Source: a virus (Duplodnaviria; Heunggongvirae; Uroviricota; Caudoviricetes). Taken from it: a stretch of DNA of 64,000 nucleotides. The translations under genes were made by a program, and so were the position numbers. How positions within the stretch are numbered: the first letter of the stretch is position 1; each line of letters opens with the position of its first letter. Of the stretch, positions 1 through 64,000 are shown piece after piece. The notes below the pieces were generated by a model. The model did not search any database. It was given only the letters and a program-made list of their open reading frames with translations, and had not been told where the DNA came from. Location: the IMG/VR virus record IMGVR_UViG_3300021400_000932. One strand, given 5' to 3'.

Positions 1-497
1 CCATACATAAGTTTGTCAATCTCAGCAAATCCGGTGGGAATTCTTGTTTCTTTGCTCGCATCTTGAACTATCTTAGCACGTTCCTCTGCTTGCTTGATAA
101 TATTCATAGGCTGAACATTATCAAGACTCATAGCAGATTCGCATTGTCGTTCGATATACTCCCAAACTTCTGACACATCACCAGACATCAATTCCTGCAA
201 CTTATTAAATGTGGCAAGGAAAATTATGTACTGCTTATTCTTTCTTATGTGTTCTTCCAAATACTGAGTGGTCTCATTGACGTCTACAAGAGTAATATTA
301 TCATCAACAAACTCAGCCTGAAATGTAAATATATCCGGAATCGTACCATATTTACTGCGGTGGTCTAGGATGAACTTGATTTGTTTTCCATACACAGAGT
401 AATATGATTCATCATACTCACAAAGGGCATCTATCTCTGCTTGGTCTTCTGAGGTCAGCAATCTGGAAATCATCTGTAGTTCGATTCCCTGAATCAT
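1..497 (-). CDS. DnaB-like replicative helicase, N-terminal part (runs off the left edge)
   Basis: Not in the ORF track. Manual translation from ATG at 497 gives MIQGIELQMISRLL...RIPTGFAEIDKLMYG with no stop. IPTGFxxID is the motif preceding Walker A in DnaB-family helicases. ATGA overlap with the upstream gene. Confidence 0.75.
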   Translation of the reverse strand, partial: MIQGIELQMISRLLTSEDQAEIDALCEYDESYYSVYGKQIKFILDHRSKYGTIPDIFTFQAEFVDDNITLVDVNETTQYLEEHIRKNKQYIIFLATFNKLQELMSGDVSEVWEYIERQCESAMSLDNVQPMNIIKQAEERAKIVQDASKETRIPTGFAEIDKLMY

Positions 498-1075
498 TTA
501 ATCACCGCCCTCTTCAACTGTTCGGACAGATTACCGAAGAATGGACCATCACCCACTAAGGAAGATATTGATGGTGTAACAAGAATTGTGGATAAATTAT
601 TTCTCGCTTGGATTAACTGCAATAATGTCTGACACTCAAAGTTTTTGAAATTCACATAATCCATATTAGAAATAATAAGCACCTTTGCTTTCTTTGCAAA
701 GATATTCATATAGTCGAGTTCTGTCGTATTTGCATTAGCAGACCAACTCTTTTTGACCAATTCAAGGTAATGATAGAATTTTAGATTATATACGGCGCAC
801 CGTAACTGACTACCCTTCCAGTTATGACAAACAGCACAATATGTTAGATTGTTAGCCAAATCTGTGGTAGATTTAGATGGAACAACCACCATCTTGCCCT
901 CAGCCTGAGCTAAGATAGATTCACAGTAATTTATGGATTCTTTGCCCTGTGCGAATGCACTATTTGATATGTCGATAGAATTTCTATCCAGCAGATAGTT
1001 ACTTTCTGTGTAGGTGGGACAAGACTTATCGCAAAAGGCATTCATACAATGACCGCTAAATATACAATCAATCAC
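494..1075 (-). CDS. Degenerate DnaC/IstB-like helicase loader with Cys-rich N-terminus
   Basis: N-terminal CxxxxxC...FCxxxC. The stretch VLIISNMDY...LLQLIQAR..STILVT resembles the DnaC Walker B and downstream region. No canonical Walker A. Coupled to the helicase gene. Confidence 0.5.
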   Translation of the reverse strand: MIDCIFSGHCMNAFCDKSCPTYTESNYLLDRNSIDISNSAFAQGKESINYCESILAQAEGKMVVVPSKSTTDLANNLTYCAVCHNWKGSQLRCAVYNLKFYHYLELVKKSWSANANTTELDYMNIFAKKAKVLIISNMDYVNFKNFECQTLLQLIQARNNLSTILVTPSISSLVGDGPFFGNLSEQLKRAVIK

Positions 1076-2243
1076 TGCGTTCGAGCCTCCTTACGATTGG
1101 ATTTCTGGATACTTTGTAATTAACTCGGCTTGCGACACACTGCCTCGCCAACTTGACAGCATCAGTATAACCGAAGTCGCTATAGTCTGATATAGTCAAA
1201 GGTAAAGTCAAGAATGGGTCTAAATCGCCGAACATGGGATACTTGTGTTTGATTCCATCAATATCCCTTTCAAGCAGATACCGGCGAACAACATATTCTT
1301 TAATAAAATCTGCTTGCTTTGGAATTATCTGAGATTCCGGAAGGTCATCCCAGACATCAAGAATATTCACCAGCTTACCGTCTATCTCAATATGAGAATA
1401 AAAACTACACTGTTTTCCATCAAGTTCCCTTGCGAGTTTGAAGAAGTGCGGATACTGTATAAGATTTTCGATAAGCTGCTGTTCCGTATATTCCTTAATA
1501 GGAAGAATCAATCCGAGAATAGGATGAAGTCTTATTCCGCTAACTGGTTCATACATAGATGCAGCTCTGGTTCGGATTCTGACATTCGGATACAGCCTTA
1601 GCAGTTCCTTATCTGTCATCTGCGATGGATTTGTAGTGCAAGACACCTCATTCTGCTTTGTGGGGATTCTCGGCAGGGTTTCATAAATTGTGTATGTTTC
1701 AGAATCTACTACACCGGTCATCCACACCTTGGAATAATCAATCTGTGGAATAGTCGGGGCCTGAATATATAAATCCTGCTTTGATGTAGGTGTAAAGATA
1801 TTAGATACCGGAGGAAAAACCTTTGGCAATGTAGTTTCATTCTTCTTCGGTCGTTGAGTAGTAGACTTTTGATGAACACCAGTATCAATATCCGAATCAT
1901 AATGCACATTCACATCCCACTCAATACCATCTACCGTAAGGTAAACATCACCGAGAGTTTCTTGTAAAAGACTTTCTTCTATGTCCGGCATATTGTTAAA
2001 CGGGTCCTTTGCCGACCAGTTGAATGGTAGAGGGTCATTCGCATACACAGCATATGTAATGATATTGAGTGCCTTTACAACTTTCTGTTTGTACTGGTTG
2101 GAATTCCTAAAATGTGAAACTACATAGGTAATCAACTTTGCATGGAGTTCAGAAATTTTGCCCTTTACAACTCGGTTGACGTCATATCTATCAGAAATTT
2201 CAGTAAACCGTATCCGATTCATGGTGGTATATTTTAGGCTCAT
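1068..2243 (-). CDS. Hypothetical protein (391 aa) in the replication operon
   Basis: Long ORF overlapping both neighbours; no family recognised. Confidence 0.75.
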   Translation of the reverse strand: MSLKYTTMNRIRFTEISDRYDVNRVVKGKISELHAKLITYVVSHFRNSNQYKQKVVKALNIITYAVYANDPLPFNWSAKDPFNNMPDIEESLLQETLGDVYLTVDGIEWDVNVHYDSDIDTGVHQKSTTQRPKKNETTLPKVFPPVSNIFTPTSKQDLYIQAPTIPQIDYSKVWMTGVVDSETYTIYETLPRIPTKQNEVSCTTNPSQMTDKELLRLYPNVRIRTRAASMYEPVSGIRLHPILGLILPIKEYTEQQLIENLIQYPHFFKLARELDGKQCSFYSHIEIDGKLVNILDVWDDLPESQIIPKQADFIKEYVVRRYLLERDIDGIKHKYPMFGDLDPFLTLPLTISDYSDFGYTDAVKLARQCVASRVNYKVSRNPIVRRLERSD

Positions 2244-3112
2244 CCGTCATCAACTCCTTGTTTTGGTCTTAATATTCGTATAGCCATATCCGGCTTTGAA
2301 AACCTTGTCCGTATCTCCGTAGCCAAGGATTTATTTTTGTTTCTCACAAAATCAGCCACAGCTAAACCATCGAGAAAGATTTGGCTATTCTGCAACTCTT
2401 GTTTCGTAAGTCGGTATAAACATTCTGAAAAGAGGATATCACTTATCAGCACAGCTTCGAGAGTGTATTCGTCTATATCTTTCTGCTTACTCATCTTGTA
2501 TATTTCATATGGAACAGCATACTTCACAGTTTCTGATTCTAGTTTCTGACACCACATTTCAATATGGCTCTGCAACTGATACAATGTATTATTGTGACTT
2601 GCTTTGCCGAATGCAAGAATGAAATTACGAACCCAATTTGACAATTCGGTTGCTTTGTATACGCCTGGATGGTCAATGAATCTTGCATGGAACCATCGGT
2701 ACAGCGATTTTGCACACATATCAACTTCTTCATACCCAAATTCCATTTCGGCAGCATCCGCAAACACAGAATCAAACAGAACAAAGATATTATCTTTTCC
2801 TGTATTTATCGGCTGTATCACAGCTTTTAAGTCAGCCGGTTGGGTATTCTGAACAGTTTCATTTATCTTATCAATCAAGTTCCGTGACAGCTCATTGAAT
2901 TCATCTGAGGTTTCATCAGGAATAAGCAAACCCTCTTCAACCAATGGCAACATCTTATTGACAGCTTGCATTAGATTAGTGACAATATCTTGATACCGTT
3001 GCTTAGTCTTGGCATATTGAACCTGTGGGCGATGCTCAACCACATCATTAACCAACCGCAACACCTTTTCAGCAGTATCCGATAATGAATGTAATCTATT
3101 GTAATAATCCAA
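2240..3112 (-). CDS. Hypothetical protein (290 aa)
   Basis: Long ORF with an ATGA-type overlap to the next gene. Confidence 0.75.
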   Translation of the reverse strand: MDYYNRLHSLSDTAEKVLRLVNDVVEHRPQVQYAKTKQRYQDIVTNLMQAVNKMLPLVEEGLLIPDETSDEFNELSRNLIDKINETVQNTQPADLKAVIQPINTGKDNIFVLFDSVFADAAEMEFGYEEVDMCAKSLYRWFHARFIDHPGVYKATELSNWVRNFILAFGKASHNNTLYQLQSHIEMWCQKLESETVKYAVPYEIYKMSKQKDIDEYTLEAVLISDILFSECLYRLTKQELQNSQIFLDGLAVADFVRNKNKSLATEIRTRFSKPDMAIRILRPKQGVDDG

Positions 3113-3150
3113 TTCAATGTCACCCCCTCAGAATAGAAATGTGCTCAAAT

Positions 3151-3357
3151 TTATTTCAAATCAGAAGAATCTTCCGGATGTGCTTGTGCTATAGCCATAT
3201 AATGCTTTTCGAGTATGAGCCTTTCAAGGTAAGTACTCATAGGCAATCCGGCAGCATCCGATTGTTCTTTCAGCATTTCCAAAACATCGGGCTTCATAGA
3301 AAATCCCTTGGAAACCGTAGGGTTCTTAGACTTATATCTACCCATCAGAAATCCCAC
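3151..3357 (-). CDS. Ribbon-helix-helix (CopG/Arc-like) DNA-binding protein
   Basis: VSKGFSMKPDVLEMLKEQSDAAGLPMSTYLERLI fits the RHH strand-helix-helix pattern. Confidence 0.55.
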   Translation of the reverse strand: MGFLMGRYKSKNPTVSKGFSMKPDVLEMLKEQSDAAGLPMSTYLERLILEKHYMAIAQAHPEDSSDLK

Positions 3358-3626
3358 CCTTCATATAATAGTGTATTTACATATTAACATAGGTTGCCAC
3401 AAAAAGCAATATACTAATTGTTATTTTAATCAAATAATTTTGGGAAACAGTTACACATATTTATAATAACGATTCAAACATCTGTATTTTATACTGCTTC
3501 GGAAGATATTTTTACTAAGGCAGGCAAATTTCATGTGGCGGACAGCGCTGAGCCGGTCAGCGGTCTGGGTGGTCGGCGGCCAGGGAAGGTTGCGGAAGCA
3601 TATAAATATAAACAACAAGCAACAAG

Positions 3627-3662
3627 GCCCAATCTCTGATTGGGCTGTTTTTATTTCTTTTT
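3627..3662 (+). terminator. Rho-independent terminator-like hairpin
   Basis: GCCCAATC-TCT-GATTGGGC followed by a T-rich run. Confidence 0.55.
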
Positions 3663-3741
3663 TAGAAAAATGGTAAAATTTTATTAAATTTTATATTTCA
3701 ATTTTATAGTTTTATATTTTATTTTATATATAGGGGGGGCC

Positions 3742-3950
3742 AAATTCCAAGAAAGTTGGGAATTTCAAAGTACCAAATTCCCAGAAAAGTGGGAAATTCA
3801 TTTTGGCAAATTTTGGAAATTCCCAGAAAAGTGGGAAATTGAAATTCCCGAAAAGTTGGGAAATTCATTTTTGGGTTCGATTTATAAGGGTTGAAATTCC
3901 CGAAAAGTTGGGAAATTGAAAGCATCAAATTTCTAGAAAGTTGGGAATTT
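3742..3950. repeat. Six 24-bp imperfect palindromic repeats (iteron/operator-like), candidate origin
   Basis: Consensus approximately AAATTCCCRRAAAGTTGGGAAWTT at 3742, 3775, 3817, 3842, 3894 and 3927, beside a very AT-rich tract (about 3650-3730) in a divergent intergenic region. Confidence 0.85.
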
Positions 3951-4014
3951 GATAGTTATAGATTACTGATTTGTCATTGATATTACGTGTTTGTAATTCT
4001 ATTTTAGAAAAATA

Positions 4015-4025
4015 AATCGTTATAT
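4015..4025 (+). promoter_or_regulatory. Phage promoter-like motif AATCGTTATAT
   Basis: The same motif recurs on the coding strand upstream of many genes; here it is on + upstream of a + strand gene. Confidence 0.6.
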
Positions 4026-4063
4026 GGGGTGAAGTCAAAAGACGAAAAATTCAAAGTTAGGAG

Positions 4064-4387
4064 TTGCTTTTCATGTTCAAAACAAAGAAATCTCGCAAGG
4101 AATTAATCATCACACTTATCTCTGCTGTTGTCTCCGTCATTATTTTTTATATTGCAAGGATAGCTATAAGAGGTAATATGTCCGGAGCTGCCGGTGGTGA
4201 ATTACTCATTCTTCTCATTCCCATTATTGTGTATTTTGCTATTAAGAACTGGAAACTGTTTAAGGAAACTTGTTTTCCGGAAGATACCACATTCGATGAT
4301 TATTTTGATGAATATTTTACCGGCAAGGATATGATAGAAGATAAATCATCTAAGGTTATTGATATCAATGACTTTATTACACGTTGA
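4064..4387 (+). CDS. Small membrane protein
   Basis: Two hydrophobic segments and an acidic C-terminal tail. Confidence 0.65.
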   Translation: MLFMFKTKKSRKELIITLISAVVSVIIFYIARIAIRGNMSGAAGGELLILLIPIIVYFAIKNWKLFKETCFPEDTTFDDYFDEYFTGKDMIEDKSSKVIDINDFITR

Positions 4388-4551
4388 ATTTGCTCAAATT
4401 CTCTGTTTAGGACGAACATAATTCACAAAGTTGATAAAAATTTGGTAGATTTCGCATAAAAGGCTTTACTTTATTTTCTTTTTGGTATATTATAATAATT
4501 AAGGAATTGTTATTAGTATGCTGATTGAAATATGTGGAGGTCTGCCGATAG

Positions 4552-5364
4552 ATGAAACAAACCGTAGATGACCTTTATCCAACAAAATTAGATAAGAAAC
4601 ATTTGTCATCCGGCGAATGGATTAAATTCAGGACGATTGAATTATATGATTTTCTTCCGCAGACTACTTTAGAGGAACGAGATTCATATAGAATCATTCG
4701 TGATGAGGTCATTCGCCTTAATTACAAGTTCTTTGGGTTTGTTGCTAAGTCTACATATGTGGCGTCTCCGTGTATTCAATATGAAGATAAATTCCAAGCT
4801 GGGTTAGCTAGTTTTTGCAAGATGTGGTCTAAATTTAGATTTGCCTCTAAGTATCGAATAGATTTGTCCTTTGCCACATTCTTCAAGCCAAGATTGTCAG
4901 AAGAAATATCAAGAGCGCTAGGAGAAGTTAAATATTCTACAGAACGAGTTCTTAAAATGAAAGCTGCATCACAACTCGGAATACACTGGAAACAGTTGCA
5001 GTATGAAGATTTGAAAAAAGTAAATTTACCAAAGCAGGAAATAGCTGCGTTAGAGGCTATGTTCGGTGTTATGTATCCTGCAAACATAGAAGACCATGAC
5101 CCATTTCTGCATAGTACAAAAAACCTTGAAACTACGGTTATCTCTACTCTGTATTCAGATAGATATGATTCTGTAGTGGATTTACTAATCCACACTATGG
5201 TTGAGACAGAATCTCTTATTAGCGATAAGGATTTACTGAAGTTAGCCGAAATTAATTGCATTCCCTTTGAAACATTAAGGGAACTAAGACCCAAAGCAGA
5301 AGCAAAATTGAAACAAATTCTTGAAAATGCCTGTGATACACAAGATGTATTTAGGAATGAGTAG
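4552..5364 (+). CDS. Phage-encoded sigma70-family sigma factor
   Basis: Region-2-like VIRLNYKFFGFVAKS...EDKFQAGLASFCKMWSKF...SFATFFKPRLSEEI; GGAGG RBS. Confidence 0.7.
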   Translation: MKQTVDDLYPTKLDKKHLSSGEWIKFRTIELYDFLPQTTLEERDSYRIIRDEVIRLNYKFFGFVAKSTYVASPCIQYEDKFQAGLASFCKMWSKFRFASKYRIDLSFATFFKPRLSEEISRALGEVKYSTERVLKMKAASQLGIHWKQLQYEDLKKVNLPKQEIAALEAMFGVMYPANIEDHDPFLHSTKNLETTVISTLYSDRYDSVVDLLIHTMVETESLISDKDLLKLAEINCIPFETLRELRPKAEAKLKQILENACDTQDVFRNE

Positions 5365-5383
5365 AGATTTATATAAAAGAAGT

Positions 5384-5420
5384 GCCCTCAGAGTGATTAG
5401 ACTCTGAGGGCTATATTTTT
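5384..5420. terminator. Terminator hairpin between convergent genes
   Basis: GCCCTCAGAGT-GATTAG-ACTCTGAGGGC flanked by A- and T-rich runs. Confidence 0.75.
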
Positions 5421-5468
5421 ACTTCAATCTTTTAGACGCATATCTGCAAGATTGAAAGTTGCGCTGAT

Positions 5469-5945
5469 TTATCCCCAAATTTCATTGTAGTCTTCTATGA
5501 GTTTGGAGAAATCAACATCATCTTGCAGAGCTTCGATAGCTGCATTGTTCAAATTTGCTTGGAGCAGTTCTTTATCGAAGTCATTTGCGGTTGTGTGGGA
5601 CAACAAGATTTTATCTGTAACATCTTCCATATAGGCGTGTAGTTCATCAGGAGTGTAGTTATCAAGAGCAAATTCTGGGTCTACTTCTTCATTCCCGACC
5701 TGAATCGCTTTACCGTCCGAACTGCATATATAAAGAGTGTCATCGACAACTCTTGTTCCATACATCAAATCTAAATCAAGGGCATCGAAACCATCATACA
5801 CAGCGGTGTATTTTAAGAATACATTTTCTATGTGGTCTTCCGCAAAATCATCAAATTGTTTCATTGATACCGGATACCAAGATGTACCTGCGATTGTTTC
5901 TGCAGACATAATTGAAGTCTGTCTATTAGTCTTTTTGATAAACAT
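5469..5945 (-). CDS. Acidic hypothetical protein
   Basis: 158 aa ORF with GAGGTGG RBS. Confidence 0.7.
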   Translation of the reverse strand: MFIKKTNRQTSIMSAETIAGTSWYPVSMKQFDDFAEDHIENVFLKYTAVYDGFDALDLDLMYGTRVVDDTLYICSSDGKAIQVGNEEVDPEFALDNYTPDELHAYMEDVTDKILLSHTTANDFDKELLQANLNNAAIEALQDDVDFSKLIEDYNEIWG

Positions 5946-5956
5946 ACTTAACCACC

Positions 5957-6700
5957 TCAGTTTACAGCATTGGAGAATTTACCCTTTTTATCTCCGGTTA
6001 GTTTCCTATACTTGAACTTACTTCTGACATTCACATAGAAGAAGTGACCTTTTGATGGTGCGCTGACAAATCGACGCCACAACGAAATTGGAACATCGAA
6101 GTATTGATATATTTCGCCAGGACCACCATTTCGACCTTTGAACTGAATAAACATATCACCTGTCTTGTCGCCATATTTCTTTACATTAAAACCGTAGCTC
6201 CACATATTACTGCTGTCAACTTTCACCATTGTGTCGGCGATATTCTTAGTTGATATTGCAGCCATGACGGGAATATCAGAATAGTCATCATCTTCCAGAA
6301 TATCTTCAGTCATCAGATTATCGAGTTCTTCTTTCATAGTTTCCATATCTCCAACAAGTACAGTGTATGTTTTTGGTGTATTCTCACATTGTTTCATGAT
6401 AGTCCAATCCTGCTTGTATGTATCATACTTCGCAGAGATAGATGTACCATCGAGTTTGCATTCATACAGGTCATCTTTCTGTTTCTCAAATCCATAAGAT
6501 TTTAGGATTTCATCATAGAAATCAGCACTTTCGATGTAGTCCTCTACAGCACCGATGTTGACAAATCCGGCATTATACATAGGCTTTTTGTTCTTGGAAA
6601 CATACAACCTACCATTTGTTTCTGTAGCGGAGTACACACCGGATTTATATACAGTATGACCGAATTCATTGTGCTTAGTAAACTTCATAGTACACCTCAT
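5957..6700 (-). CDS. KTSC-domain protein with an N-terminal extension
   Basis: C-terminal VDSSNMWSYG...IQFK...IYQYFDVPISLWRRFVSAPSKGHFF is KTSC-like; the probable start is MKFTK. Confidence 0.75.
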   Translation of the reverse strand: MRCTMKFTKHNEFGHTVYKSGVYSATETNGRLYVSKNKKPMYNAGFVNIGAVEDYIESADFYDEILKSYGFEKQKDDLYECKLDGTSISAKYDTYKQDWTIMKQCENTPKTYTVLVGDMETMKEELDNLMTEDILEDDDYSDIPVMAAISTKNIADTMVKVDSSNMWSYGFNVKKYGDKTGDMFIQFKGRNGGPGEIYQYFDVPISLWRRFVSAPSKGHFFYVNVRSKFKYRKLTGDKKGKFSNAVN

Positions 6701-7101
6701 TAAAAGATGAAATCATATCCTTTGAATCGTCTCGAAAGTCGTTTCTTGACTTTGTTGAGCATTTCTTCCGGAGTTGGTTTATCCTCTGGTTTGAATACAT
6801 CACACCCAAGAGTTCTTTCTTCGGGGGTTATCTCTATGGTGTCAATCCGTATCTTGTTCTGATAGGTAGTAACATTGATACGGATTTCCATTTCATAGAG
6901 GTCATCCCCAATAGAGATATTGTATTGAGATACTTTATCTACTAACTCTTGGGGGATTGTATACAACACAGTTACATCTATCTCGCACATATTAGACTTG
7001 TATCGGATATTATGAGCTCCGTCTAATCTGTTATAGATGTATTTGCTTATAGATTTTACCTGTTTGCTTGCAGGTGGGGTTTGTTGTGCTAATATATTCA
7101 T
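6700..7101 (-). CDS. Hypothetical protein
   Basis: 133 aa ORF in a continuous operon. Confidence 0.7.
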   Translation of the reverse strand: MNILAQQTPPASKQVKSISKYIYNRLDGAHNIRYKSNMCEIDVTVLYTIPQELVDKVSQYNISIGDDLYEMEIRINVTTYQNKIRIDTIEITPEERTLGCDVFKPEDKPTPEEMLNKVKKRLSRRFKGYDFIF

Positions 7102-7104
7102 AAC

Positions 7105-10100
7105 TTATCCTCTGTACCTAAATACACCGCTGACTTCCAGATTTATATGTTCGCTGTTTGCATTTGAGGTGTTATATGCATTTGGGAATTGTGAGTTGTA
7201 ACCATCAGCATAACTGAAACCGATTATTGTGATATCACTATTGGCGTCCATAAGGGCGGCACTATTGAATAAATTACCATTCTTGTAATGCCTACTATTT
7301 CCTCGTAACCCACAAGCGGCAGACCAAGATGCTCTGTCTGCATTAGTTACATTCCAAATTCCAGAAGTAGCACCCGTTGTGTCTTCAAATCTGTATTTAG
7401 ACCTATCGCTATTTTTAAATAAGGCAGACAAGGTAGAGGGTGTAAATGTAATATTTACAATATTTGCCTTTTTGCAAGCAATATTCGAGTTTAATGTGTG
7501 CTTGAAAGCAAAGACATTTGTAACATGGTCGATGTCTATGCTCCCATCTTGGTTATGAACGCCATCATAAGTACTGCGTGCCCAACCATCGCCACCATCA
7601 TTAATGGAAAAACGTGCATTTTCTCCATTTTCATAAATGTAACAGGCATGACCGAAATTTGTGTTTCCTGCATGAACCCCATTTGAATCGGTGTCAAAAG
7701 AAACTTTAATTGCTACAGTGTTTTTATCGCCAGATGCAGCAACATATACACGTATTCTTCCCGATGTAACATTGAACTTGTTCGGAGAATTGATTGTAAA
7801 GCCAGTTCCATATGCTAATTCTGTATAATTGCCGTTGCTATAATCCGGCATAGTATTTGTAATGATTATACCATTTTCATTGACTGATACATGTATGCCA
7901 GTTCCTTGTTCAGCAGCAAAATTCGGATATAAACCATATGCATTAACAGCCATACCTTTAGCTGAGTTTACTTTAGCGCTTATATGTTTTCCAGATGAGT
8001 TTACATCTGTTCCGCCTGTTCCCTCAGCGATGGAAATGCCAGAATTAGTTTCCGTAGACAATGACAGCAATCTAGTATTGTTGGCAGGATTATACTGAGA
8101 GTTTATACCTGCACCGGACTGGATGTGCGAGTTGAGGAAAACCATTAGATTTCTGAGGAATGTTTCAGAATTAAGTAAGTCTATGGACTTATTATTCGCC
8201 AAGATATCTAACAAGTCATCCCAATGTATCTTACCATCCGATGGTGATACATCTCCACCTGTACCCGAAGTAGCATAGTCAGCACCACTAGCATCAGCCA
8301 GCGATACTGCTTTGGTTTGATGGTATCCGGCAACATTAACTACTGTCTGTATTCCGGTGGTAGGTCTGTATTCTGCGGGGATGGGGATTGAGATTGTTTT
8401 CGGAGAACTTTCTTTGAGTGTAGAAGTTATATCTAAATCACCATTAACAGAAATTCCCGTTTCGGAATCATATGAGGTAGATGACCGCATGCAGAAGAAC
8501 AAAGGAATTCTAAAACCACCTGGCTTTAGACCGCTCTCCTTTGGCTTTGTCATATCATAGAACATTGCATATCGAAGAGCTTCTGAAAGAGTGCAGTTCC
8601 AGTAATCGCTGTGTACACCAACATAAGATGCTACTTGTTGACCGCCATTTGGTCTGGGAAGTTTATATAGATACTGGAATGCACCAAGCATATCTCTATC
8701 TACTCCGCCCGCATTAGTATCTCTATCATATATCACCTTAGACTGAGGGAAAAGCTGGCGCAACGTGACATTTGCATACCTATCCTGCCAATCCGTATAC
8801 TCATCTGTTGGTCTTGTATTTGCCGGAACTTTTCTGTTAGGTTCAGTTACAGATGCAACCGATGAGTTTACAGAGTCTATGTATGTTTGTATAGTTTGGT
8901 GATTTGATGATGGTAATGATGGACCACTTCCGGTATACCAATAATTTCCAAGATAGTCAGTATAATTTCCTGCTTCAATCTTGTAGTAATTTGTTTCGGC
9001 TTCTTCGATATTATTCGCATCAGGAAGTAACGGCCACGGTAGCGACAGAACACCGCCATACCTCTTATCTACGAAGTCAACTTTGTTTGTTGTCATCTCA
9101 ATAGGCACAATCGTGATACCACGAATATCTCTACCAGACACATAACTTCTTGTGATAGAAAGAGCAAAATAATACTTCGTGTGCCAATTTGTTGGATACT
9201 TGCTTATAACATGATTCTTCATGCCCTTACTCATTTCCCAGTCCAATGCACCTGGGGTGGTAGAAGGAAATGACAATTTTTCCATAGCATCCAGAGCTTG
9301 ACCCTGTTCTGTCGGAAGATAATAAGTATTTGCCTGATAGGTTAAACTCGATGGGTCGTCTATTTTGACATATCCACCATTTTCGAATTTGTAATACTTT
9401 TTCTTACCATCATTAGTAGTCCAATCGCTGGGCGGAGTCTGAGATGTAAGCACATTGAATGTATAAGTATAACCAAAATTAGATTTAAAGCTATCAGAAA
9501 AACATCCTGATATTCTTCTACTAATTATGTTATGGACAAAGAAGTAACCATTGGGTTCTCCGGAGTTTGCTTGTGCAGCAAAGTATGGAGAAATTGCCTC
9601 TGTATTAGATAATGACCCAACAAAAGGTTCTGTGTAAGTATCTGCCACAGGTACGCTCGGTTTATCCGTAAGCGTAGAATCCAGTTGCTTTACTACAAAG
9701 TCATTGGTATTACGATAAAACCCAAAATTGTTCGGAATCTGGGTTTCAAAATTTTTAGATTGTTCATAAGCATCGGTTTCTTGAAGATTTTGAAACAGCT
9801 TCAAGGTTCCTGGTGCAACCGTATCCAGTGGGTTTAGCTTATTTTCCGAGCTTGTGTCATCAGCATTAGCAACAGCTCGCACACCGTATAGTGCCGGTGG
9901 AAATAGACTTGACCTCTGATATACAGTTAAAATTGCAGCATCATCACTAGCGATTCTCAATTTAGATATTGAGAGGGGAACCTGAGAATCCGAAACGCCA
10001 TTATTTTCATCTTCATAATATGTTTTCGGGTTTGTGGTCGCCATATCAATGATAGCATGCGACTTCACTTCTGTAGACGGTCCATTGTTGATTCTGCGAA

Positions 10101-10902
10101 TATAACCAGAATCATAGTAATATTTCAAGAATGCCGGAGGAACCGACAGAATTATTTTGTTGGACCACGGAAATGTTGCCGGACCGAGATAATCACCATC
10201 TTGAGGACTGTCGGTATCAACCGAAGAATCAATTCCGGTTTCACCTCTTACGACGCCGGAAAGTGAAAATCCTGTCAGCAACAACCAGAAATCATGTTCT
10301 ACTTTATCAGAAAACAGCAGGCGCACCATACCCCTGTCACCCAAATCAGGAGAAAAGGTCTTCTTAGGATTTCCAGACGTCGAATTTGTCCATGTGCCAG
10401 GGGCTATAATATTTCCATCTACCAGCTTTGCATATTCCCCAAGCCTCTGGATATCATCATCCGATAACTTGGTATCCACTTTGGGAATTGAAGAAGAAAG
10501 TCGCTGAGAGGGAATATCCCCAGAAGGAGATGCTGTATTATCGTTGCGGATAGCTGCACCATATTTAACGATTTTAGAAGCCCAAGGAGAAGTAGAATAG
10601 GTATTACCATCTACGGTATATGAACCAAACTCGCCCTCTCCGATGAAAAATGAGCCTATAATTGTATTCACAGCACAAAGGTTGGTTTTGTTAGGAAGCA
10701 AGAAATCCCTCCAGTGAAAACCGGAGGTTGAGTCTGCGCTTACTTTTAATAATAGCGAAGCTCCAAAAGCCAAAGAAGATGCAAGCCATTCTGTTTCACT
10801 TGCAGGTTCTATGGTTGGGTCTTCACTTAAACAGTGTCTGACATAGACTTCATAAGCACTATATCCGACAACTCTGCCTTCATTATAAATATTCGATGGC
10901 AT
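7105..10902 (-). CDS. Large virion structural protein (tail/baseplate-associated, 1265 aa)
   Basis: S/T/G/N-rich, with an N-terminal GYSAYE motif often seen in phage tail proteins; lies in the tail module. Confidence 0.6.
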   Translation of the reverse strand: MPSNIYNEGRVVGYSAYEVYVRHCLSEDPTIEPASETEWLASSLAFGASLLLKVSADSTSGFHWRDFLLPNKTNLCAVNTIIGSFFIGEGEFGSYTVDGNTYSTSPWASKIVKYGAAIRNDNTASPSGDIPSQRLSSSIPKVDTKLSDDDIQRLGEYAKLVDGNIIAPGTWTNSTSGNPKKTFSPDLGDRGMVRLLFSDKVEHDFWLLLTGFSLSGVVRGETGIDSSVDTDSPQDGDYLGPATFPWSNKIILSVPPAFLKYYYDSGYIRRINNGPSTEVKSHAIIDMATTNPKTYYEDENNGVSDSQVPLSISKLRIASDDAAILTVYQRSSLFPPALYGVRAVANADDTSSENKLNPLDTVAPGTLKLFQNLQETDAYEQSKNFETQIPNNFGFYRNTNDFVVKQLDSTLTDKPSVPVADTYTEPFVGSLSNTEAISPYFAAQANSGEPNGYFFVHNIISRRISGCFSDSFKSNFGYTYTFNVLTSQTPPSDWTTNDGKKKYYKFENGGYVKIDDPSSLTYQANTYYLPTEQGQALDAMEKLSFPSTTPGALDWEMSKGMKNHVISKYPTNWHTKYYFALSITRSYVSGRDIRGITIVPIEMTTNKVDFVDKRYGGVLSLPWPLLPDANNIEEAETNYYKIEAGNYTDYLGNYWYTGSGPSLPSSNHQTIQTYIDSVNSSVASVTEPNRKVPANTRPTDEYTDWQDRYANVTLRQLFPQSKVIYDRDTNAGGVDRDMLGAFQYLYKLPRPNGGQQVASYVGVHSDYWNCTLSEALRYAMFYDMTKPKESGLKPGGFRIPLFFCMRSSTSYDSETGISVNGDLDITSTLKESSPKTISIPIPAEYRPTTGIQTVVNVAGYHQTKAVSLADASGADYATSGTGGDVSPSDGKIHWDDLLDILANNKSIDLLNSETFLRNLMVFLNSHIQSGAGINSQYNPANNTRLLSLSTETNSGISIAEGTGGTDVNSSGKHISAKVNSAKGMAVNAYGLYPNFAAEQGTGIHVSVNENGIIITNTMPDYSNGNYTELAYGTGFTINSPNKFNVTSGRIRVYVAASGDKNTVAIKVSFDTDSNGVHAGNTNFGHACYIYENGENARFSINDGGDGWARSTYDGVHNQDGSIDIDHVTNVFAFKHTLNSNIACKKANIVNITFTPSTLSALFKNSDRSKYRFEDTTGATSGIWNVTNADRASWSAACGLRGNSRHYKNGNLFNSAALMDANSDITIIGFSYADGYNSQFPNAYNTSNANSEHINLEVSGVFRYRG

Positions 10903-10916
10903 ATTGTTCCAGCTCC

Positions 10917-11297
10917 TTAATTAGCTTCTGGGGTTTCAATTATAACTATACCGAAATCCGTAGAAATCTGCGTAGCGGATGTAATGGTAATTCCGCCTGC
11001 CTTTGTTTCAATAGACTCCCATTGCTCAAATGCGGCTTTTTGAGCGGTCGTTGAATTTGATGCCGGAAGTACCGCCACGATAGTGGAATTAGCACTCATA
11101 GATGAAGATGTCGAAACATCTTGTGTGTACTTACCGGATGTTGCAACCCACCCACTACTCGGAATCGTTACTTTGTATATGTTGATTTCGCTGTTAGCTT
11201 CTACATCATGAATATATGAAGCAAGCCACAGCAACACATTGTCTAACTCTTTGTGTTCTGAATTCAATGGAGCGATGTCTATTTCTGCCATATGCAA
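10917..11297 (-). CDS. Small tail-associated protein
   Basis: VTIPSSGWVATSGKYTQDV motif typical of Bacillota phage tail accessory domains. Confidence 0.5.
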   Translation of the reverse strand: MHMAEIDIAPLNSEHKELDNVLLWLASYIHDVEANSEINIYKVTIPSSGWVATSGKYTQDVSTSSSMSANSTIVAVLPASNSTTAQKAAFEQWESIETKAGGITITSATQISTDFGIVIIETPEAN

Positions 11298-11306
11298 TTC
11301 ACCTCA

Positions 11307-12185
11307 TTAGTAAGGAGTATGTGAGTTATAACCAAATGCTTCGAGTTTGGTTATTGTAGCACTCGATAGTTTTATGGTCTTGTTTTCTAAAGTCATGGTG
11401 TTTTCCGTATTCGCAACTTGCATACCGCCGGAATACAATTCACCGCCTTGTGTGTAAACACTGGCATTTGAGTATGTCTGCGGATTATTACCTTGTGTTT
11501 TAGAACCAACAAGGAATAGCTTATCCGTTGTATTCGTAGAACCTGCGGTATTCTTAGTATCAGTAGTTGTGATAGTAACTAAAACATTATTATTACCATC
11601 AATAAACTGAATTTGGTCTGTTCCAACAACAGCACGAACTTCTTTTACATAAGAAGTAATATCATTGCCATTGATGTCTTTCTGAGCTTTTGTGGCGGTA
11701 CCGTCTAAGTTTCCTTGGAACTTAGGAGCAACAAGAGTAGATTCACCGCTTGAATTTTGTACATAAACAGAAGAACTACCATATTCTTGTACAGGGTTTG
11801 AGGGGTTGTATGAAGTTGCACCGGTCAAATACATCTTTGACGATGTTCCGAGGCTTGATACTTTCACCGTAAGACCGGTTGGGTGTGACACCCGAACAAA
11901 TACTCTATCCGTACTATTAAACAAGTACAATCCACTATCTTCTGAGACGGAACCATCTACTGAGACAGAATTATAAAAATAAAAAGTTCGGTCATTCGCA
12001 TCAGGAATGGACGCTAATGTCGGCTTTTGAAATACTTCCTGATATTGCATACCCAAAACAGCATGGCGTTTGGTATTCATATCATAGTACATACCAGGTT
12101 CATCGTATATTACAATAATCTGACCATCGGACTTTTCAACGCTATTGAGCAATGCACGAGATACAACTGTAAATTTTACATCCAT
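11307..12185 (-). CDS. Tail fibre-like protein
   Basis: FQGNLDGTATKA and AGSTNTTDKLFLVGS..Q...PQTYSN motifs of phage fibre proteins. Confidence 0.6.
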   Translation of the reverse strand: MDVKFTVVSRALLNSVEKSDGQIIVIYDEPGMYYDMNTKRHAVLGMQYQEVFQKPTLASIPDANDRTFYFYNSVSVDGSVSEDSGLYLFNSTDRVFVRVSHPTGLTVKVSSLGTSSKMYLTGATSYNPSNPVQEYGSSSVYVQNSSGESTLVAPKFQGNLDGTATKAQKDINGNDITSYVKEVRAVVGTDQIQFIDGNNNVLVTITTTDTKNTAGSTNTTDKLFLVGSKTQGNNPQTYSNASVYTQGGELYSGGMQVANTENTMTLENKTIKLSSATITKLEAFGYNSHTPY

Positions 12186-12201
12186 TTATTCAACTCACCC
12201 C

Positions 12202-12723
12202 TTATTCCGGTATTGCACTCCACACACAGATTCCCGCATCTATTGCAGAAATCCAAGAACCTACTCCATTTGTAAATCTGTAAACATAAGTTCCGTTGTT
12301 TGTTGGTGGTGCCGCTATGAGAGATTGACCTGACCAGTTAGTGATATTTCCCGTCTGAGCATCTATTCTGAGTAAGTTTCTCGGATTCGATGATATGCCG
12401 CCACCGATGATAACAATAGCACCATCATCAGGAGCATTATATTTACCAAGAACAACTTGATTTTCCACCCTTGCGGTAGTGTTTGTACCAAGCGCAACGG
12501 AAGATACGCCACTTGCAGTAGTGTTTTTACCTAATGATGTAGATGCTTGACCGCCCGCAGTAGTATTCATGCCTTGTGCATGGGCCGCCTCACCGGATGC
12601 TGTATTGTTTATACCCTCAACTGTGGCATTTGCACCTATAGTACTACCTGCCGCATTACCGGCAGTAACATAGGACTTTCCGTTCTGCATATATTTGTTT
12701 GCAGGGTTATAGAATATACCCAA
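12202..12723 (-). CDS. YadA-head/Hep_Hag repeat beta-roll fibre protein
   Basis: 14-residue repeats: NTASGEAAHAQGM, NTTAGGQASTSLGK, NTTASGVSSVALGT. Confidence 0.7.
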   Translation of the reverse strand: MGIFYNPANKYMQNGKSYVTAGNAAGSTIGANATVEGINNTASGEAAHAQGMNTTAGGQASTSLGKNTTASGVSSVALGTNTTARVENQVVLGKYNAPDDGAIVIIGGGISSNPRNLLRIDAQTGNITNWSGQSLIAAPPTNNGTYVYRFTNGVGSWISAIDAGICVWSAIPE

Positions 12724-12737
12724 TGATAATTCCTCCC

Positions 12738-13190
12738 TCAGATTTCTTTGAACTCCAAAAATTTATGACCGAATATCTTATAGTAAGGTGCTGGGAGTTC
12801 TCGGAATACATAGTAATTTATTGCGTCCGCCAATAATATTGCCGGAAAGGACAATGCGAACCAAATACAAGAAAATGGCAAGCAGATTATGCCTTTATAG
12901 TTAAAAGGTAAATTTGAATAGTCCCACATTTTTGGTATGATACCATGTAATGCAAGCTCTCCAAATATAAATTCCAATCCGGTTATTACCAAGCAGCCTA
13001 TTAAACATTGTAATAGGATATCCATATCCCAACTTATGTGGTTGTTGATTTTGTCTATGACCACCAAAGCGATACCGCCGCACACACCCATCAATGGATA
13101 TGATACTCCACGATAGCACACTTCAATAGCAATATATGTACAGAAACCAACAAGAAACAATACAAGGTTCTTTATGATTATTCGTTTCAT
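12738..13190 (-). CDS. Putative ABC-transporter permease-like membrane protein (CmpB/TMEM229-like)
   Basis: Four hydrophobic segments; ITGLEFIFG...MWDYSNLPFNYKGIICLPFS..W motif. Confidence 0.7.
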   Translation of the reverse strand: MKRIIIKNLVLFLVGFCTYIAIEVCYRGVSYPLMGVCGGIALVVIDKINNHISWDMDILLQCLIGCLVITGLEFIFGELALHGIIPKMWDYSNLPFNYKGIICLPFSCIWFALSFPAILLADAINYYVFRELPAPYYKIFGHKFLEFKEI

Positions 13191-13906
13191 TATGCACTCA
13201 ACTGATTAAGCAAATCTTTCAGAACTTCAGATTGATATTCTTCCGGAATAGCCACACCATAGGTAATTGCATTTACAGCATCTATGGTTTCTATGTGGTT
13301 GATGTAGTTTTTCAGAGAATTGTAATATGTAGTGTGGTATGTTTTGTGGGTGATAGCTTTGTTTGTGATGGTGATTATATCAGCAGCACTATAGTAGATG
13401 CATAAATTGCCAGCAGCATGGTATGGTAATCTGTCAATGCCTTTTTCTGCTAATTGCCTTAATTCTCCGAGGTTGGTTTGGTCTTCTTCATCCAAATCAA
13501 AATGATAGGTATTAGAATCAGACAAGGTGACGTCAATGCCTGCAACAATGACATTATGGCAGGTGGTATCCATCTCATCAATTTTAACTCGCCTTGCCAT
13601 TTCGAGGTCTGTTATTTCTGGGTCTATCGGTTCAGTTTCTCTATTTAATTGGTCAAGAAGATAAACATACTCCGATTCGGAAATTTCAGTCAAGAAAACA
13701 GTAAGAAAAATTCCTGCTTTCTGAGGGAAATCTGGTTTATCTGCAAGATGGAAGACTCTGCCGAGTCGTTGTGAGATAACCCCTCGAATGTCTGGGTCAT
13801 CAGCATTGCAACGAATTATAAGATTATTCTTTTCTTGGTATTTGCAATACTCAACACAATCCGTAACATCAATGACTTTTCCATTTTGAGTTAGCTTATA
13901 AAACAT
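13190..13906 (-). CDS. DUF4376-like tail-fibre assembly/accessory protein
   Basis: KIDEMDTTCHNVIVAGIDV...HFDLDEEDQTNL...YHA.G..C..YSAADI..I...A..HKTYHTTYYNSLK motif. Confidence 0.65.
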   Translation of the reverse strand: MFYKLTQNGKVIDVTDCVEYCKYQEKNNLIIRCNADDPDIRGVISQRLGRVFHLADKPDFPQKAGIFLTVFLTEISESEYVYLLDQLNRETEPIDPEITDLEMARRVKIDEMDTTCHNVIVAGIDVTLSDSNTYHFDLDEEDQTNLGELRQLAEKGIDRLPYHAAGNLCIYYSAADIITITNKAITHKTYHTTYYNSLKNYINHIETIDAVNAITYGVAIPEEYQSEVLKDLLNQLSA

Positions 13907-13929
13907 GTTATCTTCTCCTTTAATATATT

Positions 13930-15129
13930 CTATGCGGCTTTCTTCTCTTGGGTTGTAATAGAATTTCCGAATTTCGGACGTATGGGATTTGTGGGACCGG
14001 CTTTATCAAGTTTCTTGACATTTTTGCCAACCCTCGGCGGTTCATACCCATAGTGTTCTTTCCACATTAAGCGAAGATTGCGCCTTAGCTTGCAAGTATC
14101 ATATTTCTTTATATTTCCGATGGTAGATTTATAATACTGCTCTACTTGTTTGTGTTCTGCAAGTCCTGCGGCCTCTCTTTCAAACCACCATTTCATCTTT
14201 TGATACATACGAGTAACAGAACTTCTACTTATTCTGACAACAATCTTACCGGTGTCTTTCAACAAAAATCTTTTCTGTAAGAATGTAAATCCTCTTTTCA
14301 GTGCTAAGTAAAATGTTTTCTTTTTGTTTAGTTTCAATCCCCACCTTTGAGAAATTTCGTCTATTGCGGCGATAACCTCAACAGCTTCCTCTTTTGTGCG
14401 GACTAAAATCCATCCATCATCCATATACTGAACATAATAGCGTATCCGTAATTTGTCTTTTAGATAATGACAAATTTTAGAAGTGTAGAATACCGCAAGA
14501 GTTTGAGAAACTTCACTACCGAGATTCAGTCCGTGGTCATCTGAGGTTATATAGACCATATTGCGAACAAGGTTCAGAATCCGTTCGTCCTCGATGTATT
14601 CATTAACTAGTTGTATAGCAGTTTCTCTCGGTATGCTATCAAAATAAGATTTGAAATCAAATCTTATAACATACCCGTCTGTTCCATATTTGCGATAATA
14701 TTCACCAAGCAGTCGCTTGACTCGCTTAATAGCAAAAGTAGTTCCCTTATTTTTCTGGCTTGCACCGTTATCATAAATAATTGTTCTGCCAAGTATAGGG
14801 TTAAGACAAAATTTGCATAAGCATTTTTGTACTACTCGTTCTCGTATATGAATGCTGTTTATTATACGCAGCTTACCTCGTTCATAAATAACAAATATGG
14901 TATTTGTTTTGATAACAAAGGTAAGGGTTGCAAGTTCATCAAAAAGTTGGTCGCACTTCAAATGAAGTTGAAATGCGAAATTCTTGACACTCGTTTTCCA
15001 TCGCACACCACGCAAGCACATATATGCAGAAATGACAAGGTGTTCATAGGAAAATACTAAATCATAGTCAAAGTATTCGGGCAATCGAGATTTCCAATTA
15101 TTGAATCTGATTAAAGAGTAATAATTCAC
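13930..15129 (-). CDS. DGR reverse transcriptase
   Basis: YMDD catalytic motif, GLNLGSEVSQ (DGR-type GxxxSQ) and FDFKSYFDSI; GTG start; adjacent TR, Avd and VRs. Confidence 0.97.
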   Translation of the reverse strand: MNYYSLIRFNNWKSRLPEYFDYDLVFSYEHLVISAYMCLRGVRWKTSVKNFAFQLHLKCDQLFDELATLTFVIKTNTIFVIYERGKLRIINSIHIRERVVQKCLCKFCLNPILGRTIIYDNGASQKNKGTTFAIKRVKRLLGEYYRKYGTDGYVIRFDFKSYFDSIPRETAIQLVNEYIEDERILNLVRNMVYITSDDHGLNLGSEVSQTLAVFYTSKICHYLKDKLRIRYYVQYMDDGWILVRTKEEAVEVIAAIDEISQRWGLKLNKKKTFYLALKRGFTFLQKRFLLKDTGKIVVRISRSSVTRMYQKMKWWFEREAAGLAEHKQVEQYYKSTIGNIKKYDTCKLRRNLRLMWKEHYGYEPPRVGKNVKKLDKAGPTNPIRPKFGNSITTQEKKAA

Positions 15130-15433
15130 CGCTGTCCTACGCTTCTTCCTAATAGCAACTAGTTCAGTTGATTAGAGTCGTAGTGGAGTTCATCTTATAG
15201 TAAGATAAGGTCATACACTCCTTCTGAAGAATCCTTACAAGGCTTTCATCATTGACCCGAAAGGTAAGTCTTATAAGACAGTTTTACTCTCGGTGAATAC
15301 TAACCTAAGTGTCTCCTTTGGAAGGACATGTCCACCCAAAAGATTTACTACCAACAAGTACAAGGACATTTACACATAAAGTGCATATCGCAGTATCTCG
15401 CGACCCTGATACCAGATTTGTGTTAGCAATTCC
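15130..15433 (-). ncRNA. DGR spacer (3' part of the template RNA between TR and RT)
   Basis: About 300 nt of non-coding sequence directly 3' of the TR with several short inverted repeats; position matches the spacer of characterised DGRs. Confidence 0.55.
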
Positions 15434-15526
15434 CAGAATCCGAAGCCAACGCTGTAGGAATTATTGGCGTTGTTGTTGTTCCCTGAACCACTCGTATTGA
15501 CATTCCAGAAATTCGTCGAGGACTGA
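15434..15526 (-). repeat. DGR template repeat (TR), 93 bp
   Basis: AAT/AAC-rich. Aligns with both VRs with mismatches only at TR adenines. Confidence 0.97.
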
Positions 15527-15633
15527 ACGGGATGTACAGCATATAACCTTTGCAAAAAAATCTACGGTGGAGATGTGGAAATCTCGATGCCTATATTCTA
15601 AGCAGACAAAGTAAATAGGAAAAGAATGAATTT

Positions 15634-16068
15634 CTACGGAGTGGTTTTCTCCTGTGCCAACTTCTTTTTCATATCTTTAGCCCTTGCTGCGTCAGAACGC
15701 ATTAATGCTTTCATCTGTCTAGTTGCACTATTTACAAAGTGCATCCACCGATGCATTCGTGTTTTCTTTATCTTATAACATTCAGAAATCAATGTGGCTT
15801 CTTCTGCGAACAGATAAGCAGACTGGATTGATTGTTTAAAATATTTTTCACGAATTTCGGCATCTTCCGGTTTATTGAAGTAATGGTTGTTAGCACGGCA
15901 TCCATATCTTTCAGCATCTGTAGCTAATTTATACAGGTCTTTTAAAGCGAACTCTCTTGATTTCTTGCTTTGTTTGTTACACCAAGCGATTACATCCTTG
16001 CGGAGAAATTTGAGTTCATCTTTGAATGATGCTTTAGATAAAGTTTGTTTACTTTTTGGGACGCTCAT
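15634..16068 (-). CDS. avd: DGR accessory variability determinant (Avd-like four-helix bundle)
   Basis: Basic helical 144 aa protein (MSVPKSKQ...W...MRSDAAR) immediately upstream of TR and RT. Confidence 0.85.
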   Translation of the reverse strand: MSVPKSKQTLSKASFKDELKFLRKDVIAWCNKQSKKSREFALKDLYKLATDAERYGCRANNHYFNKPEDAEIREKYFKQSIQSAYLFAEEATLISECYKIKKTRMHRWMHFVNSATRQMKALMRSDAARAKDMKKKLAQEKTTP

Positions 16069-16129
16069 GCCGACCTCTAATCAAATGGATTACCTATTTA
16101 TTTTTATTTGTACCTCAAGGTACATTATT

Positions 16130-16140
16130 ATTTAAGGTTA
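16130..16140 (-). promoter_or_regulatory. Promoter-like motif TAACCTTAAAT upstream of avd-TR-RT
   Basis: AACC variant of the recurring upstream motif. Confidence 0.45.
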
Positions 16141-16167
16141 TTTTAATTACCTGCGTGTCTTACTTTG

Positions 16168-16244
16168 GTAGAGTATTCGCAAAGGCTCATACTCTACTCA
16201 AACTGCTCCGTATGCAGGGACTTGCGCCCTGCAATTACGGAGCA
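16168..16244 (-). other. Two-hairpin element downstream of VR1
   Basis: Hairpin 16204-16244 (minus-strand loop CGCAAGT) and hairpin 16168-16197 (loop GAGCCTTTGCGA). Confidence 0.8.
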
Positions 16245-16256
16245 AATTAAAGGAAA

Positions 16257-17993
16257 TTAATCTCTGCCAAGGCAGAAGCCGAAGCCAACGCTGTAGGAAC
16301 CACCGGCGACGTAGCTGAACCCTGAACCACTCGTATAGACAGACCAGAAACCCGTCGAGGACTGATGAGCTGGTGTTCCTGTCCAATAGTATACAGCGAT
16401 ACCGGTGCCTAAACCAAGTTTCTTTATTCTGGTTGCGTTGCTTACATAATAAGGGAATGCTACACTATCTGCACCAGAATCTACTTCATAGCTGTACGGT
16501 GCCGCTGTCTGCAATCCTAAATCTGCTGCAGTTTCATTATAGAGAGGATATTCTACCATTGTGGTGGTTTCTTTCGAATTACCATCTAATCTCGGATATT
16601 TGAGAGTTGGAATAGAAGTTACGATTGTATCCGGTAGAGCAGAATACAGCAAAGGAAATGTTGTACTTAACATTCTGGATGTTGGGAAACCGCCTACATT
16701 TGTATTTCCGGAATTCATCGGTCCTGCGGTATCTGTTCCATCAGCAATACTCCAACAAGTATGTGCGAACTGATTTGTTCCGGCAATTTTATAGTGGTTA
16801 TAACCGACAAATCTAAATCGGAATGTTACATCAGAAGATGCATTGTCACCAAGTTCTACTCGCATTATATCGCCGATAGAAATATAATCCAAATAGTTGT
16901 TAGAATTGCAAATTGCAAGTAGTTCTCCCCAAGTGTATGCCGAAGTGTATTCAGGATTATTTGTCCACACATAATCAAACTGAGAAACATCGACAGGAGC
17001 TGCTGGTAATGCCAATTCAGAAAGTTTTGCGGTTATAACTGTATCATCGGTTATGTTGGTTAATGGTTTATCCCAACCATCGAAATACTTATTGGGGACG
17101 CTAATAGCACCACCGAGCCATTTAACAGACCCACCATCTTTTACATAAGAAGTTTGCTTCAGTTCTGAGTTTACATAGAACTCTACTTGATGCATAGGGA
17201 TTTCGGAAGTAGTGACTATGGTGTAGGTTAAAGTGCGTTCATTCTGTTCATAATCTATGATTTTCTGAACTGCTATATGCGTAGCCGATGGCGTTAGATA
17301 TGGCATAATATTGAAACTCAATGCACCCTGAGCTACATTTGTTTGACGGGAGATTTCGTTTCCGTTCAATGTCCATATTACCGTTCCGACTCCGGTTTGT
17401 GTGTGGTCAACATTCCACAGGCTATCCCATGTGCTGGTAAGATTAAACTCCTGGGATGGGATAAACTCTATGTTCTGAGCCATACCGCCGGAAGTGGTAT
17501 TGGTTAGTCTTGTGGTAATAGTATATCCAAGAGTGGTATCAGCATAGTTCTTTACCGCTCTTGAGGTAGGAATACCGGTCGAAGTACTGGATATAGCTAC
17601 ATCGGCAGCTTGCGTAGTTCCTGTCAAAGTCTGACCGGAGATGGCAACACTCTTGACAAAAGTTACTGCATCACCGACAACCTCACCGGTGCAGTTCGTA
17701 AGAGTAGCAATAACAGTCCAATCATAGGAACTACCATTCTTACTACAAGTATATAGTGTATTTCCCTCGGAATAGACATAGATGATTCCTTCTACACCCT
17801 CAGTCGCAGGCGTCGGAACAGCATTGAGGAATCTTACCGATTTAGTGTATTCATCCGCACCGACAAATATCTGGTGGGTGTCAGTAAGGAAATACAGAGT
17901 ATCGGTATCTTTGGTTTGCAGATTGTTGAAACTTGCTGAAGTTCCAACCATAAAGTTTATTTTGGAATTTACATTCGGCATAGCATTAATCAC
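16257..17993 (-). CDS. DGR target protein 1 (receptor-binding tail protein; DUF6273/CLec-like C-terminus, Listeria-Bacteroides repeat)
   Basis: N-terminal KDTDTLYFLTD tail motif, VEFYV...YFDGWDK..NITDDTVITAK repeat, and C-terminal VR ending YSVGFGFCL. Confidence 0.9.
   Translation of the reverse strand: MINAMPNVNSKINFMVGTSASFNNLQTKDTDTLYFLTDTHQIFVGADEYTKSVRFLNAVPTPATEGVEGIIYVYSEGNTLYTCSKNGSSYDWTVIATLTNCTGEVVGDAVTFVKSVAISGQTLTGTTQAADVAISSTSTGIPTSRAVKNYADTTLGYTITTRLTNTTSGGMAQNIEFIPSQEFNLTSTWDSLWNVDHTQTGVGTVIWTLNGNEISRQTNVAQGALSFNIMPYLTPSATHIAVQKIIDYEQNERTLTYTIVTTSEIPMHQVEFYVNSELKQTSYVKDGGSVKWLGGAISVPNKYFDGWDKPLTNITDDTVITAKLSELALPAAPVDVSQFDYVWTNNPEYTSAYTWGELLAICNSNNYLDYISIGDIMRVELGDNASSDVTFRFRFVGYNHYKIAGTNQFAHTCWSIADGTDTAGPMNSGNTNVGGFPTSRMLSTTFPLLYSALPDTIVTSIPTLKYPRLDGNSKETTTMVEYPLYNETAADLGLQTAAPYSYEVDSGADSVAFPYYVSNATRIKKLGLGTGIAVYYWTGTPAHQSSTGFWSVYTSGSGFSYVAGGSYSVGFGFCLGRD
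16273..16365 (-). repeat. Variable repeat VR1 (93 bp)
   Basis: 16 mismatches to the TR, all at TR adenines. Confidence 0.97.
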
Positions 17994-18026
17994 CTCATAA
18001 TTTAATAGTTTGTCATTTGGTTGATG

Positions 18027-18099
18027 GGTGGCTCACACCTCGCAGGCTCGGCGTTCACCACAGCTCTAATGCGGGGACTTGCGCCCCGCAAATTAGAGC
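18027..18099 (-). other. Two-hairpin element downstream of VR2
   Basis: Hairpin 18063-18099 (loop CGCAAGT) and hairpin 18027-18059 (loop GAGCCTGCGA); stems differ from the VR1 copy but keep their pairing. Confidence 0.8.
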
Positions 18100-18114
18100 A
18101 AAAATTAAGGGAAA

Positions 18115-19872
18115 TTAAGTTCTGCAAAAGCAGAAGCCGAAGCCAACGCTGTAGGAACTATAGGCGCCGTTGCCGGCGTACCCCGAACCACCCGCACCGA
18201 CACCCCAGAAAGGCGCCGAGGACTGAGAAACAGCGGTTCTTAGCCAATATTCTCTTGCATTTCCTGCACCCACATATTGTTTCTTCTGTCTTAGTGCATT
18301 GGTGGTATAATAAGGGAATGCTACATTTCGGGAACCGGAATCTATCTCAAAGGTGTATGGGAATGTAGAAGCACCAATGACACCCATATCAATACCACTA
18401 GCTACATACAGCTTATGTGATACCGTATCTCCATGTGCTTGGTAGTCATCATCTAAGTAATTGAAACATTTATATTCAAGAGGTCCGATGTTATTAGAAA
18501 TAAACTCAGGGAACAGAGCGAGTATAGCATCGAGATTTTGCTTAAACATCTTCGACTCTTTGAAACCACCTGCATTGGTAGCCGAAGTATTCATCTGGTA
18601 ACCATCAGGACTTGTAAATGCATTATGATAATCCCACACTACATTAGCATATACAGCAGGGTCTGAGCCAGCCACTTTGAAATGCTTAAAATCAACGGCT
18701 GTAAATTCCATTGCATGGGTATGAAGATTATTGTCGGGAAGAAGCAATCGCATCTTGTTTCCGATTGAAATATAATCTTCGAAATCATCTGTCAGATTTG
18801 CGGCAAGGAACTCGCCAAAGGTATATGCAGAAGTATAATTTGGGTCATTTGTATAGATGTAATCATATTGAGATACATCGACAGGTGTTGCCGGTAAGCT
18901 GTACTGAGAATATACCCCGTGGATATCGGTATTCTGAGTAATATTCTTCAGAGAGGTATCCCAACCCTCCCAGTAGTAGCCATCCTTTAGCATACTTACT
19001 AAGTTAAGCCACTTTACATCTTGACCATTCTCGACATAGCTTGTCTGAACTATGGTCGAATCCTTGTAGAAGTTTACTGTCCACACAGGTATCTCTGCGG
19101 TAGTCGTGATTGTATATGTGATGGGTGAGGTTTCATTTCCCTCTGCATCTCTGATTTTTACTGTAACTGTGTGGGTTGCAGATGGTGATATGTAAGGCAT
19201 AATATTGAAAGTGATGTTACCCTGTGCTACTGAGTTAGCAGCAACCTGAGTACCATTTACAGTATAAATCGCTGTACCCATACCTGTCTGAGTATTATCA
19301 TAGTTCCAAATACTGCTCCAAGTATTCTTGATTAAATACTCTTGGCTTGGAATAAATTTTACATCCAAAGCAGTTCCTGGCATACCATTGGAGATTCTAC
19401 ATGTGATTGCATGCTTCAGAACGAAGTCAACATAGTTTCTTACGGCAAGAGACGTCGGAATTCCGGCATATCCATTCTGAATATCGGTATCCGCAGCTTG
19501 CACCGTACCGGATAGCGTTTCTCCATTCATAGATACAGATTTAACGAATGAAGTAGCACTTCCGGTGACATCACCGGAACAGTTTGTAAGATTCGCCACC
19601 TTAGTCCAAGAATATAAATTCCCACTAACAGGATGAACAATATACAGAGATGGACTATCCGGATAATAATAAAGTTTTCCGGTTGTTCCTGCAGTAGATG
19701 TAGTAGGTTCTGCTTGCAGAACTTCCAATGATTTAGTGTACTCGTGAGAACCTACATAGATTTTATACTCGTCTGTGATGAAATATAGGGTATCATCATC
19801 CTTAACAAGTAAATTATCGTATGCAGATTTTACACAGGGTACAAATTTTATTTGGTTATTAGCTGTTGGCAA
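18115..19872 (-). CDS. DGR target protein 2 (full-length paralog of target 1)
   Basis: Same architecture as target 1; TTG start; YWLRT...VR...YSVGFGFCF. Confidence 0.9.
   Translation of the reverse strand: MPTANNQIKFVPCVKSAYDNLLVKDDDTLYFITDEYKIYVGSHEYTKSLEVLQAEPTTSTAGTTGKLYYYPDSPSLYIVHPVSGNLYSWTKVANLTNCSGDVTGSATSFVKSVSMNGETLSGTVQAADTDIQNGYAGIPTSLAVRNYVDFVLKHAITCRISNGMPGTALDVKFIPSQEYLIKNTWSSIWNYDNTQTGMGTAIYTVNGTQVAANSVAQGNITFNIMPYISPSATHTVTVKIRDAEGNETSPITYTITTTAEIPVWTVNFYKDSTIVQTSYVENGQDVKWLNLVSMLKDGYYWEGWDTSLKNITQNTDIHGVYSQYSLPATPVDVSQYDYIYTNDPNYTSAYTFGEFLAANLTDDFEDYISIGNKMRLLLPDNNLHTHAMEFTAVDFKHFKVAGSDPAVYANVVWDYHNAFTSPDGYQMNTSATNAGGFKESKMFKQNLDAILALFPEFISNNIGPLEYKCFNYLDDDYQAHGDTVSHKLYVASGIDMGVIGASTFPYTFEIDSGSRNVAFPYYTTNALRQKKQYVGAGNAREYWLRTAVSQSSAPFWGVGAGGSGYAGNGAYSSYSVGFGFCFCRT
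18131..18226 (-). repeat. Variable repeat VR2 (96 bp)
   Basis: 18 mismatches at TR adenines plus one extra NNC codon in the AAC run. Confidence 0.95.
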
Positions 19873-19891
19873 AATCGGTCACCCTTTCACA

Positions 19892-20395
19892 TTATATAGA
19901 TTTCCAAGATATGGCCCCAAACACTTGTGCAGATGTGGGGATTTTGGATGAATCATTTTCGAGGTTATTTGCTGAGCTGATAGATTTATTTGAATTCTGA
20001 GCATTGCCGGTTGAATCTCCGATAAGTATTTTATTCTCAGCATTTTCCACTATATCAATTTTACCATCAAGAAGTTCATTAACTTCCGTTTTCTGGTAGT
20101 ATGGTGTTAAATCAATCTCAGTAGTTCCTATTTTCTCCCACTTAGGTGGCTCTGTATTCCAGATGTATTCATCATACACATTTGGTTCCTCACCACCATT
20201 TGGAAGAAGATAAATAACTCCTTCAGAGCCGGTTTCAGGAAGTTCTTCAACAACAGTATATTGAATTACATCGGCAAGTTTTCTGTCAACCTCAGCCTTT
20301 GTGTATGTGTTTGCCTTGTCGGCCTTAGTAGCGGCTATGGTGTCGGTATATATCTTTGCACCTTTTTTCGCTATTGCGATACTAATTATATCCAT
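19892..20395 (-). CDS. Tail fibre-associated protein
   Basis: VVEELPETG..GVIYL...YDEYIW...WEKIG..EIDLTPYYQKTEV motif common in gut-phage fibres. Confidence 0.6.
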   Translation of the reverse strand: MDIISIAIAKKGAKIYTDTIAATKADKANTYTKAEVDRKLADVIQYTVVEELPETGSEGVIYLLPNGGEEPNVYDEYIWNTEPPKWEKIGTTEIDLTPYYQKTEVNELLDGKIDIVENAENKILIGDSTGNAQNSNKSISSANNLENDSSKIPTSAQVFGAISWKSI

Positions 20396-20398
20396 AAA

Positions 20399-20650
20399 TC
20401 AAACCTCGTGCCAAGCATCATTTGTTTCATCATAAAGGAAAGCTGTGCCGGTATCAATTTCAAAAGCTGCTGAACCATTTCCCTTACCTGGAATAAGAGA
20501 AAGTTTAGTAAAATCGGCATGGTTGAGCCTAAAATCAAAGATATATTTTCCATCCACCATCTGTGTTGGCGTGGCTATTGAAATTGAGCCAAAATCAATA
20601 TTTTCATCCGCATTCCAAGAAATACCGAATTTTCGTATTAGAACATTCAT
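20399..20650 (-). CDS. Small virion-associated protein
   Basis: GSAAFEIDTGTAFLYDE...W motif. Confidence 0.55.
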   Translation of the reverse strand: MNVLIRKFGISWNADENIDFGSISIATPTQMVDGKYIFDFRLNHADFTKLSLIPGKGNGSAAFEIDTGTAFLYDETNDAWHEV

Positions 20651-20667
20651 ACTGAACTATACCTCCA

Positions 20668-21465
20668 TTATTTTATAATATAAATATCTAACAGGATATC
20701 ATCTTGTGGTAGTGTGTCACAATGAAATTCTATAGAATCATCGAGCTGGTCGGATTGGTATATACCGCACTTGTTGTACATATACTGACCATCTCCATAT
20801 CTTGGCTGAATAATTAATTTCGTTTCTGAAGTGATGCCTGATATAGAATTTATAACCGCTACATTTTCTGACCAATCGCCTGCATGTATGGTCACTTCTT
20901 CTCTTTGAATCTTTTTCTGGGTTGAGTCTGCATCTGGCTTATTATTCCAAGTTTCTTTTTCTTCATCAGTAACAAGTCTATGCTCTGCATCATCTTCCAA
21001 ATCGGACAGCTTTACAGTAGAACCAATATCCCAGTCATCCCAACTTTGAGTTTCCACATTCCACTCATAATAGTTAGTGGTATTGTTAGTAGAATCATTA
21101 ACCCGAACAATTCTACCATTCGGCATAAACTCAGTTATAAGTTTATCTCTCTGAGCTATACTGTCTAATGTGATGAAAGCTCTGGATTCTATATCACGAA
21201 GTTCAGGACTTAGCGGTACAGGGTTTCTATCATCATCAGAAGAATTCGGAACGACCGTAAGTAATGATAGATTTACTTGCGTTGCCGGAACTATAGTTTT
21301 AGCAGGTAAAATGATGAAATGCCATCCATTCATAGCATTTTCTTCATATTTGTACCAACCATAGGCAACAACCGCTATGGCGTCTGGATATTCAGATAGA
21401 ATTACTGTATCTCCGTTATATATTATCTTTCCTGTTTCCGGTATAGTAAAATATGCAACAGCCAT
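20668..21465 (-). CDS. Structural/tail-associated protein
   Basis: DDAEHRLVTDEEKETWN fibre motif; N-terminal domain shared with 21943-22311. Confidence 0.55.
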   Translation of the reverse strand: MAVAYFTIPETGKIIYNGDTVILSEYPDAIAVVAYGWYKYEENAMNGWHFIILPAKTIVPATQVNLSLLTVVPNSSDDDRNPVPLSPELRDIESRAFITLDSIAQRDKLITEFMPNGRIVRVNDSTNNTTNYYEWNVETQSWDDWDIGSTVKLSDLEDDAEHRLVTDEEKETWNNKPDADSTQKKIQREEVTIHAGDWSENVAVINSISGITSETKLIIQPRYGDGQYMYNKCGIYQSDQLDDSIEFHCDTLPQDDILLDIYIIK

Positions 21466-21483
21466 AACTTTACTGCTCCTATC

Positions 21484-21918
21484 TTATAAGTTTTCTTTCT
21501 TTAGTGGGAGATTATTTACTTCTTGAACAAGTTTATCCAAATCACCATTGCCACCAAGACCAAAGTGATAACAATGGTGCATATTGTTAAGGATTCTTCT
21601 TTCATCAAAATCAATTTTGCCTGCATTTATATGTGCTTGCCCGATATGACGTATTCTATCATATATGATATATTTCATACCCTCTGTAAGACTTTCAAGC
21701 GTTTTTCTGTTGTCTTCCGTTTTCTGTTCGATAGCATTCAATCTATCATTTACTGTTTGTTCTTTCTTTTCCAAATCGCTATCTTCCCGCTTTGCTTTTC
21801 GTTCTCTTTTCCAAGAAAGCCAGTTGTCAATCGCCTTAACAACCGCAGCAGTAGCACCACTGCTGATTACTGCAACCAAAATTGCCAATGATATAGAATC
21901 CATTTCAACCATCTCCAA
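21484..21918 (-). CDS. Holin-like membrane protein
   Basis: N-terminal TM segment and coiled coil; IYDRI...YH.GLGGNG...V..LP motif of Bacillota phage holin-like proteins. Confidence 0.5.
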   Translation of the reverse strand: MEMVEMDSISLAILVAVISSGATAAVVKAIDNWLSWKRERKAKREDSDLEKKEQTVNDRLNAIEQKTEDNRKTLESLTEGMKYIIYDRIRHIGQAHINAGKIDFDERRILNNMHHCYHFGLGGNGDLDKLVQEVNNLPLKKENL

Positions 21919-21942
21919 ACTTTTTGCTTTGATTCTACTAAT

Positions 21943-22311
21943 TTAGGGGGCTACACTATCTACCCAACGAATAAATCCGGTTTCATTTGTAAGAACTTGT
22001 GTCTTTGTTCCATCATAACCATAAATAGATTTGAGGTCATCTATGATTGATGTAGGATGACTGTTGTTGGTCCCCTCAACATGACCGCAAGGTTCAATCA
22101 AATAAATGTCATTGAGGTCAGATTGATTTAACGGTTTGATTTTACCGGCAAGTGCTTTAGAAGTAAGATACCAACCATTGGTCGGTCTGTTTCCGTTGCA
22201 CGAATACCAACCGCAACCAACAACCCATTCTTCATTATCAAACCTATTTAGTTTTACGGTATCGCCAGGATATATCGCAGTTTGTGTGTTAGGTATCATT
22301 ATTTTTTCCAT
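21943..22311 (-). CDS. Hypothetical protein, paralog of the N-terminal domain of 20668-21465
   Basis: IPxT...IY.GDTV.L...GWY.....NGW.. shared between the two. Confidence 0.6.
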   Translation of the reverse strand: MEKIMIPNTQTAIYPGDTVKLNRFDNEEWVVGCGWYSCNGNRPTNGWYLTSKALAGKIKPLNQSDLNDIYLIEPCGHVEGTNNSHPTSIIDDLKSIYGYDGTKTQVLTNETGFIRWVDSVAP

Positions 22312-22382
22312 AATAAAAATAACCTCGCATATCTACAGTAAGTTAGTCCTGTAGATATACAAGGTTATTTTTGGTGACTTGA

Positions 22383-22721
22383 TTATTTGGTTGTTTTTGC
22401 TTCTCTGTACTCCTTCAGTGCGGTAGCAAGATGCTTTTTGTCGGTACTTGGTATATCGGACTTGTCGATGATACCGCGTTTTGCATACTGTCGCAAGGTC
22501 TGTAGTATATCTTCGCATTGTGCGCTGATTTTTACATATTCATCCCAAGCTAAATCTCTTTGAGGGAGAAGATTTTTTAATTCTTCTATCTTCATTGCAG
22601 CATATTGTTTAGATTTTTCGTTATCGGGAAATATATTCTCATTACCACAGAATGGACAGAACGTCGGAGTTTTCGCAAGTCTAACTCGCTGACCGCAATT
22701 AGAGCAAATATATTGTTTCAT
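22383..22721 (-). CDS. Zinc-ribbon protein
   Basis: CSNCG...CPFCG followed by a coiled coil. Confidence 0.65.
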   Translation of the reverse strand: MKQYICSNCGQRVRLAKTPTFCPFCGNENIFPDNEKSKQYAAMKIEELKNLLPQRDLAWDEYVKISAQCEDILQTLRQYAKRGIIDKSDIPSTDKKHLATALKEYREAKTTK

Positions 22722-22731
22722 CGACTACACC

Positions 22732-24693
22732 TCAATCTGCTGTCAAGAATTTGTCCCTAAACTCTTGTTCGGACATCACGACCGTACCGAACTTCTTGGC
22801 TGCGGTGTTTTTAGAAGAACCAGAATTTGGGTCATCTGTAATAAGATATTTAGTTTTCTTTGTGACGGATGATGCAGGTGTAAAGCCGGCCGCTTTCAAT
22901 TCCCACTCAAACTCGCTTCGCTTTACACTCAGCTTTCCGGTAATGCATACTGCAATTTCTTCTTTTTGCTTAGGAGCATTCCAAATGATGTTATCTTTGA
23001 TAAATGATAACCGATGGAGCTTATCTCTGTTCGCAACAAGCGTGGCATAATTCGCTTTTCCTATACCCTTTACACCATTGAGGTTGTACTGCTGAGGGTT
23101 ATTTAGGAAGTCTTTAAGCTCTTTATGATATGTTGCCAACTTGGTTGCAGTAACTGCACCAAATCCAGGAATATTCAGAGCTTGAATGGCATCCGATAAG
23201 GAGAATTTGCCATCTATGAGGGTGTTGTAGGCGTGTGCAAACTTTTTATACTGTACCGATTCAGAAGTTTCATCAATTCTGCCATGCAGATAAATCTTTT
23301 CGATGCTTGCTGCCTTGCCAAACATATCCTCAAGGAACTTGCAGATGAGGGTATCGCCGAGACCATCTGTCGGTGCTAATTTATTAAACCACACAAGGAC
23401 ATCCTGAATGCTGGCATTGTAGCAATTCGGATTTTTGCATTGCAAATGAACACCATTCCAAGCAAGAGGTTCCCCACACACTGGACAGTGCGTAGGCAAA
23501 GAATACCCAACACCCATAAGAACATCTGTTATCTGGGGAATTATTTCATTTGCTTTAGTAATCATGACCTGAGCCCCAATGCCGATTCCGGATTCTTTGA
23601 TGTACTGTGCATTGATTCCGGTGCAATATTGAACAGTAGAACCGGCAAGTTCGACAGGTTGAACTTTGATTCTCGGCATAAGGTATCTCGTCTTTGTAAG
23701 TTCCCACAGCACATCAACAACTTTGGTTTGCTTGGAATCTGTCGGGAATTTATAAGCTACTGCATAGTATTCGATATTATTACCGTCTCTGCGGAATTTA
23801 TCACATGTAAGAACAATTCCATCCGCAGGAAGCTCATCATACCACTTTGCCTTGCAGTTCTGCATAATGCGTTCAAACAAAGATTCGGATGCGGAAACCT
23901 TAGAAAATACATCTCCGAGCCATTCACTCGGAACGGTGTACCCAGCGAATACTGTATGAATAAACTCAAGTATGCCGAAGTAAGAATCAATCAATGTACG
24001 GTGTCCGGAACTCTTAACCACAAATGAATCATGGTGCTTTGAGCTATTCACATAGATAGTAGGATAATTTTCACTTCCTACGATACTATACAGATAGATA
24101 TTTACGAACTTCAAATCATCCGTAATTTCTTTGCCATTGATGATACCAGCGGCAGAGTTTCTACTATTCTTTGCATCCGGATTCAGCTTTTTGAACTTCT
24201 GGAATTTGCTTTCGGTCATAAGAAGTTCTCCGCGGAATGCACCGGTAAAATTCTTGGCTGTCGGAATTATACCAAACTGATTTTTGAGGATTTGATAAAC
24301 TTTATCGGTGATGTCGATGCCGATATTACCCTTACCTCTTGTAACCGCACGAACGAAATGACCATTTTCATAGTAAAGCACAACGGAAAGACCATCGAGT
24401 TTTAAGGATGCGATAACGCCATGGTGCTCAAACTTTCTTCGAATATCTTTCTTAATTTCTAAGTAGGTGTGGCACTTGTCAAGTGAACCAACTTCTCCAT
24501 ACAAATGTTGTGCTTTAGCACCAGGCACAGAAAAGATATCAAATCCGTGTCCGGTATTAAGCAACGGAGAATCGGGGTCTTCCTCTCTGAGCTGTCCAAT
24601 CAAGGCATCGAACTCTTCATCAGAAAGATTGGAAGAACCATCTGTGTAGTATGCCTGTGAAGCATTTTTGATTTTGTCCATTAGATTACTCAT
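22732..24693 (-). CDS. ligA: NAD-dependent DNA ligase
   Basis: YY...LSDEEFD, SLDK, KLDGLS adenylation motif, TRG.G..G.DIT, RNSAAG, AYKF, CPVCG zinc finger, C-terminal BRCT. Confidence 0.93.
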   Translation of the reverse strand: MSNLMDKIKNASQAYYTDGSSNLSDEEFDALIGQLREEDPDSPLLNTGHGFDIFSVPGAKAQHLYGEVGSLDKCHTYLEIKKDIRRKFEHHGVIASLKLDGLSVVLYYENGHFVRAVTRGKGNIGIDITDKVYQILKNQFGIIPTAKNFTGAFRGELLMTESKFQKFKKLNPDAKNSRNSAAGIINGKEITDDLKFVNIYLYSIVGSENYPTIYVNSSKHHDSFVVKSSGHRTLIDSYFGILEFIHTVFAGYTVPSEWLGDVFSKVSASESLFERIMQNCKAKWYDELPADGIVLTCDKFRRDGNNIEYYAVAYKFPTDSKQTKVVDVLWELTKTRYLMPRIKVQPVELAGSTVQYCTGINAQYIKESGIGIGAQVMITKANEIIPQITDVLMGVGYSLPTHCPVCGEPLAWNGVHLQCKNPNCYNASIQDVLVWFNKLAPTDGLGDTLICKFLEDMFGKAASIEKIYLHGRIDETSESVQYKKFAHAYNTLIDGKFSLSDAIQALNIPGFGAVTATKLATYHKELKDFLNNPQQYNLNGVKGIGKANYATLVANRDKLHRLSFIKDNIIWNAPKQKEEIAVCITGKLSVKRSEFEWELKAAGFTPASSVTKKTKYLITDDPNSGSSKNTAAKKFGTVVMSEQEFRDKFLTAD

Positions 24694-25184
24694 TCTATCG
24701 CACCTCTTTTTGGGATGACCCCAGTTTCAACGAAGTAGTTAAAATCCTCAGCAGCATCTGCGTTCATTCTCTTGTCACAGAACAATGTGTAAGCATTGAA
24801 GTGGAATCTGTTTCTTTCTTCTTCGAAGTCCCAATGAATGGTGATTACTTCTTTCGGTCTACCGCCATCGCCGACAGCAATATCAGCCATTGGCTTACAA
24901 TGTTCGGTGTAAATCAATACTGCGAGCGCAAGTTGTTTTTCTTCCTTATGCGAACCCAAATAAATAGATATTTTATTCTGTAGTTCTTGCAAACAGTTGT
25001 CACATAATGTAATATGCTGGTTTGTACTACGACCAACAAGAATATCGTGAAGATTTTTCACCTTTTTATTCGATGCACCGGCTCTGTCGAAATTAATCGC
25101 ACCACATACATTACAATTAGATATCGGATGTGTAGTTTTCTTTATGTCAAACATAAAAATTCCCCTTTCCGGATTATATATCAT
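24690..25184 (-). CDS. Hypothetical protein with a CxxC...CxxC zinc site
   Basis: CNVCG...LCDNC; the probable start is MFDIKK. Confidence 0.6.
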   Translation of the reverse strand: MIYNPERGIFMFDIKKTTHPISNCNVCGAINFDRAGASNKKVKNLHDILVGRSTNQHITLCDNCLQELQNKISIYLGSHKEEKQLALAVLIYTEHCKPMADIAVGDGGRPKEVITIHWDFEEERNRFHFNAYTLFCDKRMNADAAEDFNYFVETGVIPKRGAIE

Positions 25185-25215
25185 ATAACGATTCCGAAAG
25201 GGGATTTTTATAATA

Positions 25216-25893
25216 TTATTTGATAGCTTTCAACTGTTCGAGCATAGCCTTGATTTCATCATCGGATTCGGCCATCTTCTCGTAGTATTCCATATTCCTC
25301 TGTTCTGAGATTCGCTTGTCCATAGCATCCATCAGCTTTTTGCGTTTCGCATCATTATCAGCCATCCGAACTCGCTCTGCTTTTCTATCCTTGTATGCAG
25401 CAAGGTCGAATTTGCTGACGATTTCGCGGTTAATGGTATCACCATTGGTAGCCAAATCTTCCATAGCATAGTGGTCGGTGATTAGTGCATCAACCACAGC
25501 TACACCGAATCCGTGGTGTGCGGATTTAACCACAACTGCATCTCCGACATTGATTGATTCATCGTAATATCGATACTGATAGGTGCGTTCGGTATTTGTG
25601 CCCTCAATGAATTTGACCTGAGCAATTCCTTTAAGACCGTGCAAGATATATTTACTGTTCATTGTATCATCTCCTGTTTCTACTTTAGTTAATTCTTTTT
25701 CATAATAAATGAATAAACCCTCGTTTTGGTATGAATTGATAAAACCATCAACTTTTACCGAATAGCTATTTACACCCATATATTCGTGTCTTCTGCGGAT
25801 TTTTCCAATGTAACCGATGGTTTTCCGGTAGCTATCTTTTGCGGTTTTAACAATCTTAACTGTATCGCCGACATTAAATTCATAGTGTATCAT
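25216..25893 (-). CDS. Hypothetical protein
   Basis: 225 aa ORF with AGAGGGG RBS. Confidence 0.7.
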   Translation of the reverse strand: MIHYEFNVGDTVKIVKTAKDSYRKTIGYIGKIRRRHEYMGVNSYSVKVDGFINSYQNEGLFIYYEKELTKVETGDDTMNSKYILHGLKGIAQVKFIEGTNTERTYQYRYYDESINVGDAVVVKSAHHGFGVAVVDALITDHYAMEDLATNGDTINREIVSKFDLAAYKDRKAERVRMADNDAKRKKLMDAMDKRISEQRNMEYYEKMAESDDEIKAMLEQLKAIK

Positions 25894-25992
25894 ATGTTGC
25901 CCCCTCTCTTTTGAAAATAGTTTCCGGAATCATTTCTTTCGAATTGATTTCTGTTGAATATAACGATTCCGGAAACTGATTTTCGATGTCGA

Positions 25993-26196
25993 TTAGATTT
26001 CTACCTGCATTGCTTGTTTGAGCAACTGAATTTCCTTTAAAGAAGAAGACAGTATCGGATAATACCGATTTCGCAAAGCAGTCAATTCTTCCATATAGGC
26101 CTCTCCGGCAAGTCGGAATTGTTCTTGCTTCGCTTGAAGTGCCAGTTCTCCCATAAAGTATAAAGCGTCTTTGCGAGCTTTCTCTTCATTAATCAT
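25993..26196 (-). CDS. Small hypothetical protein
   Basis: 67 aa ORF with AGGTG RBS. Confidence 0.6.
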   Translation of the reverse strand: MINEEKARKDALYFMGELALQAKQEQFRLAGEAYMEELTALRNRYYPILSSSLKEIQLLKQAMQVEI

Positions 26197-26205
26197 AAAA
26201 TCACC

Positions 26206-28059
26206 TTAGATATTTATTTTGTGAATTTGGTTTGTTACTTCTTTAACACCTGCGGTAATTATCTGTATACCCTCTACTTCAGATAATCTTTCGAAAAGAG
26301 TATACACATTTTCACTATCGAGGTGGTCAAGCATATCATCTACCATAACGAGCTTCAATGTTCCGGTGGTTGCCGATGCGATATACAACATAATGGAAAA
26401 GGCAACCAAAGTCTTTTCGCCGGAACTCAAAAGTTCGTAAGGAATGTATTTATTGTTTCTCATAATTCCGAAACTGAAGGAATTTGCTTTGGTTGATAAC
26501 TCAGTTCGGAATTTCACATCTTCATGGAACAAGGTTGTAAGATACTGGTCTACCTTTACTTCCAATTCAGCAAACGGTTCCATCGCTACCTTTGTTTGAA
26601 GATTGTTTGCATCGGTATATTTTGCCCACACATTGAGAATATCGACATGGTTCTGAATGGTTAGCTTTTTGTTTGTAAACTTGTCGATAGTTTCATCATA
26701 TTTCTTGTTGGCGATGCAATGGGATAATTTAACCCTAAGAGCTTCTGCCTGTTGGTCATATTGTGCAATCGCAGCTACGAGAGCATCCATATCGCTATCC
26801 GGAACAATCTCCGACAGCTTCTGTTCGATTTCATCACGCTGTCGATATGCTGCGATAAGTTGCTGGATTCTGTTCGCATATGCAGTTTCTTGTTGCCTAT
26901 CCGATTCGAGCTTTGCTTCTAATTTTGATATTGTCTGTTCAATCTCAGCTCGCTCATCTAACAGATTGACTTTCTGCACATTGAGTTCAGCAATATTCTT
27001 CCGAATATCTAACATGGAATTCAGAATAATGTCGCACGGTGCTTTAGAATATGGACACATACCATTGCCCGATAATGTCTTTTGAAAATCGGTAATTTTT
27101 ATTCCAATAGCAGAACACTTGTCGTGTAGTTCTCCGCAATGTTCCCGAAGTTCAGCAATACGGGATTTCAGAAATTTGATATCATCAAGACAATGAAGCC
27201 GCTTTGCACCGAGGGAGATATATTCTTTATCTTCTTTGAGTGTTTTGGCAGGAAGGGTTGTTTCCGCTTGCTGACTTTTCAGATAATTATAGGTTTCTAA
27301 TTTGGATTTATCCTCTACTGCTTTTGTTCGCAAATCCGAAATTTGAGCAAGCTGCTGATTGATGTTATCAATCTCAACATCATAATTTGAAACTGCGGCA
27401 TCATCATAGAAAATCAAAGACCGGATACCTCCATCAATCATAGCAAGATTTTGTTTCTCAGATGAAAGCATATCCTTGATAATCTGATTTGCCTCAATGA
27501 CCGCATCTACTCCGGATGCCTTGATTTTAGAAAGTCTCTCGGAGATTTGTGTTCTGAATTCTGGGTCGAGTTCTACAACATCAGCATTGAGCGATGCTTG
27601 GTCTAACTCAGCATCCCAATCAAATTTGGAATCGAGCTTAGGCAAAAAGTTGATAAACCATGCTTTGAGCATATTGGATGATAACCCCATAAACCCACCG
27701 AAATCCAAAATCGGAAGTTCGGCATTTCCAATTATCGAAGATACTCCCACACCCTCCGGAGTGATTTCCTCTGTACAGGAGATGGACTTCGCATTCTGCT
27801 CCCAGCACTTTCTGATAGTTACGCCACCAGACAAGTTAAGAGTAATCTCCATTTTTCTTCCGCAGGAATGCTTGAAGATATCCCCAACCTTTTTATTTGT
27901 ACCAGGGATATAACCAAGCAGAACGAGCTGAATTGCCTGAAGGATTGTTGACTTGCCGGCACCGTTTGTACCGAAGATGTAATTCATATCCTCAAAGGTG
28001 TAGGTGGTAGGCTTATTCAGCTTATGCATACCTTCAATGGTTATTGATTCTATTTTCAT
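26206..28059 (-). CDS. Rad50/SbcC-like SMC-family ATPase
   Basis: GTNGAGKS Walker A, long coiled coil with CPYSKAPC hook-like motif, LSSGEK signature, VDDMLDHLD Walker B/D-loop. Confidence 0.85.
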   Translation of the reverse strand: MKIESITIEGMHKLNKPTTYTFEDMNYIFGTNGAGKSTILQAIQLVLLGYIPGTNKKVGDIFKHSCGRKMEITLNLSGGVTIRKCWEQNAKSISCTEEITPEGVGVSSIIGNAELPILDFGGFMGLSSNMLKAWFINFLPKLDSKFDWDAELDQASLNADVVELDPEFRTQISERLSKIKASGVDAVIEANQIIKDMLSSEKQNLAMIDGGIRSLIFYDDAAVSNYDVEIDNINQQLAQISDLRTKAVEDKSKLETYNYLKSQQAETTLPAKTLKEDKEYISLGAKRLHCLDDIKFLKSRIAELREHCGELHDKCSAIGIKITDFQKTLSGNGMCPYSKAPCDIILNSMLDIRKNIAELNVQKVNLLDERAEIEQTISKLEAKLESDRQQETAYANRIQQLIAAYRQRDEIEQKLSEIVPDSDMDALVAAIAQYDQQAEALRVKLSHCIANKKYDETIDKFTNKKLTIQNHVDILNVWAKYTDANNLQTKVAMEPFAELEVKVDQYLTTLFHEDVKFRTELSTKANSFSFGIMRNNKYIPYELLSSGEKTLVAFSIMLYIASATTGTLKLVMVDDMLDHLDSENVYTLFERLSEVEGIQIITAGVKEVTNQIHKINI

Positions 28060-28068
28060 ATAACATCC

Positions 28069-29679
28069 TCACTTTACATATCCTCTGAATACAATCAGCT
28101 TCTGTTTTGCTCGTGTGATTGCAACATAGAAGATATTTTTATTTTCTTCGCTTTTTCCAAGCAATCCGAATGTCGGATTTCCCGCATTAACTATGATTAC
28201 TCTATCGAACTCTAAACCCTTAACACTGTGAACCGTTCCGCAGTATACTCCGGAAACCTCAGCAGCATCTAAAGTTTTTATCGCATCGACAATGGCTTCA
28301 TATTTGTTTTCACAATCTTCGAAGATATCTTGGTCCAAGTCAAACATATCAGAAATTTTCTCATTGAGCTCATCAACAGATTTTGTCGCTGTGATAAGAC
28401 GTCTGACATCGAAAACTTTGTTTGCTGCTTGACACACTTGCGGATATTTACCGAAGTTTTTGATGAACCATTCGCTTGTTACTTCTTCCTCTCCGGCTGA
28501 AAGCATCAGATAATTAGAATAAGCATGGGAGTTTAAGACTACTGACATCCAGTTCACGAAGTATTCATCATCAATAGCACTTTTTAAAATGCTGTGAACA
28601 TAGTCTTTTTTCTTGTCCGAATGAGTAGCGATACCGTAATCTTTCAGTTGCTCTTGCAGATATGAAACCTCGGCATTCGTTCGACATAGGATAGCGGTAT
28701 CCATTTCTTCCGATTTCAATTCTTCGGCGATTTTATCAATACACATTTCTGTAATTGGGTATCGCCTGTCGAAATCCAAATAACTATCCTCAATTTCATC
28801 TACTTCGACACCATCTCTGTTACTTTCAAGAGGTATTCTGTAGGAATCCTTTGCATAGTGGCTGTGGTCATTTGCATACTCACAAATCTGTTTGGTTGAC
28901 CGGTAATTCCGGTTCATTCTGATTTTTTCCCAGTCATCATTTTCAGACAGCATCTTAATGTACTCATTACTTGTACCTCTGAATGAGTACAGATTTTGTA
29001 AAGCATCTCCAACAAAGAAAAATGAAGTGTTCGGAAATGAATTCAGAAACTTTATCTGGATAGCATCGGTATCTTGAAATTCATCTACAAAGATGTGCTT
29101 ATATCTATTTTTGTAACTCAAGATAGAAGCATCATTGGTATAGAACAGCTTGCAGATTTCTTCTAACAGAATATCGAATGTGATAAGATTGCTCTTGGCA
29201 AGTTGCCTGCGGTATGCTTTGTAGAAGATTTCATATTTAGTTTTATCCTTAGCTTTCAGTTCTTTCGGATTCTGAAGGTCATTAGATGAAAACTTCAATC
29301 CGCACTGAAGCATAGCCATCTGTTCTACTTTTTTCTGCATTGCATCATTAGCAATAGAGGGAGTATATGAATATCCGATGGCGTTTCGAACTTGCGGATT
29401 TCTTGACAGTATTGAGTAGCAAAAACTGTGGAATGTTCGGAATTCAGGAACCTTACCAACTTTACCTACTCTTGCCTTATACCGTTCTTCCATTTCCAGA
29501 GCGGCAGCATTTGTGAATGTGATGCACAGAATGTGGTCTGGATTTACACCAGTTTCAACAAGCCTACATATACGGGAAATCAGAACATGAGTTTTTCCTG
29601 CACCGGCACATGCCAAGCACAGGATTCTTTGACTATCGGAATTTACAGCAAGCTGTTGCTGTTCATTTAATTTATACAT
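28069..29679 (-). CDS. UvrD/Rep/PcrA-family SF1 helicase
   Basis: AGAGKT, TFTNAAA, TFHSF, VDEFQD, VGD..Q..YSFRG, NYRS, TVHSVKGLEF, YVAITRA. Confidence 0.93.
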   Translation of the reverse strand: MYKLNEQQQLAVNSDSQRILCLACAGAGKTHVLISRICRLVETGVNPDHILCITFTNAAALEMEERYKARVGKVGKVPEFRTFHSFCYSILSRNPQVRNAIGYSYTPSIANDAMQKKVEQMAMLQCGLKFSSNDLQNPKELKAKDKTKYEIFYKAYRRQLAKSNLITFDILLEEICKLFYTNDASILSYKNRYKHIFVDEFQDTDAIQIKFLNSFPNTSFFFVGDALQNLYSFRGTSNEYIKMLSENDDWEKIRMNRNYRSTKQICEYANDHSHYAKDSYRIPLESNRDGVEVDEIEDSYLDFDRRYPITEMCIDKIAEELKSEEMDTAILCRTNAEVSYLQEQLKDYGIATHSDKKKDYVHSILKSAIDDEYFVNWMSVVLNSHAYSNYLMLSAGEEEVTSEWFIKNFGKYPQVCQAANKVFDVRRLITATKSVDELNEKISDMFDLDQDIFEDCENKYEAIVDAIKTLDAAEVSGVYCGTVHSVKGLEFDRVIIVNAGNPTFGLLGKSEENKNIFYVAITRAKQKLIVFRGYVK

Positions 29680-29685
29680 AAATGA

Positions 29686-30003
29686 TTATCCTTTGTAGTT
29701 GAATTCTTTGACAGCAATCTTTCCGACATAGCTATCAAGGCTTACTTTACGTCCACCTTTACCGAAGTAATCTTTCGGCTCAAACACACGACCATTGTAA
29801 GCGATAACATACAGAAGATTTTTGTTATCATCGGCAACAAAGCCATAGTTGTAGGTGCTTGCACCGAGGTCATGTTCATCAATGAAATCCTGAGCAAGTT
29901 CCGAAGCATCATCTAATGAGTCAACAGCCTTGATTGCTGATACCTTGTGTCCGAAATCAAAACCAGATAAATAAAGTTTCATAATTACCATCTCCTTTGA
30001 CAT
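29686..30003 (-). CDS. Hypothetical protein
   Basis: ORF with AAGGAG RBS and upstream AATCGTTATAT motif. Confidence 0.65.
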   Translation of the reverse strand: MSKEMVIMKLYLSGFDFGHKVSAIKAVDSLDDASELAQDFIDEHDLGASTYNYGFVADDNKNLLYVIAYNGRVFEPKDYFGKGGRKVSLDSYVGKIAVKEFNYKG

Positions 30004-30023
30004 ATATAACGATTACAGAAAGC

Positions 30024-30055
30024 AAAAAGCCGCTGTATAAAAGCAACAGCGGCTT
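30024..30055 (-). terminator. Rho-independent terminator
   Basis: AAGCCGCTG...CAGCGGCTT followed by TTT. Confidence 0.7.
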
Positions 30056-30061
30056 GGTAGT

Positions 30062-30610
30062 TTATTTCATGATTTCTGTTTTAAGATTAGACACATAACA
30101 CTTGCCAAATACGAGCTCAACATCCATATCTTCTGTGTCGATGCCGGAATCATAATCAGCAAAATCTTCATCGTACTGGCTACTATGGTAAGAGGGTCCT
30201 GTTTGATATTCCCAAGTAACTACACCAGACACTCTATATACAAGTGTAATGGTACAGGTAACATGGTATTTACCTGGCTTGTATGGCATATTGTCTACAA
30301 GGATTGATAGCGCATCTTCTATGATTTCATTTGAATCTCGAATAGCTACTTCGTATCCATCAATTTCGACATACCAATCTTCATCAGAATTAGCATCTTG
30401 TATGGCCCAATCGAATTTTGTTTCTGGTGAATCATCAATAGATGCGGAAGAATCTACAACAAAAATATCGTCAATCGGAACTGTCAGCTTTATCTCTTCT
30501 TCCGGAAGTTCCTTACCTCTATCCTCGTAGTCATCCGGTTCATACCGATTGTTGCTCGGCACTTTCGTGTATCGTCCGCCTAAGATTGGAGAAAACTTTC
30601 TTTTCTTCAT
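30062..30610 (-). CDS. Acidic hypothetical protein with a basic N-terminus
   Basis: MKKRKF... followed by a D/E-rich body. Confidence 0.7.
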   Translation of the reverse strand: MKKRKFSPILGGRYTKVPSNNRYEPDDYEDRGKELPEEEIKLTVPIDDIFVVDSSASIDDSPETKFDWAIQDANSDEDWYVEIDGYEVAIRDSNEIIEDALSILVDNMPYKPGKYHVTCTITLVYRVSGVVTWEYQTGPSYHSSQYDEDFADYDSGIDTEDMDVELVFGKCYVSNLKTEIMK

Positions 30611-30996
30611 CCTCTAACCTCCTCAACAGGCATAGCAACCCATTTGAGGTATTGGTCTGATTCTTCTCCACATACCGGACAAATACCAGTAACACACTCA
30701 ACCTCTTGGTCGCTCAAAACGGTAGCAGACAGGAATATATTCTTGCATTTATCGCACTCTGCGATATAGTGACCGGAAATATTATTCTCTACCTCAATGT
30801 TGATGCTATCTTCTTGGTGGTCATCATCAGTCACCGTATCCTGAATATCTTCAACGGTATCTGCAACATCATCAAGCTGGTCAGAAAAGGAATCATCCAA
30901 ATCATCCATACCGCCGAGATTGGGGGTCATGTTCAGTTCGTCATCTTCCGCAGCAACAATCTTCTTACTTGCAGTTACCTTAAATCTTGTTTTCAT
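30607..30996 (-). CDS. Leader-bearing acidic protein with a C-terminal zinc ribbon
   Basis: MKTRFKVTASKKIVAAED; CDKC...CPVCG. Confidence 0.75.
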   Translation of the reverse strand: MKTRFKVTASKKIVAAEDDELNMTPNLGGMDDLDDSFSDQLDDVADTVEDIQDTVTDDDHQEDSINIEVENNISGHYIAECDKCKNIFLSATVLSDQEVECVTGICPVCGEESDQYLKWVAMPVEEVRG

Positions 30997-31048
30997 AACA
31001 GTAAAACCTCACAATCATAAAATAATTGGTCTTACTAATATATAAGGT

Positions 31049-31396
31049 TTATTCTTCCGGTAACTTCGGCAGTAAAGATTCGATTGTTTCTTTCATATAC
31101 GTGTGGATTTGTTCATCAACATGATTGAGTGGAGGATTGTCGGATGCACCATAAAACACCTTTGTGTAGTCATGACCGATTTGCGGAAAATCGTCAAACA
31201 TATTTGTATCGACCGTAGAACAGAGTTCATTAATAATGTCCATTACCTTGCTGAAACATCTGCGGTCTTTTTCCGTTAATATGCTTTCAGCCGCAGCATA
31301 TGTTTTTGTTGCGAGCGTTTTGAATATGCGCATCTCTGCGCCAGCTTTCATATAAACATCCATAGTTCTTTCAGATTTACTTAACTTTCTCGCCAT
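31049..31396 (-). CDS. Hypothetical protein (paralog of 31441-31803)
   Basis: YMKAGAEMRIFKTL...YTKVFYG shared pattern. Confidence 0.7.
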   Translation of the reverse strand: MARKLSKSERTMDVYMKAGAEMRIFKTLATKTYAAAESILTEKDRRCFSKVMDIINELCSTVDTNMFDDFPQIGHDYTKVFYGASDNPPLNHVDEQIHTYMKETIESLLPKLPEE

Positions 31397-31440
31397 AGTG
31401 TTCTCCTTTAGTATGAAATTGCATTATCTAGTATTGAACC

Positions 31441-31803
31441 TTATTCGTTCTGTAACAGTGATTCTGCTGTTTCTTTTATGAGTTTGCGCATATATGTATC
31501 GACTGGAGTTCCACCACAAAGATTATTGGTATTGCCCCAGAATACTTTTTCATAGTCATAAGTAGGGAAGTCTGTGTTTTCAGTGAGTTTAGAACGATTG
31601 TCAAACCAATCGGCCGCAAGTGAATTGCTAATGCTATCAAGCATGGATAGAGCCCGTCTTAGACGTTGTAGGTCAGATGCTTTTAATAAATGTCCAACAT
31701 CAACCCACATTTTACTTCCAAGGGTTGTAAGCAAACGCACTTTCGCCCCCAATTTAGTGTATTCATCTAGGGTTAGTTTTGATTTGGTTTGTTTCTTCTC
31801 CAT
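31441..31803 (-). CDS. Hypothetical protein (paralog of 31049-31396)
   Basis: YTKLGAKVRLLTTL...YEKVFWG. Confidence 0.7.
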   Translation of the reverse strand: MEKKQTKSKLTLDEYTKLGAKVRLLTTLGSKMWVDVGHLLKASDLQRLRRALSMLDSISNSLAADWFDNRSKLTENTDFPTYDYEKVFWGNTNNLCGGTPVDTYMRKLIKETAESLLQNE

Positions 31804-31823
31804 AGCTTATACCTCCCAAATTT

Positions 31824-32684
31824 TTATTGATTATAAGTTTGCGCATACTCAGTAATAGATAACTGGTCTGCGAACTGAATAAGATGAACAAGCGGATATA
31901 CAGCATTCGCCCTATTCAAATCTTTTTGGTCTTCGCCAGCCAGGTTCCAAGCACCCATATGCCAACGGATTGCTAACATAGCTTCTGCCGAAAGCTGTAT
32001 GAACTTACTTACGATAAACATAGAAGCCGTACCATTACCAAAAGGAACATTTTTGGGATTAATTCTGTAGGAAAGAACTTTCTCCCACTGACCGGTTTCT
32101 TCATTTTTAACATTTCTCTGATATGGCTCATATTTGTAAATCTTGTCCCAATCATGGGTGAGAGCCACTATTGTAGCTTCTGCGAGGTTACAACCTTTGA
32201 ACTGCGGAAGTACTCTAAGAGTAATGATTTGGTTGTAGACTTTAAGAGAATGGTACACCAATCCGCAAGGTTCGGAATCATGGAATACAGTAGATGCGGC
32301 AGTATCAAAGAAATCTGTACCCTCTAACCATTCCAGAGTTCTCTTGATTTGCGGGATGGTCTTATCGGGGTTTACTCCTTTTTGTTCTGCAAGCATCATA
32401 ACAGCACCGGCTAAAAGCATTTCATATGCATCTCTCATATATTCGGAACCGTTATTTACAGCACCACTCACAAGCCGAACAGGTTCACCAACAGAACCTT
32501 CGCATCGGCACTTCCAGCGTTCAGCGGCATTGTCTATTACCATCTGTAATGCTGGTTCGACATCTGCAACAGCAATCTCATTACCGGTCTCCTTATCAAA
32601 AACAGAATAGCCACCATTCGGATTAGTTTCAAATCTATATCCGCAGGTTTCATCATAAGTAGGAAAATTATTAAAGTTAATCAT
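31824..32684 (-). CDS. HD-domain phosphohydrolase
   Basis: HDSEPCGLVYHS...LTHDWDK...AIRWHMG...ADQLS. Confidence 0.8.
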   Translation of the reverse strand: MINFNNFPTYDETCGYRFETNPNGGYSVFDKETGNEIAVADVEPALQMVIDNAAERWKCRCEGSVGEPVRLVSGAVNNGSEYMRDAYEMLLAGAVMMLAEQKGVNPDKTIPQIKRTLEWLEGTDFFDTAASTVFHDSEPCGLVYHSLKVYNQIITLRVLPQFKGCNLAEATIVALTHDWDKIYKYEPYQRNVKNEETGQWEKVLSYRINPKNVPFGNGTASMFIVSKFIQLSAEAMLAIRWHMGAWNLAGEDQKDLNRANAVYPLVHLIQFADQLSITEYAQTYNQ

Positions 32685-32775
32685 AGTGGTGCTCCTTTAA
32701 TTTTTATTTCTACCCTATTAAACGATTCCATAATAAAAAAATACCACCGGATGTTCGTCCAGCGGTATCATATAG

Positions 32776-32985
32776 TTATTTAGCGGTTTGTAACTCTTGT
32801 CGGAGTTTCGCATAAAATGATTCTGATTGATTTGCTTGCACCATTTCTTTGCATTTTTCGGCTTTTCTGTAACAAGAATAACAACAGAAGTTGTATCTTT
32901 TCGATGCGAAACTTATATTGTATATACTACCTGGTCTTGGAATGTAGTTTTTGCCGCACATATCACAAGTCTTAGAATCGAACAT
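32776..32985 (-). CDS. Small zinc-finger protein (TRASH/MYM-like)
   Basis: CDMCGK...FCCYSC. Confidence 0.55.
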   Translation of the reverse strand: MFDSKTCDMCGKNYIPRPGSIYNISFASKRYNFCCYSCYRKAEKCKEMVQANQSESFYAKLRQELQTAK

Positions 32986-32990
32986 ACTAC

Positions 32991-33422
32991 TTACCCTCTC
33001 GGTCTAAATCCATATAAATCTTTGTGCCAATCAGAATAAGTACCTTTTGCCTCAGCATAATCCATAGCAGCTCTTAGATGTTCTGGAGATGCACCAAACT
33101 TCTCGGATGCTATTTCGACAAATTCCGGAGAGTTCATAAAGTCATAAATATAAGTGTATTTCTCTTTTGTGTCTAACGTTCTCCATAATTCATGTGCGAG
33201 GCTGTAGACAGCATAGGTGTCAATACCATAATCGGTTTTGCCTTTTATGCGGGTATTATAGAAATCCCTCAGTCGTTGTTCTTCCTCTGGCGTCGGCATA
33301 TCATCATAATAGAGAGCTTCATAGTCTGGCTCTTCTTCCTCTACAATATCATCGCCATAGAGGTCATCATAGTATTCGTTTATATAATCATCTGTTCGAT
33401 TAGCTTTGATATATCGGTACAT
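32991..33422 (-). CDS. Leader-bearing acidic hypothetical protein
   Basis: MYRYIKAN followed by a D/E/Y-rich segment. Confidence 0.75.
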   Translation of the reverse strand: MYRYIKANRTDDYINEYYDDLYGDDIVEEEEPDYEALYYDDMPTPEEEQRLRDFYNTRIKGKTDYGIDTYAVYSLAHELWRTLDTKEKYTYIYDFMNSPEFVEIASEKFGASPEHLRAAMDYAEAKGTYSDWHKDLYGFRPRG

Positions 33423-33432
33423 AGTGAGCTCC

Positions 33433-33999
33433 TTAATTTTGACAAATAATCAGTTTACCTTTTCGGGTAACATCTGGGAATATCGTCTGGATTTCCTCCA
33501 GATAGTCAGCGGTCTTTCGATTGAGCTGATATCCGGATTTGGTGGGACCCTCATTTCCCTTACCGGAACCCTCATATACTGTGATGTAAACTGTACCACC
33601 GGATTTAGTCAGTTTCTTGATGTTTTTAAGAACATTCAAACGGACGTCACGTTCTTTGATTACATTCAAAACATTGGAGCAAGTTGTAGTATCCGCACCA
33701 CCATTTTGGCGAATTTCGCGAAGTACTTCATTATTATGTTCGCTACTTCTATTGTATGGGTCGTATACAAGATTAGTAACTCCGAAATTTGCCAAATACT
33801 CAGCTACATTATCAAACTTACCGCCACCATAATCTAAGTTAATGGTGTTAGGCTGAAAGTTGACCATTCGGAAGATTGCCGGTAGCTTTCCGCTGTTGAT
33901 AGATGTATTTCTACTATCAAATTCCTGTTCCATCTCTTCAATTTCGAATGAACCATCTTCGGTTCGGCTGCTTGCTAAAACCTTAAAATGTCTTTTCAT
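33433..33999 (-). CDS. Leader-bearing class I SAM-dependent methyltransferase-like protein
   Basis: LDYGGGK motif I, YDPYN, ADTTTCSNVLNVI; resembles the MTase module of the phosphorothioation-associated methyltransferase family. Confidence 0.75.
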   Translation of the reverse strand: MKRHFKVLASSRTEDGSFEIEEMEQEFDSRNTSINSGKLPAIFRMVNFQPNTINLDYGGGKFDNVAEYLANFGVTNLVYDPYNRSSEHNNEVLREIRQNGGADTTTCSNVLNVIKERDVRLNVLKNIKKLTKSGGTVYITVYEGSGKGNEGPTKSGYQLNRKTADYLEEIQTIFPDVTRKGKLIICQN

Positions 34000-34493
34000 A
34001 TTTGCACCTCATTTATTGATTTAACATAATCTTCAAGTTCTCCGGTATAATCCAGGAGTTCTTTTCTGCTTGGAATCGTTTTGACTTCAGCAAATTTAAT
34101 AGGCCATTTTTCAATCTTCTTTATATTCAACGATTTTTGTGTGCCATTTTTAATGCACATCCGTATATCTTGCATATTGAATATGAAAGCTCGCTGGTAT
34201 GCTGCGAATAGAACAAAACACAGACCAAATACGCCCTTGATAAAAGATTTATCAGACACCTCATTCAACTGCTTGTCGGTTATCATATCGAAATCAAATC
34301 TATCTTGCCATGTCGCTTTTGACTCTATGTAATATTCATAAGGGTATTTGTAGCACTGAAAATCGCAGATATTTGAACTACCGTAAAATCCGGATAGCTG
34401 GTCTACGATTCTATCGAAAGAATATCCATCTTCTTTTCTGTCCAGCCATTCTTTTATCTTCTTTTCGGCTTTCTTGCCTACATCATCGGGCAT
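33996..34493 (-). CDS. RecU-like Holliday junction resolvase (PD-(D/E)XK)
   Basis: CDF..Y......IESKAT...FDF..I...Q pattern. Confidence 0.7.
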   Translation of the reverse strand: MPDDVGKKAEKKIKEWLDRKEDGYSFDRIVDQLSGFYGSSNICDFQCYKYPYEYYIESKATWQDRFDFDMITDKQLNEVSDKSFIKGVFGLCFVLFAAYQRAFIFNMQDIRMCIKNGTQKSLNIKKIEKWPIKFAEVKTIPSRKELLDYTGELEDYVKSINEVQI

Positions 34494-34733
34494 ATTTCAC
34501 ACCACCTATCTTTATATAAGGTTGAAACCCCATACAGCTTGTGTGGCTATGTGGGGTTTCACATTAGGAGCAAACAAATGAGAGGATGTTATACTTAGTA
34601 TCAATTCCTTTTTGGTTTTAATTTTTGTGACTTTGATGATACAGAATTGTTGTATGCATCAATTTTCCATAGAGGCCACTCAGTTTCTGCTTGTGCTTTA
34701 ATTCGGATGTAGCTTTCTGAAAATTGTTCACAA

Positions 34734-35642
34734 TTACCAGTCTTCTTCATCATCTTCTGGGTCACCATCGAAATCAGTTTCAAGATTTAATGCTTCCGCA
34801 AGAGATTCTGCAATCTGGCTTTCATGATTTTCAAGAAATTCATAACTATCTAAATCAAGACCTTCGATTTCTGCATAATAGTCATAGATGTAAATAGAAT
34901 CATATGCAATATCATCATAAGACAATAAATCTTCAAGTTCGTATTGAATGTCCGCACGCACCAGTCTACCATCAGCATATGCATCGCACAGTTCATCGGT
35001 AAATTCCAAATTATATTGATATCTTGGTTCCCAATCTTTGTACTTGCTGATATCTGTATCTCTCGAATCTGCGGAGTTTGGTGCCCAGAAAAATAGTTCA
35101 GGGTCGCTATAGAAGATTCTCGATAGAATTGCATCTGCAATATCTTCCAATTTTCCTGTGTAATCAAATTCATCAAGTTGTTCACGTGCAATTTTATCAA
35201 AATCATCATACATATCCGGAAACTGCTCGATGATATAGGCTACAGAGGGCAAGCAGGTTTCTCTGCCATAACCCTCATAGAATACATCTCCATCGTTCCA
35301 ATCTCGATATATAACCCTCATTATGGCTCGAACCAATTCACCTGCTACAGAATCACACATTCCCTCACTAGGAACAAGGAAATCATATGTTGCTTCAAGT
35401 ATGTCATCTATACTGCCTGTCATCTCACTGAGCTCAGTAATTTTCGATTCCGGATACTTTTCTTTCAGTTTATCTATCGCAGCTTGCTGTTCTGCACGCT
35501 TTGCCTCGGCTTCTTTTCTTTCTTTTTCTTCTCTGCGCTTGTTGCCATAATAATTTTTCAGTAAATTAGCATCACCATCTGGTGCATAAAGCATATCATT
35601 TGGGAGAGTAGCGTCAAAATCAGATTTTATATATCTATGCAT
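34734..35642 (-). CDS. Leader-bearing acidic hypothetical protein (302 aa)
   Basis: MHRYIKSD; LVPSEG...VAGELVRA..R..YR.WNDGD conserved-looking core. Confidence 0.75.
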   Translation of the reverse strand: MHRYIKSDFDATLPNDMLYAPDGDANLLKNYYGNKRREEKERKEAEAKRAEQQAAIDKLKEKYPESKITELSEMTGSIDDILEATYDFLVPSEGMCDSVAGELVRAIMRVIYRDWNDGDVFYEGYGRETCLPSVAYIIEQFPDMYDDFDKIAREQLDEFDYTGKLEDIADAILSRIFYSDPELFFWAPNSADSRDTDISKYKDWEPRYQYNLEFTDELCDAYADGRLVRADIQYELEDLLSYDDIAYDSIYIYDYYAEIEGLDLDSYEFLENHESQIAESLAEALNLETDFDGDPEDDEEDW

Positions 35643-35660
35643 TGGTAAACCTCCACTGTA

Positions 35661-36410
35661 TTAATCTTCATCAATATAGTTCGGATTTGTCCATTCTACA
35701 GACACGTCATCAAAGTCATAATCTTCATCATACACATAAACATTACCATCATCGGAAATTTCGTATGTACACCAGATTTTTTCAGATTCAACTTGATATC
35801 CATTATTTTCTTTCGCAAAACTGATTGCAGAATCTAATTCACCAGTATAGAAATCATCAGAAATTATATTTCCATCTATATCGACAACAGAATATCGTTC
35901 TTCATAATTATCACCAAGAGCATACTTATCAAGAACATCTATTGCATCTTCATTTGTGATATACATAACGATTTCATTAAAATAGAAATCATTATAGCCA
36001 GCCTCTTTCAAGTTATCGCCATTACAAGAGATGTCCCCATTAAATGTCGAATGTGTCCAACCACCACCGATAGAAGTGTCAAATTCCAAATTGCTGAGAA
36101 CTCTCCGGATATCGCCTTCTGTGATTTCAGAAATATCTTCTATGTCATCATCATAAGGGATTAAAGACATTTCCGTAATCTTAATCGGTGTAAGTCCATA
36201 TAGTGTTCCACCATAATAATAAGATTCACTAACTATATCTTCAACAGAACAATCAATATCACATTTAATTGGAATTACCTGATATGTCTGTGAATAACCA
36301 TTTCCAAAATCATCAGTAGTAGTAAATGGTTCTTCTACTTCAAAGCTATTTATCTTTATAGAGTCATAGTCAATGGTTCCTTTTATATTATATCCTGCAC
36401 CTGCACCCAT
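35661..36410 (-). CDS. Highly acidic hypothetical protein
   Basis: 249 aa, D/E-rich. Confidence 0.75.
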   Translation of the reverse strand: MGAGAGYNIKGTIDYDSIKINSFEVEEPFTTTDDFGNGYSQTYQVIPIKCDIDCSVEDIVSESYYYGGTLYGLTPIKITEMSLIPYDDDIEDISEITEGDIRRVLSNLEFDTSIGGGWTHSTFNGDISCNGDNLKEAGYNDFYFNEIVMYITNEDAIDVLDKYALGDNYEERYSVVDIDGNIISDDFYTGELDSAISFAKENNGYQVESEKIWCTYEISDDGNVYVYDEDYDFDDVSVEWTNPNYIDED

Positions 36411-36431
36411 AAGTTTTTACCTCAACTTTCT

Positions 36432-36941
36432 TTATTGTAATCCATACTGATTGAGCTGTTCCTGCCAAGTTCTGTCTGTACCTTTGGCAGTTTCTTGTAA
36501 TTTACTTAGCCACAGCTTAGACCAGTCATAGGATTCTTGAACATCGAATCCCTTGTAATCATCTTTAACCCAGAGCCACTTGTGGTGGAAGATATTATTA
36601 GAGCGTCCGGACCGCACTACCTCACCAGTCTTGGGAGATACTTCTAAATATCTTCCGACATGTGGTTCCCTTGCGGTATCGAAATCGGGACACTCATCGA
36701 ATCTCACATTCCCATTGTTGAATGTGTATCTTATGCAATTATATGAATTGAATAAGTCTGGGTCTACTTCTTTGCAAATCTCTTGTGCTCTTTTCCATCT
36801 ATCCGGCGACATTACATCGGTTGCATAATCTTTATGCAAGTATACATGTCCACCTATAGCTTTACCCACTTTTCCGAACATCCGCATCACTTCGCTGCCT
36901 TTGTTCGTTCTGAGTGGACTTCTTGCTATCACACGTTTCAT
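36432..36941 (-). CDS. Leader-bearing protein resembling the C-terminal module of the phosphorothioation-associated methyltransferase family
   Basis: GK..GG.VYLH...IRY...PDFDT..EP...IFHHK..V..DY...GT...WQEQL. Confidence 0.65.
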   Translation of the reverse strand: MKRVIARSPLRTNKGSEVMRMFGKVGKAIGGHVYLHKDYATDVMSPDRWKRAQEICKEVDPDLFNSYNCIRYTFNNGNVRFDECPDFDTAREPHVGRYLEVSPKTGEVVRSGRSNNIFHHKWLWVKDDYKGFDVQESYDWSKLWLSKLQETAKGTDRTWQEQLNQYGLQ

Positions 36942-36944
36942 AGG

Positions 36945-37559
36945 TTAGTCATCCCACCAATTATCTTCTTCAAGACCGAGATGGTTCATATCATAAATGA
37001 CTTCAGCTTCCAATCTTTCGGCAAGGTCTCTTAGTTCCGGATACATCAAAACATTGTCAGCGGTATCTTCTACGCAGATATGCCTTCCGCTTCTGCCTAA
37101 GAGATAAAGGTCCAGTCCGGTTTCTTCTTCAAATTCTGCCGCTTTAGAAGAAACAAGCTGATAGTATATTTCATCAATTTCCTTATCAGTATATGTGTCG
37201 GTATCCGGAATATTGATTTGATTTAATGTGTGATTATCATGTAACTGAAGATAGGAACGATTGTCCTCTCCATAGTATTCACATTCATCTACAACATTAG
37301 ATAAATCATCAACGATTTGTTGATACTCAGACTTTGAACAGTAAGCATCGTATTCCTCAACAACATCTTCGTATGTTGGAAAATCATCTTCTTCTCGATA
37401 CCACTTATAAATGAAGTCAGGCAATGTATCGTCAATCAAATCAGAACTTCCGGATATAATATCCCCGCTCGGTTTTATGGTATCATACATATCAGGCATA
37501 GCCGGAATACCGGATGTGTTTGTAGCACTGTCAACATCAGACAATGTAATTCTTTTCAT
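36945..37559 (-). CDS. Leader-bearing acidic hypothetical protein
   Basis: MKRITLS...; LYLLGRSGRHICV motif. Confidence 0.7.
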   Translation of the reverse strand: MKRITLSDVDSATNTSGIPAMPDMYDTIKPSGDIISGSSDLIDDTLPDFIYKWYREEDDFPTYEDVVEEYDAYCSKSEYQQIVDDLSNVVDECEYYGEDNRSYLQLHDNHTLNQINIPDTDTYTDKEIDEIYYQLVSSKAAEFEEETGLDLYLLGRSGRHICVEDTADNVLMYPELRDLAERLEAEVIYDMNHLGLEEDNWWDD

Positions 37560-37561
37560 TG

Positions 37562-37783
37562 TTACTCACCAGAACCAGATACTAACTTAGCAATCTTTCG
37601 GATAATACCGCCGATGCCGTTGTTTAATTCATCGGCAATAGAAAGAGCATCCTCAGTCTTACCATCCGCACCAAGTTTCTCGATGCCGGACACGCAGTAG
37701 TCAAAATCATCTTTCAGAACCGACAGTGCATCATCTAATCTTGTGTCTTTATCTTCCGTAGCAGCAGATATAATTCTTTTCAT
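37562..37783 (-). CDS. Leader-bearing small helical protein
   Basis: MKRIISAATE. Confidence 0.7.
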   Translation of the reverse strand: MKRIISAATEDKDTRLDDALSVLKDDFDYCVSGIEKLGADGKTEDALSIADELNNGIGGIIRKIAKLVSGSGE

Positions 37784-37787
37784 AGTT

Positions 37788-38129
37788 TTAATCTCCTAAC
37801 TTATTTGTATCAAAGTATTTATCAGCATTCATTATGACATAAGTATGGGTGCTGTAGTAGGAATCATCATCGCTTTCGCCAATTTCAGTTTCACCAGATT
37901 CTTTCAAATCCTCAGAGAAATACTTATACATCAAATAATCAGCCTGAAGGTGGTCATGTTTCCAGTCACCGTCTACCTCAACAGAAATCCCCACAGTATT
38001 ATCATCTTTGTCATAATCGCTATATACAGATTCAACCCAAACTTTATTATCAGAAAGATACTTGCTAATCTTTTCATCAAATTCGGCTTGAGTTGGTAAT
38101 GTTGAGCTTGCAGATATAATTCTTTTCAT
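37788..38129 (-). CDS. Leader-bearing acidic hypothetical protein
   Basis: MKRIISASST; VDGDWKHDHL motif. Confidence 0.75.
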   Translation of the reverse strand: MKRIISASSTLPTQAEFDEKISKYLSDNKVWVESVYSDYDKDDNTVGISVEVDGDWKHDHLQADYLMYKYFSEDLKESGETEIGESDDDSYYSTHTYVIMNADKYFDTNKLGD

Positions 38130-38185
38130 TGTATATCACCTCAGTTTACTACATTAAACGAGTTTGTCCGTAATTATTATAGGTT

Positions 38186-38219
38186 AAAAATAAAAGCCGA
38201 TGCATAATCGCACCGGCTT
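38186..38219 (-). terminator. Terminator after the DUF932 gene
   Basis: AAGCCGGTGC...GCATCGGCTT followed by TTATTTTT. Confidence 0.7.
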
Positions 38220-38234
38220 GTTAAGTTTATTGAT

Positions 38235-39140
38235 TTATCTTGCCATTGTCAGCGCTGAGTAGAACTGGCTGAGCAGAGTGGAGTTGATGGATACATCCAC
38301 AAACTTGCTGTCCTGCGGAGCTCTCGGATGGGTGTTGTGGGTGAGATAGTCGGCAGCACCATTGAGGATACCCCAAGCGGTTCCAACGAAGTTCTGGTTG
38401 TCGTCTGCCTTGTAAGCGGCGAGGAACTTCATCAGCTTGTCATCGAAAGTGACCTTCTGTCTGTCGGTCATCTTGGCGGGGTCATACTTGAACACACGGT
38501 AGAAAGCGGCAATCGCATCCTTGTCCTGAACGTGCATGGTAGCGAGCTCATTGGCCTGTTCATCGAACTCTTTCATATAGGAAGCGACATCACCAAGCAT
38601 CTCACGAGCCTGAGTGAGTTTGCTATCCATACTCATAGAGTGGATGATACGAACGGTGTTAGGACTCTTCTTGAACGAGATGTTGAACTGGTTCTGGCAG
38701 ACGATTCTCAGCGGAGTGATTGTTGCCTTGATAGAACCGAGACCGGTGTGGCTGTTCTGGAAAATCACATACGGGGTGATTTCATCGCCGAGAATCTTCA
38801 CATTGCTCAGCTTTGCGATGATGTAGATGAGATGGGAACCGGTTTCGCCGGCCTTGACGAACTTGATGTCATCATGGATAGCATCAATGAAGTCGAACGC
38901 ATCTCTGTTCTGACATACATTGTATGTGTCGGATACTACGCCGATGGGGGTTCTTGTGTCCTCTCTCATGGTGAGAACTCTGTTCGGTACGACAAGTTGA
39001 GATGAGCCTGCGGTATCTGCATTGTAGAAGATGGGTTCTGTGATTACATTGTAATCAAGACCGGATGCCTTCAGCACGCCGTCAAGGTTGGTTTCTCTCG
39101 ATACGTCAGTTCCGATAGTAGCAAATGTTGATGTTCTCAT
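38235..39140 (-). CDS. DUF932-family phage/plasmid-like protein
   Basis: ASGLDYNV...REDT..PIGVVS..Y...QN..AFDF...NSH.G...I.A.ITPLRIVCQN...GTAWG..N...DY..H. Confidence 0.85.
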   Translation of the reverse strand: MRTSTFATIGTDVSRETNLDGVLKASGLDYNVITEPIFYNADTAGSSQLVVPNRVLTMREDTRTPIGVVSDTYNVCQNRDAFDFIDAIHDDIKFVKAGETGSHLIYIIAKLSNVKILGDEITPYVIFQNSHTGLGSIKATITPLRIVCQNQFNISFKKSPNTVRIIHSMSMDSKLTQAREMLGDVASYMKEFDEQANELATMHVQDKDAIAAFYRVFKYDPAKMTDRQKVTFDDKLMKFLAAYKADDNQNFVGTAWGILNGAADYLTHNTHPRAPQDSKFVDVSINSTLLSQFYSALTMAR

Positions 39141-39241
39141 AGTGTACCTCCTGTTGTACTTTTGATATGTGTTTGAGAAACTTTCTGTAAGATTTGTTCT
39201 TACAATTCATAGAACGATTGGTGAATCATTACTATGGCACT

Positions 39242-39300
39242 ATTATAGCAAATCTACAGCAAATGTCAATAGTTATTGCCATTAGAATCGCTATTGTAAT
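39242..39300 (-). promoter_or_regulatory. Strong host-type promoter with an upstream near-palindrome
   Basis: TTGACA (39264-39269), 16-nt spacer, TG-n-TATAAT (39242-39247); near-palindrome at 39281-39300. Confidence 0.75.
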
Positions 39301-39307
39301 AGTTTTG

Positions 39308-39652
39308 TTACTTTTTATCCAAATCATCCAACATTTTGATGACTCTTGCGATAGCTTCTTTCTCTTTTGAATAGTCAACAGGGTTTCGCGACGACATACT
39401 TTCTGCTTCTTCTACCATAATATCAAACAGCATATTCATTAGTTTCATACGAACCATAGAACTAACCATGTCATCAATGGTCAGAACATCGGTTATCAAA
39501 TAGTAGTAATCGCCATCTTGTTTCATACCTACAAATTCTACTTTGCATATATCAGCATCCTGCACAGATACATCGGATTCTCCACCAATAATCATACCCT
39601 CTGGCCATTTATCAAGAAGTTCTGCTATACCTTCCCAATCTAAATTCATCAT
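39308..39652 (-). CDS. Hypothetical protein
   Basis: 114 aa ORF in operon. Confidence 0.65.
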   Translation of the reverse strand: MMNLDWEGIAELLDKWPEGMIIGGESDVSVQDADICKVEFVGMKQDGDYYYLITDVLTIDDMVSSMVRMKLMNMLFDIMVEEAESMSSRNPVDYSKEKEAIARVIKMLDDLDKK

Positions 39653-39672
39653 ACACCTAATACCTCAATATG

Positions 39673-41487
39673 TTATCCCAATAATATAGCCAGCAACTCA
39701 GGATGTTTCTTCAAGTCAAGTTTGTCATCTACAATGTAACCGGATGTCAGTTCCTTTTCATAAACTATATTGTGTACCCGTTCATCTAAGCTATCTCTTG
39801 TGATTATTGTGTAAATGTTGACAGGATATTTAGAATCCGCTCTATGTGCTCTGTCCTCAGCCTGGAACTTTGTAGCGGCTGTCCATGGTTCATCCAAAAA
39901 TATTACATTGGTTGCAACCGCAAGATTATGCGATGCACCAAGAGCACCTACAGTACCAAGTAAAATTTTACAATCAGGATTCCGCAGAAATGCTGCCTTA
40001 TGCTGTTCTCTTACATCGGGTTCCATTGTTCCTGTGTAGACACACACCTTATACTTTGTAGCGATAAATTTATACAAAGTTCTGAGCGGTTCTAGCCAGT
40101 TAGAAAAAATGATTACTTTTTCTCCACTCTCAACAATATCAGTAATGAGCTGAATAGCCTTTACCAATTTTGCATTCTTAGATAGATATGATTTGTCTAT
40201 CTTTAGATTTTTGTCAACTACTTCCGGACATCCAGTTACTTGTCTGAGTTTTGTAAACTGTGCCAGCGGATTCATAGATTCTATAATCTTTCCCTGCTGC
40301 TCCAGGAGCTCACCCTTTATTTCTTTATACAGCTTTTCCTGATATGGGGTGTTCTCAACATACTCCGTATGATAAATCTTAGGTGGTAAGTCAAGAATGT
40401 TTACTTTCAGACGTCTGAGCATATTGTTGAACAGAAGTTGTTTTAGTTTCGGAATATTCTTATATCCAATAATCTGGTGGTCACCAAACCCACCATACAC
40501 ACAAAATTCCCGACACCACATATAATAACTATTCAGATTGTGTGCATCAATTAGTCGCAGAGGTAAGAACAAATCTGTAGGCTTATTGACTATTGGTGTT
40601 CCAGTCATCGGTATCCATTCTACCGGTCGCGTTATTTTCTTCTTAATTTCAAGCAACTGCTTGCCTTGAGTAGATGTTGGAGATGCATGGTAGTGTATTT
40701 CATCAATAGCAATCATAGAAATTTTACCGGAGTTTATCATGTCTATCAATTTTTGGGTGACAGCATACTTCCTATTCCTCTTAGTTCTGAGTGTTTCTAT
40801 ATTGGTGATGATAAAATAAGGGAGAGGTTTATCACCCTTTTTACCATACATCTTACCGGATTCCAAATCTTCTAATTTTGTTGCACCGGAACCAACTTTG
40901 TTGATTCCACCATCTCTTCGTTTTCTACTTCCGAGAATATATCCTTTGTATTTACCCATTGTCTGGGATTCAATTTCTTCTTCCCAGTTATACTTGGAAC
41001 CATTAAGGCAACAGATGATTAGACAGTGCTTCGCATTTTCATATTCATGAGCATATGTAGCGAGATTTATTACAGAACAAGTCTTACCACAACCCATTTC
41101 ATCAGCAAGAAGAAATCCGGATGCTTTGCCATGTCGCTTTCTGTCAATATTGAATTTAAGCGTATCCAACTGGTGCTGAAATGGCTTTGCATCCTTTTTA
41201 ATATAGTAATGGATGCTGCTGATATCCACATCAGGAATAACAACCTGTTCATCATCAAATGGTGCATTTATGTCAATATCTTCATCAGATTCCAATACCA
41301 CCTGAGATTCATAATCAGTTCCCTTAATTTGATTGAGAAGAAACCCTAACCGGTCTTTCGGAATAGTCCAACATTTTGCATCTTGGTGCCATTGCCTACC
41401 GGCTACATTCCTTACCATATTCAGAATATCATAATTGAATGTAAACCGTACTTCATAAACATCATTGTTCTGAACAATAGAAATCAA
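39673..41487 (-). CDS. SNF2-family (SF2) helicase
   Basis: LADEMGCGKT, DEIH, MTGTP, LRRLK, KVIIFS, QAEDRAHR. Confidence 0.92.
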   Translation of the reverse strand: MISIVQNNDVYEVRFTFNYDILNMVRNVAGRQWHQDAKCWTIPKDRLGFLLNQIKGTDYESQVVLESDEDIDINAPFDDEQVVIPDVDISSIHYYIKKDAKPFQHQLDTLKFNIDRKRHGKASGFLLADEMGCGKTCSVINLATYAHEYENAKHCLIICCLNGSKYNWEEEIESQTMGKYKGYILGSRKRRDGGINKVGSGATKLEDLESGKMYGKKGDKPLPYFIITNIETLRTKRNRKYAVTQKLIDMINSGKISMIAIDEIHYHASPTSTQGKQLLEIKKKITRPVEWIPMTGTPIVNKPTDLFLPLRLIDAHNLNSYYMWCREFCVYGGFGDHQIIGYKNIPKLKQLLFNNMLRRLKVNILDLPPKIYHTEYVENTPYQEKLYKEIKGELLEQQGKIIESMNPLAQFTKLRQVTGCPEVVDKNLKIDKSYLSKNAKLVKAIQLITDIVESGEKVIIFSNWLEPLRTLYKFIATKYKVCVYTGTMEPDVREQHKAAFLRNPDCKILLGTVGALGASHNLAVATNVIFLDEPWTAATKFQAEDRAHRADSKYPVNIYTIITRDSLDERVHNIVYEKELTSGYIVDDKLDLKKHPELLAILLG

Positions 41488-41511
41488 ATGGACACCTCAC
41501 TCTCATATAAA

Positions 41512-42303
41512 TTAAACGATTCTTTGTATATCATTAAAATGTATATGGTACTTATCTTCTAATGTTGCTGTTCTGTGATAATGACCGCAATGCCACTCTT
41601 TGAACTTCAACCCTCGGTCTAATAGGCTGTCGAGGTACAGAGTTGCGATATCGTCATCATCTGGATACAACTTAGATGAAATGCTGAACGGAAGACAGTG
41701 TGTAATAACAAAGTCAACCTCAAAATTTACTTTCTCTAAATTCTTGATTCCTCTGTTTCGTTCTGCCATACTCGGTATTTCTTGTTTCCACCAATGGACT
41801 CCCTCTACTCGTTGGCGTAGTCCATAAACTCTGCCCCATGTGTATATAAGCATGGCATCTTCCAAAGAATTAAAATTTTTCGGTCTTATTATCCCATCTT
41901 GAATATCCCTTGTCTTGGCACCACCAAAAGCAAAGAACGAATGACCTTGCAAGTCAAATACATAACCGCGCATCAGATGAAAGACATTCGACCGGATTTG
42001 ATGTGCATATCCACCATGGAATTTTACACGAGGGAATTTGTAAAGTCGATTAAAATTCTCATGGTTACCATCAACAAACAAAGTGGTGAATGGTCGTTCT
42101 TCCAGATAGTCAAGCCAATCAGCCTCAACATTTGTTTCCTTGTCTTTCCATATTAACCCAAAGTCACCAAGGATAATCAAAAAGTCATCTTTGGTTAAAG
42201 ACTTCTGCTCAGGCCAATTTTCTTCTCTTAGCTTATCTATGTCGGTGGGGCCATGTGTATCACCACATACATATATTGCCATTATTACATCACTTCGTTT
42301 CAA
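41512..42303 (-). CDS. Calcineurin-like metallophosphoesterase
   Basis: GDTHG, GDFG, DGNHEN, THC, GHYH. Confidence 0.9.
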   Translation of the reverse strand: MKRSDVIMAIYVCGDTHGPTDIDKLREENWPEQKSLTKDDFLIILGDFGLIWKDKETNVEADWLDYLEERPFTTLFVDGNHENFNRLYKFPRVKFHGGYAHQIRSNVFHLMRGYVFDLQGHSFFAFGGAKTRDIQDGIIRPKNFNSLEDAMLIYTWGRVYGLRQRVEGVHWWKQEIPSMAERNRGIKNLEKVNFEVDFVITHCLPFSISSKLYPDDDDIATLYLDSLLDRGLKFKEWHCGHYHRTATLEDKYHIHFNDIQRIV

Positions 42304-42907
42304 ATAGTTTCTTGAAAAGATTGTGTTCTGTACACTTCAACCCATCTACAGGGATTACTTCATTGCCGAAAGCATCCCAACCTTTTCGTTCCAACCGAGA
42401 ATACATTTCAAGTTTCTTTTCATTGGGATATAGCCGGTTTATAATTTCATAGGATATTTCCGGTTTTTGAGAATGTCGTTGAACTGGTTCAGAGAACACA
42501 GAATGTATCTTCCCTCGCTCAGAATTAGCCACAGGACGCAGTTTTCCTCTATACATATATAACAAGTATTCATGCCCAAATCGTATGTCAAAGCTCGCAG
42601 GAATGCCGGTAATCTTATTCCAAATCATCCTCGCATGAAGTTTCCAACCACAGTTCTCAGCAATAGTCTGAGCTTCGAAAAGATACTTGTCGATAGTCCA
42701 TAAGAACAATACCGCATTTTCATTACAAAGAGAAGTTGCTTGTCGCAAATGTTCTTGTATACCAGACAAATCCATAGTTTGGTAATCAAGTTCTATTCCG
42801 CTGCTGTTCGGTCTAACATCCTTTCGGCCCCCGCGACTCTGAATCCATGGCGGGTCCGATAGGATTAAATCATACCTCTGCGTTGTGTTATAGATATCTA
42901 CTATCAT
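42290..42907 (-). CDS. MT-A70-family adenine methyltransferase
   Basis: DPPW, LFLWT, WNK, HSQKP, LEMYSR...GWDAFGNE. Confidence 0.88.
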   Translation of the reverse strand: MIVDIYNTTQRYDLILSDPPWIQSRGGRKDVRPNSSGIELDYQTMDLSGIQEHLRQATSLCNENAVLFLWTIDKYLFEAQTIAENCGWKLHARMIWNKITGIPASFDIRFGHEYLLYMYRGKLRPVANSERGKIHSVFSEPVQRHSQKPEISYEIINRLYPNEKKLEMYSRLERKGWDAFGNEVIPVDGLKCTEHNLFKKLFETK

Positions 42908-42911
42908 AAAC

Positions 42912-43089
42912 TTACTCCGACGCCGGTTCTAATCTGCAAAATTCTTGTCGTTGTCTATTTAATGTGAATGCTTCAGTACAAAATGGACAGTTATACAAGG
43001 CTTTCGACCCCATTCCGGAAATGGTTCTATTTCCTACATACTTCCTTAATTCACATACTTCGCAACAAGATGGTACATCCATACCCTTA
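42912..43089 (-). pseudogene. Cys-motif paralog (KGMDVPSCCEVC) separated from its 5' end by the IS insertion
   Basis: Begins exactly at the IS right-end junction and matches the N-termini of 44478, 44852 and 45326. Confidence 0.5.
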
Positions 43090-44463
43090 TTGACACTCCA
43101 CACAGTTAAAACCGTGGGATTCTTGCTTCACAGACCGCTGCGTCCTTACCACAGAGGAAGAACGTCTTACACAATCTCCACAAGCGTAAATTATAGAGTT
43201 TCCGTATGCCCTACGGTACTCTGTATATGTTAAGGTTAGGCAATCATAGCCAAACCTTTCTTTAAGATGTTTTGAGCTGCGTTAACATCTCTGTCATGAG
43301 ACGTACCACAGGAAGGACATACCCATTTACGGACAGCAAGGTTCTTTACAAGTGGATTTTTGTATCCGCAAGAACTACAGAGCTGACTGCTCGGATATGT
43401 AGTAGGTACTCTCTGTACTGTCCTGCCATACCAACGAGCTTTGTATTCAAGCATTGTAAAGAACTTGCTCCATGAAGCGGAAGATATGCTTTTAGCCAGC
43501 TTATGATTTTTCAGCATATTTTTGATTTTTAAATCTTCTACACAGATTACTTGGTTTTCGTTAATAAGTGTAGTAGACAGTTTTTGCAGAAAATCATTGC
43601 GCTGGTTGGTAATCTTCTCATGTACAGCGGCAACACGTTTGCGTTGTTTATCTTTGTTGTGGGAATCTTTAACCTTGCGTGAAAGTCTACGCTGTTCACG
43701 TCTGAGCTTGCGCTGTGCCTTCTCCAAATACTTGTGGTTGGGTATGGTGTTGCCATTACTATTCATAGCAAAGACCTTGATACCAACATCAAGACCAACT
43801 ATGGCATCCGTAGGTTCAAGCGGCATAGGCTCAAAATCTACATCAAGAGCAACAAAGTATTTGCCTGTGGGTGTCCGTTCAATAGTTACATTGTTAATAT
43901 GACCAACTTCCATAGACTGCTTGACTTTTACAAAGCCGAGCTTTGGAAGTTTGAGCTTTCCATCTACAATGCGAATATTATCACCCTGATTGAGCGTCCT
44001 GTAGCTTTGATGGTGGTTATGCTTACTTTTGAAACACGGATACTTACTCAAGTGCTTGAAGAAGTTTTGGTATGCTCTGTCCAAATCTCTCAAAGATTGT
44101 TGAAGAGCTATACTATCTGCGTCTTTGAGAAAAGCATACTCTTCTTGCTTCTTCATTCTCGTAAGCATAGCACTAGTTACAGTATAGTTTGCCTTCTCGC
44201 CAGCTTTGTACTGCTCCATGCGATAGGCAAGCCCATGATTGTAAATGAAACGAACACAACCAAGGGTGCAGTTTATTAAGTTTTGTTGTTCTTTGTTTGG
44301 ATATATTCGAAACTTTACACCTTTATTCATAGGACACCTGAAATACAACATTTATGGTTTATTTATATGTTAATTATACCATATTTTACACAAAAAACAA
44401 GGAAGAGGAATGACTTTCATTTCACCGATGGTATATAATCCGGACAATGAAAACTTTCTTTTC
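43090..44463 (-). mobile_element. IS200/IS605-family TnpB-only element
   Basis: Right end GAAT-hairpin-GTGTCAA ending at 43090. Probable left end after TTAT (44464-44467) with AAAG plus an imperfect hairpin. No tnpA. Confidence 0.8.
43236..44351 (-). CDS. tnpB: TnpB RNA-guided endonuclease
   Basis: HTH_OrfB N-terminus ([10 protein letters not shown]), RuvC D/E/D (GLDVG, VEDL, DRDVNAA), CSSC..CPSC zinc finger. Confidence 0.95.
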
Positions 44464-44477
44464 ATAACATCATTCTC

Positions 44478-44855
44478 TCAATAGTCTTCACCGTAGTAAC
44501 CATCACAATCGTCTTGATAGGATATTGCCCAAGGTTCTTTTGAAACATCGGAGATATGACGCCCATCCGCCGCTATAACTGCCGGTGCAGACATTAACGT
44601 AGATAATGGAACTTTCATTTCTGAATAGCTTTCATATCCGACTTGTTCAAGCAGTTTCTGCTTGTCAATTAAATCTCCATGCGGTGTAGGAATTTCGGAC
44701 AGAGGACAGTTATTATGTCTCCCCGATTCCGCATCTATACTCCACATACTCTCTTTAGCTAATGGACAATAGTGTTCAAGCGAACCGGTTTGAAGTATCG
44801 GACACTCCGCACAATTCTTTGGCATATCCATATCATTAATCCGTAGACTACTCAT
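44478..44855 (-). CDS. Cys-motif paralog family member
   Basis: MDMPKNCAECP...CPL.E.PTPHG.LID. Confidence 0.7.
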   Translation of the reverse strand: MSSLRINDMDMPKNCAECPILQTGSLEHYCPLAKESMWSIDAESGRHNNCPLSEIPTPHGDLIDKQKLLEQVGYESYSEMKVPLSTLMSAPAVIAADGRHISDVSKEPWAISYQDDCDGYYGEDY

Positions 44856-45166
44856 CCTTGCCCCTCCGCTTCTATGATGGTCGGAGCATTCTTAATGTAA
44901 TTGCTCGGATAATTTGCAACATCAATATCCCATAATGATAGTGCATCTGCGTCGATTAATCTTCCGTGCGGTGTAGGTACTTCGACGAGTGGACAGTTCT
45001 TAACTTTATGTCGGACTGTATTTATATCTAGCTCAGGACATTCATACTGACCATAACAAAAAAGTTTTTGTTTTGGATATTCTGAATTATCAACATGGCC
45101 GCAAGGACAATCTATGCAGAATCCTGGCATATCCATGCCTTTAATCAGTATGTCCATTGTTTTCAT
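44852..45166 (-). CDS. Cys-motif paralog family member
   Basis: IKGMDMPGFCIDCP...CPLVEVPTPHGRLIDAD...APTIIEAE. Confidence 0.7.
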   Translation of the reverse strand: MKTMDILIKGMDMPGFCIDCPCGHVDNSEYPKQKLFCYGQYECPELDINTVRHKVKNCPLVEVPTPHGRLIDADALSLWDIDVANYPSNYIKNAPTIIEAEGQG

Positions 45167-45329
45167 CCTCCTGAATATAATAATCTATAAATTTTGTTCT
45201 ATCGTCTTTACAGTCAAGAAGCCATCTCAGCAGTTTGAAAATGAATCGTCCGACCATATACAGCAATGCTGAGATAATCATACTTACACAGATTGTTCTG
45301 ACCAAATAAATATCTGCTATCATATTCAT
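45141..45329 (-). CDS. Small membrane protein
   Basis: One hydrophobic segment; fills the operon gap. Confidence 0.45.
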   Translation of the reverse strand: MNMIADIYLVRTICVSMIISALLYMVGRFIFKLLRWLLDCKDDRTKFIDYYIQEDENNGHTD

Positions 45330-45637
45330 TCCTCCGGTTCTATGATAGTGGGTCTACCATCTATGTATTTGATAAATGCTCCCCATGGACAGGTAGAACA
45401 GTCACATCCACAGCCATCGCAATACAGACGTTTCAATCTTGTTATTGCAGCATCTGCATCAATTAGCTTACCGTGATGGGGAGTTTCTGCAAGAGGACAG
45501 TCAGGATGCCGTTCTGTTTTATACTGTTCGCAATAACTATCAAGCACCCTACAGAAACAGGTATCCGTATCATCATAACAAGGACACTCCGTACAACTTA
45601 TCGGCATTTCCGCACCCACAATCCGTATGCTACTCAT
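45326..45637 (-). CDS. Cys-motif paralog family member
   Basis: EMPISCTECP...CPLAETPHHGKLIDAD...PTIIEPE. Confidence 0.7.
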   Translation of the reverse strand: MSSIRIVGAEMPISCTECPCYDDTDTCFCRVLDSYCEQYKTERHPDCPLAETPHHGKLIDADAAITRLKRLYCDGCGCDCSTCPWGAFIKYIDGRPTIIEPEE

Positions 45638-45652
45638 TTACACCTCACCCTT

Positions 45653-45865
45653 TCAGTTTTCTTCTACAAATGAATCACAACCTTGTGTTGTGCTATAATT
45701 TAGCTCTTTATCACAGATAAACATATATGGTCCATGTGCAATGTCATAGAAAATATCGGTACAATGCTTGCAAAAGCAACAACATTGTGCAGGAACTTCC
45801 CAAGCAAAACCCGATTCAGATTGCCACATCCGATAATCCGGTTTCATCGGCATAGCCTTATTCAC
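45653..45865 (-). CDS. Small Cys-rich protein
   Basis: CCCFCKHCTD...PYM..C. Confidence 0.6.
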   Translation of the reverse strand: MNKAMPMKPDYRMWQSESGFAWEVPAQCCCFCKHCTDIFYDIAHGPYMFICDKELNYSTTQGCDSFVEEN

Positions 45866-45881
45866 CTACCAGTGCATAGTA

Positions 45882-46202
45882 TTAAAATAATTCTATTTCT
45901 TCTATCTCTTTTATAGATGGTGTGGGACAACAAAGGAAACCAAGAAAAGTTACATCGCCAAGTCCTGGAATGACACGAAGTTCAGGAATGTCACGAGTAT
46001 AATCAGTTGCGCGCTCACGCATCCATTTGAATACCCATATCGGCAATTTCATGTATTGCGGTCTTGTCCCATATGCTGCCATATGTCTATCTTTCTTTGT
46101 ATATATTTCTTTCATTAAATGGTCAATGTTTATGTGATGACTTTCGATAGTAATATTTCCTTTGACATTCGATGCAGTCAATACTTCTTCATATTGGCTC
46201 AT
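45882..46202 (-). CDS. Hypothetical protein
   Basis: 106 aa ORF with AGGAGG RBS. Confidence 0.65.
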   Translation of the reverse strand: MSQYEEVLTASNVKGNITIESHHINIDHLMKEIYTKKDRHMAAYGTRPQYMKLPIWVFKWMRERATDYTRDIPELRVIPGLGDVTFLGFLCCPTPSIKEIEEIELF

Positions 46203-46354
46203 TTCTGTTCCTCCTGTTGTTTTATTTCGCAGATATTAACAAGTGTCGATGGATTTTCACATATTTCGAACAATGCACATTCACCGCAACTATTCGATGC
46301 AGCACAACATGATAGCAATGTTGCGAATTCTTCTTTTGTGCAGATAATCTTCAT
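46199..46354 (-). CDS. Small Cys-rich protein (51 aa, below the ORF-track cutoff)
   Basis: Manual translation MKIICTKEEF...CGECALFEIC...; ATGA overlap with the next gene. Confidence 0.5.
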   Translation of the reverse strand: MKIICTKEEFATLLSCCAASNSCGECALFEICENPSTLVNICEIKQQEEQK

Positions 46355-46360
46355 AATTCG

Positions 46361-46753
46361 TTATTCACCTACCAGTTCCGGATTATCATAGATGTTTCCC
46401 ACAACAAAAGAGTCTTTTGGATTGAAATACATACTTAGATTTCCACATGGACTTCCGTATGCATCGCCGAAATTTGCTTGATACTCAGCATCTTCGACAG
46501 AATAGGAAACATAAAAATTTCGGATGAAACTTTTTGATAAGATGTCACCCTCAAAAATTTTCTTTCCGGTCGAATCTACTAGACCGGTAAATTCCGAAAC
46601 TGTGGATGCATCTACCTCTTTACCATTCAGACTTCCATCTAATGGATGCTGGGATAGAATTGTGACAGCACCATTATTATCATGCGGGAATGCGATTCCA
46701 TATACCCACTCACCGGTATCTAAAGTCTTTCCTCTAAAAAGAAGTTCTCTCAT
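46361..46753 (-). CDS. YopX-family protein (copy 6)
   Basis: MRELLFRGK...EWVYG...FTGLVD..GKKIFEGDI...VGNIYDNPEL. Confidence 0.9.
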   Translation of the reverse strand: MRELLFRGKTLDTGEWVYGIAFPHDNNGAVTILSQHPLDGSLNGKEVDASTVSEFTGLVDSTGKKIFEGDILSKSFIRNFYVSYSVEDAEYQANFGDAYGSPCGNLSMYFNPKDSFVVGNIYDNPELVGE

Positions 46754-46755
46754 GC

Positions 46756-47154
46756 TTATTCTCCTATCAAGTCTTTGTTGTCATAGATGTTGCCTATAAC
46801 ACAGAATTCCGGCTTTGGAAGTTCATTTCTTAGCGAAATATTAAACTTCTTATACTCCATCACAAAACCGGATATTTTGTATACAACTTTTCCCTTGATT
46901 TCACCGCCACGGTACACATCATAAGGCTCTGTGCAAGATATAATATCATTTTCAAATATTTTCTTGTTATATTTATCGACCAAACCAGTAAACTGACACA
47001 CCGTATTAGGGTCAATCTCAAAACTCACCTTTGGTTTTACTTTTTGAATGTGCAGACGATATTCTTCATAGAAACTATCGTACCGATAGAACAATAGACC
47101 CTCAACCCACTCTTCATTGTCAATCCGCTTGCCACGGAACAGTATTTCTCTCAT
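46756..47154 (-). CDS. YopX-family protein (copy 5)
   Basis: MREILFRGKR...QFTGLVDK..KKIFENDI...IGNIYDN. Confidence 0.9.
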   Translation of the reverse strand: MREILFRGKRIDNEEWVEGLLFYRYDSFYEEYRLHIQKVKPKVSFEIDPNTVCQFTGLVDKYNKKIFENDIISCTEPYDVYRGGEIKGKVVYKISGFVMEYKKFNISLRNELPKPEFCVIGNIYDNKDLIGE

Positions 47155-47510
47155 TTGTAGGCCCCCAACAATTCCGGATTATCAAAAATAGTTCCATCAA
47201 CTACAACAAAATCCATATTGAAATTATTGATTGTATCCGGAATTTGGATGTCTGGATTGCTGACCCAATAGCAACCATGGTCATACTCAATCTTAGCATA
47301 ATAGGATGAGCCGGAAGGAGAAGATACTTTTACAATATCTCCCTCATAGATATCTTTTCCATCCTTATCGACCAGACCGGTCCATAAGCATATACTTCTT
47401 TGGTCGACGATATAGTGACCTATAATATAGTCTCCGTCATAAATTAAACTTGTGCCGAAAACCCATTTATGGTCGTTAATTCGTTTACCGCGAAACATCA
47501 ACTCTCTCAT
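47151..47510 (-). CDS. YopX-family protein (copy 4)
   Basis: MRELMFRGKR...TGLVDKDGKDIYEGDI...IFDNPELL. Confidence 0.9.
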   Translation of the reverse strand: MRELMFRGKRINDHKWVFGTSLIYDGDYIIGHYIVDQRSICLWTGLVDKDGKDIYEGDIVKVSSPSGSSYYAKIEYDHGCYWVSNPDIQIPDTINNFNMDFVVVDGTIFDNPELLGAYK

Positions 47511-47543
47511 AATATATCACCTTTCAATTTAGACAATGGATTA

Positions 47544-48131
47544 TTACATATATTGTTTGTATGTTTCTTTGAATTCTTCTGGAGGGATAAACCTGCTAAC
47601 GCAGTTATTTGTTTGGTCAATTTCGACTAATTCATTTCTAAAATAGTCGCTGTCTAACAAACTACAGTCAACAGCAGTATCCAATTCAGCATCATATCGA
47701 AGAAACCAGTTTTCAACCCAATTATCCACAGATATATTTTTAAAGACAAAGAATTTATATTTTGATGTATCTATGTTTCTAATATCGGAAGCAACCAAAC
47801 GAAATCTGTCTTCGTAAACTGTTCCCTCAAGTTGCGCTTCCTTCATAAACTTTTCGATGCGGTCTGCCACAAAATCTTTGTCTTTCGTGCAGAACACTTG
47901 TTGATTTGAAAGTTCCCAACAAATCTGTTCTACAGGGTTTTCGCCTTTGTTCATAATTTTGTTAAGCTGTTTTTCGCCCTCCGTAATAGAAAAGCCAATC
48001 ACGCTACCGGTATGATACTTCAGCTCAAGAAACTGCCAAATCGCAGGACAGAACAGCCAAGCATTGTGATAGTTGTTCAGCTCTACGCCACGCAAATCAG
48101 AAGTAATCCCATACAATGTACTGTGGCTCAT
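47544..48131 (-). CDS. Hypothetical protein
   Basis: 195 aa ORF. Confidence 0.7.
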   Translation of the reverse strand: MSHSTLYGITSDLRGVELNNYHNAWLFCPAIWQFLELKYHTGSVIGFSITEGEKQLNKIMNKGENPVEQICWELSNQQVFCTKDKDFVADRIEKFMKEAQLEGTVYEDRFRLVASDIRNIDTSKYKFFVFKNISVDNWVENWFLRYDAELDTAVDCSLLDSDYFRNELVEIDQTNNCVSRFIPPEEFKETYKQYM

Positions 48132-48143
48132 ATTTGTGTTCCC

Positions 48144-48797
48144 TCAATCCCAATAGGCATTTACATCTTTGTAATCAGGGTAATGCTCAGCCATATAGGT
48201 TTCCAGCTCTTCCTTAGTGGCTTTCTCAACTTCATCCTGCTTGCGGAAGTCATCAAAAGAGTCTTTGGCTGTGGTAGAATAAATAATTTCTCCGCAATCC
48301 TTTACATAGCCGATGGTCGGTGATTTGCACCAGGCTTCGTAGCCGACTTCTGCATAGTCGGCTGTGTGGTCAACACGAGTTGTGTACCTTGTATCGAAAT
48401 TGATGAATGCATCTCTGTCATAAAATGCGGCCTTGTAGAAGAATGATGCACGCTTTCTGCCCTTATCATCAATCAAATCATTCCACAGCGGATGAGATGT
48501 AGCTTCGATTTTCCAGTCATCCGGCAACTGAACATTCCAAAACATGTCATCATATTCATCAATGACTTTGATACCCATTTTCTCATACTGTGCTTTCGTG
48601 AATTCAAAATCATCGTGCTTATGATAACCAGAACAGTGGTTGGTAGCTTTAGGAAGTCGGCGATACTCAACCACCATCTGCTGTCCTCGCTTCTCCTGAT
48701 TTTCGATAGCCTTAGAAGGACTTTCACCCTCTTGTGCATACAGAAAAGCATCGAATAATGTAAGCTCGTTGTCTAATTTCGTGTTGTCAAATGCCAT
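48144..48797 (-). CDS. Conserved-looking phage protein
   Basis: IENQEKRGQ...HPLW..L.D.KGRKRASFFYKAAFYDRDA; C-ending codon bias. Confidence 0.75.
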   Translation of the reverse strand: MAFDNTKLDNELTLFDAFLYAQEGESPSKAIENQEKRGQQMVVEYRRLPKATNHCSGYHKHDDFEFTKAQYEKMGIKVIDEYDDMFWNVQLPDDWKIEATSHPLWNDLIDDKGRKRASFFYKAAFYDRDAFINFDTRYTTRVDHTADYAEVGYEAWCKSPTIGYVKDCGEIIYSTTAKDSFDDFRKQDEVEKATKEELETYMAEHYPDYKDVNAYWD

Positions 48798-48802
48798 AAT
48801 AG

Positions 48803-49231
48803 TTACTCACCTTTCTTTGTATCATAAATATTTCCTATGATTTTAATATTTTCTGATTGGATTCGAGATAGCGGAAAATAGAAACTTGACGGACACTCTT
48901 TGTTCGGACCACCGGTTATTATATACTGACAGCACTCGAATTTGATTTGTCCTACATAGCACATATCCCCGTTATCCCATTCGTGAAATTTACAGATATC
49001 TCCCTCAAATATCTTCTGACCAGCACTATCCACCATTCCGGTAAATTCCGAAACCGTTTCTGGGTCAACTTCTATGTACCCATGAACTGCGTTCTTATAT
49101 GCCGGAGAGTATTTTCCTAATAGGTATGCACCTTGAAATGTATTAGTCACACCCTCATATTCAAGATGCAGAGAACCCTCATACCATTCTCCGTTTTCAA
49201 TACGCTTGGCACGAAATAATATTTGTCGCAT
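48803..49231 (-). CDS. YopX-family protein (copy 3)
   Basis: MRQILFRAKR...FTGMVD..GQKIFEGDI...IIGNIYD. Confidence 0.9.
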   Translation of the reverse strand: MRQILFRAKRIENGEWYEGSLHLEYEGVTNTFQGAYLLGKYSPAYKNAVHGYIEVDPETVSEFTGMVDSAGQKIFEGDICKFHEWDNGDMCYVGQIKFECCQYIITGGPNKECPSSFYFPLSRIQSENIKIIGNIYDTKKGE

Positions 49232-49233
49232 AG

Positions 49234-49614
49234 TTACACCTCACCAACCCTTTTGTTCCACTTTGCCTTCAGTTCTTCGACCTGTTTATCATAATCGGGG
49301 GACCATCCACTCAGAGCATCGCCGATTTCAGCTCCGCAATCCGGATTTTGGCATTTCATTTTATGCCACTGTGATGTATCGCTGTTTTCATGCGAACTGA
49401 CATAAAATTTGGCTTCTCCACCGCAGAATGGACATGGCTTATATGGACTCTTCGGTACATCTGTTTCTCTGCTGAGATATTCCACCCAGCACTCCTTACA
49501 AGTAAGCTCGCTTTGACAGGAATCAGGGTCATCCATGCACAAGGCATCATAAGAAAGATAGTCTGCCATTTCTTCTATTGATGTAGTGTTTTTAATTCTG
49601 CTATAGTTTGTCAT
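49234..49614 (-). CDS. Lar-like restriction-alleviation zinc-finger protein
   Basis: YKPCPFCGGEA...CQNPDCGA...WNKRV; N-terminus resembles 50500-50817. Confidence 0.65.
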   Translation of the reverse strand: MTNYSRIKNTTSIEEMADYLSYDALCMDDPDSCQSELTCKECWVEYLSRETDVPKSPYKPCPFCGGEAKFYVSSHENSDTSQWHKMKCQNPDCGAEIGDALSGWSPDYDKQVEELKAKWNKRVGEV

Positions 49615-50063
49615 TTGCTCACCTCAAAAAGCTCTGGATTGTCATAAATATTTCCGATAACTTCTGTTGCACCACCAGGCAAAAAGTACATGGGGGTTGG
49701 CTCGCCGTATGTATTGATTGCATCATATCCGCCAGCAGTAAAAACTATCTTTTTTGTGGACTCCATAGTACACATTTCACCACCATCAAATGGTGACGGA
49801 TATTCATATTTTGTATGTACAATGTCACCATCGAAAATTTTATCATTGTCCTTATCGACCACACCTGTGAACTGAGAAACAGTATTTCCTACTACTTCAA
49901 CTTGGATTTCACCAATCGGTTTGTCTTTTGGCAATGGCACATCGAGCGGGATTATGAAATGATGGACATGGTTCCTATCATCATTGTGATGCATACAAAA
50001 ATAAAAACCATATACCCATTCTCCATCTGATATGCGCTTACCTCGAAATAGTACTTCAGTCAT
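49611..50063 (-). CDS. YopX-family protein (copy 2)
   Basis: MTEVLFRGKR..GEWVYG...QFTG..DK...IFDGDI...EVIGNIYDNPEL. Confidence 0.9.
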   Translation of the reverse strand: MTEVLFRGKRISDGEWVYGFYFCMHHNDDRNHVHHFIIPLDVPLPKDKPIGEIQVEVVGNTVSQFTGVVDKDNDKIFDGDIVHTKYEYPSPFDGGEMCTMESTKKIVFTAGGYDAINTYGEPTPMYFLPGGATEVIGNIYDNPELFEVSK

Positions 50064-50066
50064 AAC

Positions 50067-50480
50067 TTATTCTCCCTCTAACAATGTTGGATTGTCATAG
50101 ATATTTCCAATGACTTCACATGATTTAGGATTAAACCAACCGAATGCAACTCCGGAACGCCTAAAAGCAAACCGAGCATATTTTGCGGTAAACATACATT
50201 CATATCGAATCCCGTTCTCATTCAGAACAATGTCACCCTCAAAGATTTTTCGGTCATTTTTATCCAGCATACCAGAAAACTGTCCGATTGTCTGTATATC
50301 TACTTTAAACGATTCCGCTTCAAGTAATTGTGGACTTTCGGCTGAATCATTGTAGTGTACATTTATGGTTGTTCCTGTTTCACAGATATAGCACCAACCA
50401 TTTTCTCCCATTAGAATGTTTGTACCCTCTATCCATTCTCCGGTATCGAGCCGCTTTCCTCGAAATAATATCTCACTCAT
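50067..50480 (-). CDS. YopX-family protein (copy 1)
   Basis: MSEILFRGKR..GEWIEG...QFSG..DK...IFEGDI...EVIGNIYDNP. Confidence 0.9.
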   Translation of the reverse strand: MSEILFRGKRLDTGEWIEGTNILMGENGWCYICETGTTINVHYNDSAESPQLLEAESFKVDIQTIGQFSGMLDKNDRKIFEGDIVLNENGIRYECMFTAKYARFAFRRSGVAFGWFNPKSCEVIGNIYDNPTLLEGE

Positions 50481-50499
50481 AGTTTTATCCTCACAGCGC

Positions 50500-50817
50500 T
50501 TAGTCTTTCATATAGGGGCAGTTTTCCATGAAATCTTCTGTTGGCGTCCAGTCATCAAGTACGATAGCCATAGTGACATCGCAGATGCTGTCACCCTCGC
50601 CGATGTACTGACAGTTTGGACAAACATCGGGATTGCAGAAGATTTTATAGTTCTCGGAATCATCTACTTCCGATTCTAACCACTTCTTGTTCGGACTTTT
50701 CGTAGATGGTCCGCCAAGGCATGTCATGATAGTATCAGCACACAAACCACACAGAAAGTTTTCCATTTCATCAATGTCCATGCTTTTGATTTTCTCAAAG
50801 TTTGTCATCCAGTTCAC
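50500..50817 (-). CDS. Cys-containing hypothetical protein
   Basis: MTNFEKIKSMDIDEM..FL N-terminus; CPNCQY. Confidence 0.7.
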   Translation of the reverse strand: MNWMTNFEKIKSMDIDEMENFLCGLCADTIMTCLGGPSTKSPNKKWLESEVDDSENYKIFCNPDVCPNCQYIGEGDSICDVTMAIVLDDWTPTEDFMENCPYMKD

Positions 50818-51139
50818 CTTCGCATTCTTTATTTAATTCATTATCTCGGTTCTTTATTTCTTGTGTCACAATGCGTAAGAAATTTTGCCAATCTTTATAA
50901 TGTTCATATGTACCATAGGCATCCATCTCATGCAAAGGGCCGCTGTGTTTTTTGATATCATCGTAGATTACATGTAAATCCATATCAGATAGATACGATA
51001 TGTTTGTTGTGACGACCCTTTGTACAATGCTCGGCATATATGTTTTTCTTCCCAAGCAATATCGGATAGCACAAATGCAGAGAGAACCGAAATCCTCTCT
51101 GCTGATTTCTGATATTGTGATTAAGTCTTCTGCCGACAT
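50795..51139 (-). CDS. Hypothetical protein
   Basis: CAIRYCLGRKTYMP motif. Confidence 0.7.
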   Translation of the reverse strand: MSAEDLITISEISREDFGSLCICAIRYCLGRKTYMPSIVQRVVTTNISYLSDMDLHVIYDDIKKHSGPLHEMDAYGTYEHYKDWQNFLRIVTQEIKNRDNELNKECEGELDDKL

Positions 51140-51168
51140 ATGATTATTCCTTTCTGGTGTTGAATCTC

Positions 51169-51786
51169 CTACAGCTTATATGTTTTGCTTTTCTTCGCTC
51201 CGCAGCCTTTGGAGTACTCTTCTATCCAAACTACTTTTCCATCTTTGTAATGACGGAAATGACCTCGTACATTGAATGTTCCTTGTGGACTTCTATGCTT
51301 ACCGTGGGGCATAATCGCCGCTGTTTTAGAATCTCTGCGAAGAACATAAGTGATTCCAGATGATTTGGATTTCTTCGATTTCTTCTTAGTCGGTGTATGC
51401 TTATTGTCGGTAGGCTTGCGGTCAATCTGTTTTGCCGGTCGAGTTATCTCATTACCATATGCAAGCAAAGCCATAGTAGATGCATATGTTGTCATAATGG
51501 ATTGAATTGCTTCCATATCTAAGATTTCGGAAGTTTTATCGTCTACCTTATAGAATCCAGATGGAAGGATATGTGCAATCAGCTTACCATAGGGTCGTTC
51601 ATCTAAGGTTACATTAATCTTTACGGCATCACCATCTCTAACACAGGTCATAGCAATACCATTGACTCTGGAAATTATTCTGATTGCTCTGATAGGACAA
51701 ACACATTGATGTACATAGTCGATATGCTTATCTCGCCAATCGAGCAAAAATTCCATATCTTCTTTTGTGTAAAATATCTTATCCAT
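51169..51786 (-). CDS. Basic hypothetical phage protein
   Basis: C-terminal VRGHFRHYKDGKVVWI motif. Confidence 0.75.
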   Translation of the reverse strand: MDKIFYTKEDMEFLLDWRDKHIDYVHQCVCPIRAIRIISRVNGIAMTCVRDGDAVKINVTLDERPYGKLIAHILPSGFYKVDDKTSEILDMEAIQSIMTTYASTMALLAYGNEITRPAKQIDRKPTDNKHTPTKKKSKKSKSSGITYVLRRDSKTAAIMPHGKHRSPQGTFNVRGHFRHYKDGKVVWIEEYSKGCGAKKSKTYKL

Positions 51787-51800
51787 AGCTTACCTCAGCA

Positions 51801-52238
51801 TTATGCCGGAGCTGTCCAATACCCATAGACACATCTTGTACCATCTCTGGTTGGGTCATAAGTATCATGACATTCTCCATCAATCCAAGCTGTGCAATGC
51901 TTCGACAATGAAAGTACCAATCTTCCTTGTTTCGGTAATTCATCTGCTGTTGCATGTACTTTACATCCAGAACCGATAGTCATACATGGTGTCCAAGTGA
52001 ATCCGAGTTCCGCAGCCAGTCGCTGTATATCTTCCTTATACACACCAGAACGGGCAGAAGATTTGCCGGCACCTCTTCTCTTTCTACCTCGGTATGGATG
52101 TGCTTTTGAAATATTATTTATCATTGTGTAGATTTCTTTGTAGGGTCTTTGACTTGCGATTGCAAAAGCTCTGCAAACACAGTCTCCTGCGGTTCCTTTG
52201 TATCCCGCAAGTTTTCTTCCACCATCATCAATAATCAT
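51801..52238 (-). CDS. Conserved-looking phage protein
   Basis: Start reassigned to ATG 52238 (ATGA overlap); GDCVCRAFAIA...Y motif. Confidence 0.7.
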   Translation of the reverse strand: MIIDDGGRKLAGYKGTAGDCVCRAFAIASQRPYKEIYTMINNISKAHPYRGRKRRGAGKSSARSGVYKEDIQRLAAELGFTWTPCMTIGSGCKVHATADELPKQGRLVLSLSKHCTAWIDGECHDTYDPTRDGTRCVYGYWTAPA

Positions 52239-52595
52239 TCTGAAGTCCTTTCTGAAATATCTCCGGATGTTCCGAAGTGAAGTAACTTTAATCCTAAAAT
52301 GGTAGCTTGTTTTTTGCTTAGATGCATCCTTGTGTGCAGTAGAACTTCTTCCGGAATCGGATAATCCACCCATCCGGCAGTAGGCTTATCTTTTGAAATC
52401 AAACCGAGTTTTACTGCATCTTTTTCCATTATGAGTGGTTCGGAATCCTCTATTCCCAACCAAATGAAATCATCTTCTGCATTTGAACTTTCTTGTAAGG
52501 AACAGAGGTTATCATAGCTATCTTTGAATAGCAGCTTGATGAACCCTCGCTGGGTAGTTGTTTGTTCAAAGAACTCGTGTTGTTTGTTGGACATA
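52235..52595 (-). CDS. Conserved-looking phage protein
   Basis: Probable start MSNKQ; F.D.Y...CSLQESS.A....IWLG...TRMHL motif. Confidence 0.7.
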
Positions 52596-52604
52596 GCATC
52601 ATCC

Positions 52605-52973
52605 TCATTCAGCAACAACATATCCACTGTGAACAAGATAGGTGTTAGCAGTAAGAGGTTCCCATTCATTCACAAGTTCTACATGCTGAGTTTCGGTTTC
52701 TTTCTTAATGATGATACCGTCTCTTACCAAGGAAGCGAAATCGCTCGCATAGTACTTTTCGGGTCTGTATATATGAAGTCCATCTTCATAGCCAAGAGGA
52801 ACAGCTTGAACTTTGCCATACATACCGTCAGAGATTGTACACTCAACAAGTGCCATATCACCGCCGGAAATACTAAACCCAAAACTGCCGAATGAAACTA
52901 CTGTTTCTATCTTCTCAAGAGGAATGAAGTAGTGTGCGGTAAAGTCGATATTATAAAAATCAGAAGTTGACAT
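52605..52973 (-). CDS. Hypothetical protein
   Basis: 122 aa ORF with AGGAG RBS. Confidence 0.65.
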   Translation of the reverse strand: MSTSDFYNIDFTAHYFIPLEKIETVVSFGSFGFSISGGDMALVECTISDGMYGKVQAVPLGYEDGLHIYRPEKYYASDFASLVRDGIIIKKETETQHVELVNEWEPLTANTYLVHSGYVVAE

Positions 52974-52989
52974 AGGGATTCTCCTTATT

Positions 52990-53304
52990 TCATATTGCTT
53001 CGAGTCGTGTAATAAAGCCGTCTGTGTCTACATTCATAATGAATGCCCACCCAACCGTTTCAGCGAAGTCCTTCAAAACGTCGACGGTGTGGTCTATGGC
53101 GATAAATTTTGATTCGACAGAATTAGGAACTTCGCCAATGGTGTTTTTCATATCGAAACAACTTTCAAGTGTTTCATTGTAATCAGCCATCAAGGACTGA
53201 AGTTTTTTGTTCATAACATCAAGAATGTGGTTTTCTGTCATAGTTCGATACCGCCTTTCATCACCACGAATCGTGGCCGAATATGAAGAACTCTCCGCAA
53301 TCAA
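52990..53304 (-). CDS. Hypothetical protein
   Basis: ORF in operon; the probable start is MTENH. Confidence 0.6.
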   Translation of the reverse strand: MIAESSSYSATIRGDERRYRTMTENHILDVMNKKLQSLMADYNETLESCFDMKNTIGEVPNSVESKFIAIDHTVDVLKDFAETVGWAFIMNVDTDGFITRLEAI

Positions 53305-53683
53305 CTACCGAAAAAGCTCGCTGATTGAAATGGTCAACCCATTCGAATTTCTTGAACAGGTCATACAGGCGTCTTGTGACATTCTTGTTAGTGCCTTTGA
53401 TTCCCTCAAAGTTGATACAAAGGTATCCGTCATCAGGTTCCCCTAAACAGTATTCAAGGAAATCATCGGTAGAGGGATACAGGCGGTTGGAAACCTCTTG
53501 AAGAGTCTTGTAGATAACCCCTTTTCGACCCTCATATTTTTCATAGGCTCTCTGAATTTTGCCAACAGTTGCAGAATCGAAAACAGCAACCCTAACTTCT
53601 TCTTTATCTCCCCAGCGGTCGATATAGGTTTCTTTTGTTGTACGCAAAGGTTTTACTAACATTTTTGTGTCATCCTTCCCCAC
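53261..53683 (-). CDS. Hypothetical protein
   Basis: ORF in operon; the probable start is MLVKP. Confidence 0.6.
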   Translation of the reverse strand: MGKDDTKMLVKPLRTTKETYIDRWGDKEEVRVAVFDSATVGKIQRAYEKYEGRKGVIYKTLQEVSNRLYPSTDDFLEYCLGEPDDGYLCINFEGIKGTNKNVTRRLYDLFKKFEWVDHFNQRAFSVVDCGEFFIFGHDSW

Positions 53684-53780
53684 CCAAACATAGTTTGTTT
53701 ATTCTACTATAGTGAACTCTCTCCCACCTAAAGAGGTGGGAGCTTCGTAAGAAGATTGGTATTTAAGTATCCACCCGAAA

Positions 53781-55031
53781 TCAGGCAACCCTTATTCTTA
53801 CAGGCGTGTCCACTTCGCCTCTACTGTATAGGACTGTTAAGTCCACAACGCTACTTTTTCTTAAAATATTCAATGCACCATTGACATCTGCATTAAGTAA
53901 TATTCCGTCAGCAGTTCTGTATAGTCCTCTCCATATACGTGTTCCGCTGAATTTATAAGCCTGCGGATTATCTGCATTGTATACAGGAATATTATCCCTG
54001 TCCCAGAAAGATGCCTGTGATGTATAGCTTTCTTCCTGTTCAACAAAAACAATGCCGTTCAGTTCACAGAGATATTCCAATTTTGAACGCAGTTTACCAT
54101 ACGGAATATTGACAAAGTTCTGTGCATTTTTCTTTTTCATGTGTACATTCTTCTGAAATGTTTCGTTATAGCCGATTACAAGCGTTCCAATATCATGGGC
54201 AATACAATAATCAATGATTTTTCTTGCAGTTTTGCTCATGTAGTCATTGACTCGTCTGTTCCTTTTACCAGCTAAGATTTTCTGCCGGTTTGTTGTTCCT
54301 TTTTTATCGCCCTGCCTATCTTTGATACCTTGCAGTCTTGCATTTTCTTTGTTGAACCACTGATTGACAGCTTTCAGTTGTCTGCCATCAATGATGAAAC
54401 TTCTGCCTTGATTTGATACAGCAGTCACAAGATTATTTACACCTAAATCCAGAGCAAGTGCATTGTTTTTGTTAAGATTTCTCTGAATACATTCAACTTC
54501 ATAAGTATACTGAATTTCAAAGAACCTTGCTCCTGATTTTGGGATGATTCTGATTTCCTTGATATGCTTATCAGCGAGTATTGGCGGCATCTTAAATTCA
54601 ACAGGTTTGTGTGTTCTTTTGAAAGTGTTGGAATATGGCAGAATCAGCTTGTTTTCTTTCAGTCGGACAAAGCCTATCACAAGTGTTGTAAATCCATCTT
54701 TTGGTAGATAATGCGGTAATTTGCAGCCCCCGAAAGAATATTTTCCTTTCTTTGCAAGTTTCAGAAGTCCGAAAAAACTTTTGAATGAACCGTCTACTGC
54801 TTTCAAAATTTGCTGTGCCATGTTAGAATTCAAAGTTTTGTAATTAGGACTGTCTTTCAGCAAGGTGTAATTTTTTTCATAGTTCAGATATTTGCCCTCT
54901 GTGAAATAATACTGACGGACATTGTAGATTGCCTCATTAGCAAGATTTTTTGCTGTATGACACAATTCTCTCAAAATACTGTATTCTTCCTTTGACAGAT
55001 GTTTTACTTGTTGCTTTACTGTTAGATACAT
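53781..55031 (-). CDS. tnpB: TnpB-family endonuclease
   Basis: MYLTVKQQVKHLSKEEY N-terminus, ALDLGVNN, EESYTSQ, NADVNGA. Confidence 0.92.
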   Translation of the reverse strand: MYLTVKQQVKHLSKEEYSILRELCHTAKNLANEAIYNVRQYYFTEGKYLNYEKNYTLLKDSPNYKTLNSNMAQQILKAVDGSFKSFFGLLKLAKKGKYSFGGCKLPHYLPKDGFTTLVIGFVRLKENKLILPYSNTFKRTHKPVEFKMPPILADKHIKEIRIIPKSGARFFEIQYTYEVECIQRNLNKNNALALDLGVNNLVTAVSNQGRSFIIDGRQLKAVNQWFNKENARLQGIKDRQGDKKGTTNRQKILAGKRNRRVNDYMSKTARKIIDYCIAHDIGTLVIGYNETFQKNVHMKKKNAQNFVNIPYGKLRSKLEYLCELNGIVFVEQEESYTSQASFWDRDNIPVYNADNPQAYKFSGTRIWRGLYRTADGILLNADVNGALNILRKSSVVDLTVLYSRGEVDTPVRIRVA

Positions 55032-55076
55032 AGTTTTTCTCCTTCCTTTTAGATTTAGGACATTTCCTATGTGTCT

Positions 55077-55105
55077 ATTATAGCCTACATTTTACTGATT
55101 GTCAA
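55077..55105 (-). promoter_or_regulatory. Perfect sigma70/sigmaA consensus promoter in the IS left end
   Basis: TTGACA (55100-55105), 17 nt, TATAAT (55077-55082). Confidence 0.85.
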
Positions 55106-55134
55106 TAGTTTCAGTAAAAATCAGCATTCATGCA

Positions 55135-55410
55135 TCATTTCCACCGTCCTTCATAGATTTCTTCCGAATCACAGGAATCTCTGTAATAGATATTCTTTCT
55201 CTGCCAACCATTGTGTTGCATTGTCACCAGAACAATGTGGTCGGGAAAGATAGAAAGCTGTGAGGTTTCGCCTTGTTCATTCTCTCCGAACATCATCTCT
55301 TCGGATTCACCATACTGAGCCATAAGGTTAAGCATACCTACGCGGTCAGACGGGTCAAAATAGAGTTTGTCTTTGATTGTTATTTCCATGTTTTCTGTCA
55401 TAGATATCAT
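55135..55410 (-). CDS. Hypothetical protein
   Basis: 91 aa ORF with AAGG RBS. Confidence 0.65.
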   Translation of the reverse strand: MISMTENMEITIKDKLYFDPSDRVGMLNLMAQYGESEEMMFGENEQGETSQLSIFPDHIVLVTMQHNGWQRKNIYYRDSCDSEEIYEGRWK

Positions 55411-55419
55411 CCTTTCATA

Positions 55420-55555
55420 TGGCCAATGCGGGTGAGGATTTGCACCTCACATGTGCCTTAGTATCCTCCAAAAAATCCCGTACATAACGTCTCGGTTTTA
55501 ATTGCAGTCTGTTACCCACAGCAACGCTTGCGTCTACCTATTCCGCCACCGCATT
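55420..55555 (-). ncRNA. tRNA-like RNA (136 nt) with an expanded anticodon loop and variable arm
   Basis: Acceptor AATGCGG/CCGCATT, class II-type D arm TGGCGGAATAGGTAGACGC, anticodon-position stem AGCGT/ACGTT closing 33 nt, variable stem ATGT/ACAT, T arm GTGAGG-TGCAAAT-CCTCAC, 3' GGCCA. Confidence 0.75.
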
Positions 55556-55568
55556 ATTTGTGACTCAG

Positions 55569-55922
55569 CTATCGTACTGCGTTCATATCTTCCTCGGCAT
55601 CCGCATCTGAAACATATCTTGCTTCTACTGCACCACAAAGACATCTTCCGGACTTCTTTTGCCATTCGAAAATATATTTAAGTAAGTTGTCGCAGCACCA
55701 AGAACTTTCATTGTATAAAGACTCAATCTGGTCTTTGTCCCACGAAGTAGGAACAAGAACGGGGAGCCTGATTGTGAAATCTACCATCACCGACTTTTGA
55801 GGGATTACACAATCTGATTTATGCCTACCACCTATCGGTTCTCCGCAGTAAAAGCATGTACCATCCGGTCTTGCTGGTCGTTCATCATCAGGTTTTACAA
55901 CCCAAGTGTCTTTTCTTTCCAT
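55569..55922 (-). CDS. Zinc-binding hypothetical protein
   Basis: RPARPDGTCFYCGEPIG..H..DCV; WCCDN. Confidence 0.7.
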   Translation of the reverse strand: MERKDTWVVKPDDERPARPDGTCFYCGEPIGGRHKSDCVIPQKSVMVDFTIRLPVLVPTSWDKDQIESLYNESSWCCDNLLKYIFEWQKKSGRCLCGAVEARYVSDADAEEDMNAVR

Positions 55923-55945
55923 AGTGGAATTCCTCTTTCCGTAAA

Positions 55946-56119
55946 TTAGAAGTAAACACCCTGCTGTGTTTTGTCATTCGCCCTAACACCATGAATCCCT
56001 TTGGACTTGAGAAATTTGATGTATTCATTGGCTTCTTTAAGTGTTGGGAAAGTTCTGTCTTTTCCGAGGTCATCACCAAGTTTGAAACCTCTTTGCGGAA
56101 TAACTGTGTAAGTAGTCAT
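55946..56119 (-). CDS. Small hypothetical protein (57 aa, below the ORF-track cutoff)
   Basis: Manual translation MTTYTVIPQRGFKLG...QQGVYF; fills the operon gap. Confidence 0.55.
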   Translation of the reverse strand: MTTYTVIPQRGFKLGDDLGKDRTFPTLKEANEYIKFLKSKGIHGVRANDKTQQGVYF

Positions 56120-56120
56120 A

Positions 56121-56519
56121 TTAGTTCACCTCCGCATCTCCGCAGTATTTTTGTATGATGGATATTGTTGTGTCATTCAGTCGGTATGTTACAGTAAAAC
56201 CGGAATTGTAAACTTTTACATATCGGTTCTCGATGATGTCCTTTGCCTTTGCGATAAACTCAGATGTTGTTTTTACATTCTTAAAGACTTCAGCGATTCT
56301 GTCTGCCTGATTAACATTATTGTAATACTCAGGCGACCAGATATCATGCTGTTTCAGTGAGGACAGCTTGACGACAAAAATGTTTTCGCTGAGCTTGCGA
56401 ACACCAGGAACCGGAGTTTCCTTAACATCAGCAATAAGTTGCTGCCTGATTTGATGCATCATCTCGGAGATTGTTTTCTCTACTTTCATAATCTCCGATA
56501 GTGTCATAGTTGTATTCAT
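56121..56519 (-). CDS. Hypothetical protein
   Basis: 132 aa ORF with GGAGGT RBS. Confidence 0.7.
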   Translation of the reverse strand: MNTTMTLSEIMKVEKTISEMMHQIRQQLIADVKETPVPGVRKLSENIFVVKLSSLKQHDIWSPEYYNNVNQADRIAEVFKNVKTTSEFIAKAKDIIENRYVKVYNSGFTVTYRLNDTTISIIQKYCGDAEVN

Positions 56520-56549
56520 ATCGCACCTCCAGCATAAAGGCGAGTTGGT

Positions 56550-56933
56550 TTATTTTTCTGCGTATTTTTGCAGAAACTCCGTCCTAAAGAACTGTTCAAT
56601 CTTTAATCCGATGACACAAGCGAGTTGAAGTTCCTCGATGTACTTTTGTGTTGTGTAGATATCCCCATTCAGAGAACTAGGGTTAACGGCAATTCTGTCG
56701 AAGTAGAATGGAGCTTCACTAGTAGTGAAAGCACATATCGCCGTACCGCTTACAGGGAACAAAGTTCCGGTTGTCACTCCGATGGAATAGATGTCTTTGT
56801 TGTTATGGAATGAGAACCAGAAAACCACTTCTCCATCCAACATCGTAAACCGATAGAATGGAGAACCATCTTCGGATATGGTTTTCCAGTCTAATTTGAT
56901 TTCTAAGTTCAGCTTATTTGCAGAGTTTGTCAT
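56550..56933 (-). CDS. Hypothetical protein
   Basis: 127 aa ORF with AAGGAG RBS. Confidence 0.7.
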   Translation of the reverse strand: MTNSANKLNLEIKLDWKTISEDGSPFYRFTMLDGEVVFWFSFHNNKDIYSIGVTTGTLFPVSGTAICAFTTSEAPFYFDRIAVNPSSLNGDIYTTQKYIEELQLACVIGLKIEQFFRTEFLQKYAEK

Positions 56934-56973
56934 AAAAATTCTCCTTTCTGTTCCTTTGTTCGGAACCTAGATG

Positions 56974-57282
56974 TTATGCCCACGCACCCTCGGCAGAAAT
57001 ATGTGTGTATTTGCCGACCCTCTGCATCGGATGTCGGCACTCACGGAATCCGTTCTCACACTTCCCGAAGTCCTCACCGCTACCGCAGCCACAGAGGTCA
57101 AGCCCATAGTGATTTACACAGTGGTCACAGCAGTAACTGTCCGGAAGTTGTTCGATGCTATTGAGGTCAATACCAGGGAAGAATTTTTGAAGATTCTCCT
57201 GCTTGCAGGAATAAGACCGGCTTGTTCTTGTAGACAGCGTAATCGCACCGCAGGAACATTTCTGATAAGTTGTAATTTTCAT
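56974..57282 (-). CDS. Cys-rich hypothetical protein
   Basis: CSCG...CCDHCVNHYGLDLCGCGSGE. Confidence 0.7.
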   Translation of the reverse strand: MKITTYQKCSCGAITLSTRTSRSYSCKQENLQKFFPGIDLNSIEQLPDSYCCDHCVNHYGLDLCGCGSGEDFGKCENGFRECRHPMQRVGKYTHISAEGAWA

Positions 57283-57298
57283 TTAGTACACCACCCAT

Positions 57299-57616
57299 TT
57301 ATATTGTAGCATCTGTAAATTTGACGCCATCTTGTTCCATTTTTTCGATGATAGATTTTTCATTTTCATCATTGAAAATAATTGCATCGGTAGTTTCAAC
57401 AACTACCCTTAAAAGGTGAGCTTCAATCCACCATGCAATTACTTTTCTATCTTCGATATCTGCGACACGAGCATGGCGATAATCGCCAAAGGAATCGCAC
57501 ATCAGAGTTCTGCTGTTTTGGTCTGTCACCTTTATATTCCAAAACTTATCACGCTTGTATCTTGCGAGGTTCGGCATAAAGAGTTTATCGAATTCCCTAA
57601 GTGTAATATCAGCCAT
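57299..57616 (-). CDS. Hypothetical protein, first gene after a strong promoter
   Basis: GGAGGT RBS. Confidence 0.7.
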   Translation of the reverse strand: MADITLREFDKLFMPNLARYKRDKFWNIKVTDQNSRTLMCDSFGDYRHARVADIEDRKVIAWWIEAHLLRVVVETTDAIIFNDENEKSIIEKMEQDGVKFTDATI

Positions 57617-57638
57617 CTTGTGTACCTCCGTATATTTA

Positions 57639-57716
57639 ATATAACGATTACATTATCATTATATCACAATATTAGAAAATTGCAATAGTAATAGACATTA
57701 CAATAGCTATTGTAAT
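57639..57716 (-). promoter_or_regulatory. Host-type promoter with a perfect 20-bp palindrome and a downstream phage motif
   Basis: ATTACAATAGCTATTGTAAT (57697-57716); TTGCAA, 16 nt, TG-n-TATAAT; AATCGTTATAT (57639-57649). Confidence 0.75.
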
Positions 57717-57737
57717 AGTTTTGTAACCTTTTTTGAC

Positions 57738-57770
57738 AAAAATAAAGAGGTTGGTGTGAAACCAACCTCT
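57738..57770 (-). terminator. Rho-independent terminator
   Basis: AGAGGTTGGT/ACCAACCTCT stem followed by TTATTTTT. Confidence 0.8.
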
Positions 57771-57784
57771 CAAATTGAACTTGA

Positions 57785-58054
57785 TTACTGATATTCTTCT
57801 TGATGGTCTTCCCAGAATGCTTCTACATCATCCCAACCGAGCCAGCCAGCATATGTATCATCTTCGAACCAGAAGAAGTCATTCAGCTCAGTTTCATCAA
57901 TGCCATCGGGATATTCCTCAGCGAGAATACCGATAATGGTATTGAGTTCGTCATCCGACAAGCATTTTACTCTGTCTAATGCTCCAGACCAAACCATATC
58001 GCGAATGCCATTGGCATCTAAGTCATTAGATGTGGTAACTGTGATATATGCCAT
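57785..58054 (-). CDS. Small acidic phage protein
   Basis: WSGA.D...LAEEYPDGIDETELNDFFWFE motif; C-ending codon bias. Confidence 0.75.
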   Translation of the reverse strand: MAYITVTTSNDLDANGIRDMVWSGALDRVKCLSDDELNTIIGILAEEYPDGIDETELNDFFWFEDDTYAGWLGWDDVEAFWEDHQEEYQ

Positions 58055-58058
58055 AGTT

Positions 58059-58283
58059 TTACTCCTTTACTTCACTAATAAAATCAGGGTCTTCATCCAT
58101 AACCTCGAATGAGTCCGGCAGGTAATCACCCTCTGGTAATTCAAACTCATCTATGTGATTTTGGGCATACTCTAAAGCCGCCTCAGCCGATTCCGCAGGA
58201 ACAATAATATCTCCAGTTTCTACCCAAGAAACAGTAACTGCCCATTTTTTGGTATTTTTCGATGCTTGAACTATCCGTTTCAT
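58059..58283 (-). CDS. Leader-bearing small acidic protein
   Basis: MKRIVQASK. Confidence 0.75.
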   Translation of the reverse strand: MKRIVQASKNTKKWAVTVSWVETGDIIVPAESAEAALEYAQNHIDEFELPEGDYLPDSFEVMDEDPDFISEVKE

Positions 58284-58678
58284 ACCGATTCCCCTTTATT
58301 TGATTTATACAGTTGTTCGTATAATCTCGCCGCCTTCGCTCTAGGCATTTCCCAAGAACCGCCTGGTTGCGAAATAAGAATAGATTTCTTTCCTTTTTGA
58401 ACTTGGAATGTTGTATCTCCAATGGTATATTTAACTTTATCAGGAGAACCGCCATCATTCAGATAATCTTGTGCGGCTTCGAAATCATCTTGGTAAATTC
58501 GTCTTGGTACACCATTATCTATGACGAATTCCGCAACTCTGTGAGAAATCTGTCCTTCTATATTATAGAAAACATAAAGGAAGTTCTTAATCTGTTCTCT
58601 GTCGATTTCAGATGCAGCAACCGGAAGCCTATCTTCATAGATAGTAGATGCTTTTATTACTATTTTCATATTCGACAC
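58280..58678 (-). CDS. Leader-bearing hypothetical protein
   Basis: MKIVIKAST...PVAASE. Confidence 0.7.
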   Translation of the reverse strand: MSNMKIVIKASTIYEDRLPVAASEIDREQIKNFLYVFYNIEGQISHRVAEFVIDNGVPRRIYQDDFEAAQDYLNDGGSPDKVKYTIGDTTFQVQKGKKSILISQPGGSWEMPRAKAARLYEQLYKSNKGESV

Positions 58679-58684
58679 CCCAGA

Positions 58685-59347
58685 TTAGTTTGTTCTGTAG
58701 ATGTAGTAGTCATCCCAATCAATTTCAATACCATCATATCCGGCAAGCATAGGACCTCTACCATCTAATTCTTTGGTTTCTTCGATGACCGCATCCCAAT
58801 CTACGAGATTATTGCGTTCGACTACCTCATTGAGTTCATCTTCACCAAACTCAAATTTGAATTCTTCCACATAGTCATCAATAGAATCGACAAGATATTC
58901 TGAAAGTTTGGTTACAAGGTCATCTGTTGATAGTAAACAAGCCTTGTAGTTCACATCGCCATTTTCATCTACTTCAAAATCATCGTCATCAATGAGTTCT
59001 GCATCATAGCATTCCTGAACAAGTCTTGTGCCATATGTGTCATCATATTCCTCATAGATGTCATAAGCATAGTTTTCTTCCATCTCTCTGTAAGCATCTT
59101 CAAACCAATCTGCATCAGCAAATTCAGTAAGAATTCTACTCTGGAAACTTGGGGTAAAACCTTGAATGCCTAAATCATCAATGAGATTCATTTCGGAATT
59201 ATAAAATTCCTCGTCAGCCTCATCTTCTGTCAGCACAAGATACTCTCTGCCATCAGCTACTTCATAGAGGTTTTCATTATAATCAGATTGAGTTATTTCA
59301 GATTCATCTACACCAAGCAATTCAGCTAAAGCCTCAATTTTTTCCAT
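58685..59347 (-). CDS. Very acidic phage protein
   Basis: EYLVLTEDEADE...VDWDAVIEE...DGRG..LAGYDG.E motif. Confidence 0.75.
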   Translation of the reverse strand: MEKIEALAELLGVDESEITQSDYNENLYEVADGREYLVLTEDEADEEFYNSEMNLIDDLGIQGFTPSFQSRILTEFADADWFEDAYREMEENYAYDIYEEYDDTYGTRLVQECYDAELIDDDDFEVDENGDVNYKACLLSTDDLVTKLSEYLVDSIDDYVEEFKFEFGEDELNEVVERNNLVDWDAVIEETKELDGRGPMLAGYDGIEIDWDDYYIYRTN

Positions 59348-59393
59348 GGCTATTATCTCCTTATTTATTATATATTATTTAACGATTTGAAAA

Positions 59394-60005
59394 TCAGAAA
59401 TGAGCAATAGTAGCGGATGCTGTATTACCAACAAGCAGCTCGCCGGTATTTCTGTCCTCTACAAGTATTCCAGTCTTGTGACCATTGGTATCATTCCACG
59501 AGAAACCAATAACATCATAACTATCTACTCGGTCTAAATCGCCACCGATATATATAGCATCTCCATTATCAACCATCTGTTTCAGTTCTTTTCGAGTAAA
59601 CAGATAACCACGTGGAAATCTTCTTGTCTGCTTACCATATTTTCTACCGCTTGGTGACTTCCAAGCCGATGCGGTAATTGAAGTAGCAGAATTTATATTG
59701 TTACAAGCCAAAAGACTTCTATCAAATGGAGATTCTGCAAAATCGGAGTTAGGTAGTCCATCTTCTCCAATATCAAAATATTCATCATATGTAAATCCTT
59801 GCGATTCACCGGTAATCATATTAGTAATCAGAACGCTGCCGTTACCATTACAAATAAATGAATGTGCATAATCAATAGCTTCTTCTAAATCATCTACACA
59901 AGCATATTCTGAAAGACCTCGGAAACTATCTTCGAAGAACGATTCAACTAGATAGTTATACTCTGAGTCATTGATAGAAGCAAAAACCTTAAATTTTCTT
60001 TTCAT
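59394..60005 (-). CDS. Leader-bearing two-part hypothetical protein
   Basis: MKRKFKVFAS; internal INSATSITASA linker. Confidence 0.75.
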   Translation of the reverse strand: MKRKFKVFASINDSEYNYLVESFFEDSFRGLSEYACVDDLEEAIDYAHSFICNGNGSVLITNMITGESQGFTYDEYFDIGEDGLPNSDFAESPFDRSLLACNNINSATSITASAWKSPSGRKYGKQTRRFPRGYLFTRKELKQMVDNGDAIYIGGDLDRVDSYDVIGFSWNDTNGHKTGILVEDRNTGELLVGNTASATIAHF

Positions 60006-60011
60006 TGTGTA

Positions 60012-60497
60012 TCACCATTTAAACTTAGTATATACTATGCGGTTTCCATCTGTCCACACATAAGATTTATTCATTCTCTCAAAAATTGCTTTTCCAAATC
60101 GACCTAAATCAATGTAGCTAAATGGATTTATTGGTCTTTGGTCCATACCTGCATCATAGTGAGCACAAATATTTTGAAGATGGGAGAAGTATCCATTGTA
60201 TATATCATATTTTGCGAAATCCTCAAAACTATAATACACAAACAATTCTTTATTTTGCCATTCACCTTCTCCAACCGACTGCAAAAGGCTTTCAGATAAT
60301 TCTGGATATTTGGGTTTCATTTCTTCGAAATTATCGAACTCATCACGAAATTCCCAACAAAAAATAGGATTATCCAATCCTTTGTAGTTGGCTTCGAGTT
60401 CTTTTAACTTTTCGGTATCATTAAAAACTATGGCCTCAAGTTGTTGTAACTCTTTAGCATCATACAAATATTTTATATCCATATAATTTAACCCCAC
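60012..60497 (-). CDS. ArdA-like acidic protein (paralog of 60513-60860)
   Basis: FEDFAKY...NPFSYIDLGRFGKAI resembles the ArdA C-terminal YIDYEAYGRDL motif. Confidence 0.5.
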   Translation of the reverse strand: MGLNYMDIKYLYDAKELQQLEAIVFNDTEKLKELEANYKGLDNPIFCWEFRDEFDNFEEMKPKYPELSESLLQSVGEGEWQNKELFVYYSFEDFAKYDIYNGYFSHLQNICAHYDAGMDQRPINPFSYIDLGRFGKAIFERMNKSYVWTDGNRIVYTKFKW

Positions 60498-60512
60498 CTA
60501 CATTATTGTGCA

Positions 60513-60860
60513 TCACCAGCCATAAGATGTTTCTACAACATTTGTACCGTCTGTCCAATACATCGAAGCATCCCATGATTCGGAAAGAGCCTCGCCAAGT
60601 GCTTGCATATCAATGAAGTCAAACAAATTTGGTGCGCCATTCCAGTCAGGTTCTCCATATGTACCGAGTACTGAAGTATACCAACCTTCACATACTTCAT
60701 ACTCAGCCAAACCAGTTAAACCATCATAATATACATACAACTCGTCATCTTGCCACTCACCCTCACCAATATCAGACAAAAGGTCAGCAGCCAATTCAGG
60801 ATATTCATTTGATAGTTCTTCGAAATTATCAAAAGTTGCATAATAATCGCCTTTTATCAT
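60513..60860 (-). CDS. ArdA-like acidic protein
   Basis: LAEYEV.EGW...NLFDFIDMQALGEAL. Confidence 0.5.
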   Translation of the reverse strand: MIKGDYYATFDNFEELSNEYPELAADLLSDIGEGEWQDDELYVYYDGLTGLAEYEVCEGWYTSVLGTYGEPDWNGAPNLFDFIDMQALGEALSESWDASMYWTDGTNVVETSYGW

Positions 60861-60873
60861 AGCTCAACCCTCC

Positions 60874-61251
60874 CTATGGTGCAATAGCATATACGGTAAC
60901 CGTGGCAGTATATACATACATATCATCAGAACCGTAGAAATAGTCCGGTTCACCTTTTTCTACAATAGCATCGAAACCGTAATCAGAACCATCGGTCAGT
61001 TCGTGCATATACTCATCAATTCCTATCAATAGGAATTTTTCTAACTGCCAGTAGTTTTCCGGATACTCAATAGCGATTGTGTATTCTACTTCATTTTCAT
61101 CGACGACTTTATCGTCAACTACTGTGCATTTAGCATATTCGCCATTGCCCCAGATTTCAAACTCTTTGTCCGGAAATTCAAAATCGAATCTTTCATCCAG
61201 TGCTATCGCAGCAGTAACTGTTTTAGGGGATACCTTAAATGTTTTCTTCAT
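60874..61251 (-). CDS. Leader-bearing acidic protein
   Basis: MKKTFKVSPKTVTAAI. Confidence 0.7.
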   Translation of the reverse strand: MKKTFKVSPKTVTAAIALDERFDFEFPDKEFEIWGNGEYAKCTVVDDKVVDENEVEYTIAIEYPENYWQLEKFLLIGIDEYMHELTDGSDYGFDAIVEKGEPDYFYGSDDMYVYTATVTVYAIAP

Positions 61252-61265
61252 ATTATCACCAAGCC

Positions 61266-62000
61266 TTATTCTTCAAATGAAACATTTGCATAGTCCGCAT
61301 AATCTCGCAGCCAATCGACGTCAAAGTCTGTCCAACCATCGGGATTTGCTTTATAATCTTCAATAAGTTCTTCCACCGTACCGGAATGCTCTCCCGATGG
61401 AGAAGAATCAAGATAAAGCACATCAAAATCAGGATTTTCCGACAATCGTTCTACCAGAGTTTCGCTATTTTCCTCATAGATACCGTTGTCGAAATGATAG
61501 GTTATAATCTGACATACTGCTTTCCACTTATCTCTGTCAGATTCAAAAGCCTCTATGAACTCTTGTTTGTCGCTTGGGAAGAAAGAAATAAATCCGGAAC
61601 GAGAAGAATACTTCTCATGTAAGAAGTTCAAGAAATCATTATCATCTTTGTATTCTTCAAACTCTTCGGTTACCCAACCATCGTCCACAGAAATAGAAAA
61701 ATTGAGTTCATCCCCAGAGAAATTATAGTATGATGGATGATACATACTACCGGAACCAGATACAACCTTAGCCGGAATACCAAGTTCGTTGAAACTGTCT
61801 TGAATTATATCCATAGACTCTGTAACAACCTGATTCCAGAAAGCATCCAAATCTTTATCCAAGACTACCATCTCAGAGTTATAGAAAAATGAACTAAGTG
61901 ACCCACCATAGGCATCTACATCAATTATCGGAATGACATTGGTAGATACGTCATATGTTGTCCAATCGCCATTATCGGCAGCAAAAACAAATCTTTTCAT
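61266..62000 (-). CDS. Leader-bearing acidic protein
   Basis: MKRFVFAAD; HPSYYNFSGD...YSSRSGFISF motif. Confidence 0.75.
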   Translation of the reverse strand: MKRFVFAADNGDWTTYDVSTNVIPIIDVDAYGGSLSSFFYNSEMVVLDKDLDAFWNQVVTESMDIIQDSFNELGIPAKVVSGSGSMYHPSYYNFSGDELNFSISVDDGWVTEEFEEYKDDNDFLNFLHEKYSSRSGFISFFPSDKQEFIEAFESDRDKWKAVCQIITYHFDNGIYEENSETLVERLSENPDFDVLYLDSSPSGEHSGTVEELIEDYKANPDGWTDFDVDWLRDYADYANVSFEE

Positions 62001-62004
62001 AATA

Positions 62005-62319
62005 TCAATCCTCTATCCAATCTCGCACGAATTCAGAAACAACTTTAATTAAGCCGTCTTTATTTTCTTCAACTAAATCATATTTTTCCCAATCATCTTT
62101 TTCTCTTGCGTCTTCTTCTAATTCTTCTAACATACCATCAACAAACAATTCACCATATGGTGTAGTATCATCTTTATATTCATACCAATCTTCGGAACAA
62201 TCTGAATCTGCGGTAAAAACTAATACACCATCTATGTAGATATTAAATTCATAATACCCTGCACGCATTTCTATTTTTGGATGATTGCCTGCTGTATTTG
62301 CACGGATAATTCTTTTCAT
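62005..62319 (-). CDS. Leader-bearing acidic protein
   Basis: Probable start MKRIIRAN. Confidence 0.7.
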   Translation of the reverse strand: MKRIIRANTAGNHPKIEMRAGYYEFNIYIDGVLVFTADSDCSEDWYEYKDDTTPYGELFVDGMLEELEEDAREKDDWEKYDLVEENKDGLIKVVSEFVRDWIED

Positions 62320-62452
62320 AATTTTATGTCCTCTCATGTTTTAAAATAAATCTTTTGGATTTGGGACAAGTTCATCTATATGATTATTCTGTTCCAACAT
62401 ATCTATTAAAAGTTCTTTCATATCTTCTGTTGAAGCTATATCGAAGTCGTAA

Positions 62453-62695
62453 TCACACCTCAAAAAACTCATCGACATAATCACCATTTAGAAAATGACG
62501 TCTATTGTTGTTGTCGCTAACCAATAATCCACCATTTTCCAAATAATCGAGAATAACATACTTTTCTCCGACTGTAAAATATTCTTTATCTGCATCAGAA
62601 TCGTGCTTTACACAAGTGACATACTTAGGAGAATAGTCATAATCAGAGCAAGAAACCGATTTAGATGCTTTAATTCCCTTAATTACTCTTTTCAT
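62453..62695 (-). CDS. Leader-bearing small protein
   Basis: MKRVIKGIKASKSVSCS; FTVGEKY.I. Confidence 0.7.
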   Translation of the reverse strand: MKRVIKGIKASKSVSCSDYDYSPKYVTCVKHDSDADKEYFTVGEKYVILDYLENGGLLVSDNNNRRHFLNGDYVDEFFEV

Positions 62696-62708
62696 AGCAA
62701 ATCACCTA

Positions 62709-63074
62709 TCAATAGAAGTCATATTCGCCATTTGCGATTCCCTCAACATCTTCAAAATAATAATCTCTGAGTCGTTCGGCTATCGCAACTCTCGTATTCT
62801 TGGGAAGAAGTGTCAGGCTACCCTTGCCAGAACCGAACTCTCTATCATATGCCCGAACGCCATCATCGGCAAGATACTGCCAAGCCTTGATAGCCTGTTC
62901 ATTATCATACCTACCAGCTTTCATCTTTCTTGCTAAATTATTAATTATCGGAATTGTCCGACTGCGATACAGACGTCCATCATTGGTAATGTATAAAACG
63001 AGTTCTTCTACATCCTCTGCGGAAGTTATATCTCTGTCGATTAAATAATTGGAAGATTTTATATATCTTTTCAC
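62709..63074 (-). CDS. Leader-bearing conserved-looking phage protein
   Basis: GTG start, KRYIKSS; ELVLYITNDGRLY...NLARK...YD...A.KAW.Y...Y..EFG. Confidence 0.8.
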   Translation of the reverse strand: MKRYIKSSNYLIDRDITSAEDVEELVLYITNDGRLYRSRTIPIINNLARKMKAGRYDNEQAIKAWQYLADDGVRAYDREFGSGKGSLTLLPKNTRVAIAERLRDYYFEDVEGIANGEYDFY

Positions 63075-63193
63075 AACAACTCACCCTTATCTGCTTTTTG
63101 TGTCCTAATACTATTAAAGGTTTGAATTGAACCTCTCGGAACAGTTCAAACCTTTAATTTATTATTTATCCACACTCCATAGCAATTCACCTA

Positions 63194-63874
63194 TCAGTTA
63201 TACTCGTGAGGAACAAACTCCCCACTCTCAATTTGGCGAATAAGTTCATTGTATTCATCCAAAAGCCATGCCGCCGTGTTCGGGTAACTCTCTTCGGGCG
63301 AGATACCCATATCAGTATCCCAAACCTCACCAGTTTCCTCATCATACGGCATATCGCAGAAATCATAATCAGCCCACACAGCTTCATGTGTAGTAGCAAT
63401 TTTAGCGCAGATTACATAGCTTGGTTCATTTTCATCATGAATTACAGACTCGAAGTCATCAGTATATCCGGCATTGGACCAACCGACATAAACAGCCCAA
63501 TCATTGTCCAGCTTATACTGATTGTTGGTGGCAGTTCCTGCAAGCAGATTATCTACACTTTCCTTAATAAACTTCGCAAGGTCGGAAGCAGACTGTGTAG
63601 ATGCCGTAATGTCGCAACTTTCAATATCAGTAGAAGCATCTTCAAACTGACGATAGAATTCCCTGATATGTCTATTGGTAGTCTGACTTGCCTTGTATTC
63701 TTCCTCCGGAACTCTCTTGCCATTACGGACAGTAGCTACCGGAGTATCATAGCTGTAAAGAACATAATCTCCGTTGTCTTTCACAACTACTTTTGCTTTA
63801 CCATAAAAGCTCTTTCGGGAATCATACTGCGGAGAAAGCTCAAAAATTCTTTCTGCTTTAATGTATCTTTTCAT
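63194..63874 (-). CDS. Leader-bearing two-domain protein
   Basis: Probable start MKRYIKAE; SFYGKA...LYSYDT.V...SQTT.RHI.EF domain, then a DITAS linker and an acidic domain. Confidence 0.75.
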   Translation of the reverse strand: MKRYIKAERIFELSPQYDSRKSFYGKAKVVVKDNGDYVLYSYDTPVATVRNGKRVPEEEYKASQTTNRHIREFYRQFEDASTDIESCDITASTQSASDLAKFIKESVDNLLAGTATNNQYKLDNDWAVYVGWSNAGYTDDFESVIHDENEPSYVICAKIATTHEAVWADYDFCDMPYDEETGEVWDTDMGISPEESYPNTAAWLLDEYNELIRQIESGEFVPHEYN

Positions 63875-63885
63875 GTTGCTGCACC

Positions 63886-63999
63886 TCAATTAAAATATCT
63901 GGTATCATCACGGAATGGTGGTAACACTTCTTCTGTTTCAGCATCGAACAGAACAAATTTACCATTATCCCAATAGTAGTCATATCCGGCAGACGCCAA
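63886..63999 (-). CDS. 3' end of a gene starting beyond the right edge
   Basis: Open frame ...AGYDYYWDNGKFVLFDAET...RYFN* ending just before the next RBS. Confidence 0.55.
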   Translation of the reverse strand: MASAGYDYYWDNGKFVLFDAETEEVLPPFRDDTRYFN

Positions 64000-64000
64000 C

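Follow-up and report, generated by a model that had tools for sequence, protein, structure and literature searches.

A probable complete and recently active DGR with one template and two tandem target paralogs in a rumen phage

The locus described here is very probably (about 0.9) a complete, recently active DGR in the tail-fibre region of an uncultured rumen phage of ~193 kb. It lies within a window of 64 kb, by which we mean the whole stretch of phage DNA that was analysed. An earlier note, made from the letters of the window, had claimed a complete system consisting of a reverse transcriptase (RT), a template (TR), an Avd-type accessory gene and two variable regions (VRs). This claim was borne out by mismatches that occurred only at adenines, by the likeness of the RT to bRT, by the Avd-like predicted fold and position of the accessory protein, and by a comparison among strains, covering 11 related genomes from the group to which this phage belongs and 21 VRs in total.

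The TR (15434..15526, minus strand) is 93 nt long and contains 26 adenines and nine Asn codons, including an (AAC)4 run. In a computed alignment, VR1 differed from the TR by 16 mismatches and VR2 by 18 substitutions, and all of them (16/16 and 18/18) were at TR adenines. Given the adenine content of the TR (26 of 93 nt), a hypergeometric calculation put the probability of every mismatch falling on A at 1.4e-11 for VR1 and 2.1e-13 for VR2. The manual counts in the earlier note were thus confirmed, and the non-A mismatches that it had named as a contradicting result numbered zero in either VR. Its statement that the mismatches were mostly in AAT/AAC codons also held, since these codons contained 15 of the 16 VR1 changes, as did its start of homology at TCAGTCC after the YWxxT motif: the computed homology began at TCAGTCC (also given as CAGTCC), in codons for H-QSS directly past this motif. 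The homology ended at TTCTG, beyond which the flanking sequence was unrelated. The single 93-bp template that had been proposed was correct for the TR and for VR1, which is 93 nt long and free of indels, but VR2 has 96 nt because five NNC codons replace the (AAC)4 of the TR, which amounts to one extra NNC codon in the run. Across the 21 VRs of the 11 genomes there were 247 A-to-N changes and 24 non-A changes, and the latter were mostly at VR1 position 1 or in the terminal 6 nt.

At the 3′ end, the TR terminus reads GGA(T/C)TCTG, whereas GGCTTCTG was found at the end of 21/21 VRs, and not once in the 11 genomes did the TR form stand in place of the VR form. The GGC in both VRs at the site of the TR GGA had been proposed to mark the IMH boundary, and the strain comparison supported this position: the boundary is placed there because the last 6 nt never transfer while upstream TR markers do. 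A hairpin was present after both VRs and absent after the TR. The one overlapping the end of VR2 (18120..18135, minus strand) is an IMH-adjacent element with a 6-bp stem and a 4-nt loop, and the one overlapping the end of VR1 (16262..16277, minus strand) has a 5-6-bp stem and a 4-nt loop.

Computed ORFs and coordinates agreed with the claimed order of target 2, target 1, avd, TR, spacer and RT, with every part on the minus strand. Target gene 2 (18115..19872) encodes a tail-fibre-like protein of 585 aa from a TTG start, with a C-terminal DUF6273-type domain, and target gene 1 (16257..17993) encodes 578 aa from a GTG (public assemblies call it from the ATG at 17981, giving 574 aa). They are followed by the accessory gene (15634..16068, 144 aa), the TR, a non-coding spacer of 304 nt (15130..15433) and the RT gene (13930..15129, 399 aa from a conserved GTG start). 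VR2 (18131..18226) and VR1 (16273..16365) lie inside the target ORFs, and the TR lies outside them, with 304 nt between it and the downstream RT gene. Each VR encodes ~31-32 variable-region residues, after which come 5 residues and the stop codon. The two target proteins are 46% identical over their full length, which upheld the view of two intact, full-length tandem paralogs that are both diversified, and the description of the phage as large was consistent with the contigs of its relatives, which are 189-194 kb long. A scan of the 64-kb window found no third VR, and an Rfam search of positions 13000-21000 gave two sub-threshold chance matches and nothing else.

The RT matched PF00078 (6e-18) and phrog_1423 (7e-62), and its best PDB relative was the bRT of BPP-1 (8ub7, E 7e-15). 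Its GSEVSQ motif aligned with GSLTSQ of bRT, and YMDD was conserved. Judged by these sequence matches, the RT is a member of the DGR clade. Matches to retron and group II RTs were far weaker or far under the cut-offs.

The 144-aa accessory ORF had zero sequence matches in Pfam, PHROG, NCBIfam and PDB, and so no significant one to the Avd families, and a profile of its family found nothing in PDB. Among its 21 relatives there was one match to PF05635 (3e-4) and one to bAvd (0.02). An AF2 model of the protein (pLDDT 90) showed four long helices. Its VIA Z values were 14.3 for 2gsc and 13.9 for 2rld, both of which are PF05635 proteins, and 12.4-12.6 for the bAvd chains 8ub8_C, 8ub7_B and 4dwl_C (110/114 residues, 2.1 Å), although a Z of 12-14 is near the background for helical bundles. 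With regard to position, a profile of the relatives found a homolog ~500 nt upstream of the RT in 21/21 IMG/VR loci with an RT ~35% identical to that of the window, and in 22 distant DGR cassettes a homolog stands where Avd would be expected. The confidently predicted structure and the position together indicate an Avd-type, four-helix-bundle protein, for which the sequence alone was insufficient. It would represent a distant sequence family of Avd-type proteins that is missed by current Pfam, PHROG and NCBIfam models. An apparent divergence of 21.6% of the accessory gene in one genome (L024) was an artefact of a scaffold gap of Ns.

The C-terminal domain of the targets is of the DUF6273 (PF19789) type. 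Target 2 scored 15.5 bits against a cut-off of 23.5 and target 1 gave no match, but the paralog P0007 passed at 23.7 bits. A profile of the C-terminal 249 aa of target 1 matched the C-terminal end of a DGR target annotated with DUF6273 in Pfam, with a probability of 99.5% (E 4e-22, 231 columns), and 97 of 100 atlas feature matches were in a DUF6273-bearing set of clusters, with a top score of 0.97. The target-domain profile had zero sequence matches in PDB. Our own AF2 model of residues 330-578 (from an alignment of 35 sequences) reached a pLDDT of only 31 and was unusable. A C-type-lectin fold is therefore proposed from published modelling of related DUF6273 proteins (PMC10743442), and the domain may be called CLec-like on this homology.

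Several observations point to the targets being receptor-binding tail-fibre proteins. Phage_tail_C matched the target N-terminus with E 6.5e-4 to 1.3e-3, under the Pfam cut-off, and a motif in this region is common to proteins with the tail domains PF24243 and PF12789. Among the neighbours on the same strand are a DUF4376/phrog_1348 'tail fiber protein', a YadA-head-repeat protein and a 167-aa protein with weak tail-fibre PHROG matches. It is unlikely that the targets are instead diversified adhesins of some other type, in the virion or secreted, that bind for example mucus, debris or cells other than the host, in which case the DGR would not tune host range. That reading would fit the N-terminal 325 residues, which had no family match (atlas look-alikes of the N-terminal half scored ≤0.81 and were uninformative), the sub-threshold Phage_tail_C matches, and literature on two-target phage DGRs which does not settle what the targets do (PMC10743442). 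The placement of the target genes among tail-fibre-like genes and the shared tail-domain motif argue against it, as does the published statement that DGR targets in the phages studied so far are mainly receptor-binding tail proteins (PMC10743442).

In the 11 genomes, 16 of the 21 VRs exceeded the TR in length (by +1 to +12 nt) and 0/21 were shorter, with the extra length mostly in the AAC run. The reading frame was shifted in 4/21 VRs and in ~12/46 public protein variants, and wherever one VR of a genome was frameshifted (four genomes), its partner was in frame. One explanation would be that the longer VRs were copied from TRs that then had a longer AAC run and later lost part of it, instead of being products of slippage by the RT. 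The AAC run of the TR does vary, being (AAC)5 in L028, but it was (AAC)4 in the other 10 of the 11 genomes, even at dS >1, while the VRs of near-identical strains contained 4, 5, 6 or 8 NNC codons. Furthermore, VR1 and VR2 of a single genome were unequal in length (+12 and +4 in L026), the insertion in VR1 of L024 was a duplicated AAC-GCC unit and not a longer AAC run, and single-base insertions were seen in L030 and L065. We therefore regard contraction of the TR as quite improbable. Slippage by the RT, which would often re-copy units of the AAC run, probably adds 1-4 codons to the variable loop and at times causes a frameshift. It is a tentative and rather improbable suggestion that the DGR is also tuned to loop length, with the RT expanding the AAC run directionally and the paralog pair being kept partly as a fail-safe. 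If true, the phage would gain CDR3-like length diversity, paid for by frequent frameshifts, and would always keep one in-frame receptor-binding protein.

Flow of information from the TR to the VRs, and hypervariability of both VRs, were observed among the strains. In close strains the TR had 0/93 differences and the target bodies differed by 3-5%, whereas VR1 and VR2 differed by 16-24%. Where the TR of a particular strain had non-A changes of its own (L023, L028, L029 and L030), these recurred in the cognate VRs, and ~58 target C-termini from public assemblies varied only at Asn-codon positions. The spacer diverged by ~1% among close strains, compared to 2.6-4.8% in the flanking genes; it is probably part of the DGR RNA, with a function assumed by analogy to BPP-1. 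All four genes are under purifying selection, which is strong on both target bodies. The dN/dS was 0.02-0.05 for the body of target 2, 0.03-0.06 for the body of target 1 and 0.02-0.07 for the RT, and the accessory gene was within 0.02-0.07 except for one pair of close strains with 0.17. These low values held even at dS >1. The comparison between samples suggests that the element is active in exactly this genome as well. That it is frozen here, or that one VR is no longer a substrate and the second VR is a relic of gene duplication, is highly improbable. In its favour, the sole second assembly of this strain (L022) matches the window VR1 at 100% identity, and VR2 of L029 has 5 non-A mismatches to its own TR, as expected of a VR without recent rewriting. 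Against it, both window VRs are free of such mismatches, the RT, the accessory gene and the TR are intact, as are the IMH end and the hairpins, both VR1 and VR2 diverge among strains with similar target bodies, and the L022 contig breaks inside VR2, as expected if this site is heterogeneous in the sample.

By analogy to BPP-1, an active element would work as follows. The RT, with the Avd-type accessory protein as its partner, would copy an RNA that contains the TR and the spacer, placing random bases at template adenines. The cDNA would then take the place of the terminal ~93 nt of either tandem paralog's coding sequence, with transfer extending from the start of TR-VR homology (CAGTCC) up to a fixed 3′ limit directly ahead of GGCTTCTG and the short VR-only hairpin. 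Because either paralog could receive the cDNA, both would be re-randomised independently at ~12-14 residues of the C-terminal DUF6273 domain. The host of the phage may belong to the Bacillota.

The system is a clean example of a known DGR system and not a new one. The BPP-1 phage is ~42 kb in size, its DGR (mtd-avd-TR-brt) has one target gene of the Mtd fold family, and its IMH consists of 14+21 bp. It shares with the present locus the order of target, accessory gene, TR and RT, the adenine-specific substitutions, a VR at the 3′ end of a phage tail-protein gene (a putative one here), and a fixed 3′ transfer boundary followed by a VR-only hairpin. In addition, bRT is the closest solved relative of the RT, and the accessory model superposes on bAvd without detectable sequence similarity. 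In contrast to BPP-1, there are two targets here, of the DUF6273 type, and the IMH is much shorter because TR-VR homology stops right after TTCTG.

The novelty that the earlier note had seen in a two-target phage DGR was overstated, as 13% of DGRs have two targets (PMC5758913) and phage DGRs with two targets and DUF6273 have been described (PMC10743442). The gut phages nd4/nd12 and Faecalibacterium prophages carry one TR with two targets, and A-position variation was found in both VRs across related genomes (PMC10743442, PMC11792537). Like the present locus, they have a DUF6273 target in which the VR is C-terminal, and the model presented for it is a C-type-lectin domain (PMC10743442). Their two targets have unrelated topology, a tentaclin with an N-terminal VR and a small DUF6273 protein (PMC10743442, PMC11792537), unlike the full-length tandem paralogs with two C-terminal VRs seen here. 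A third paralog type can fill the first target slot, as seen in L029. Length changes are also known: Wu et al. 2018 found TR/VR indels in 25/372 DGRs (7%), 74% of them next to AAC and 11 frameshifted (PMC5758913). As here, those indels were mostly multiples of 3 in or near the AAC run, with some frameshifts, and the patterns differed between the two targets of one DGR (PMC5758913). The present data differ in giving a population-scale view within one element, in which the VRs were often longer and none was shorter.

More distant relatives form a set of 22 loci from the RT clade (L001-L021 in IMG/VR, and L032), with RTs only ~35% identical to the window RT. They have the same target-accessory-TR-RT layout, the same accessory family and A-biased TR/VR pairs, and L032 has a DUF6273 target. 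A second VR was present in 5/22 of these loci, ~8 kb downstream of the RT, in contrast to the tandem arrangement here. Among GenBank phages, near-identical DNA was not found and the target protein had one weak match. A metagenome scan with the A-free VR end (a 20-mer) gave 30 matches, of which 0 were VRs and 0 were similar to the window. The phage helicase was only 25-28% identical to those of Bacillus SPO1-like phages and gut contigs.

These results leave the knowledge of how DGRs work unchanged. They provide a well-resolved natural case in which a single DGR template serves two full-length paralogous, putative phage tail proteins, both rewritten according to between-sample evidence, and they show at population scale how slippage at an AAC run yields insertions only. 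The ~193 kb rumen phage group could be a test bed for co-variation of VRs, for adaptive length variation and for the tolerance of frameshifted receptor-binding genes.

The genes of the region all lie on the minus strand. A repeat finder located the 93-nt template repeat (TR) at 15434-15526 and two degenerate copies of it on the same strand, VR1 at 16273-16365 in target 1 and VR2 at about 18131-18226 in target 2. In a computed alignment, TR and VR1 differed by 16 mismatches, 16 of 16 at TR adenines, and TR and VR2 by 18 substitutions, 18 of 18 at TR adenines, which reproduced the manual count in the earlier note. With adenine at 26 of the 93 nt of the TR, the chance of A-only mismatches was 1.4e-11 for VR1 and 2.1e-13 for VR2. 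VR2 was one codon longer, with five NNC codons opposite GGG-(AAC)4-GCC in the TR, where VR1 had four. The homology started at TCAGTCC directly 3' of the YW..T motif, as had been claimed, and ended at TTCTG, with unrelated flanks. When the whole 64-kb window was scanned with the TR adenines masked, no third VR was found. A 61-aa ORF spans the TR (15370-15555, minus strand) and shares the reading frame of the VRs (QSSTNFWNVN...GFGF). Such an ORF fits a TR derived from a target gene's 3' end and is probably no real gene.

The reverse transcriptase (RT, 399 aa, 13930-15129, minus strand) matched PF00078 and phrog_1423, the latter at 7e-62. The nearest solved structure was the BPP-1 DGR RT (8ub7, E 7e-15), and YMDD as well as the G-x-x-x-SQ motif typical of DGRs aligned with it. 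Scores for the group II, retron and DRT models were far under their cut-offs.

The 144-aa accessory protein (15634-16068, minus strand) had no match in Pfam, PHROGs, NCBIfam or PDB sequences, and an exhaustive HMMER search gave 22 relatives. AlphaFold2, run on an alignment of these relatives, returned a confident four-helix bundle (pLDDT 90). The top structural matches were the PF05635 proteins 2gsc (Z 14.3) and 2rld (Z 13.9), with bAvd chains from 8ub8, 8ub7 and 4dwl next (Z 12.4-12.6 and 2.1 Å over about 110 residues); Z values of this size are near the background for helical bundles, and therefore the position of the gene is the stronger argument for an Avd. In 21 of 21 distant IMG/VR loci, with RTs only about 35% identical, the family profile detected a homolog some 500 nt upstream of the RT; in one further distant locus, L032, it detected one between a DUF6273 target and the RT. 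Each of these loci had an A-biased TR/VR pair of its own, located in the gap. The 144-aa ORF is an Avd-type accessory gene that present family models miss.

The two targets (16257-17993 and 18115-19872) were 46% identical over their full length. The C-terminal ~235 residues of both fall in DUF6273: one target-paralog type scored above the Pfam cut-off, the domain profile aligned at 99.5% probability with the C-terminal end of a DGR target that Pfam annotates as DUF6273, and atlas features agreed. Published models give DUF6273 targets of gut-phage DGRs a C-type-lectin domain (PMC10743442); our own model of the C-terminal domain reached a pLDDT of only 31, and for the two targets here this fold is putative. 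The targets are putative tail-fibre proteins, as suggested by Phage_tail_C motifs at their N-termini, which scored under the cut-off, and by the genes next to them on the same strand, which encode a DUF4376 'tail fiber' protein, a protein with YadA head repeats and one of 167 aa that weakly matches tail-fibre PHROGs.

Activity was gauged from public assemblies encoding the same proteins, which gave 11 genomes with 21 VRs. All shared the layout of two targets, accessory gene, TR and RT. The 21 VRs showed 247 A-to-N substitutions versus 24 non-A differences, most of the latter falling on the first VR1 position or within the final 6 nt. Between close strains, divergence was 3-5% in the target bodies and 16-24% in VR1 and in VR2; the TR differed at 0 of 93 nt and the TR-RT spacer at about 1%. 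Strain-specific non-A changes in the TR recurred in the VRs of the same strain in four relatives: two markers in L023, a C-to-T change in CAGTCTTCG of L028, GGC/GGT in L029 and an AAC-for-TAC codon in L030. These shared markers are direct evidence that sequence passed from TR to VR once the strains had separated. Among about 58 public protein variants, variation was found at Asn-codon positions only. Another assembly of the window's strain, L022 (Logan SRR873599), was 100% identical to the window and started inside VR2 (window 18176), a break that heterogeneous VR2 in that sample would give. In the relative L029, the target-1 slot (L029:4501-6243) was occupied by a paralog of a third type (P0007/P0034 cluster) with the same VR; its identity was about 50% with target 1 and 44% with target 2. 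Scaffolds are exchanged between strains, with the TR retained.

The earlier note had also placed the 3' boundary of transfer (IMH) near the end of the repeats, and this placement held: across the 21 VRs of the 11 genomes, GGCTTCTG was never replaced by the terminal GGA(T/C)TCTG of the TR. A hairpin of 5-6 bp overlapped the end of each VR, and none followed the TR. The ~40 nt 3' of each VR (16233-16272 and 18091-18130, minus strand), covering stop codon and 3' UTR, were conserved between the paralogs and held, 3' of the GC hairpin, a second hairpin that is AT-rich; the paralog 3' ends matched at 82% over an 83-nt repeat (D4) that also reached into the 3' end of each VR. A 20-mer from the VR end also occurred in conserved Glu/Ala/Lys-rich coding sequence on several large metagenome contigs (L034, L043, L045, L051 and L052) of 78-195 kb, some of about 190 kb. 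This match is probably coincidental because those contigs have no similarity to the window.

VRs were longer than their own TR in 16 of 21 cases and shorter in none. The gains were +1, +2, +3, +4, +6, +9 and +12 nt, mostly within the AAC run, which was (AAC)4 in the TR of 10 genomes and (AAC)5 in one. Inserted codons kept the NNC form, the insertion in L024 VR1 was a duplicated AAC-GCC, and single-base insertions adjoined the AAT-AAT-TCC junction. Four of the 21 VRs were out of frame (L026 VR2, L030 VR2, L064 VR1 and L065 VR1), each with its partner VR in frame, and frameshifts were present in about 12 of the 46 variants among public proteins. Indels beside AAC runs, frameshifts included, were ascribed to RT slippage by Wu et al. 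2018 (PMC5758913) and taken up again in PMC12875486; a bias towards insertions alone, seen at population scale, is the sole mildly new detail. In L064 (7357-8400), the C-terminal tail of the RT carried a deletion and a frameshift, leaving 347 aa instead of 399, and VR1 was out of frame by +2; with both kinds of damage in one genome, this element may be decaying.

Contigs encoding identical or near-identical target proteins were 189-194 kb long, and the phage is therefore large. The sample names SHIW14 and STEW19 point to rumen. No close relative was found among the GenBank phages searched. The helicase was 25-28% identical to those of Bacillus SPO1-like phages and gut contigs. A Bacillota host is plausible. 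A full-length NAD-dependent DNA ligase homolog (22732-24693, minus strand; phrog_3869, 1e-115) is encoded 3 kb away from the cassette, followed by helicase and SbcC-like genes (26206-29679). IS605-type OrfB/TnpB-like transposase genes were found in the window at 43236-44351 and 53781-55031 (phrog_506), and such an element, annotated as a pair of neighbouring genes on the minus strand, is inserted directly upstream of target 2 in L028 (952-2047).

Phage DGRs with two targets, one of them DUF6273, have already been described (PMC10743442), and 5 of 22 distant DGR loci of the RT's own clade had a second VR about 8 kb away. All defining DGR features tested were found in the window element, which differs from known DGRs only in detail, namely the tandem full-length paralogs, the very short IMH, the divergent Avd family and the large host phage. 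The presence of a complete DGR with two tandem targets is confirmed. For the RT, the accessory gene and both target bodies, dN/dS was 0.02-0.07 even with dS above 1, apart from one close-strain pair with 0.17 for the accessory gene, and all 25 changes in the L023 RT were synonymous. It follows that both paralogs are maintained and that both serve as DGR substrates. The original interpretation of one DGR diversifying two paralogs is supported.

Follow-up and report, generated by a model that had tools for sequence, protein, structure and literature searches.

A short leader peptide shared by unrelated proteins of a large uncultured phage: a candidate capsid-targeting tag ending in a predicted Ala/Ser cleavage motif

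In a large, uncultured phage, 17 genes that are otherwise unrelated share a start peptide of 7-10 residues, which is probably a T4-style capsid-targeting and cleavage tag with Ala or Ser, rather than Glu, at P1. Among the readings of these sequences this one is the most likely because the phage's own capsid and scaffold proteins carry the same motif where cuts are predicted. The shared N-terminus would be a short propeptide that labels proteins as cargo of the assembling prohead, and it would be removed by the phage's own T4 gp21-type head-maturation protease. The cut is predicted to fall after (I/V)-x-(A/S), preceded by basic residues and followed by S/A/N/D/E as P1'. That code would also trim the N-terminal propeptide (~80-100 residues) of the major capsid protein, free the protease domain from its fused scaffold, chop the scaffold itself, and split the domains of multi-domain cargo. 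The outcome would be a large, fast-turning-over set of mostly acidic head proteins, which could enter the host with the DNA. Sequence analysis finds enrichment of the motif, conserved sites in head proteins, modularity and covariation between lineages; we infer the gp21-type enzyme as the cutter, the exact scissile bond, packaging, ejection, and any function of the cargo.

Leader genes and their setting

All 17 N-termini listed in a first-pass annotation of the window (the whole stretch of 64,000 nucleotides analysed here) are present on the minus strand, at 30607-38129 and 58059-63874, and have plausible Shine-Dalgarno sites; the genes, promoter-like motifs and terminator-like hairpins given below are likewise on that strand. 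The leaders form two classes: a short class (12 genes), M-K-R-(I/V/Y/F)-(I/V)-x-(A/S)-(S/A/N/D/E), and a long class (5 genes), MK(R)xFKV...(V/I)xA(S/A). Past the window's end, contig L001 adds about nine leader genes to the series, and tagged genes number at least 30 in ~125 kb of the phage's genome.

Within the first cluster, the gene at 30607-30996 (129 aa, acidic) has the long-class leader MKTRFKVTAS and a second, tandem site, IVAAE; its ortholog in a complete relative, G001 (57% identity), keeps the second site alone, as RIVAAE. The product of 32991-33422 (MYRYIKAN, short class; 143 aa) is without a Pfam or PHROG match, while that of 33433-33999 (188 aa) joins a long-class leader, MKRHFKVLAS, to a SAM-methyltransferase body (PF13489, 1.7e-6), the G001 ortholog of which (68% identity) bears a short-class leader, MNKVIRAN, instead. 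A conserved candidate cargo family of 302 aa is encoded at 34734-35642 (MHRYIKSD), and in G001 this family belongs to the head module. Two leaders of the 17 are poor fits to the motif: MKRVIARS (36432-36941, with its start at 36941; 169 aa; phrog_16075, 4e-29), which fits as V-I-A|R only, and MKRITLSD (36945-37559, with its start at 37559; 204 aa, very acidic). The remaining two are MKRIISAA (37562-37783; 73 aa), whose homologs in G001, L022, L023 and L026 differ in their leaders but share the ending (I/V)x(A/S)(A/S), and MKRIISAS (37788-38129; 113 aa), the first gene of its operon.

The second cluster comprises MKRIVQAS (58059-58283; 74 aa); MKIVIKAS (58280-58669, with its start at 58669; 129 aa), which has a second site, PVAAS; the long-class leader MKRKFKVFAS (59394-60005), with an internal SITAS word at 59667-59678; the long-class leader MKKTFKVSPKTVTAA (60874-61251; 125 aa), which is similar to the extreme N-terminus of the relatives' capsid protein, MAIKKTTRRVTPSSITAS; MKRFVFAA (61266-62000; 244 aa); MKRIIRAN (62005-62319; 104 aa); MKRVIKGIKAS (62453-62695; 80 aa); MKRYIKSS (62709-63074; 121 aa), with a GTG start and a second word, DITSAE; and MKRYIKAE (63194-63874), in which a DUF8033 domain is followed by an internal site, CDITAS (63599-63610), and then by an acidic C-terminal domain. 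The start ATGs of MKRIIRAN (62319) and MKRYIKAE (63874) are internal to slightly longer ORFs. The internal words reported in the first pass (IVAAE, PVAAS, ITAS and DITAS) are all present.

The units 38129-32776 and 30996-30062 are flanked by terminator-like hairpins and have an AACCTT..TATA motif ahead of them. One such promoter-like motif, AACC(T)..TATA, lies at 38172-38185, 56 nt upstream of the 38129 leader operon; a second AACC-type motif lies inside that operon (34510-34523, 30 nt upstream of 34493), and another 53 nt upstream of leader gene 30996 (31036-31049). Hairpins occur between a sigma70-driven DUF932 gene and the leader operon (38194-38219), at the end of the 38129-32776 operon (32740-32769), and where the leader cluster at 63.9-57.8 kb ends (57745-57771). 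The AACCTT..TATA motif also occurs upstream of the protease-scaffold gene and of baseplate and tail genes, and in five lineages it is conserved inside the protease-scaffold gene, upstream of the capsid gene, a sharing that points to co-expression. The earlier claim that leader operons and tail genes have a promoter motif in common thus holds for the cluster at 30.6-38.1 kb, but not for that at 58-64 kb, which has no AACC motif ahead of it and is downstream of AATCGTTATAT-type motifs, which also precede replication genes. (A tRNA-looking spacer at ~55410-55569 was called by neither ARAGORN nor Rfam.)

The motif is enriched about 40-fold at N-termini. At its interior frequency, the strict pattern [KR]x[IV]xA[SANE] would be expected at 0.27 N-termini but matches 11 (P about 1e-14); for matches beginning precisely at residue 3 the expectation is 0.024 and the count seven. 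Since the patterns were composed after inspection of the data, these P values serve as a guide only. The motif is short, and interior matches are found in non-head proteins too. The leaders use AGA, CGA, CGT and CGG for Arg, as had been noticed earlier, and 41% of identical leader residues have differing codons; because the codons vary, conservation is at the peptide level.

It is quite improbable that the shared N-terminus instead reflects translation-initiation or mRNA bias--that is, A-rich second codons and the MK or MKR starts common in low-GC phages--or an N-terminal degron or stability signal that has nothing to do with head assembly. Proteins of the window and of G001 do, indeed, start with MKR more often than with any other tripeptide, a membrane protein (12738-13190) also begins MKRIII, and the promoter motif that the 58-64 kb cluster follows is one common to replication genes. 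Yet conservation reaches residues 7-8 (Ala-Ser, with GC-rich codons) and the codons vary, the word recurs internally at conserved sites in the capsid, the scaffold and cargo linkers, and in another lineage (L/I/V)xE takes its place.

Capsid, protease and scaffold proteins

The head genes come from a contig (L001/L020/L021) that shares 98% identity with the window and runs on upstream of its end. Two of its products are a capsid protein of the Gp23 family (PF07068, 3.8e-13) and a fusion of a Peptidase_S77 protease with a coiled-coil scaffold. By family score and by model the latter carries a gp21-type (Peptidase S77, assemblin-fold) prohead protease. Its PF03420 score is borderline (27.2 bits for this phage and 27.5 for G001, with a cut-off of 27); an AF2 model of the protease domain, of moderate confidence (pLDDT 67), matches T4 gp21 (5jbl; probability 1.0, TM 0.61, 27% identity) and no other fold. 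His59 and Ser114 are invariant across nine protease homologs, and the 165-residue domain has only one invariant His. Searches of PDB sequences by phmmer and hmmsearch with the protease and capsid proteins found no T4 chain; the HK97-type protease and capsid families are absent from G001, and megablast against cultured phages gave no match.

The Gp23-type capsid protein appears to have an N-terminal propeptide that ends in the predicted protease motif. The capsid N-termini of 10 related phages, this phage and nine relatives, contain three to five tandem (I/V)-x-(A/G)-(S/A/N/G) words at conserved places, and the last word directly adjoins the conserved core, which starts TNTSNI. In the protease-scaffold alignment, (I/V)-A-A-S is invariant directly after the protease domain, R-I-x-A-(S/A) is conserved inside the scaffold, and V-T-A-S-T lies ~45 aa from the C-terminal end; six of the nine proteases have MAxKAx(V/I)T(S/A)A-like leaders of their own. 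Hence conserved copies of the leader word occur in both the scaffold and the capsid protein, where the first-pass annotation had suggested looking for it, and the form common to leaders and head module is basic-x-(I/V)-x-(A/S)|(S/A/N/D/E). The scissile bond is predicted by aligning I-K-A-E and I-K-S-A with V-K-E-S in homologs.

These sites bear on another reading, an unlikely one, in which the motif serves as a protease cleavage site without targeting: the head protease would process, activate or destroy the proteins, or they would enter the prohead by other means, and the leader may keep them inactive until late in infection. The internal capsid and scaffold sites require cleavage rather than targeting, and some of the cargo resembles polyproteins cut between domains; however, the conserved part of the leader (M-K-R-aromatic/aliphatic) reaches beyond P3-P1', and in several relatives leader genes sit inside the head module. 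Moreover, the T4 protease is active only inside proheads, and its substrates are therefore already inside, which counts against cleavage without targeting. Against the tag reading itself, the cargo is acidic where the T4 internal proteins are basic, and dozens of cargo species would have to compete for head space.

Ala or Ser at P1 would be unprecedented for phages, the characterised gp21-type phage proteases included, and therefore another enzyme might, in principle, do the cutting. A host protease, such as the cysteine protease Prp, is the least probable of the alternatives, and extremely so. In Firmicutes this enzyme cleaves ribosomal protein L27 ahead of Ala-Ser, and staphylococcal phage 80alpha relies on it to process capsid and scaffold; the Prp motif is (K/N)LxLQ(F/L)F|A(S), with Phe at P1. 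The A-S at leader ends resembles the FF|AS junction of L27, and the long class contains F-K-V-F-A-S. Nevertheless, nearly all leaders lack the Phe-Phe needed at P2-P1, having K/S/Q/R/T and I/V at P1/P2, on which ground Prp/L27-type processing was rejected; and the phage encodes its own gp21-type protease, with the motif exactly after that enzyme's domain and in its scaffold.

Modularity, lineage covariation and cargo

Predicted removal of the leader as a separable tag agrees with its modularity, its end being the motif of the capsid and scaffold sites. Domains that have a leader when standalone carry the same word ahead of them when fused: the C-terminal domain of the 63194-63874 protein also occurs alone, in 141-aa proteins starting MKRYIKAA-TNSVSDLAKF, and its fused copies are preceded by QTVTAS, CDIMAS or QDITAS. 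Orthologous bodies, in turn, bear different leader classes.

The leader also covaries with lineage. In a lineage with a T4-type portal (L032/L033), homologous cargo has MIRVxE-type leaders; of 39 genes there, 21 have the Glu type and none the Ala type, as against 17 Ala-type matches (two of them spurious) and five background Glu-type matches in the window (Fisher P = 8e-8). The L033 homolog of the 61266-62000 protein, for example, starts MKFE-VNTNVIP. More generally, the homologous cargo of T4-like lineages has the classic (L/I/V)-x-E leader in place of the Ala/Ser type, so that Ala/Ser occupies leader and head-protein sites where the homologous cargo of other lineages has Glu. A related contig reaches the T4-type portal of the Glu-type lineage but not its capsid gene, for which P0083 and P0128 likewise yielded nothing useful. 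The closest cultured phages (MCP 25-27% identical) do not use the Ala/Ser code. The earlier proposal of a T4-like targeting leader and cleavage code is thus well supported in silico, namely by the gp21-type protease, the Gp23-type capsid, the conserved sites, the interchange of leaders with linkers, and (L/I/V)xE replacement.

The bodies are unrelated, as had been proposed: all-versus-all BLASTP among the 17 finds no similarity. They are also more acidic than the other proteins (median pI 4.35 versus 5.2, P = 0.001). The methyltransferase at 33433-33999 is the only one of the 17 with a Pfam domain; over 27 leader proteins, Pfam and PHROGs gave that methyltransferase, DUF8033 (from a precomputed table only) and a few function-less PHROGs, and an ESM Atlas search gave no usable lead. 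The 302-aa family (34734-35642) has 84 homologs, with Ala/Ser-type N-termini in 55 and LxE-type in 17. In its AF2 model (pLDDT 90) residues 1-10 are without secondary structure and have a mean pLDDT of 51, so that the leader region reads as flexible. A fold search with this model gave no PDB or BFVD match with E <= 0.001, and the best AFDB-cluster match was an uncharacterised protein (E 1.7e-3). The further first-pass idea, of a cargo library for anti-defence or host takeover, gains nothing from these results: 16 of the 17 bodies are without recognisable function, and an ArdA in the sister island of the Glu-type lineage has no leader and therefore lends no support to an anti-restriction role for tagged cargo.

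A broader scenario, plausible but slightly more doubtful than probable, is that in phages of ~155-200 kb with T4-type heads, from rumen and related metagenomes, a gp21-fold protease has switched from Glu to an assemblin-like (V/I)-x-Ala|Ser specificity within a herpes-like protease-scaffold layout, and that a 7-residue label loads dozens of hypervariable, mostly acidic proteins and polyproteins into the head for delivery to the host. If true, sequence alone would suffice, by way of a 7-residue peptide, to list every protein that an uncultured phage lineage packages or injects, and dozens of fast-evolving proteins of unknown fold would become prime candidates for first-minute host takeover or counter-defence. 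Among phage gp21-type proteases this one would be the first specific for Ala|Ser, bringing capsid maturation in phages and in herpesviruses closer together and offering a natural experiment in the co-evolution of a protease's specificity with hundreds of substrate sites. Engineered phages of Gram-positive bacteria from gut or rumen could also use so short a tag for packaging proteins, much as the T4 capsid-targeting sequence (CTS) is used in E. coli.

Comparison with known systems

The T4 CTS, which has a role in capsid targeting (PMC3012670), occurs on IPI, IPII, IPIII and Alt and is removed by gp21; like the leader described here, it is a short N-terminal tag (10-20 residues in T4) on unrelated, hypervariable proteins (PMC3012670, PMC5694885). 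In both systems the tag ends in the gp21-type protease motif of the capsid and scaffold, and the capsid is of Gp23 type. The leader differs in being shorter (7-10 residues) and basic, and in its predicted Ala/Ser at P1, where T4 has Glu; the (L/I)-x-E rule for cleavage does not describe it. Moreover, at least 30 genes are tagged here, against a handful in T4; the T4 internal proteins are basic, whereas the cargo here is acidic (median pI 4.35); and here the protease is fused to the scaffold and some cargo resembles multi-domain polyproteins.

In phiKZ, 201phi2-1 and SPN3US, N-terminal propeptides of many head-internal proteins are removed by a gp21-like protease, with tandem sites and a self-cleaving protease (PMC5694885, PMC10052503). 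Their motifs, however, are (S/A/G)-x-E or A-x-E, cut after Glu, and their propeptides often exceed 100 residues and have no shared short leader. The P1 Dar proteins (DarA, DarB, Hdf and others) are packaged in the head, include a methyltransferase-containing protein, and are delivered with the DNA against restriction (PMC9024508, PMC12810830); one cargo protein here is also a methyltransferase. In P1, by contrast, incorporation is governed by ordered dependencies between proteins and not by a shared short leader, and no homology was found.

No characterised gp21-type protease of a phage has the predicted code, (I/V)-x-A|S, which instead agrees with the sites of herpesvirus assemblin; the first-pass annotation had missed both points. 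Assemblins (the pUL26 family) have a Ser-His-His catalytic triad and dimer-dependent activation. They use the code (V/L/I)-x-A|S, as in the cut predicted here; the HCMV R-site is YVKA|S, which is close to the YIKA|S of the phage leader. Herpesviruses are not known to tag a cargo library in such a way, and the phage model matches the PrV protease weakly (rank 49, TM 0.38). In both systems, nonetheless, the protease is N-terminal to a fused scaffold, with one site, in the phage a predicted one, directly after the protease domain and another near the scaffold C-terminus; the motif positions in the protease-scaffold alignment mirror the R-site/M-site layout, the scissile bond being predicted. The PrV assemblin sites are YLQA|T and VQA|S (PMC4498786), the characterised gp21-type proteases (T4, phiKZ, 201phi2-1, SPN3US) all cut after Glu (PMC5694885), and gp21 and assemblin have a common fold (PMC5694885).

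A short leader shared by unrelated, acidic proteins

Nearly all genes in the window lie on the minus strand, and 17 of them open with a short shared peptide (termed here the leader; proteins that bear it are termed cargo). These genes form two blocks: eight at 30607-38129, flanked by a SNF2 helicase/DUF932 unit and a UvrD helicase, and nine at 58059-63874. The 17 N-termini listed in the first-pass annotation are all found in the window, and its observation of a shared leader is confirmed. Twelve belong to a short class, M-K-R-(I/V/Y/F)-(I/V)-x-(A/S)-(S/A/N/D/E), and five to a long class, MK(R)xFKV...(V/I)xA(S/A); two fit the motif poorly (MKRVIARS at 36941 and MKRITLSD at 37559), MKIVIKAS has its start codon at 58669, and MKRIIRAN and MKRYIKAE start at internal ATGs. 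Within residues 1-11, the pattern [KR]x[IV]xA[SANE] is found 11 times, as against 0.27 expected from the interior rate, and in 7 of these 11 cases it begins exactly at residue 3, as against 0.024 expected; it was picked post hoc, with the data already seen, and P values are indicative only.

Other features described earlier also hold: the leader Arg is specified by four codons (identical leader residues differ in codon at 41%), and the proteins are mostly acidic, with a median pI of 4.35 versus 5.2 in other genes (P = 0.001). Their bodies are indeed unrelated: an all-versus-all BLASTP that does find the window's true paralogs (YopX-like genes, DGR targets and a Cys-rich trio) links no pair among the 17, and a Pfam domain occurs in one leader gene only, a methyltransferase at 33433-33999. 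The first of these paralog groups comprises six proteins of 119-150 aa (46361-50480, minus strand) that start M(R/S/T)E(I/L)LFRGK and that, from their appearance, we take to be YopX-like; small genes are interspersed among them.

The leader is modular. The protein at 63194-63874 consists of a leader, DUF8033, the word CDITAS and an acidic C-domain. The latter also occurs in metagenomes as standalone 141-aa proteins starting MKRYIKAA-TNSVSDLAKF, and in fusions with other modules, where it is always preceded by QTVTAS, CDIMAS or QDITAS. Because this domain follows either element, leader and inter-domain linker align residue for residue. Leader class also differs between orthologs--the methyltransferase starts MKRHFKVLAS in the window and MNKVIRAN in the complete relative genome G001--and a 73-aa protein has five different leaders, every one of which ends in (I/V)x(A/S)(A/S).

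The model of the 302-aa cargo family (34734-35642) has a confident fold (pLDDT 90), with residues 1-10 at a mean pLDDT of 51 and without secondary structure. A fold search of PDB and BFVD gave nothing at E <= 0.001; the best AFDB-cluster match is an uncharacterised protein (E 1.7e-3, central helical domain only). No cargo protein matches known anti-defence families, and an anti-defence role for the cargo is speculation.

The motif within the head module

An IMG/VR contig (L001/L020/L021) that is 98% identical to the window extends past its end, where it encodes about nine further leader genes and, upstream of these on the same strand, baseplate genes and a head module. This module encodes a Gp23-family capsid protein of 478 aa and a 531-aa fusion of a Peptidase_S77 protease with a coiled-coil scaffold, and it recurs in G001 (155,391 bp, with terminal repeats and ~50% protein identity), in which no HK97-type protease or capsid families were found. 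The Pfam assignment to Peptidase_S77 is borderline; the sole PDB match to an AF2 model of the protease domain (pLDDT 67) is T4 gp21 (5jbl, prob 1.0, TM 0.61). The domain is encoded at L021:8347-8841, and Ser114 is its putative active-site residue.

A search of scaffold and capsid proteins, which the first-pass annotation had proposed, finds the motif in both the capsid and the protease-scaffold proteins. Among 10 relatives, the N-terminal 80-100 capsid residues vary freely except for three to five words of the form (I/V)-x-(A/G)-(S/A/N/G), usually with Arg or Lys just before; the last word adjoins the conserved core, which starts TNTSNI, and the extreme N-terminus in most relatives, MAIKKTTRRVTPSSITAS, resembles the long leader class. 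In an alignment of the protease-scaffold fusions, the protease domain is immediately followed by an invariant (I/V)-A-A-S, the scaffold has the conserved words R-I-x-A-(S/A) and K-(I/V)-x-A-A, and V-T-A-S-T lies ~45 residues before the C-terminus; MAxKAx(V/I)T(S/A)A-like leaders open six of nine proteases. The gene after the capsid gene (L021:12676-13110, 144 aa; G001:71788-72156) encodes a small protein with an extremely acidic core, Arg/Lys/Pro-rich tails on either side and motif words at both ends (AIRAAE, PVRASS, PVSAST), which is a candidate head-core or internal peptide precursor.

Promoter-like motifs and neighbouring features

In three relatives, the strand-specific motif AACC(T/C)T..TATA lies ahead of the protease-scaffold gene, at a distance of 52-59 nt. 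In four relatives and this phage, it occurs inside that gene at a conserved spot, with the capsid gene 425-500 nt downstream; in G001 it occupies the matching place, where a gene-calling artefact obscures the distance to the capsid gene. This internal motif, AACCTTATATATA, is present in five lineages (L021:9550, L022:9502, L024:9546, L028:9579 and G001:68411) and may serve as a promoter, embedded in the scaffold coding region, that raises transcription of the capsid gene. Further sites precede baseplate, head and tail/DGR genes. Within the window, the AACC motif precedes the leader units starting at 38129 and 30996, which have terminator-like hairpins on either side, and occurs again at 34523; the neighbouring DUF932 gene has a perfect sigma70-type promoter instead. 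No AACC motif was found for the 58-64 kb leader cluster; upstream of it are AATCGTTATAT-type motifs, which occur before replication genes as well, and therefore the promoter argument is limited to one cluster. The proposal that several leader operons share an AACC promoter variant with tail genes holds for the 30607-38129 block only.

A second upstream motif, AATCGTT(A/T)ATAT (window 59387, 57640, 32700, 30014 and 25170, minus strand; L021 ~14360), lies ahead of the helicase and ligase units as well as part of the 58-64 kb cluster. Three promoter classes are suggested by this motif combined with the consensus sigma70 promoters at 39269, ~57685, ~55110 and ~44400. At 22732-24693 (minus strand), the window encodes a complete NAD-dependent DNA ligase, comprising adenylation, OB and BRCT domains, and a ligase-like protein of the same lineage lies between terminase and portal (G001 153025-154590). 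Sigma70-like promoters also precede two minus-strand TnpB/OrfB_IS605 genes (43236-44351 and 53781-55031), the second of which has a Cas12f-like TNB domain. A 167-nt spacer at 55410-55569 (minus strand) has tRNA-like ends (D-arm-like GGAATAGGTAGAC and T-arm-like GAGGTGCAAATCCTCAC); ARAGORN and Rfam give no call for it, and it could be a tRNA that is disrupted or carries an insertion, or else a tRNA-like RNA.

Predicted cleavage code and known systems

A further phage lineage (L032/L033), whose island follows a T4-type portal, shares DUF8033 and the acidic domain. There, MI(R/K)VxE-like leaders, ending in (L/I/V)-x-E (Glu-type), open 21 of 39 genes and leaders ending in (I/V)-x-(A/S) (Ala-type) open none of the 39, versus 17 Ala-type (two spurious) and 5 background Glu-type in the window (Fisher P = 8e-8). 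The cargo island of L033, which directly follows the portal gene, includes an ArdA anti-restriction gene (5669-6457) that is without a leader; a Tad5-family gene is present in L032. Among 84 homologs of the 302-aa cargo, 55 start with YIKS|D, RVTA|D, I-x-A-A|D and similar, and 17 with ...L-T-E|A. Y-I-K-A-E-R, Y-I-K-S-A-R and S-V-K-E-S-R precede the same body, so that Ala/Ser aligns with the T4-type Glu, and from this alignment a cut at (I/V)-x-(A/S)|x is predicted. The Ala/Ser code was not seen in the cultured distant relatives Bacillus phage HSE3 and Streptococcus phage GXN1 (capsid 25-27% identical).

On the best reading, the leader is probably a tag of the T4 kind, for capsid targeting and cleavage. 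In G001, homologs exist for only 4 of the 17 cargo proteins; therefore the islands turn over fast, as do T-even internal-protein loci (PMC3012670). Characterised phage proteases of the gp21 fold all cut after Glu (PMC5694885). The cut predicted here is like the code of herpesvirus assemblin, (V/L/I)-x-A|S, a fused protease-scaffold with sites both after the protease domain and near the scaffold end (in PrV, YLQA|T and VQA|S, respectively; PMC4498786), a layout mirrored by the motif positions in this phage; in both code and layout, the phage system would thus resemble assemblin. Relative to a T4-style tag, what would be new in the leader system is its predicted Ala/Ser code, its herpes-like layout, its scale and its polyprotein cargo.

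What the first reader, a model, noticed from the sequence alone, without database searches (positions are those of the whole stretch)
33433..36941. Two modules of the phosphorothioation-associated methyltransferase family encoded as separate leader-bearing phage genes
33433-33999 has DYGGG...YDPY...AD.....VLNVI....R...L.....LT, like the MTase module of the bacterial DNA phosphorothioation-associated putative methyltransferase (TIGR04096 family, recalled from memory). 36432-36941 has GK....VYLH...IRY...PDFDT..P...I.H.K..V..DY...GT...WQ..L, like that family's C-terminal module. In bacteria the modules are fused and lie near dnd loci. Here they are split, 2.4 kb apart, and each carries the MKR leader. 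Inference: co-delivered proteins that mimic or counter PT-linked defence, or modify incoming DNA or a host target.
Basis: partly seen in the sequence, partly recalled or inferred. Interest (0 to 1): 0.75.

Follow-up and report, generated by a model that had tools for sequence, protein, structure and literature searches.

The report
Split phage methyltransferase and dependent partner
An uncultured 193-kb gut phage encodes a methyltransferase and an unnamed partner domain as two separate, probably head-packaged proteins; bacteria carry the same two domains fused beside DNA-sulfur-modification genes, and across viruses the partner was always found with the methyltransferase but not the reverse, though what they modify is unknown.

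Summary
Observation confirmed. 33433-33999 (A) is a class I SAM methyltransferase. 36432-36941 (B) is a domain with no Pfam family. Both are distant homologues of the fused bacterial TIGR04096 protein: profile probabilities 96% and 98%; B's model matches at TM 0.71-0.72. Neither reaches the family cut-off.

Correction: bacterial proteins carry two B copies, and the phage B best matches the intact N-terminal copy.

The link is one-way. All 14 near-complete viral genomes with B carry A (fused in either order, adjacent, or up to 200 kb apart); only 1 of 21 A-bearing genomes carries B. Both genes are under strong purifying selection. The leader is real (15 of 100 ORFs; 0.7 expected) and resembles the inferred cut site of the family's T4-type head protease. 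Packaging is inferred.

A lacks the catalytic motifs of DNA adenine and cytosine methylases. B keeps invariant K27/H36/H119/K121. Best reading: an injected methyl writer plus an optional A-dependent phosphoester-type enzyme acting on the same nucleic-acid target. A phosphorothioate-specific role is unsupported (about 15%).

This scan found the same split pair before in several other phage genomes; the one-way dependence is what this analysis adds.

The parts
33433..33999 (-). Gene A: 188-aa class I SAM-dependent methyltransferase, homologue of the TIGR04096 MTase domain. Motif I D56-G60, D80, motif IV N109-V113 (N112 and G60 invariant in the broad alignment), Q158.
   Evidence: PF13489 28.3 bits, over cut-off; model pLDDT 89 with Rossmann MTase fold, Z up to 12.3; hhalign P 95.7%; dN/dS 0.02-0.03
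33973..33999 (-). Basic leader of A (MKRHFKVLA|S), inferred capsid-targeting propeptide ending in an [IV]-x-[AS] cut site
   Evidence: Leader enrichment; same motif enriched in the protease-scaffold protein of relatives with T4-type gp21/gp23; cleavage is inferred
36432..36941 (-). Gene B: 169-aa alpha/beta partner domain with no Pfam family, homologue of the N-terminal (and duplicated C-terminal) domain of TIGR04096 proteins. Invariant K27, H36, P93, H119, K121.
   Evidence: phrog_16075 E 4e-29; model pLDDT 94.7; Atlas TM 0.71-0.72; hhalign P 98.3%; alignment; both motifs in 320 of 333 homologues
36924..36941 (-). Basic leader of B (MKRVIA|R); family homologues carry the clearer MKRYIRA|A form
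33996..34493 (-). RecU-type Holliday junction resolvase between A and B; no leader, not part of the pair
   Evidence: phrog_843 E 5e-16; PF03838 26.2 bits
34734..35642 (-). Acidic leader-bearing ORF of unknown function in the same cargo block; variable between close relatives
35661..36410 (-). Acidic ORF without the leader, no family hit; kept next to B in close relatives
32991..33422 (-). Acidic leader-bearing ORF directly downstream of A
36945..38129 (-). Three acidic leader-bearing ORFs upstream of B (36945-37559, 37562-37783, 37788-38129)

Best explanation
A and B are accessory cargo of the phage head. Each starts with a basic leader that addresses it to the prohead and is trimmed after [IV]-x-[AS] by the family's T4-type protease; the mature proteins are probably ejected with the DNA (inferred). 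A is an active SAM-dependent methyltransferase (fold shown; activity inferred from intact motifs and purifying selection). It is not a conventional DNA adenine or cytosine methylase. It most likely methylates a nucleic-acid target in a non-standard way (an RNA base or ribose, or a backbone/terminal phosphate) early in infection to blunt host defence. B is an optional partner that depends on A. Its two invariant His and two invariant Lys suggest phosphoester binding or cleavage, acting on A's substrate or product, or restrained by A's mark, as a restriction enzyme depends on its methylase (inferred). Bacteria use the fused B-A-B' form in defence islands that are often, but not always, phosphorothioation loci; the phage pair need not target phosphorothioate.
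For: Homology. B implies A: 14 of 14 near-complete viral records (3/3, 11/11, about 12 independent); 49 of 51 KVP40-like records, one lineage; 8 of 11 plasmids by single-sequence query. Fusion in both orders: 23 of 36 B-containing proteins of 2000 aa or more carry A within 103 residues of B, 9 as A-B and 14 as B-A; fused forms are scattered on the B tree; adjacent gene pairs occur in many lineages. A without B: 20 of 21 near-complete genomes, with narrow and broad B profiles. Packaging: lineage-specific head tags on both domains (MKR..IxA here; T4-type ..[LI]xE in KVP40.0066/0371 and jumbo phages); polyvalent proteins with LPD38 and ART-PolyVal (PMC5512222); T4-type gp21 and gp23 in three relatives, with the motif enriched in their protease-scaffold (6 vs 1.0 and 5 vs 0.7 expected). 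Substrate class: nearest solved folds are small-molecule and tRNA methyltransferases; B is also fused to CCA-adding, Pol-beta NTase, KptA, 2H, Nudix and NFACT-RNA-binding domains.
Against: No biochemical or virion-proteomic data exist. Several A/B pairs lack any leader and others sit on megaplasmids, so packaging is not universal. 13 of 36 giant B proteins show no A domain in the same chain. The nearest methyltransferase structures are tied and mixed (Z 10-12), so the substrate class is not resolved; a protein or small-molecule target is possible. The RNA-enzyme fusions cluster in few lineages and may reflect shuffled head polyproteins. A CCA enzyme is present in only 3 of 12 B genomes. The B to A tally rests on related genomes and a loose profile search.
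Confidence: 0.5

Rival explanations
1. Phosphorothioate-specific counter-defence. A methylates the sulfur of PT linkages, masking them from PT readers, and B hydrolyses or removes the S-methylated linkage; or the pair acts as a decoy for Dnd/Ssp complexes.
For: Bacterial homologues sit beside dndA-E, DptH, PT-dependent nucleases and DUF4007/PAPS-reductase genes. A stand-alone MTase homologue is adjacent to a PAPS-reductase-family gene on a cyanobacterial plasmid. A two-step route would fit the one-way dependence. A has no amino-methylase motif, which is compatible with an S acceptor.
Against: A is kept at 55-75% identity across the gut phage family and occurs in many unrelated phage groups, whereas dnd/ssp genes are in 6.3% of human gut genomes (PMC12914056). 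No PAPS reductase in 18 phage records. 13 of 30 bacterial carriers have no DndD over cut-off (some have Ssp-like genes or are incomplete). Invariant catalytic-looking residues and strong purifying selection argue against a pure decoy. No paper found characterises the family.
Confidence: 0.15
2. tRNA/RNA protection and repair. A methylates tRNA or repaired RNA ends (Hen1-like immunisation in spirit) and B binds or heals RNA ends, working with CCA-adding and other end-repair enzymes against host anticodon nucleases.
For: B is fused to CCA-adding enzyme in dozens of jumbo-phage proteins and to Pol-beta NTase, KptA, 2H, Nudix and NFACT-R. Trm9 and METTL6 are among A's nearest structures. Jumbo phages are rich in RNA repair (PMC7824862). 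A CCA-type gene lies about 4 kb from B in KVP40.
Against: The CCA fusions are largely one lineage (7 changes for 17 rows, minimum 2). Only 3 of 12 B genomes encode a CCA enzyme. No tRNA genes in the window. A lacks Hen1's E-x-x-E-H metal motif (recalled from memory) and matches Bmt2 in only 2 of 37 members at E 0.05. Bacterial neighbours are DNA-defence genes.
Confidence: 0.2
3. A is the only important actor, acting on a protein or small molecule (or consuming SAM), and B is a non-catalytic substrate adaptor or regulator.
For: A stands alone in 20 of 21 genomes. Its closest structures include small-molecule N-, O- and S-methyltransferases.
Against: B keeps K27/H36/H119/K121 across phages, plasmids and bacteria at about 20% identity, and loses them in the second bacterial copy, as expected for an active site. 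B can be encoded 150-200 kb from A.
Confidence: 0.12
4. Coincidence: two unrelated cargo genes that happen to be neighbours, with only chance resemblance to TIGR04096.
For: Single-sequence scores to TIGR04096 are only about 16 bits. Three unrelated genes lie between A and B.
Against: Profile and structure matches, direct fusions in both orders and 14 of 14 co-occurrence.
Confidence: 0.02

Closest known systems
NCBIfam TIGR04096 (dnd_rel_methyl), 'DNA phosphorothioation-associated putative methyltransferase', e.g. WP_259213893.1; uncharacterised
   Same: Homologous MTase domain (DxGxG, DP, V[LI]NV[IL]xE, late T..Q) and homologous partner domain (GK..YxH, PDFD..P, HxK, late G..W); the two domains travel together.
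   Different: Separate 188- and 169-aa genes rather than a 670-870-aa B-A-middle-B'(-tail) chain. No middle region, second B copy or tail. 16 bits against a cut-off of 150. Head-targeting leaders, no dnd/ssp neighbours, and A usually occurs without B in this phage family.
T4 internal head proteins IPI, IPII, IPIII and Alt with capsid targeting sequence and gp21 cleavage (PMC9026906)
   Same: Short basic N-terminal tag on unrelated cargo, T4-type gp21/gp23 in relatives; homologues of A and B in T4-like phages carry the classical ..[LI]xE tag.
   Different: The inferred cut site here is [IV]-x-[AS], not L/I-x-E; the cargo is a methyltransferase and a new domain; nothing has been measured.
Phage polyvalent proteins and P1 DarB methylase-helicase (Iyer et al. 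2017, PMC5512222)
   Same: A and B sit side by side inside 2000-6000-aa phage proteins, some with LPD38 or ART-PolyVal; a delivered methyltransferase as an early counter-defence.
   Different: DarB is a DNA adenine methylase tied to an SF2 helicase and LPD36. A lacks the amino-methylase motif and is tied to B. B has no Pfam LPD match, and term searches of that paper found no mention of this dyad.
Restriction-modification logic (orphan methylases; nucleases that need their methylase)
   Same: One-way dependence: partner always with the methyltransferase, methyltransferase often alone.
   Different: Only the distribution pattern is alike; A is not a DNA base methylase by motif, and B has no match to a known nuclease family.

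Membership tests
TIGR04096 | Score of at least 150 bits over the 478-position model | tested here: not met
   16.0 and 16.4 bits; a true member scores 559
TIGR04096 | Homology of the methyltransferase domain | tested here: met
   hhalign P 95.7%, E 1e-8; tblastn of A hits an annotated member, E 3e-4
TIGR04096 | Homology of the partner domain | tested here: met
   hhalign P 98.3% to the N-terminal copy, 36% to the C-terminal copy; Atlas TM 0.71-0.72
TIGR04096 | Domains fused in one chain with middle region | tested here: not met
   Two genes 2.4 kb apart, also in close relatives
TIGR04096 | Adjacent to dnd/ssp genes | tested here: not met
   Neighbours within 10 kb are RecU, UvrD, SMC-like, SNF2, DUF932 and acidic ORFs; no PAPS reductase in 18 phage records. 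The window's own full contig could not be searched.
Class I SAM-dependent methyltransferases | Rossmann-like fold with glycine-rich motif I and acidic motif II | tested here: met
   PF13489 over cut-off; 359 PDB matches at E 0.001 or better; Z 12.3, rmsd 3.3 A over 150 residues
Class I SAM-dependent methyltransferases | SAM binding and methyl transfer | not testable with these tools
   Needs biochemistry
DNA N6-adenine/N4-cytosine or C5 methylases (incl. DarB) | [SDN]PP[FYW] after strand 4 (motif as given in PMC10853773), or Pro-Cys | tested here: not met
   SNVLNV at that position throughout the alignments
Bmt2/SAMTOR-like RNA m1A methyltransferases | Match to PF11968 | tested here: inconclusive
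   2 of 37 members at best E 0.05; 19% share in one low-ranked Atlas cluster
T4-type capsid-targeted internal proteins | Shared N-terminal tag ending in the head protease's cut motif | tested here: met
   15 of 100 ORFs vs 0.7 expected; motif enriched in relatives' protease-scaffold; gp21 and gp23 homologues in three relatives
T4-type capsid-targeted internal proteins | Presence in virions, cleavage and ejection | not testable with these tools
   Uncultured phage; no proteomics found
Known nuclease/phosphoesterase folds (PLD, BECR, ART, 2H, HIT) for B | Structural match to a solved member | tested here: inconclusive
   Fold searches gave no clear match; a family that is not listed is not excluded

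The most novel reading that the evidence does not exclude
A and B form a previously undescribed writer-plus-dependent-enzyme system for a non-canonical nucleic-acid methyl mark (on a backbone phosphate or phosphorothioate sulfur, or on RNA). B is a His/Lys phosphoesterase of an unsolved fold that acts on, or is held in check by, that mark. Bacteria use the fused form in phosphorothioation islands, and phages inject the split form to mask or erase host marks at the start of infection.
Probability: 0.2. Interest if true: 0.85.

Novelty: new variant of a known kind. Interest (0 to 1): 0.55.

Why it matters
TIGR04096 is a widespread companion of DNA phosphorothioation loci with no known function, and no paper on it was found. 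The phage forms isolate its two working parts as small, well-folded single domains, and a culturable model exists (Vibrio phage KVP40, genes 0066 and 0371), so the family's chemistry becomes directly testable. The one-way dependence tells the experimenter to assay the methyltransferase first and to treat the partner as acting downstream of it or being gated by it. If both are injected, they would add a new class of virion-delivered modifying enzymes shared by gut phages, T4-like and jumbo phages, small phages with giant polyvalent proteins, and megaplasmids. Interest is moderated because the substrate is unknown and the phosphorothioate link is unproven.

Tried and rejected
Complex prediction of A with B gave no answer (score 0.00); this is evidence neither for nor against binding. 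Fold searches of B found no solved relative (VIA best Z 4.5, Foldseek best E 0.07), BFVD gave one unnamed homologue, and PDB sequence searches were empty or chance-level; this does not prove a new fold. My first guess of an ADP-ribosyltransferase or BECR fold for B found no support in these searches. PADLOC: no hit. Atlas feature search of B: only scores under 0.9. No whole genome is held for the window, and ENA/Logan contigs could not be searched whole, so CCA-B jumbo contigs were not tested for A. A B-profile scan of bacterial genomes with the phage pattern found nothing; bacterial members were reached through the Massilia protein instead. The promoter scan over 29.5-39.7 kb was at chance level. 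Literature searches for the family name, TIGR04096, Bmt2 in phages and KVP40 virion proteomes gave nothing relevant; term searches of the 2024 reappraisal of Dnd systems found no mention of this family. The B tree (FastTree, 33 of 192 branches well supported) was used only to show scattered architectures, not direction of transfer. Rejected: chance resemblance; obligate split enzyme; conventional DNA base methylase.
Full report
Setting. The window is part of a 193,432-bp metagenomic phage contig; a 190-kb relative has the same gene order. Shared UvrD, SMC-like, SNF2 and RecU genes tie it to a family of roughly 145-205 kb gut phages. Three complete members of that family encode T4-type gp21 protease and gp23 capsid homologues. 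A Firmicutes host is an inference from YopX and RecU genes and strong SD motifs.

Observation. Gene A (33433-33999, 188 aa) and gene B (36432-36941, 169 aa) are intact minus-strand ORFs 2,433 bp apart, under strong purifying selection (dN/dS 0.00-0.03 by a rough count). TIGR04096 is the best NCBIfam hit of each, but only at about 16 bits. I therefore fetched a true member (Massilia WP_259213893.1, 559 bits) and 62 relatives. Profile comparison gave A vs the MTase domain P 95.7% and B vs the N-terminal domain P 98.3%. Independently, the B model (pLDDT 94.7) matches Atlas clusters named after this family at TM 0.71-0.72. The recalled homology is real.

Correction of the architecture. Bacterial proteins are B-MTase-middle-B', with a further tail in long forms. 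The two B copies match each other (P 99%). The N-terminal copy keeps GK..YxH and ILHRK and directly precedes the MTase. The C-terminal copy has lost these residues in the Proteobacteria sampled and scores lower in two cyanobacteria. The TIGR04096 model begins at the MTase, which is why B hit its C-terminal part. The bacterial neighbourhood claim holds: dndC, dndD and dndB homologues lie within 10 kb in 29, 27 and 17 of 80 loci, many of them truncated, and 17 of 30 genomes have DndD over cut-off.

How the two domains travel. In GenBank phages both hit the KVP40-like Vibrio phages, 52 kb apart; 49 of 51 B records have A, and the two exceptions are 157-159 kb, probably partial. On plasmids they are fused, one gene apart or 11 kb apart. 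Among representatives of 2000 aa or more that contain B, 23 of 36 carry A within 103 residues, 9 as A-B and 14 as B-A; some of these proteins have polyvalent-protein domains (PMC5512222). Adjacent gene pairs occur in many further lineages. At genome level, all 14 near-complete viral records with B carry an A-type gene, up to about 200 kb away; in the broad search all but one of the misses were fragments of 26% or less, and the fragments missed earlier were 74% or less complete. The reverse fails: only 1 of 21 near-complete A-bearing genomes has B, with both a narrow and a broad B profile. So A is the core and B a dependent extra; they are not obligate halves. Caveats: some of these genomes are relatives, and the genome search uses a loose first look.

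Leaders. 15 of 100 minus-strand ORFs, including A and B, begin with a basic tag ending in [IV]-x-[AS], against 0.7 in shuffles (pattern chosen after inspection). The motif is enriched in the protease-scaffold of two relatives (6 vs 1.0 and 5 vs 0.7 expected), and in seven of eight family polyproteins checked such a site follows soon after the A domain. In T4-like and jumbo phages the homologues instead start with the T4-type tag ending [LI]-x-E (T4 biology in PMC9026906). Different lineages using their own head tags on the same domains is good indirect evidence of packaging. It is still inference, and leaderless pairs exist.

What A is. It has a class I methyltransferase fold with intact motifs I and II. 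Motif IV is SNVLNV, with N112 and G60 invariant from phages to bacteria. The amino-methylase motif [SDN]PP[FYW] (PMC10853773) and the C5 Pro-Cys motif are absent, so ordinary base methylation of the incoming genome is unlikely. The nearest solved structures are a tie of small-molecule and tRNA enzymes; a Bmt2 resemblance is too weak to use. The substrate is open.

What B is. It has no Pfam family and about 1,190 representatives at 50% identity. K27, H36, P93, H119 and K121 are invariant in a broad alignment of phage, plasmid and bacterial copies, and both motifs are present in 320 of 333 homologues. Two His and two Lys suggest phosphoester binding or catalysis; this is inference, since I could not measure their distances. 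Besides A, B is fused to CCA-adding enzyme, Pol-beta NTase, KptA, 2H, Nudix, NFACT-R, ParB and YafQ domains. This leans towards nucleic-acid ends, but the CCA fusions are mostly one lineage and only 3 of 12 B genomes have a CCA gene.

Mechanism. Most likely (0.5): head-loaded A methylates a non-canonical nucleic-acid position early in infection, and B, where present, works on A's substrate or product or is restrained by A's mark. Shown: ORFs, selection, fold of A, homology, one-way co-occurrence, leader statistics. Inferred: packaging, ejection, activity, substrate class, B's chemistry. Rivals are tRNA protection and repair (0.2), PT-specific masking or erasure (0.15), and a protein or metabolite target with B as adaptor (0.12). 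Against a PT-specific role: no PAPS reductase in 18 phage records, and A is widespread in gut phages although dnd/ssp genes occur in 6.3% of human gut genomes (PMC12914056).

Novelty. These are not members of TIGR04096 by its cut-off, architecture or neighbourhood, but they are its split, head-tagged homologues: a new variant of a catalogued, uncharacterised kind. I found no paper describing it. This scan has reported the same split pair in several other phage genomes; those notes are unchecked and are not independent support. The one-way dependence and the tandem arrangement in polyvalent proteins are what my own tests add. Interest 0.55.

Noticed in passing
L105:13108-14322 (KVP40 NC_005083.2 about 226050-227260): A CCA-adding/poly(A) polymerase head domain (PF01743, 58.8 bits) lies in a stretch with no listed CDS next to gp23, about 4 kb from the B homologue KVP40.0371.
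   Followed up: partly
L208:10001-13015, L209:10001-12313: Jumbo-phage proteins with a T4-type head tag fuse B to a full CCA-adding enzyme, downstream of a Nudix/ART/hydrolase gene and beside gp13: a candidate injected tRNA-repair enzyme.
   Followed up: partly
L202:1323-1808, L203:1226-1711, L204:997-1482: A divergent, leaderless B subtype lacking the G of GK and with HNK/HSK for HHK occurs in six A-bearing gut phages, 1-26 kb from A; its C-terminal half resembles the plasmid and bacterial copies.
   Followed up: partly
L113:1909-4527 (residues 690-872): The tail of long bacterial members has conserved His/Asp motifs that look like an M15-type zinc peptidase (as earlier scan notes say); Pfam gave no hit here.
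   Followed up: no
L114:7872-9366: Stand-alone TIGR04096-type methyltransferase (132 bits) directly upstream of a PAPS-reductase-family gene on a Chroococcidiopsis plasmid, without a B domain in the same gene.
   Followed up: partly
P0372 (residue about 186): A second MKR..I leader sits inside a B fusion, showing that leader-bearing genes fuse by read-through into cargo polyproteins in this family.
   Followed up: no
window:31049-31803: Two adjacent small ORFs (115 and 120 aa) look like paralogues of each other.
   Followed up: no
window:42290-42907: MT-A70 family adenine methyltransferase (PF05063), a conventional second methylase, absent from the 190-kb relative's locus.
   Followed up: no
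window:46361-50480: Run of YopX-family paralogues starting MRE(I/L)LFRGK.
   Followed up: no
window:43236-44351 and 53781-55031: Two IS605/TnpB-like genes; the second is 91% identical to one in the otherwise distant relative G022, suggesting recent transfer.
   Followed up: no
L095/L096/L092 (P0267): Small phages fuse B, a ParB domain and a divergent A in one 460-490-aa protein.
   Followed up: partly
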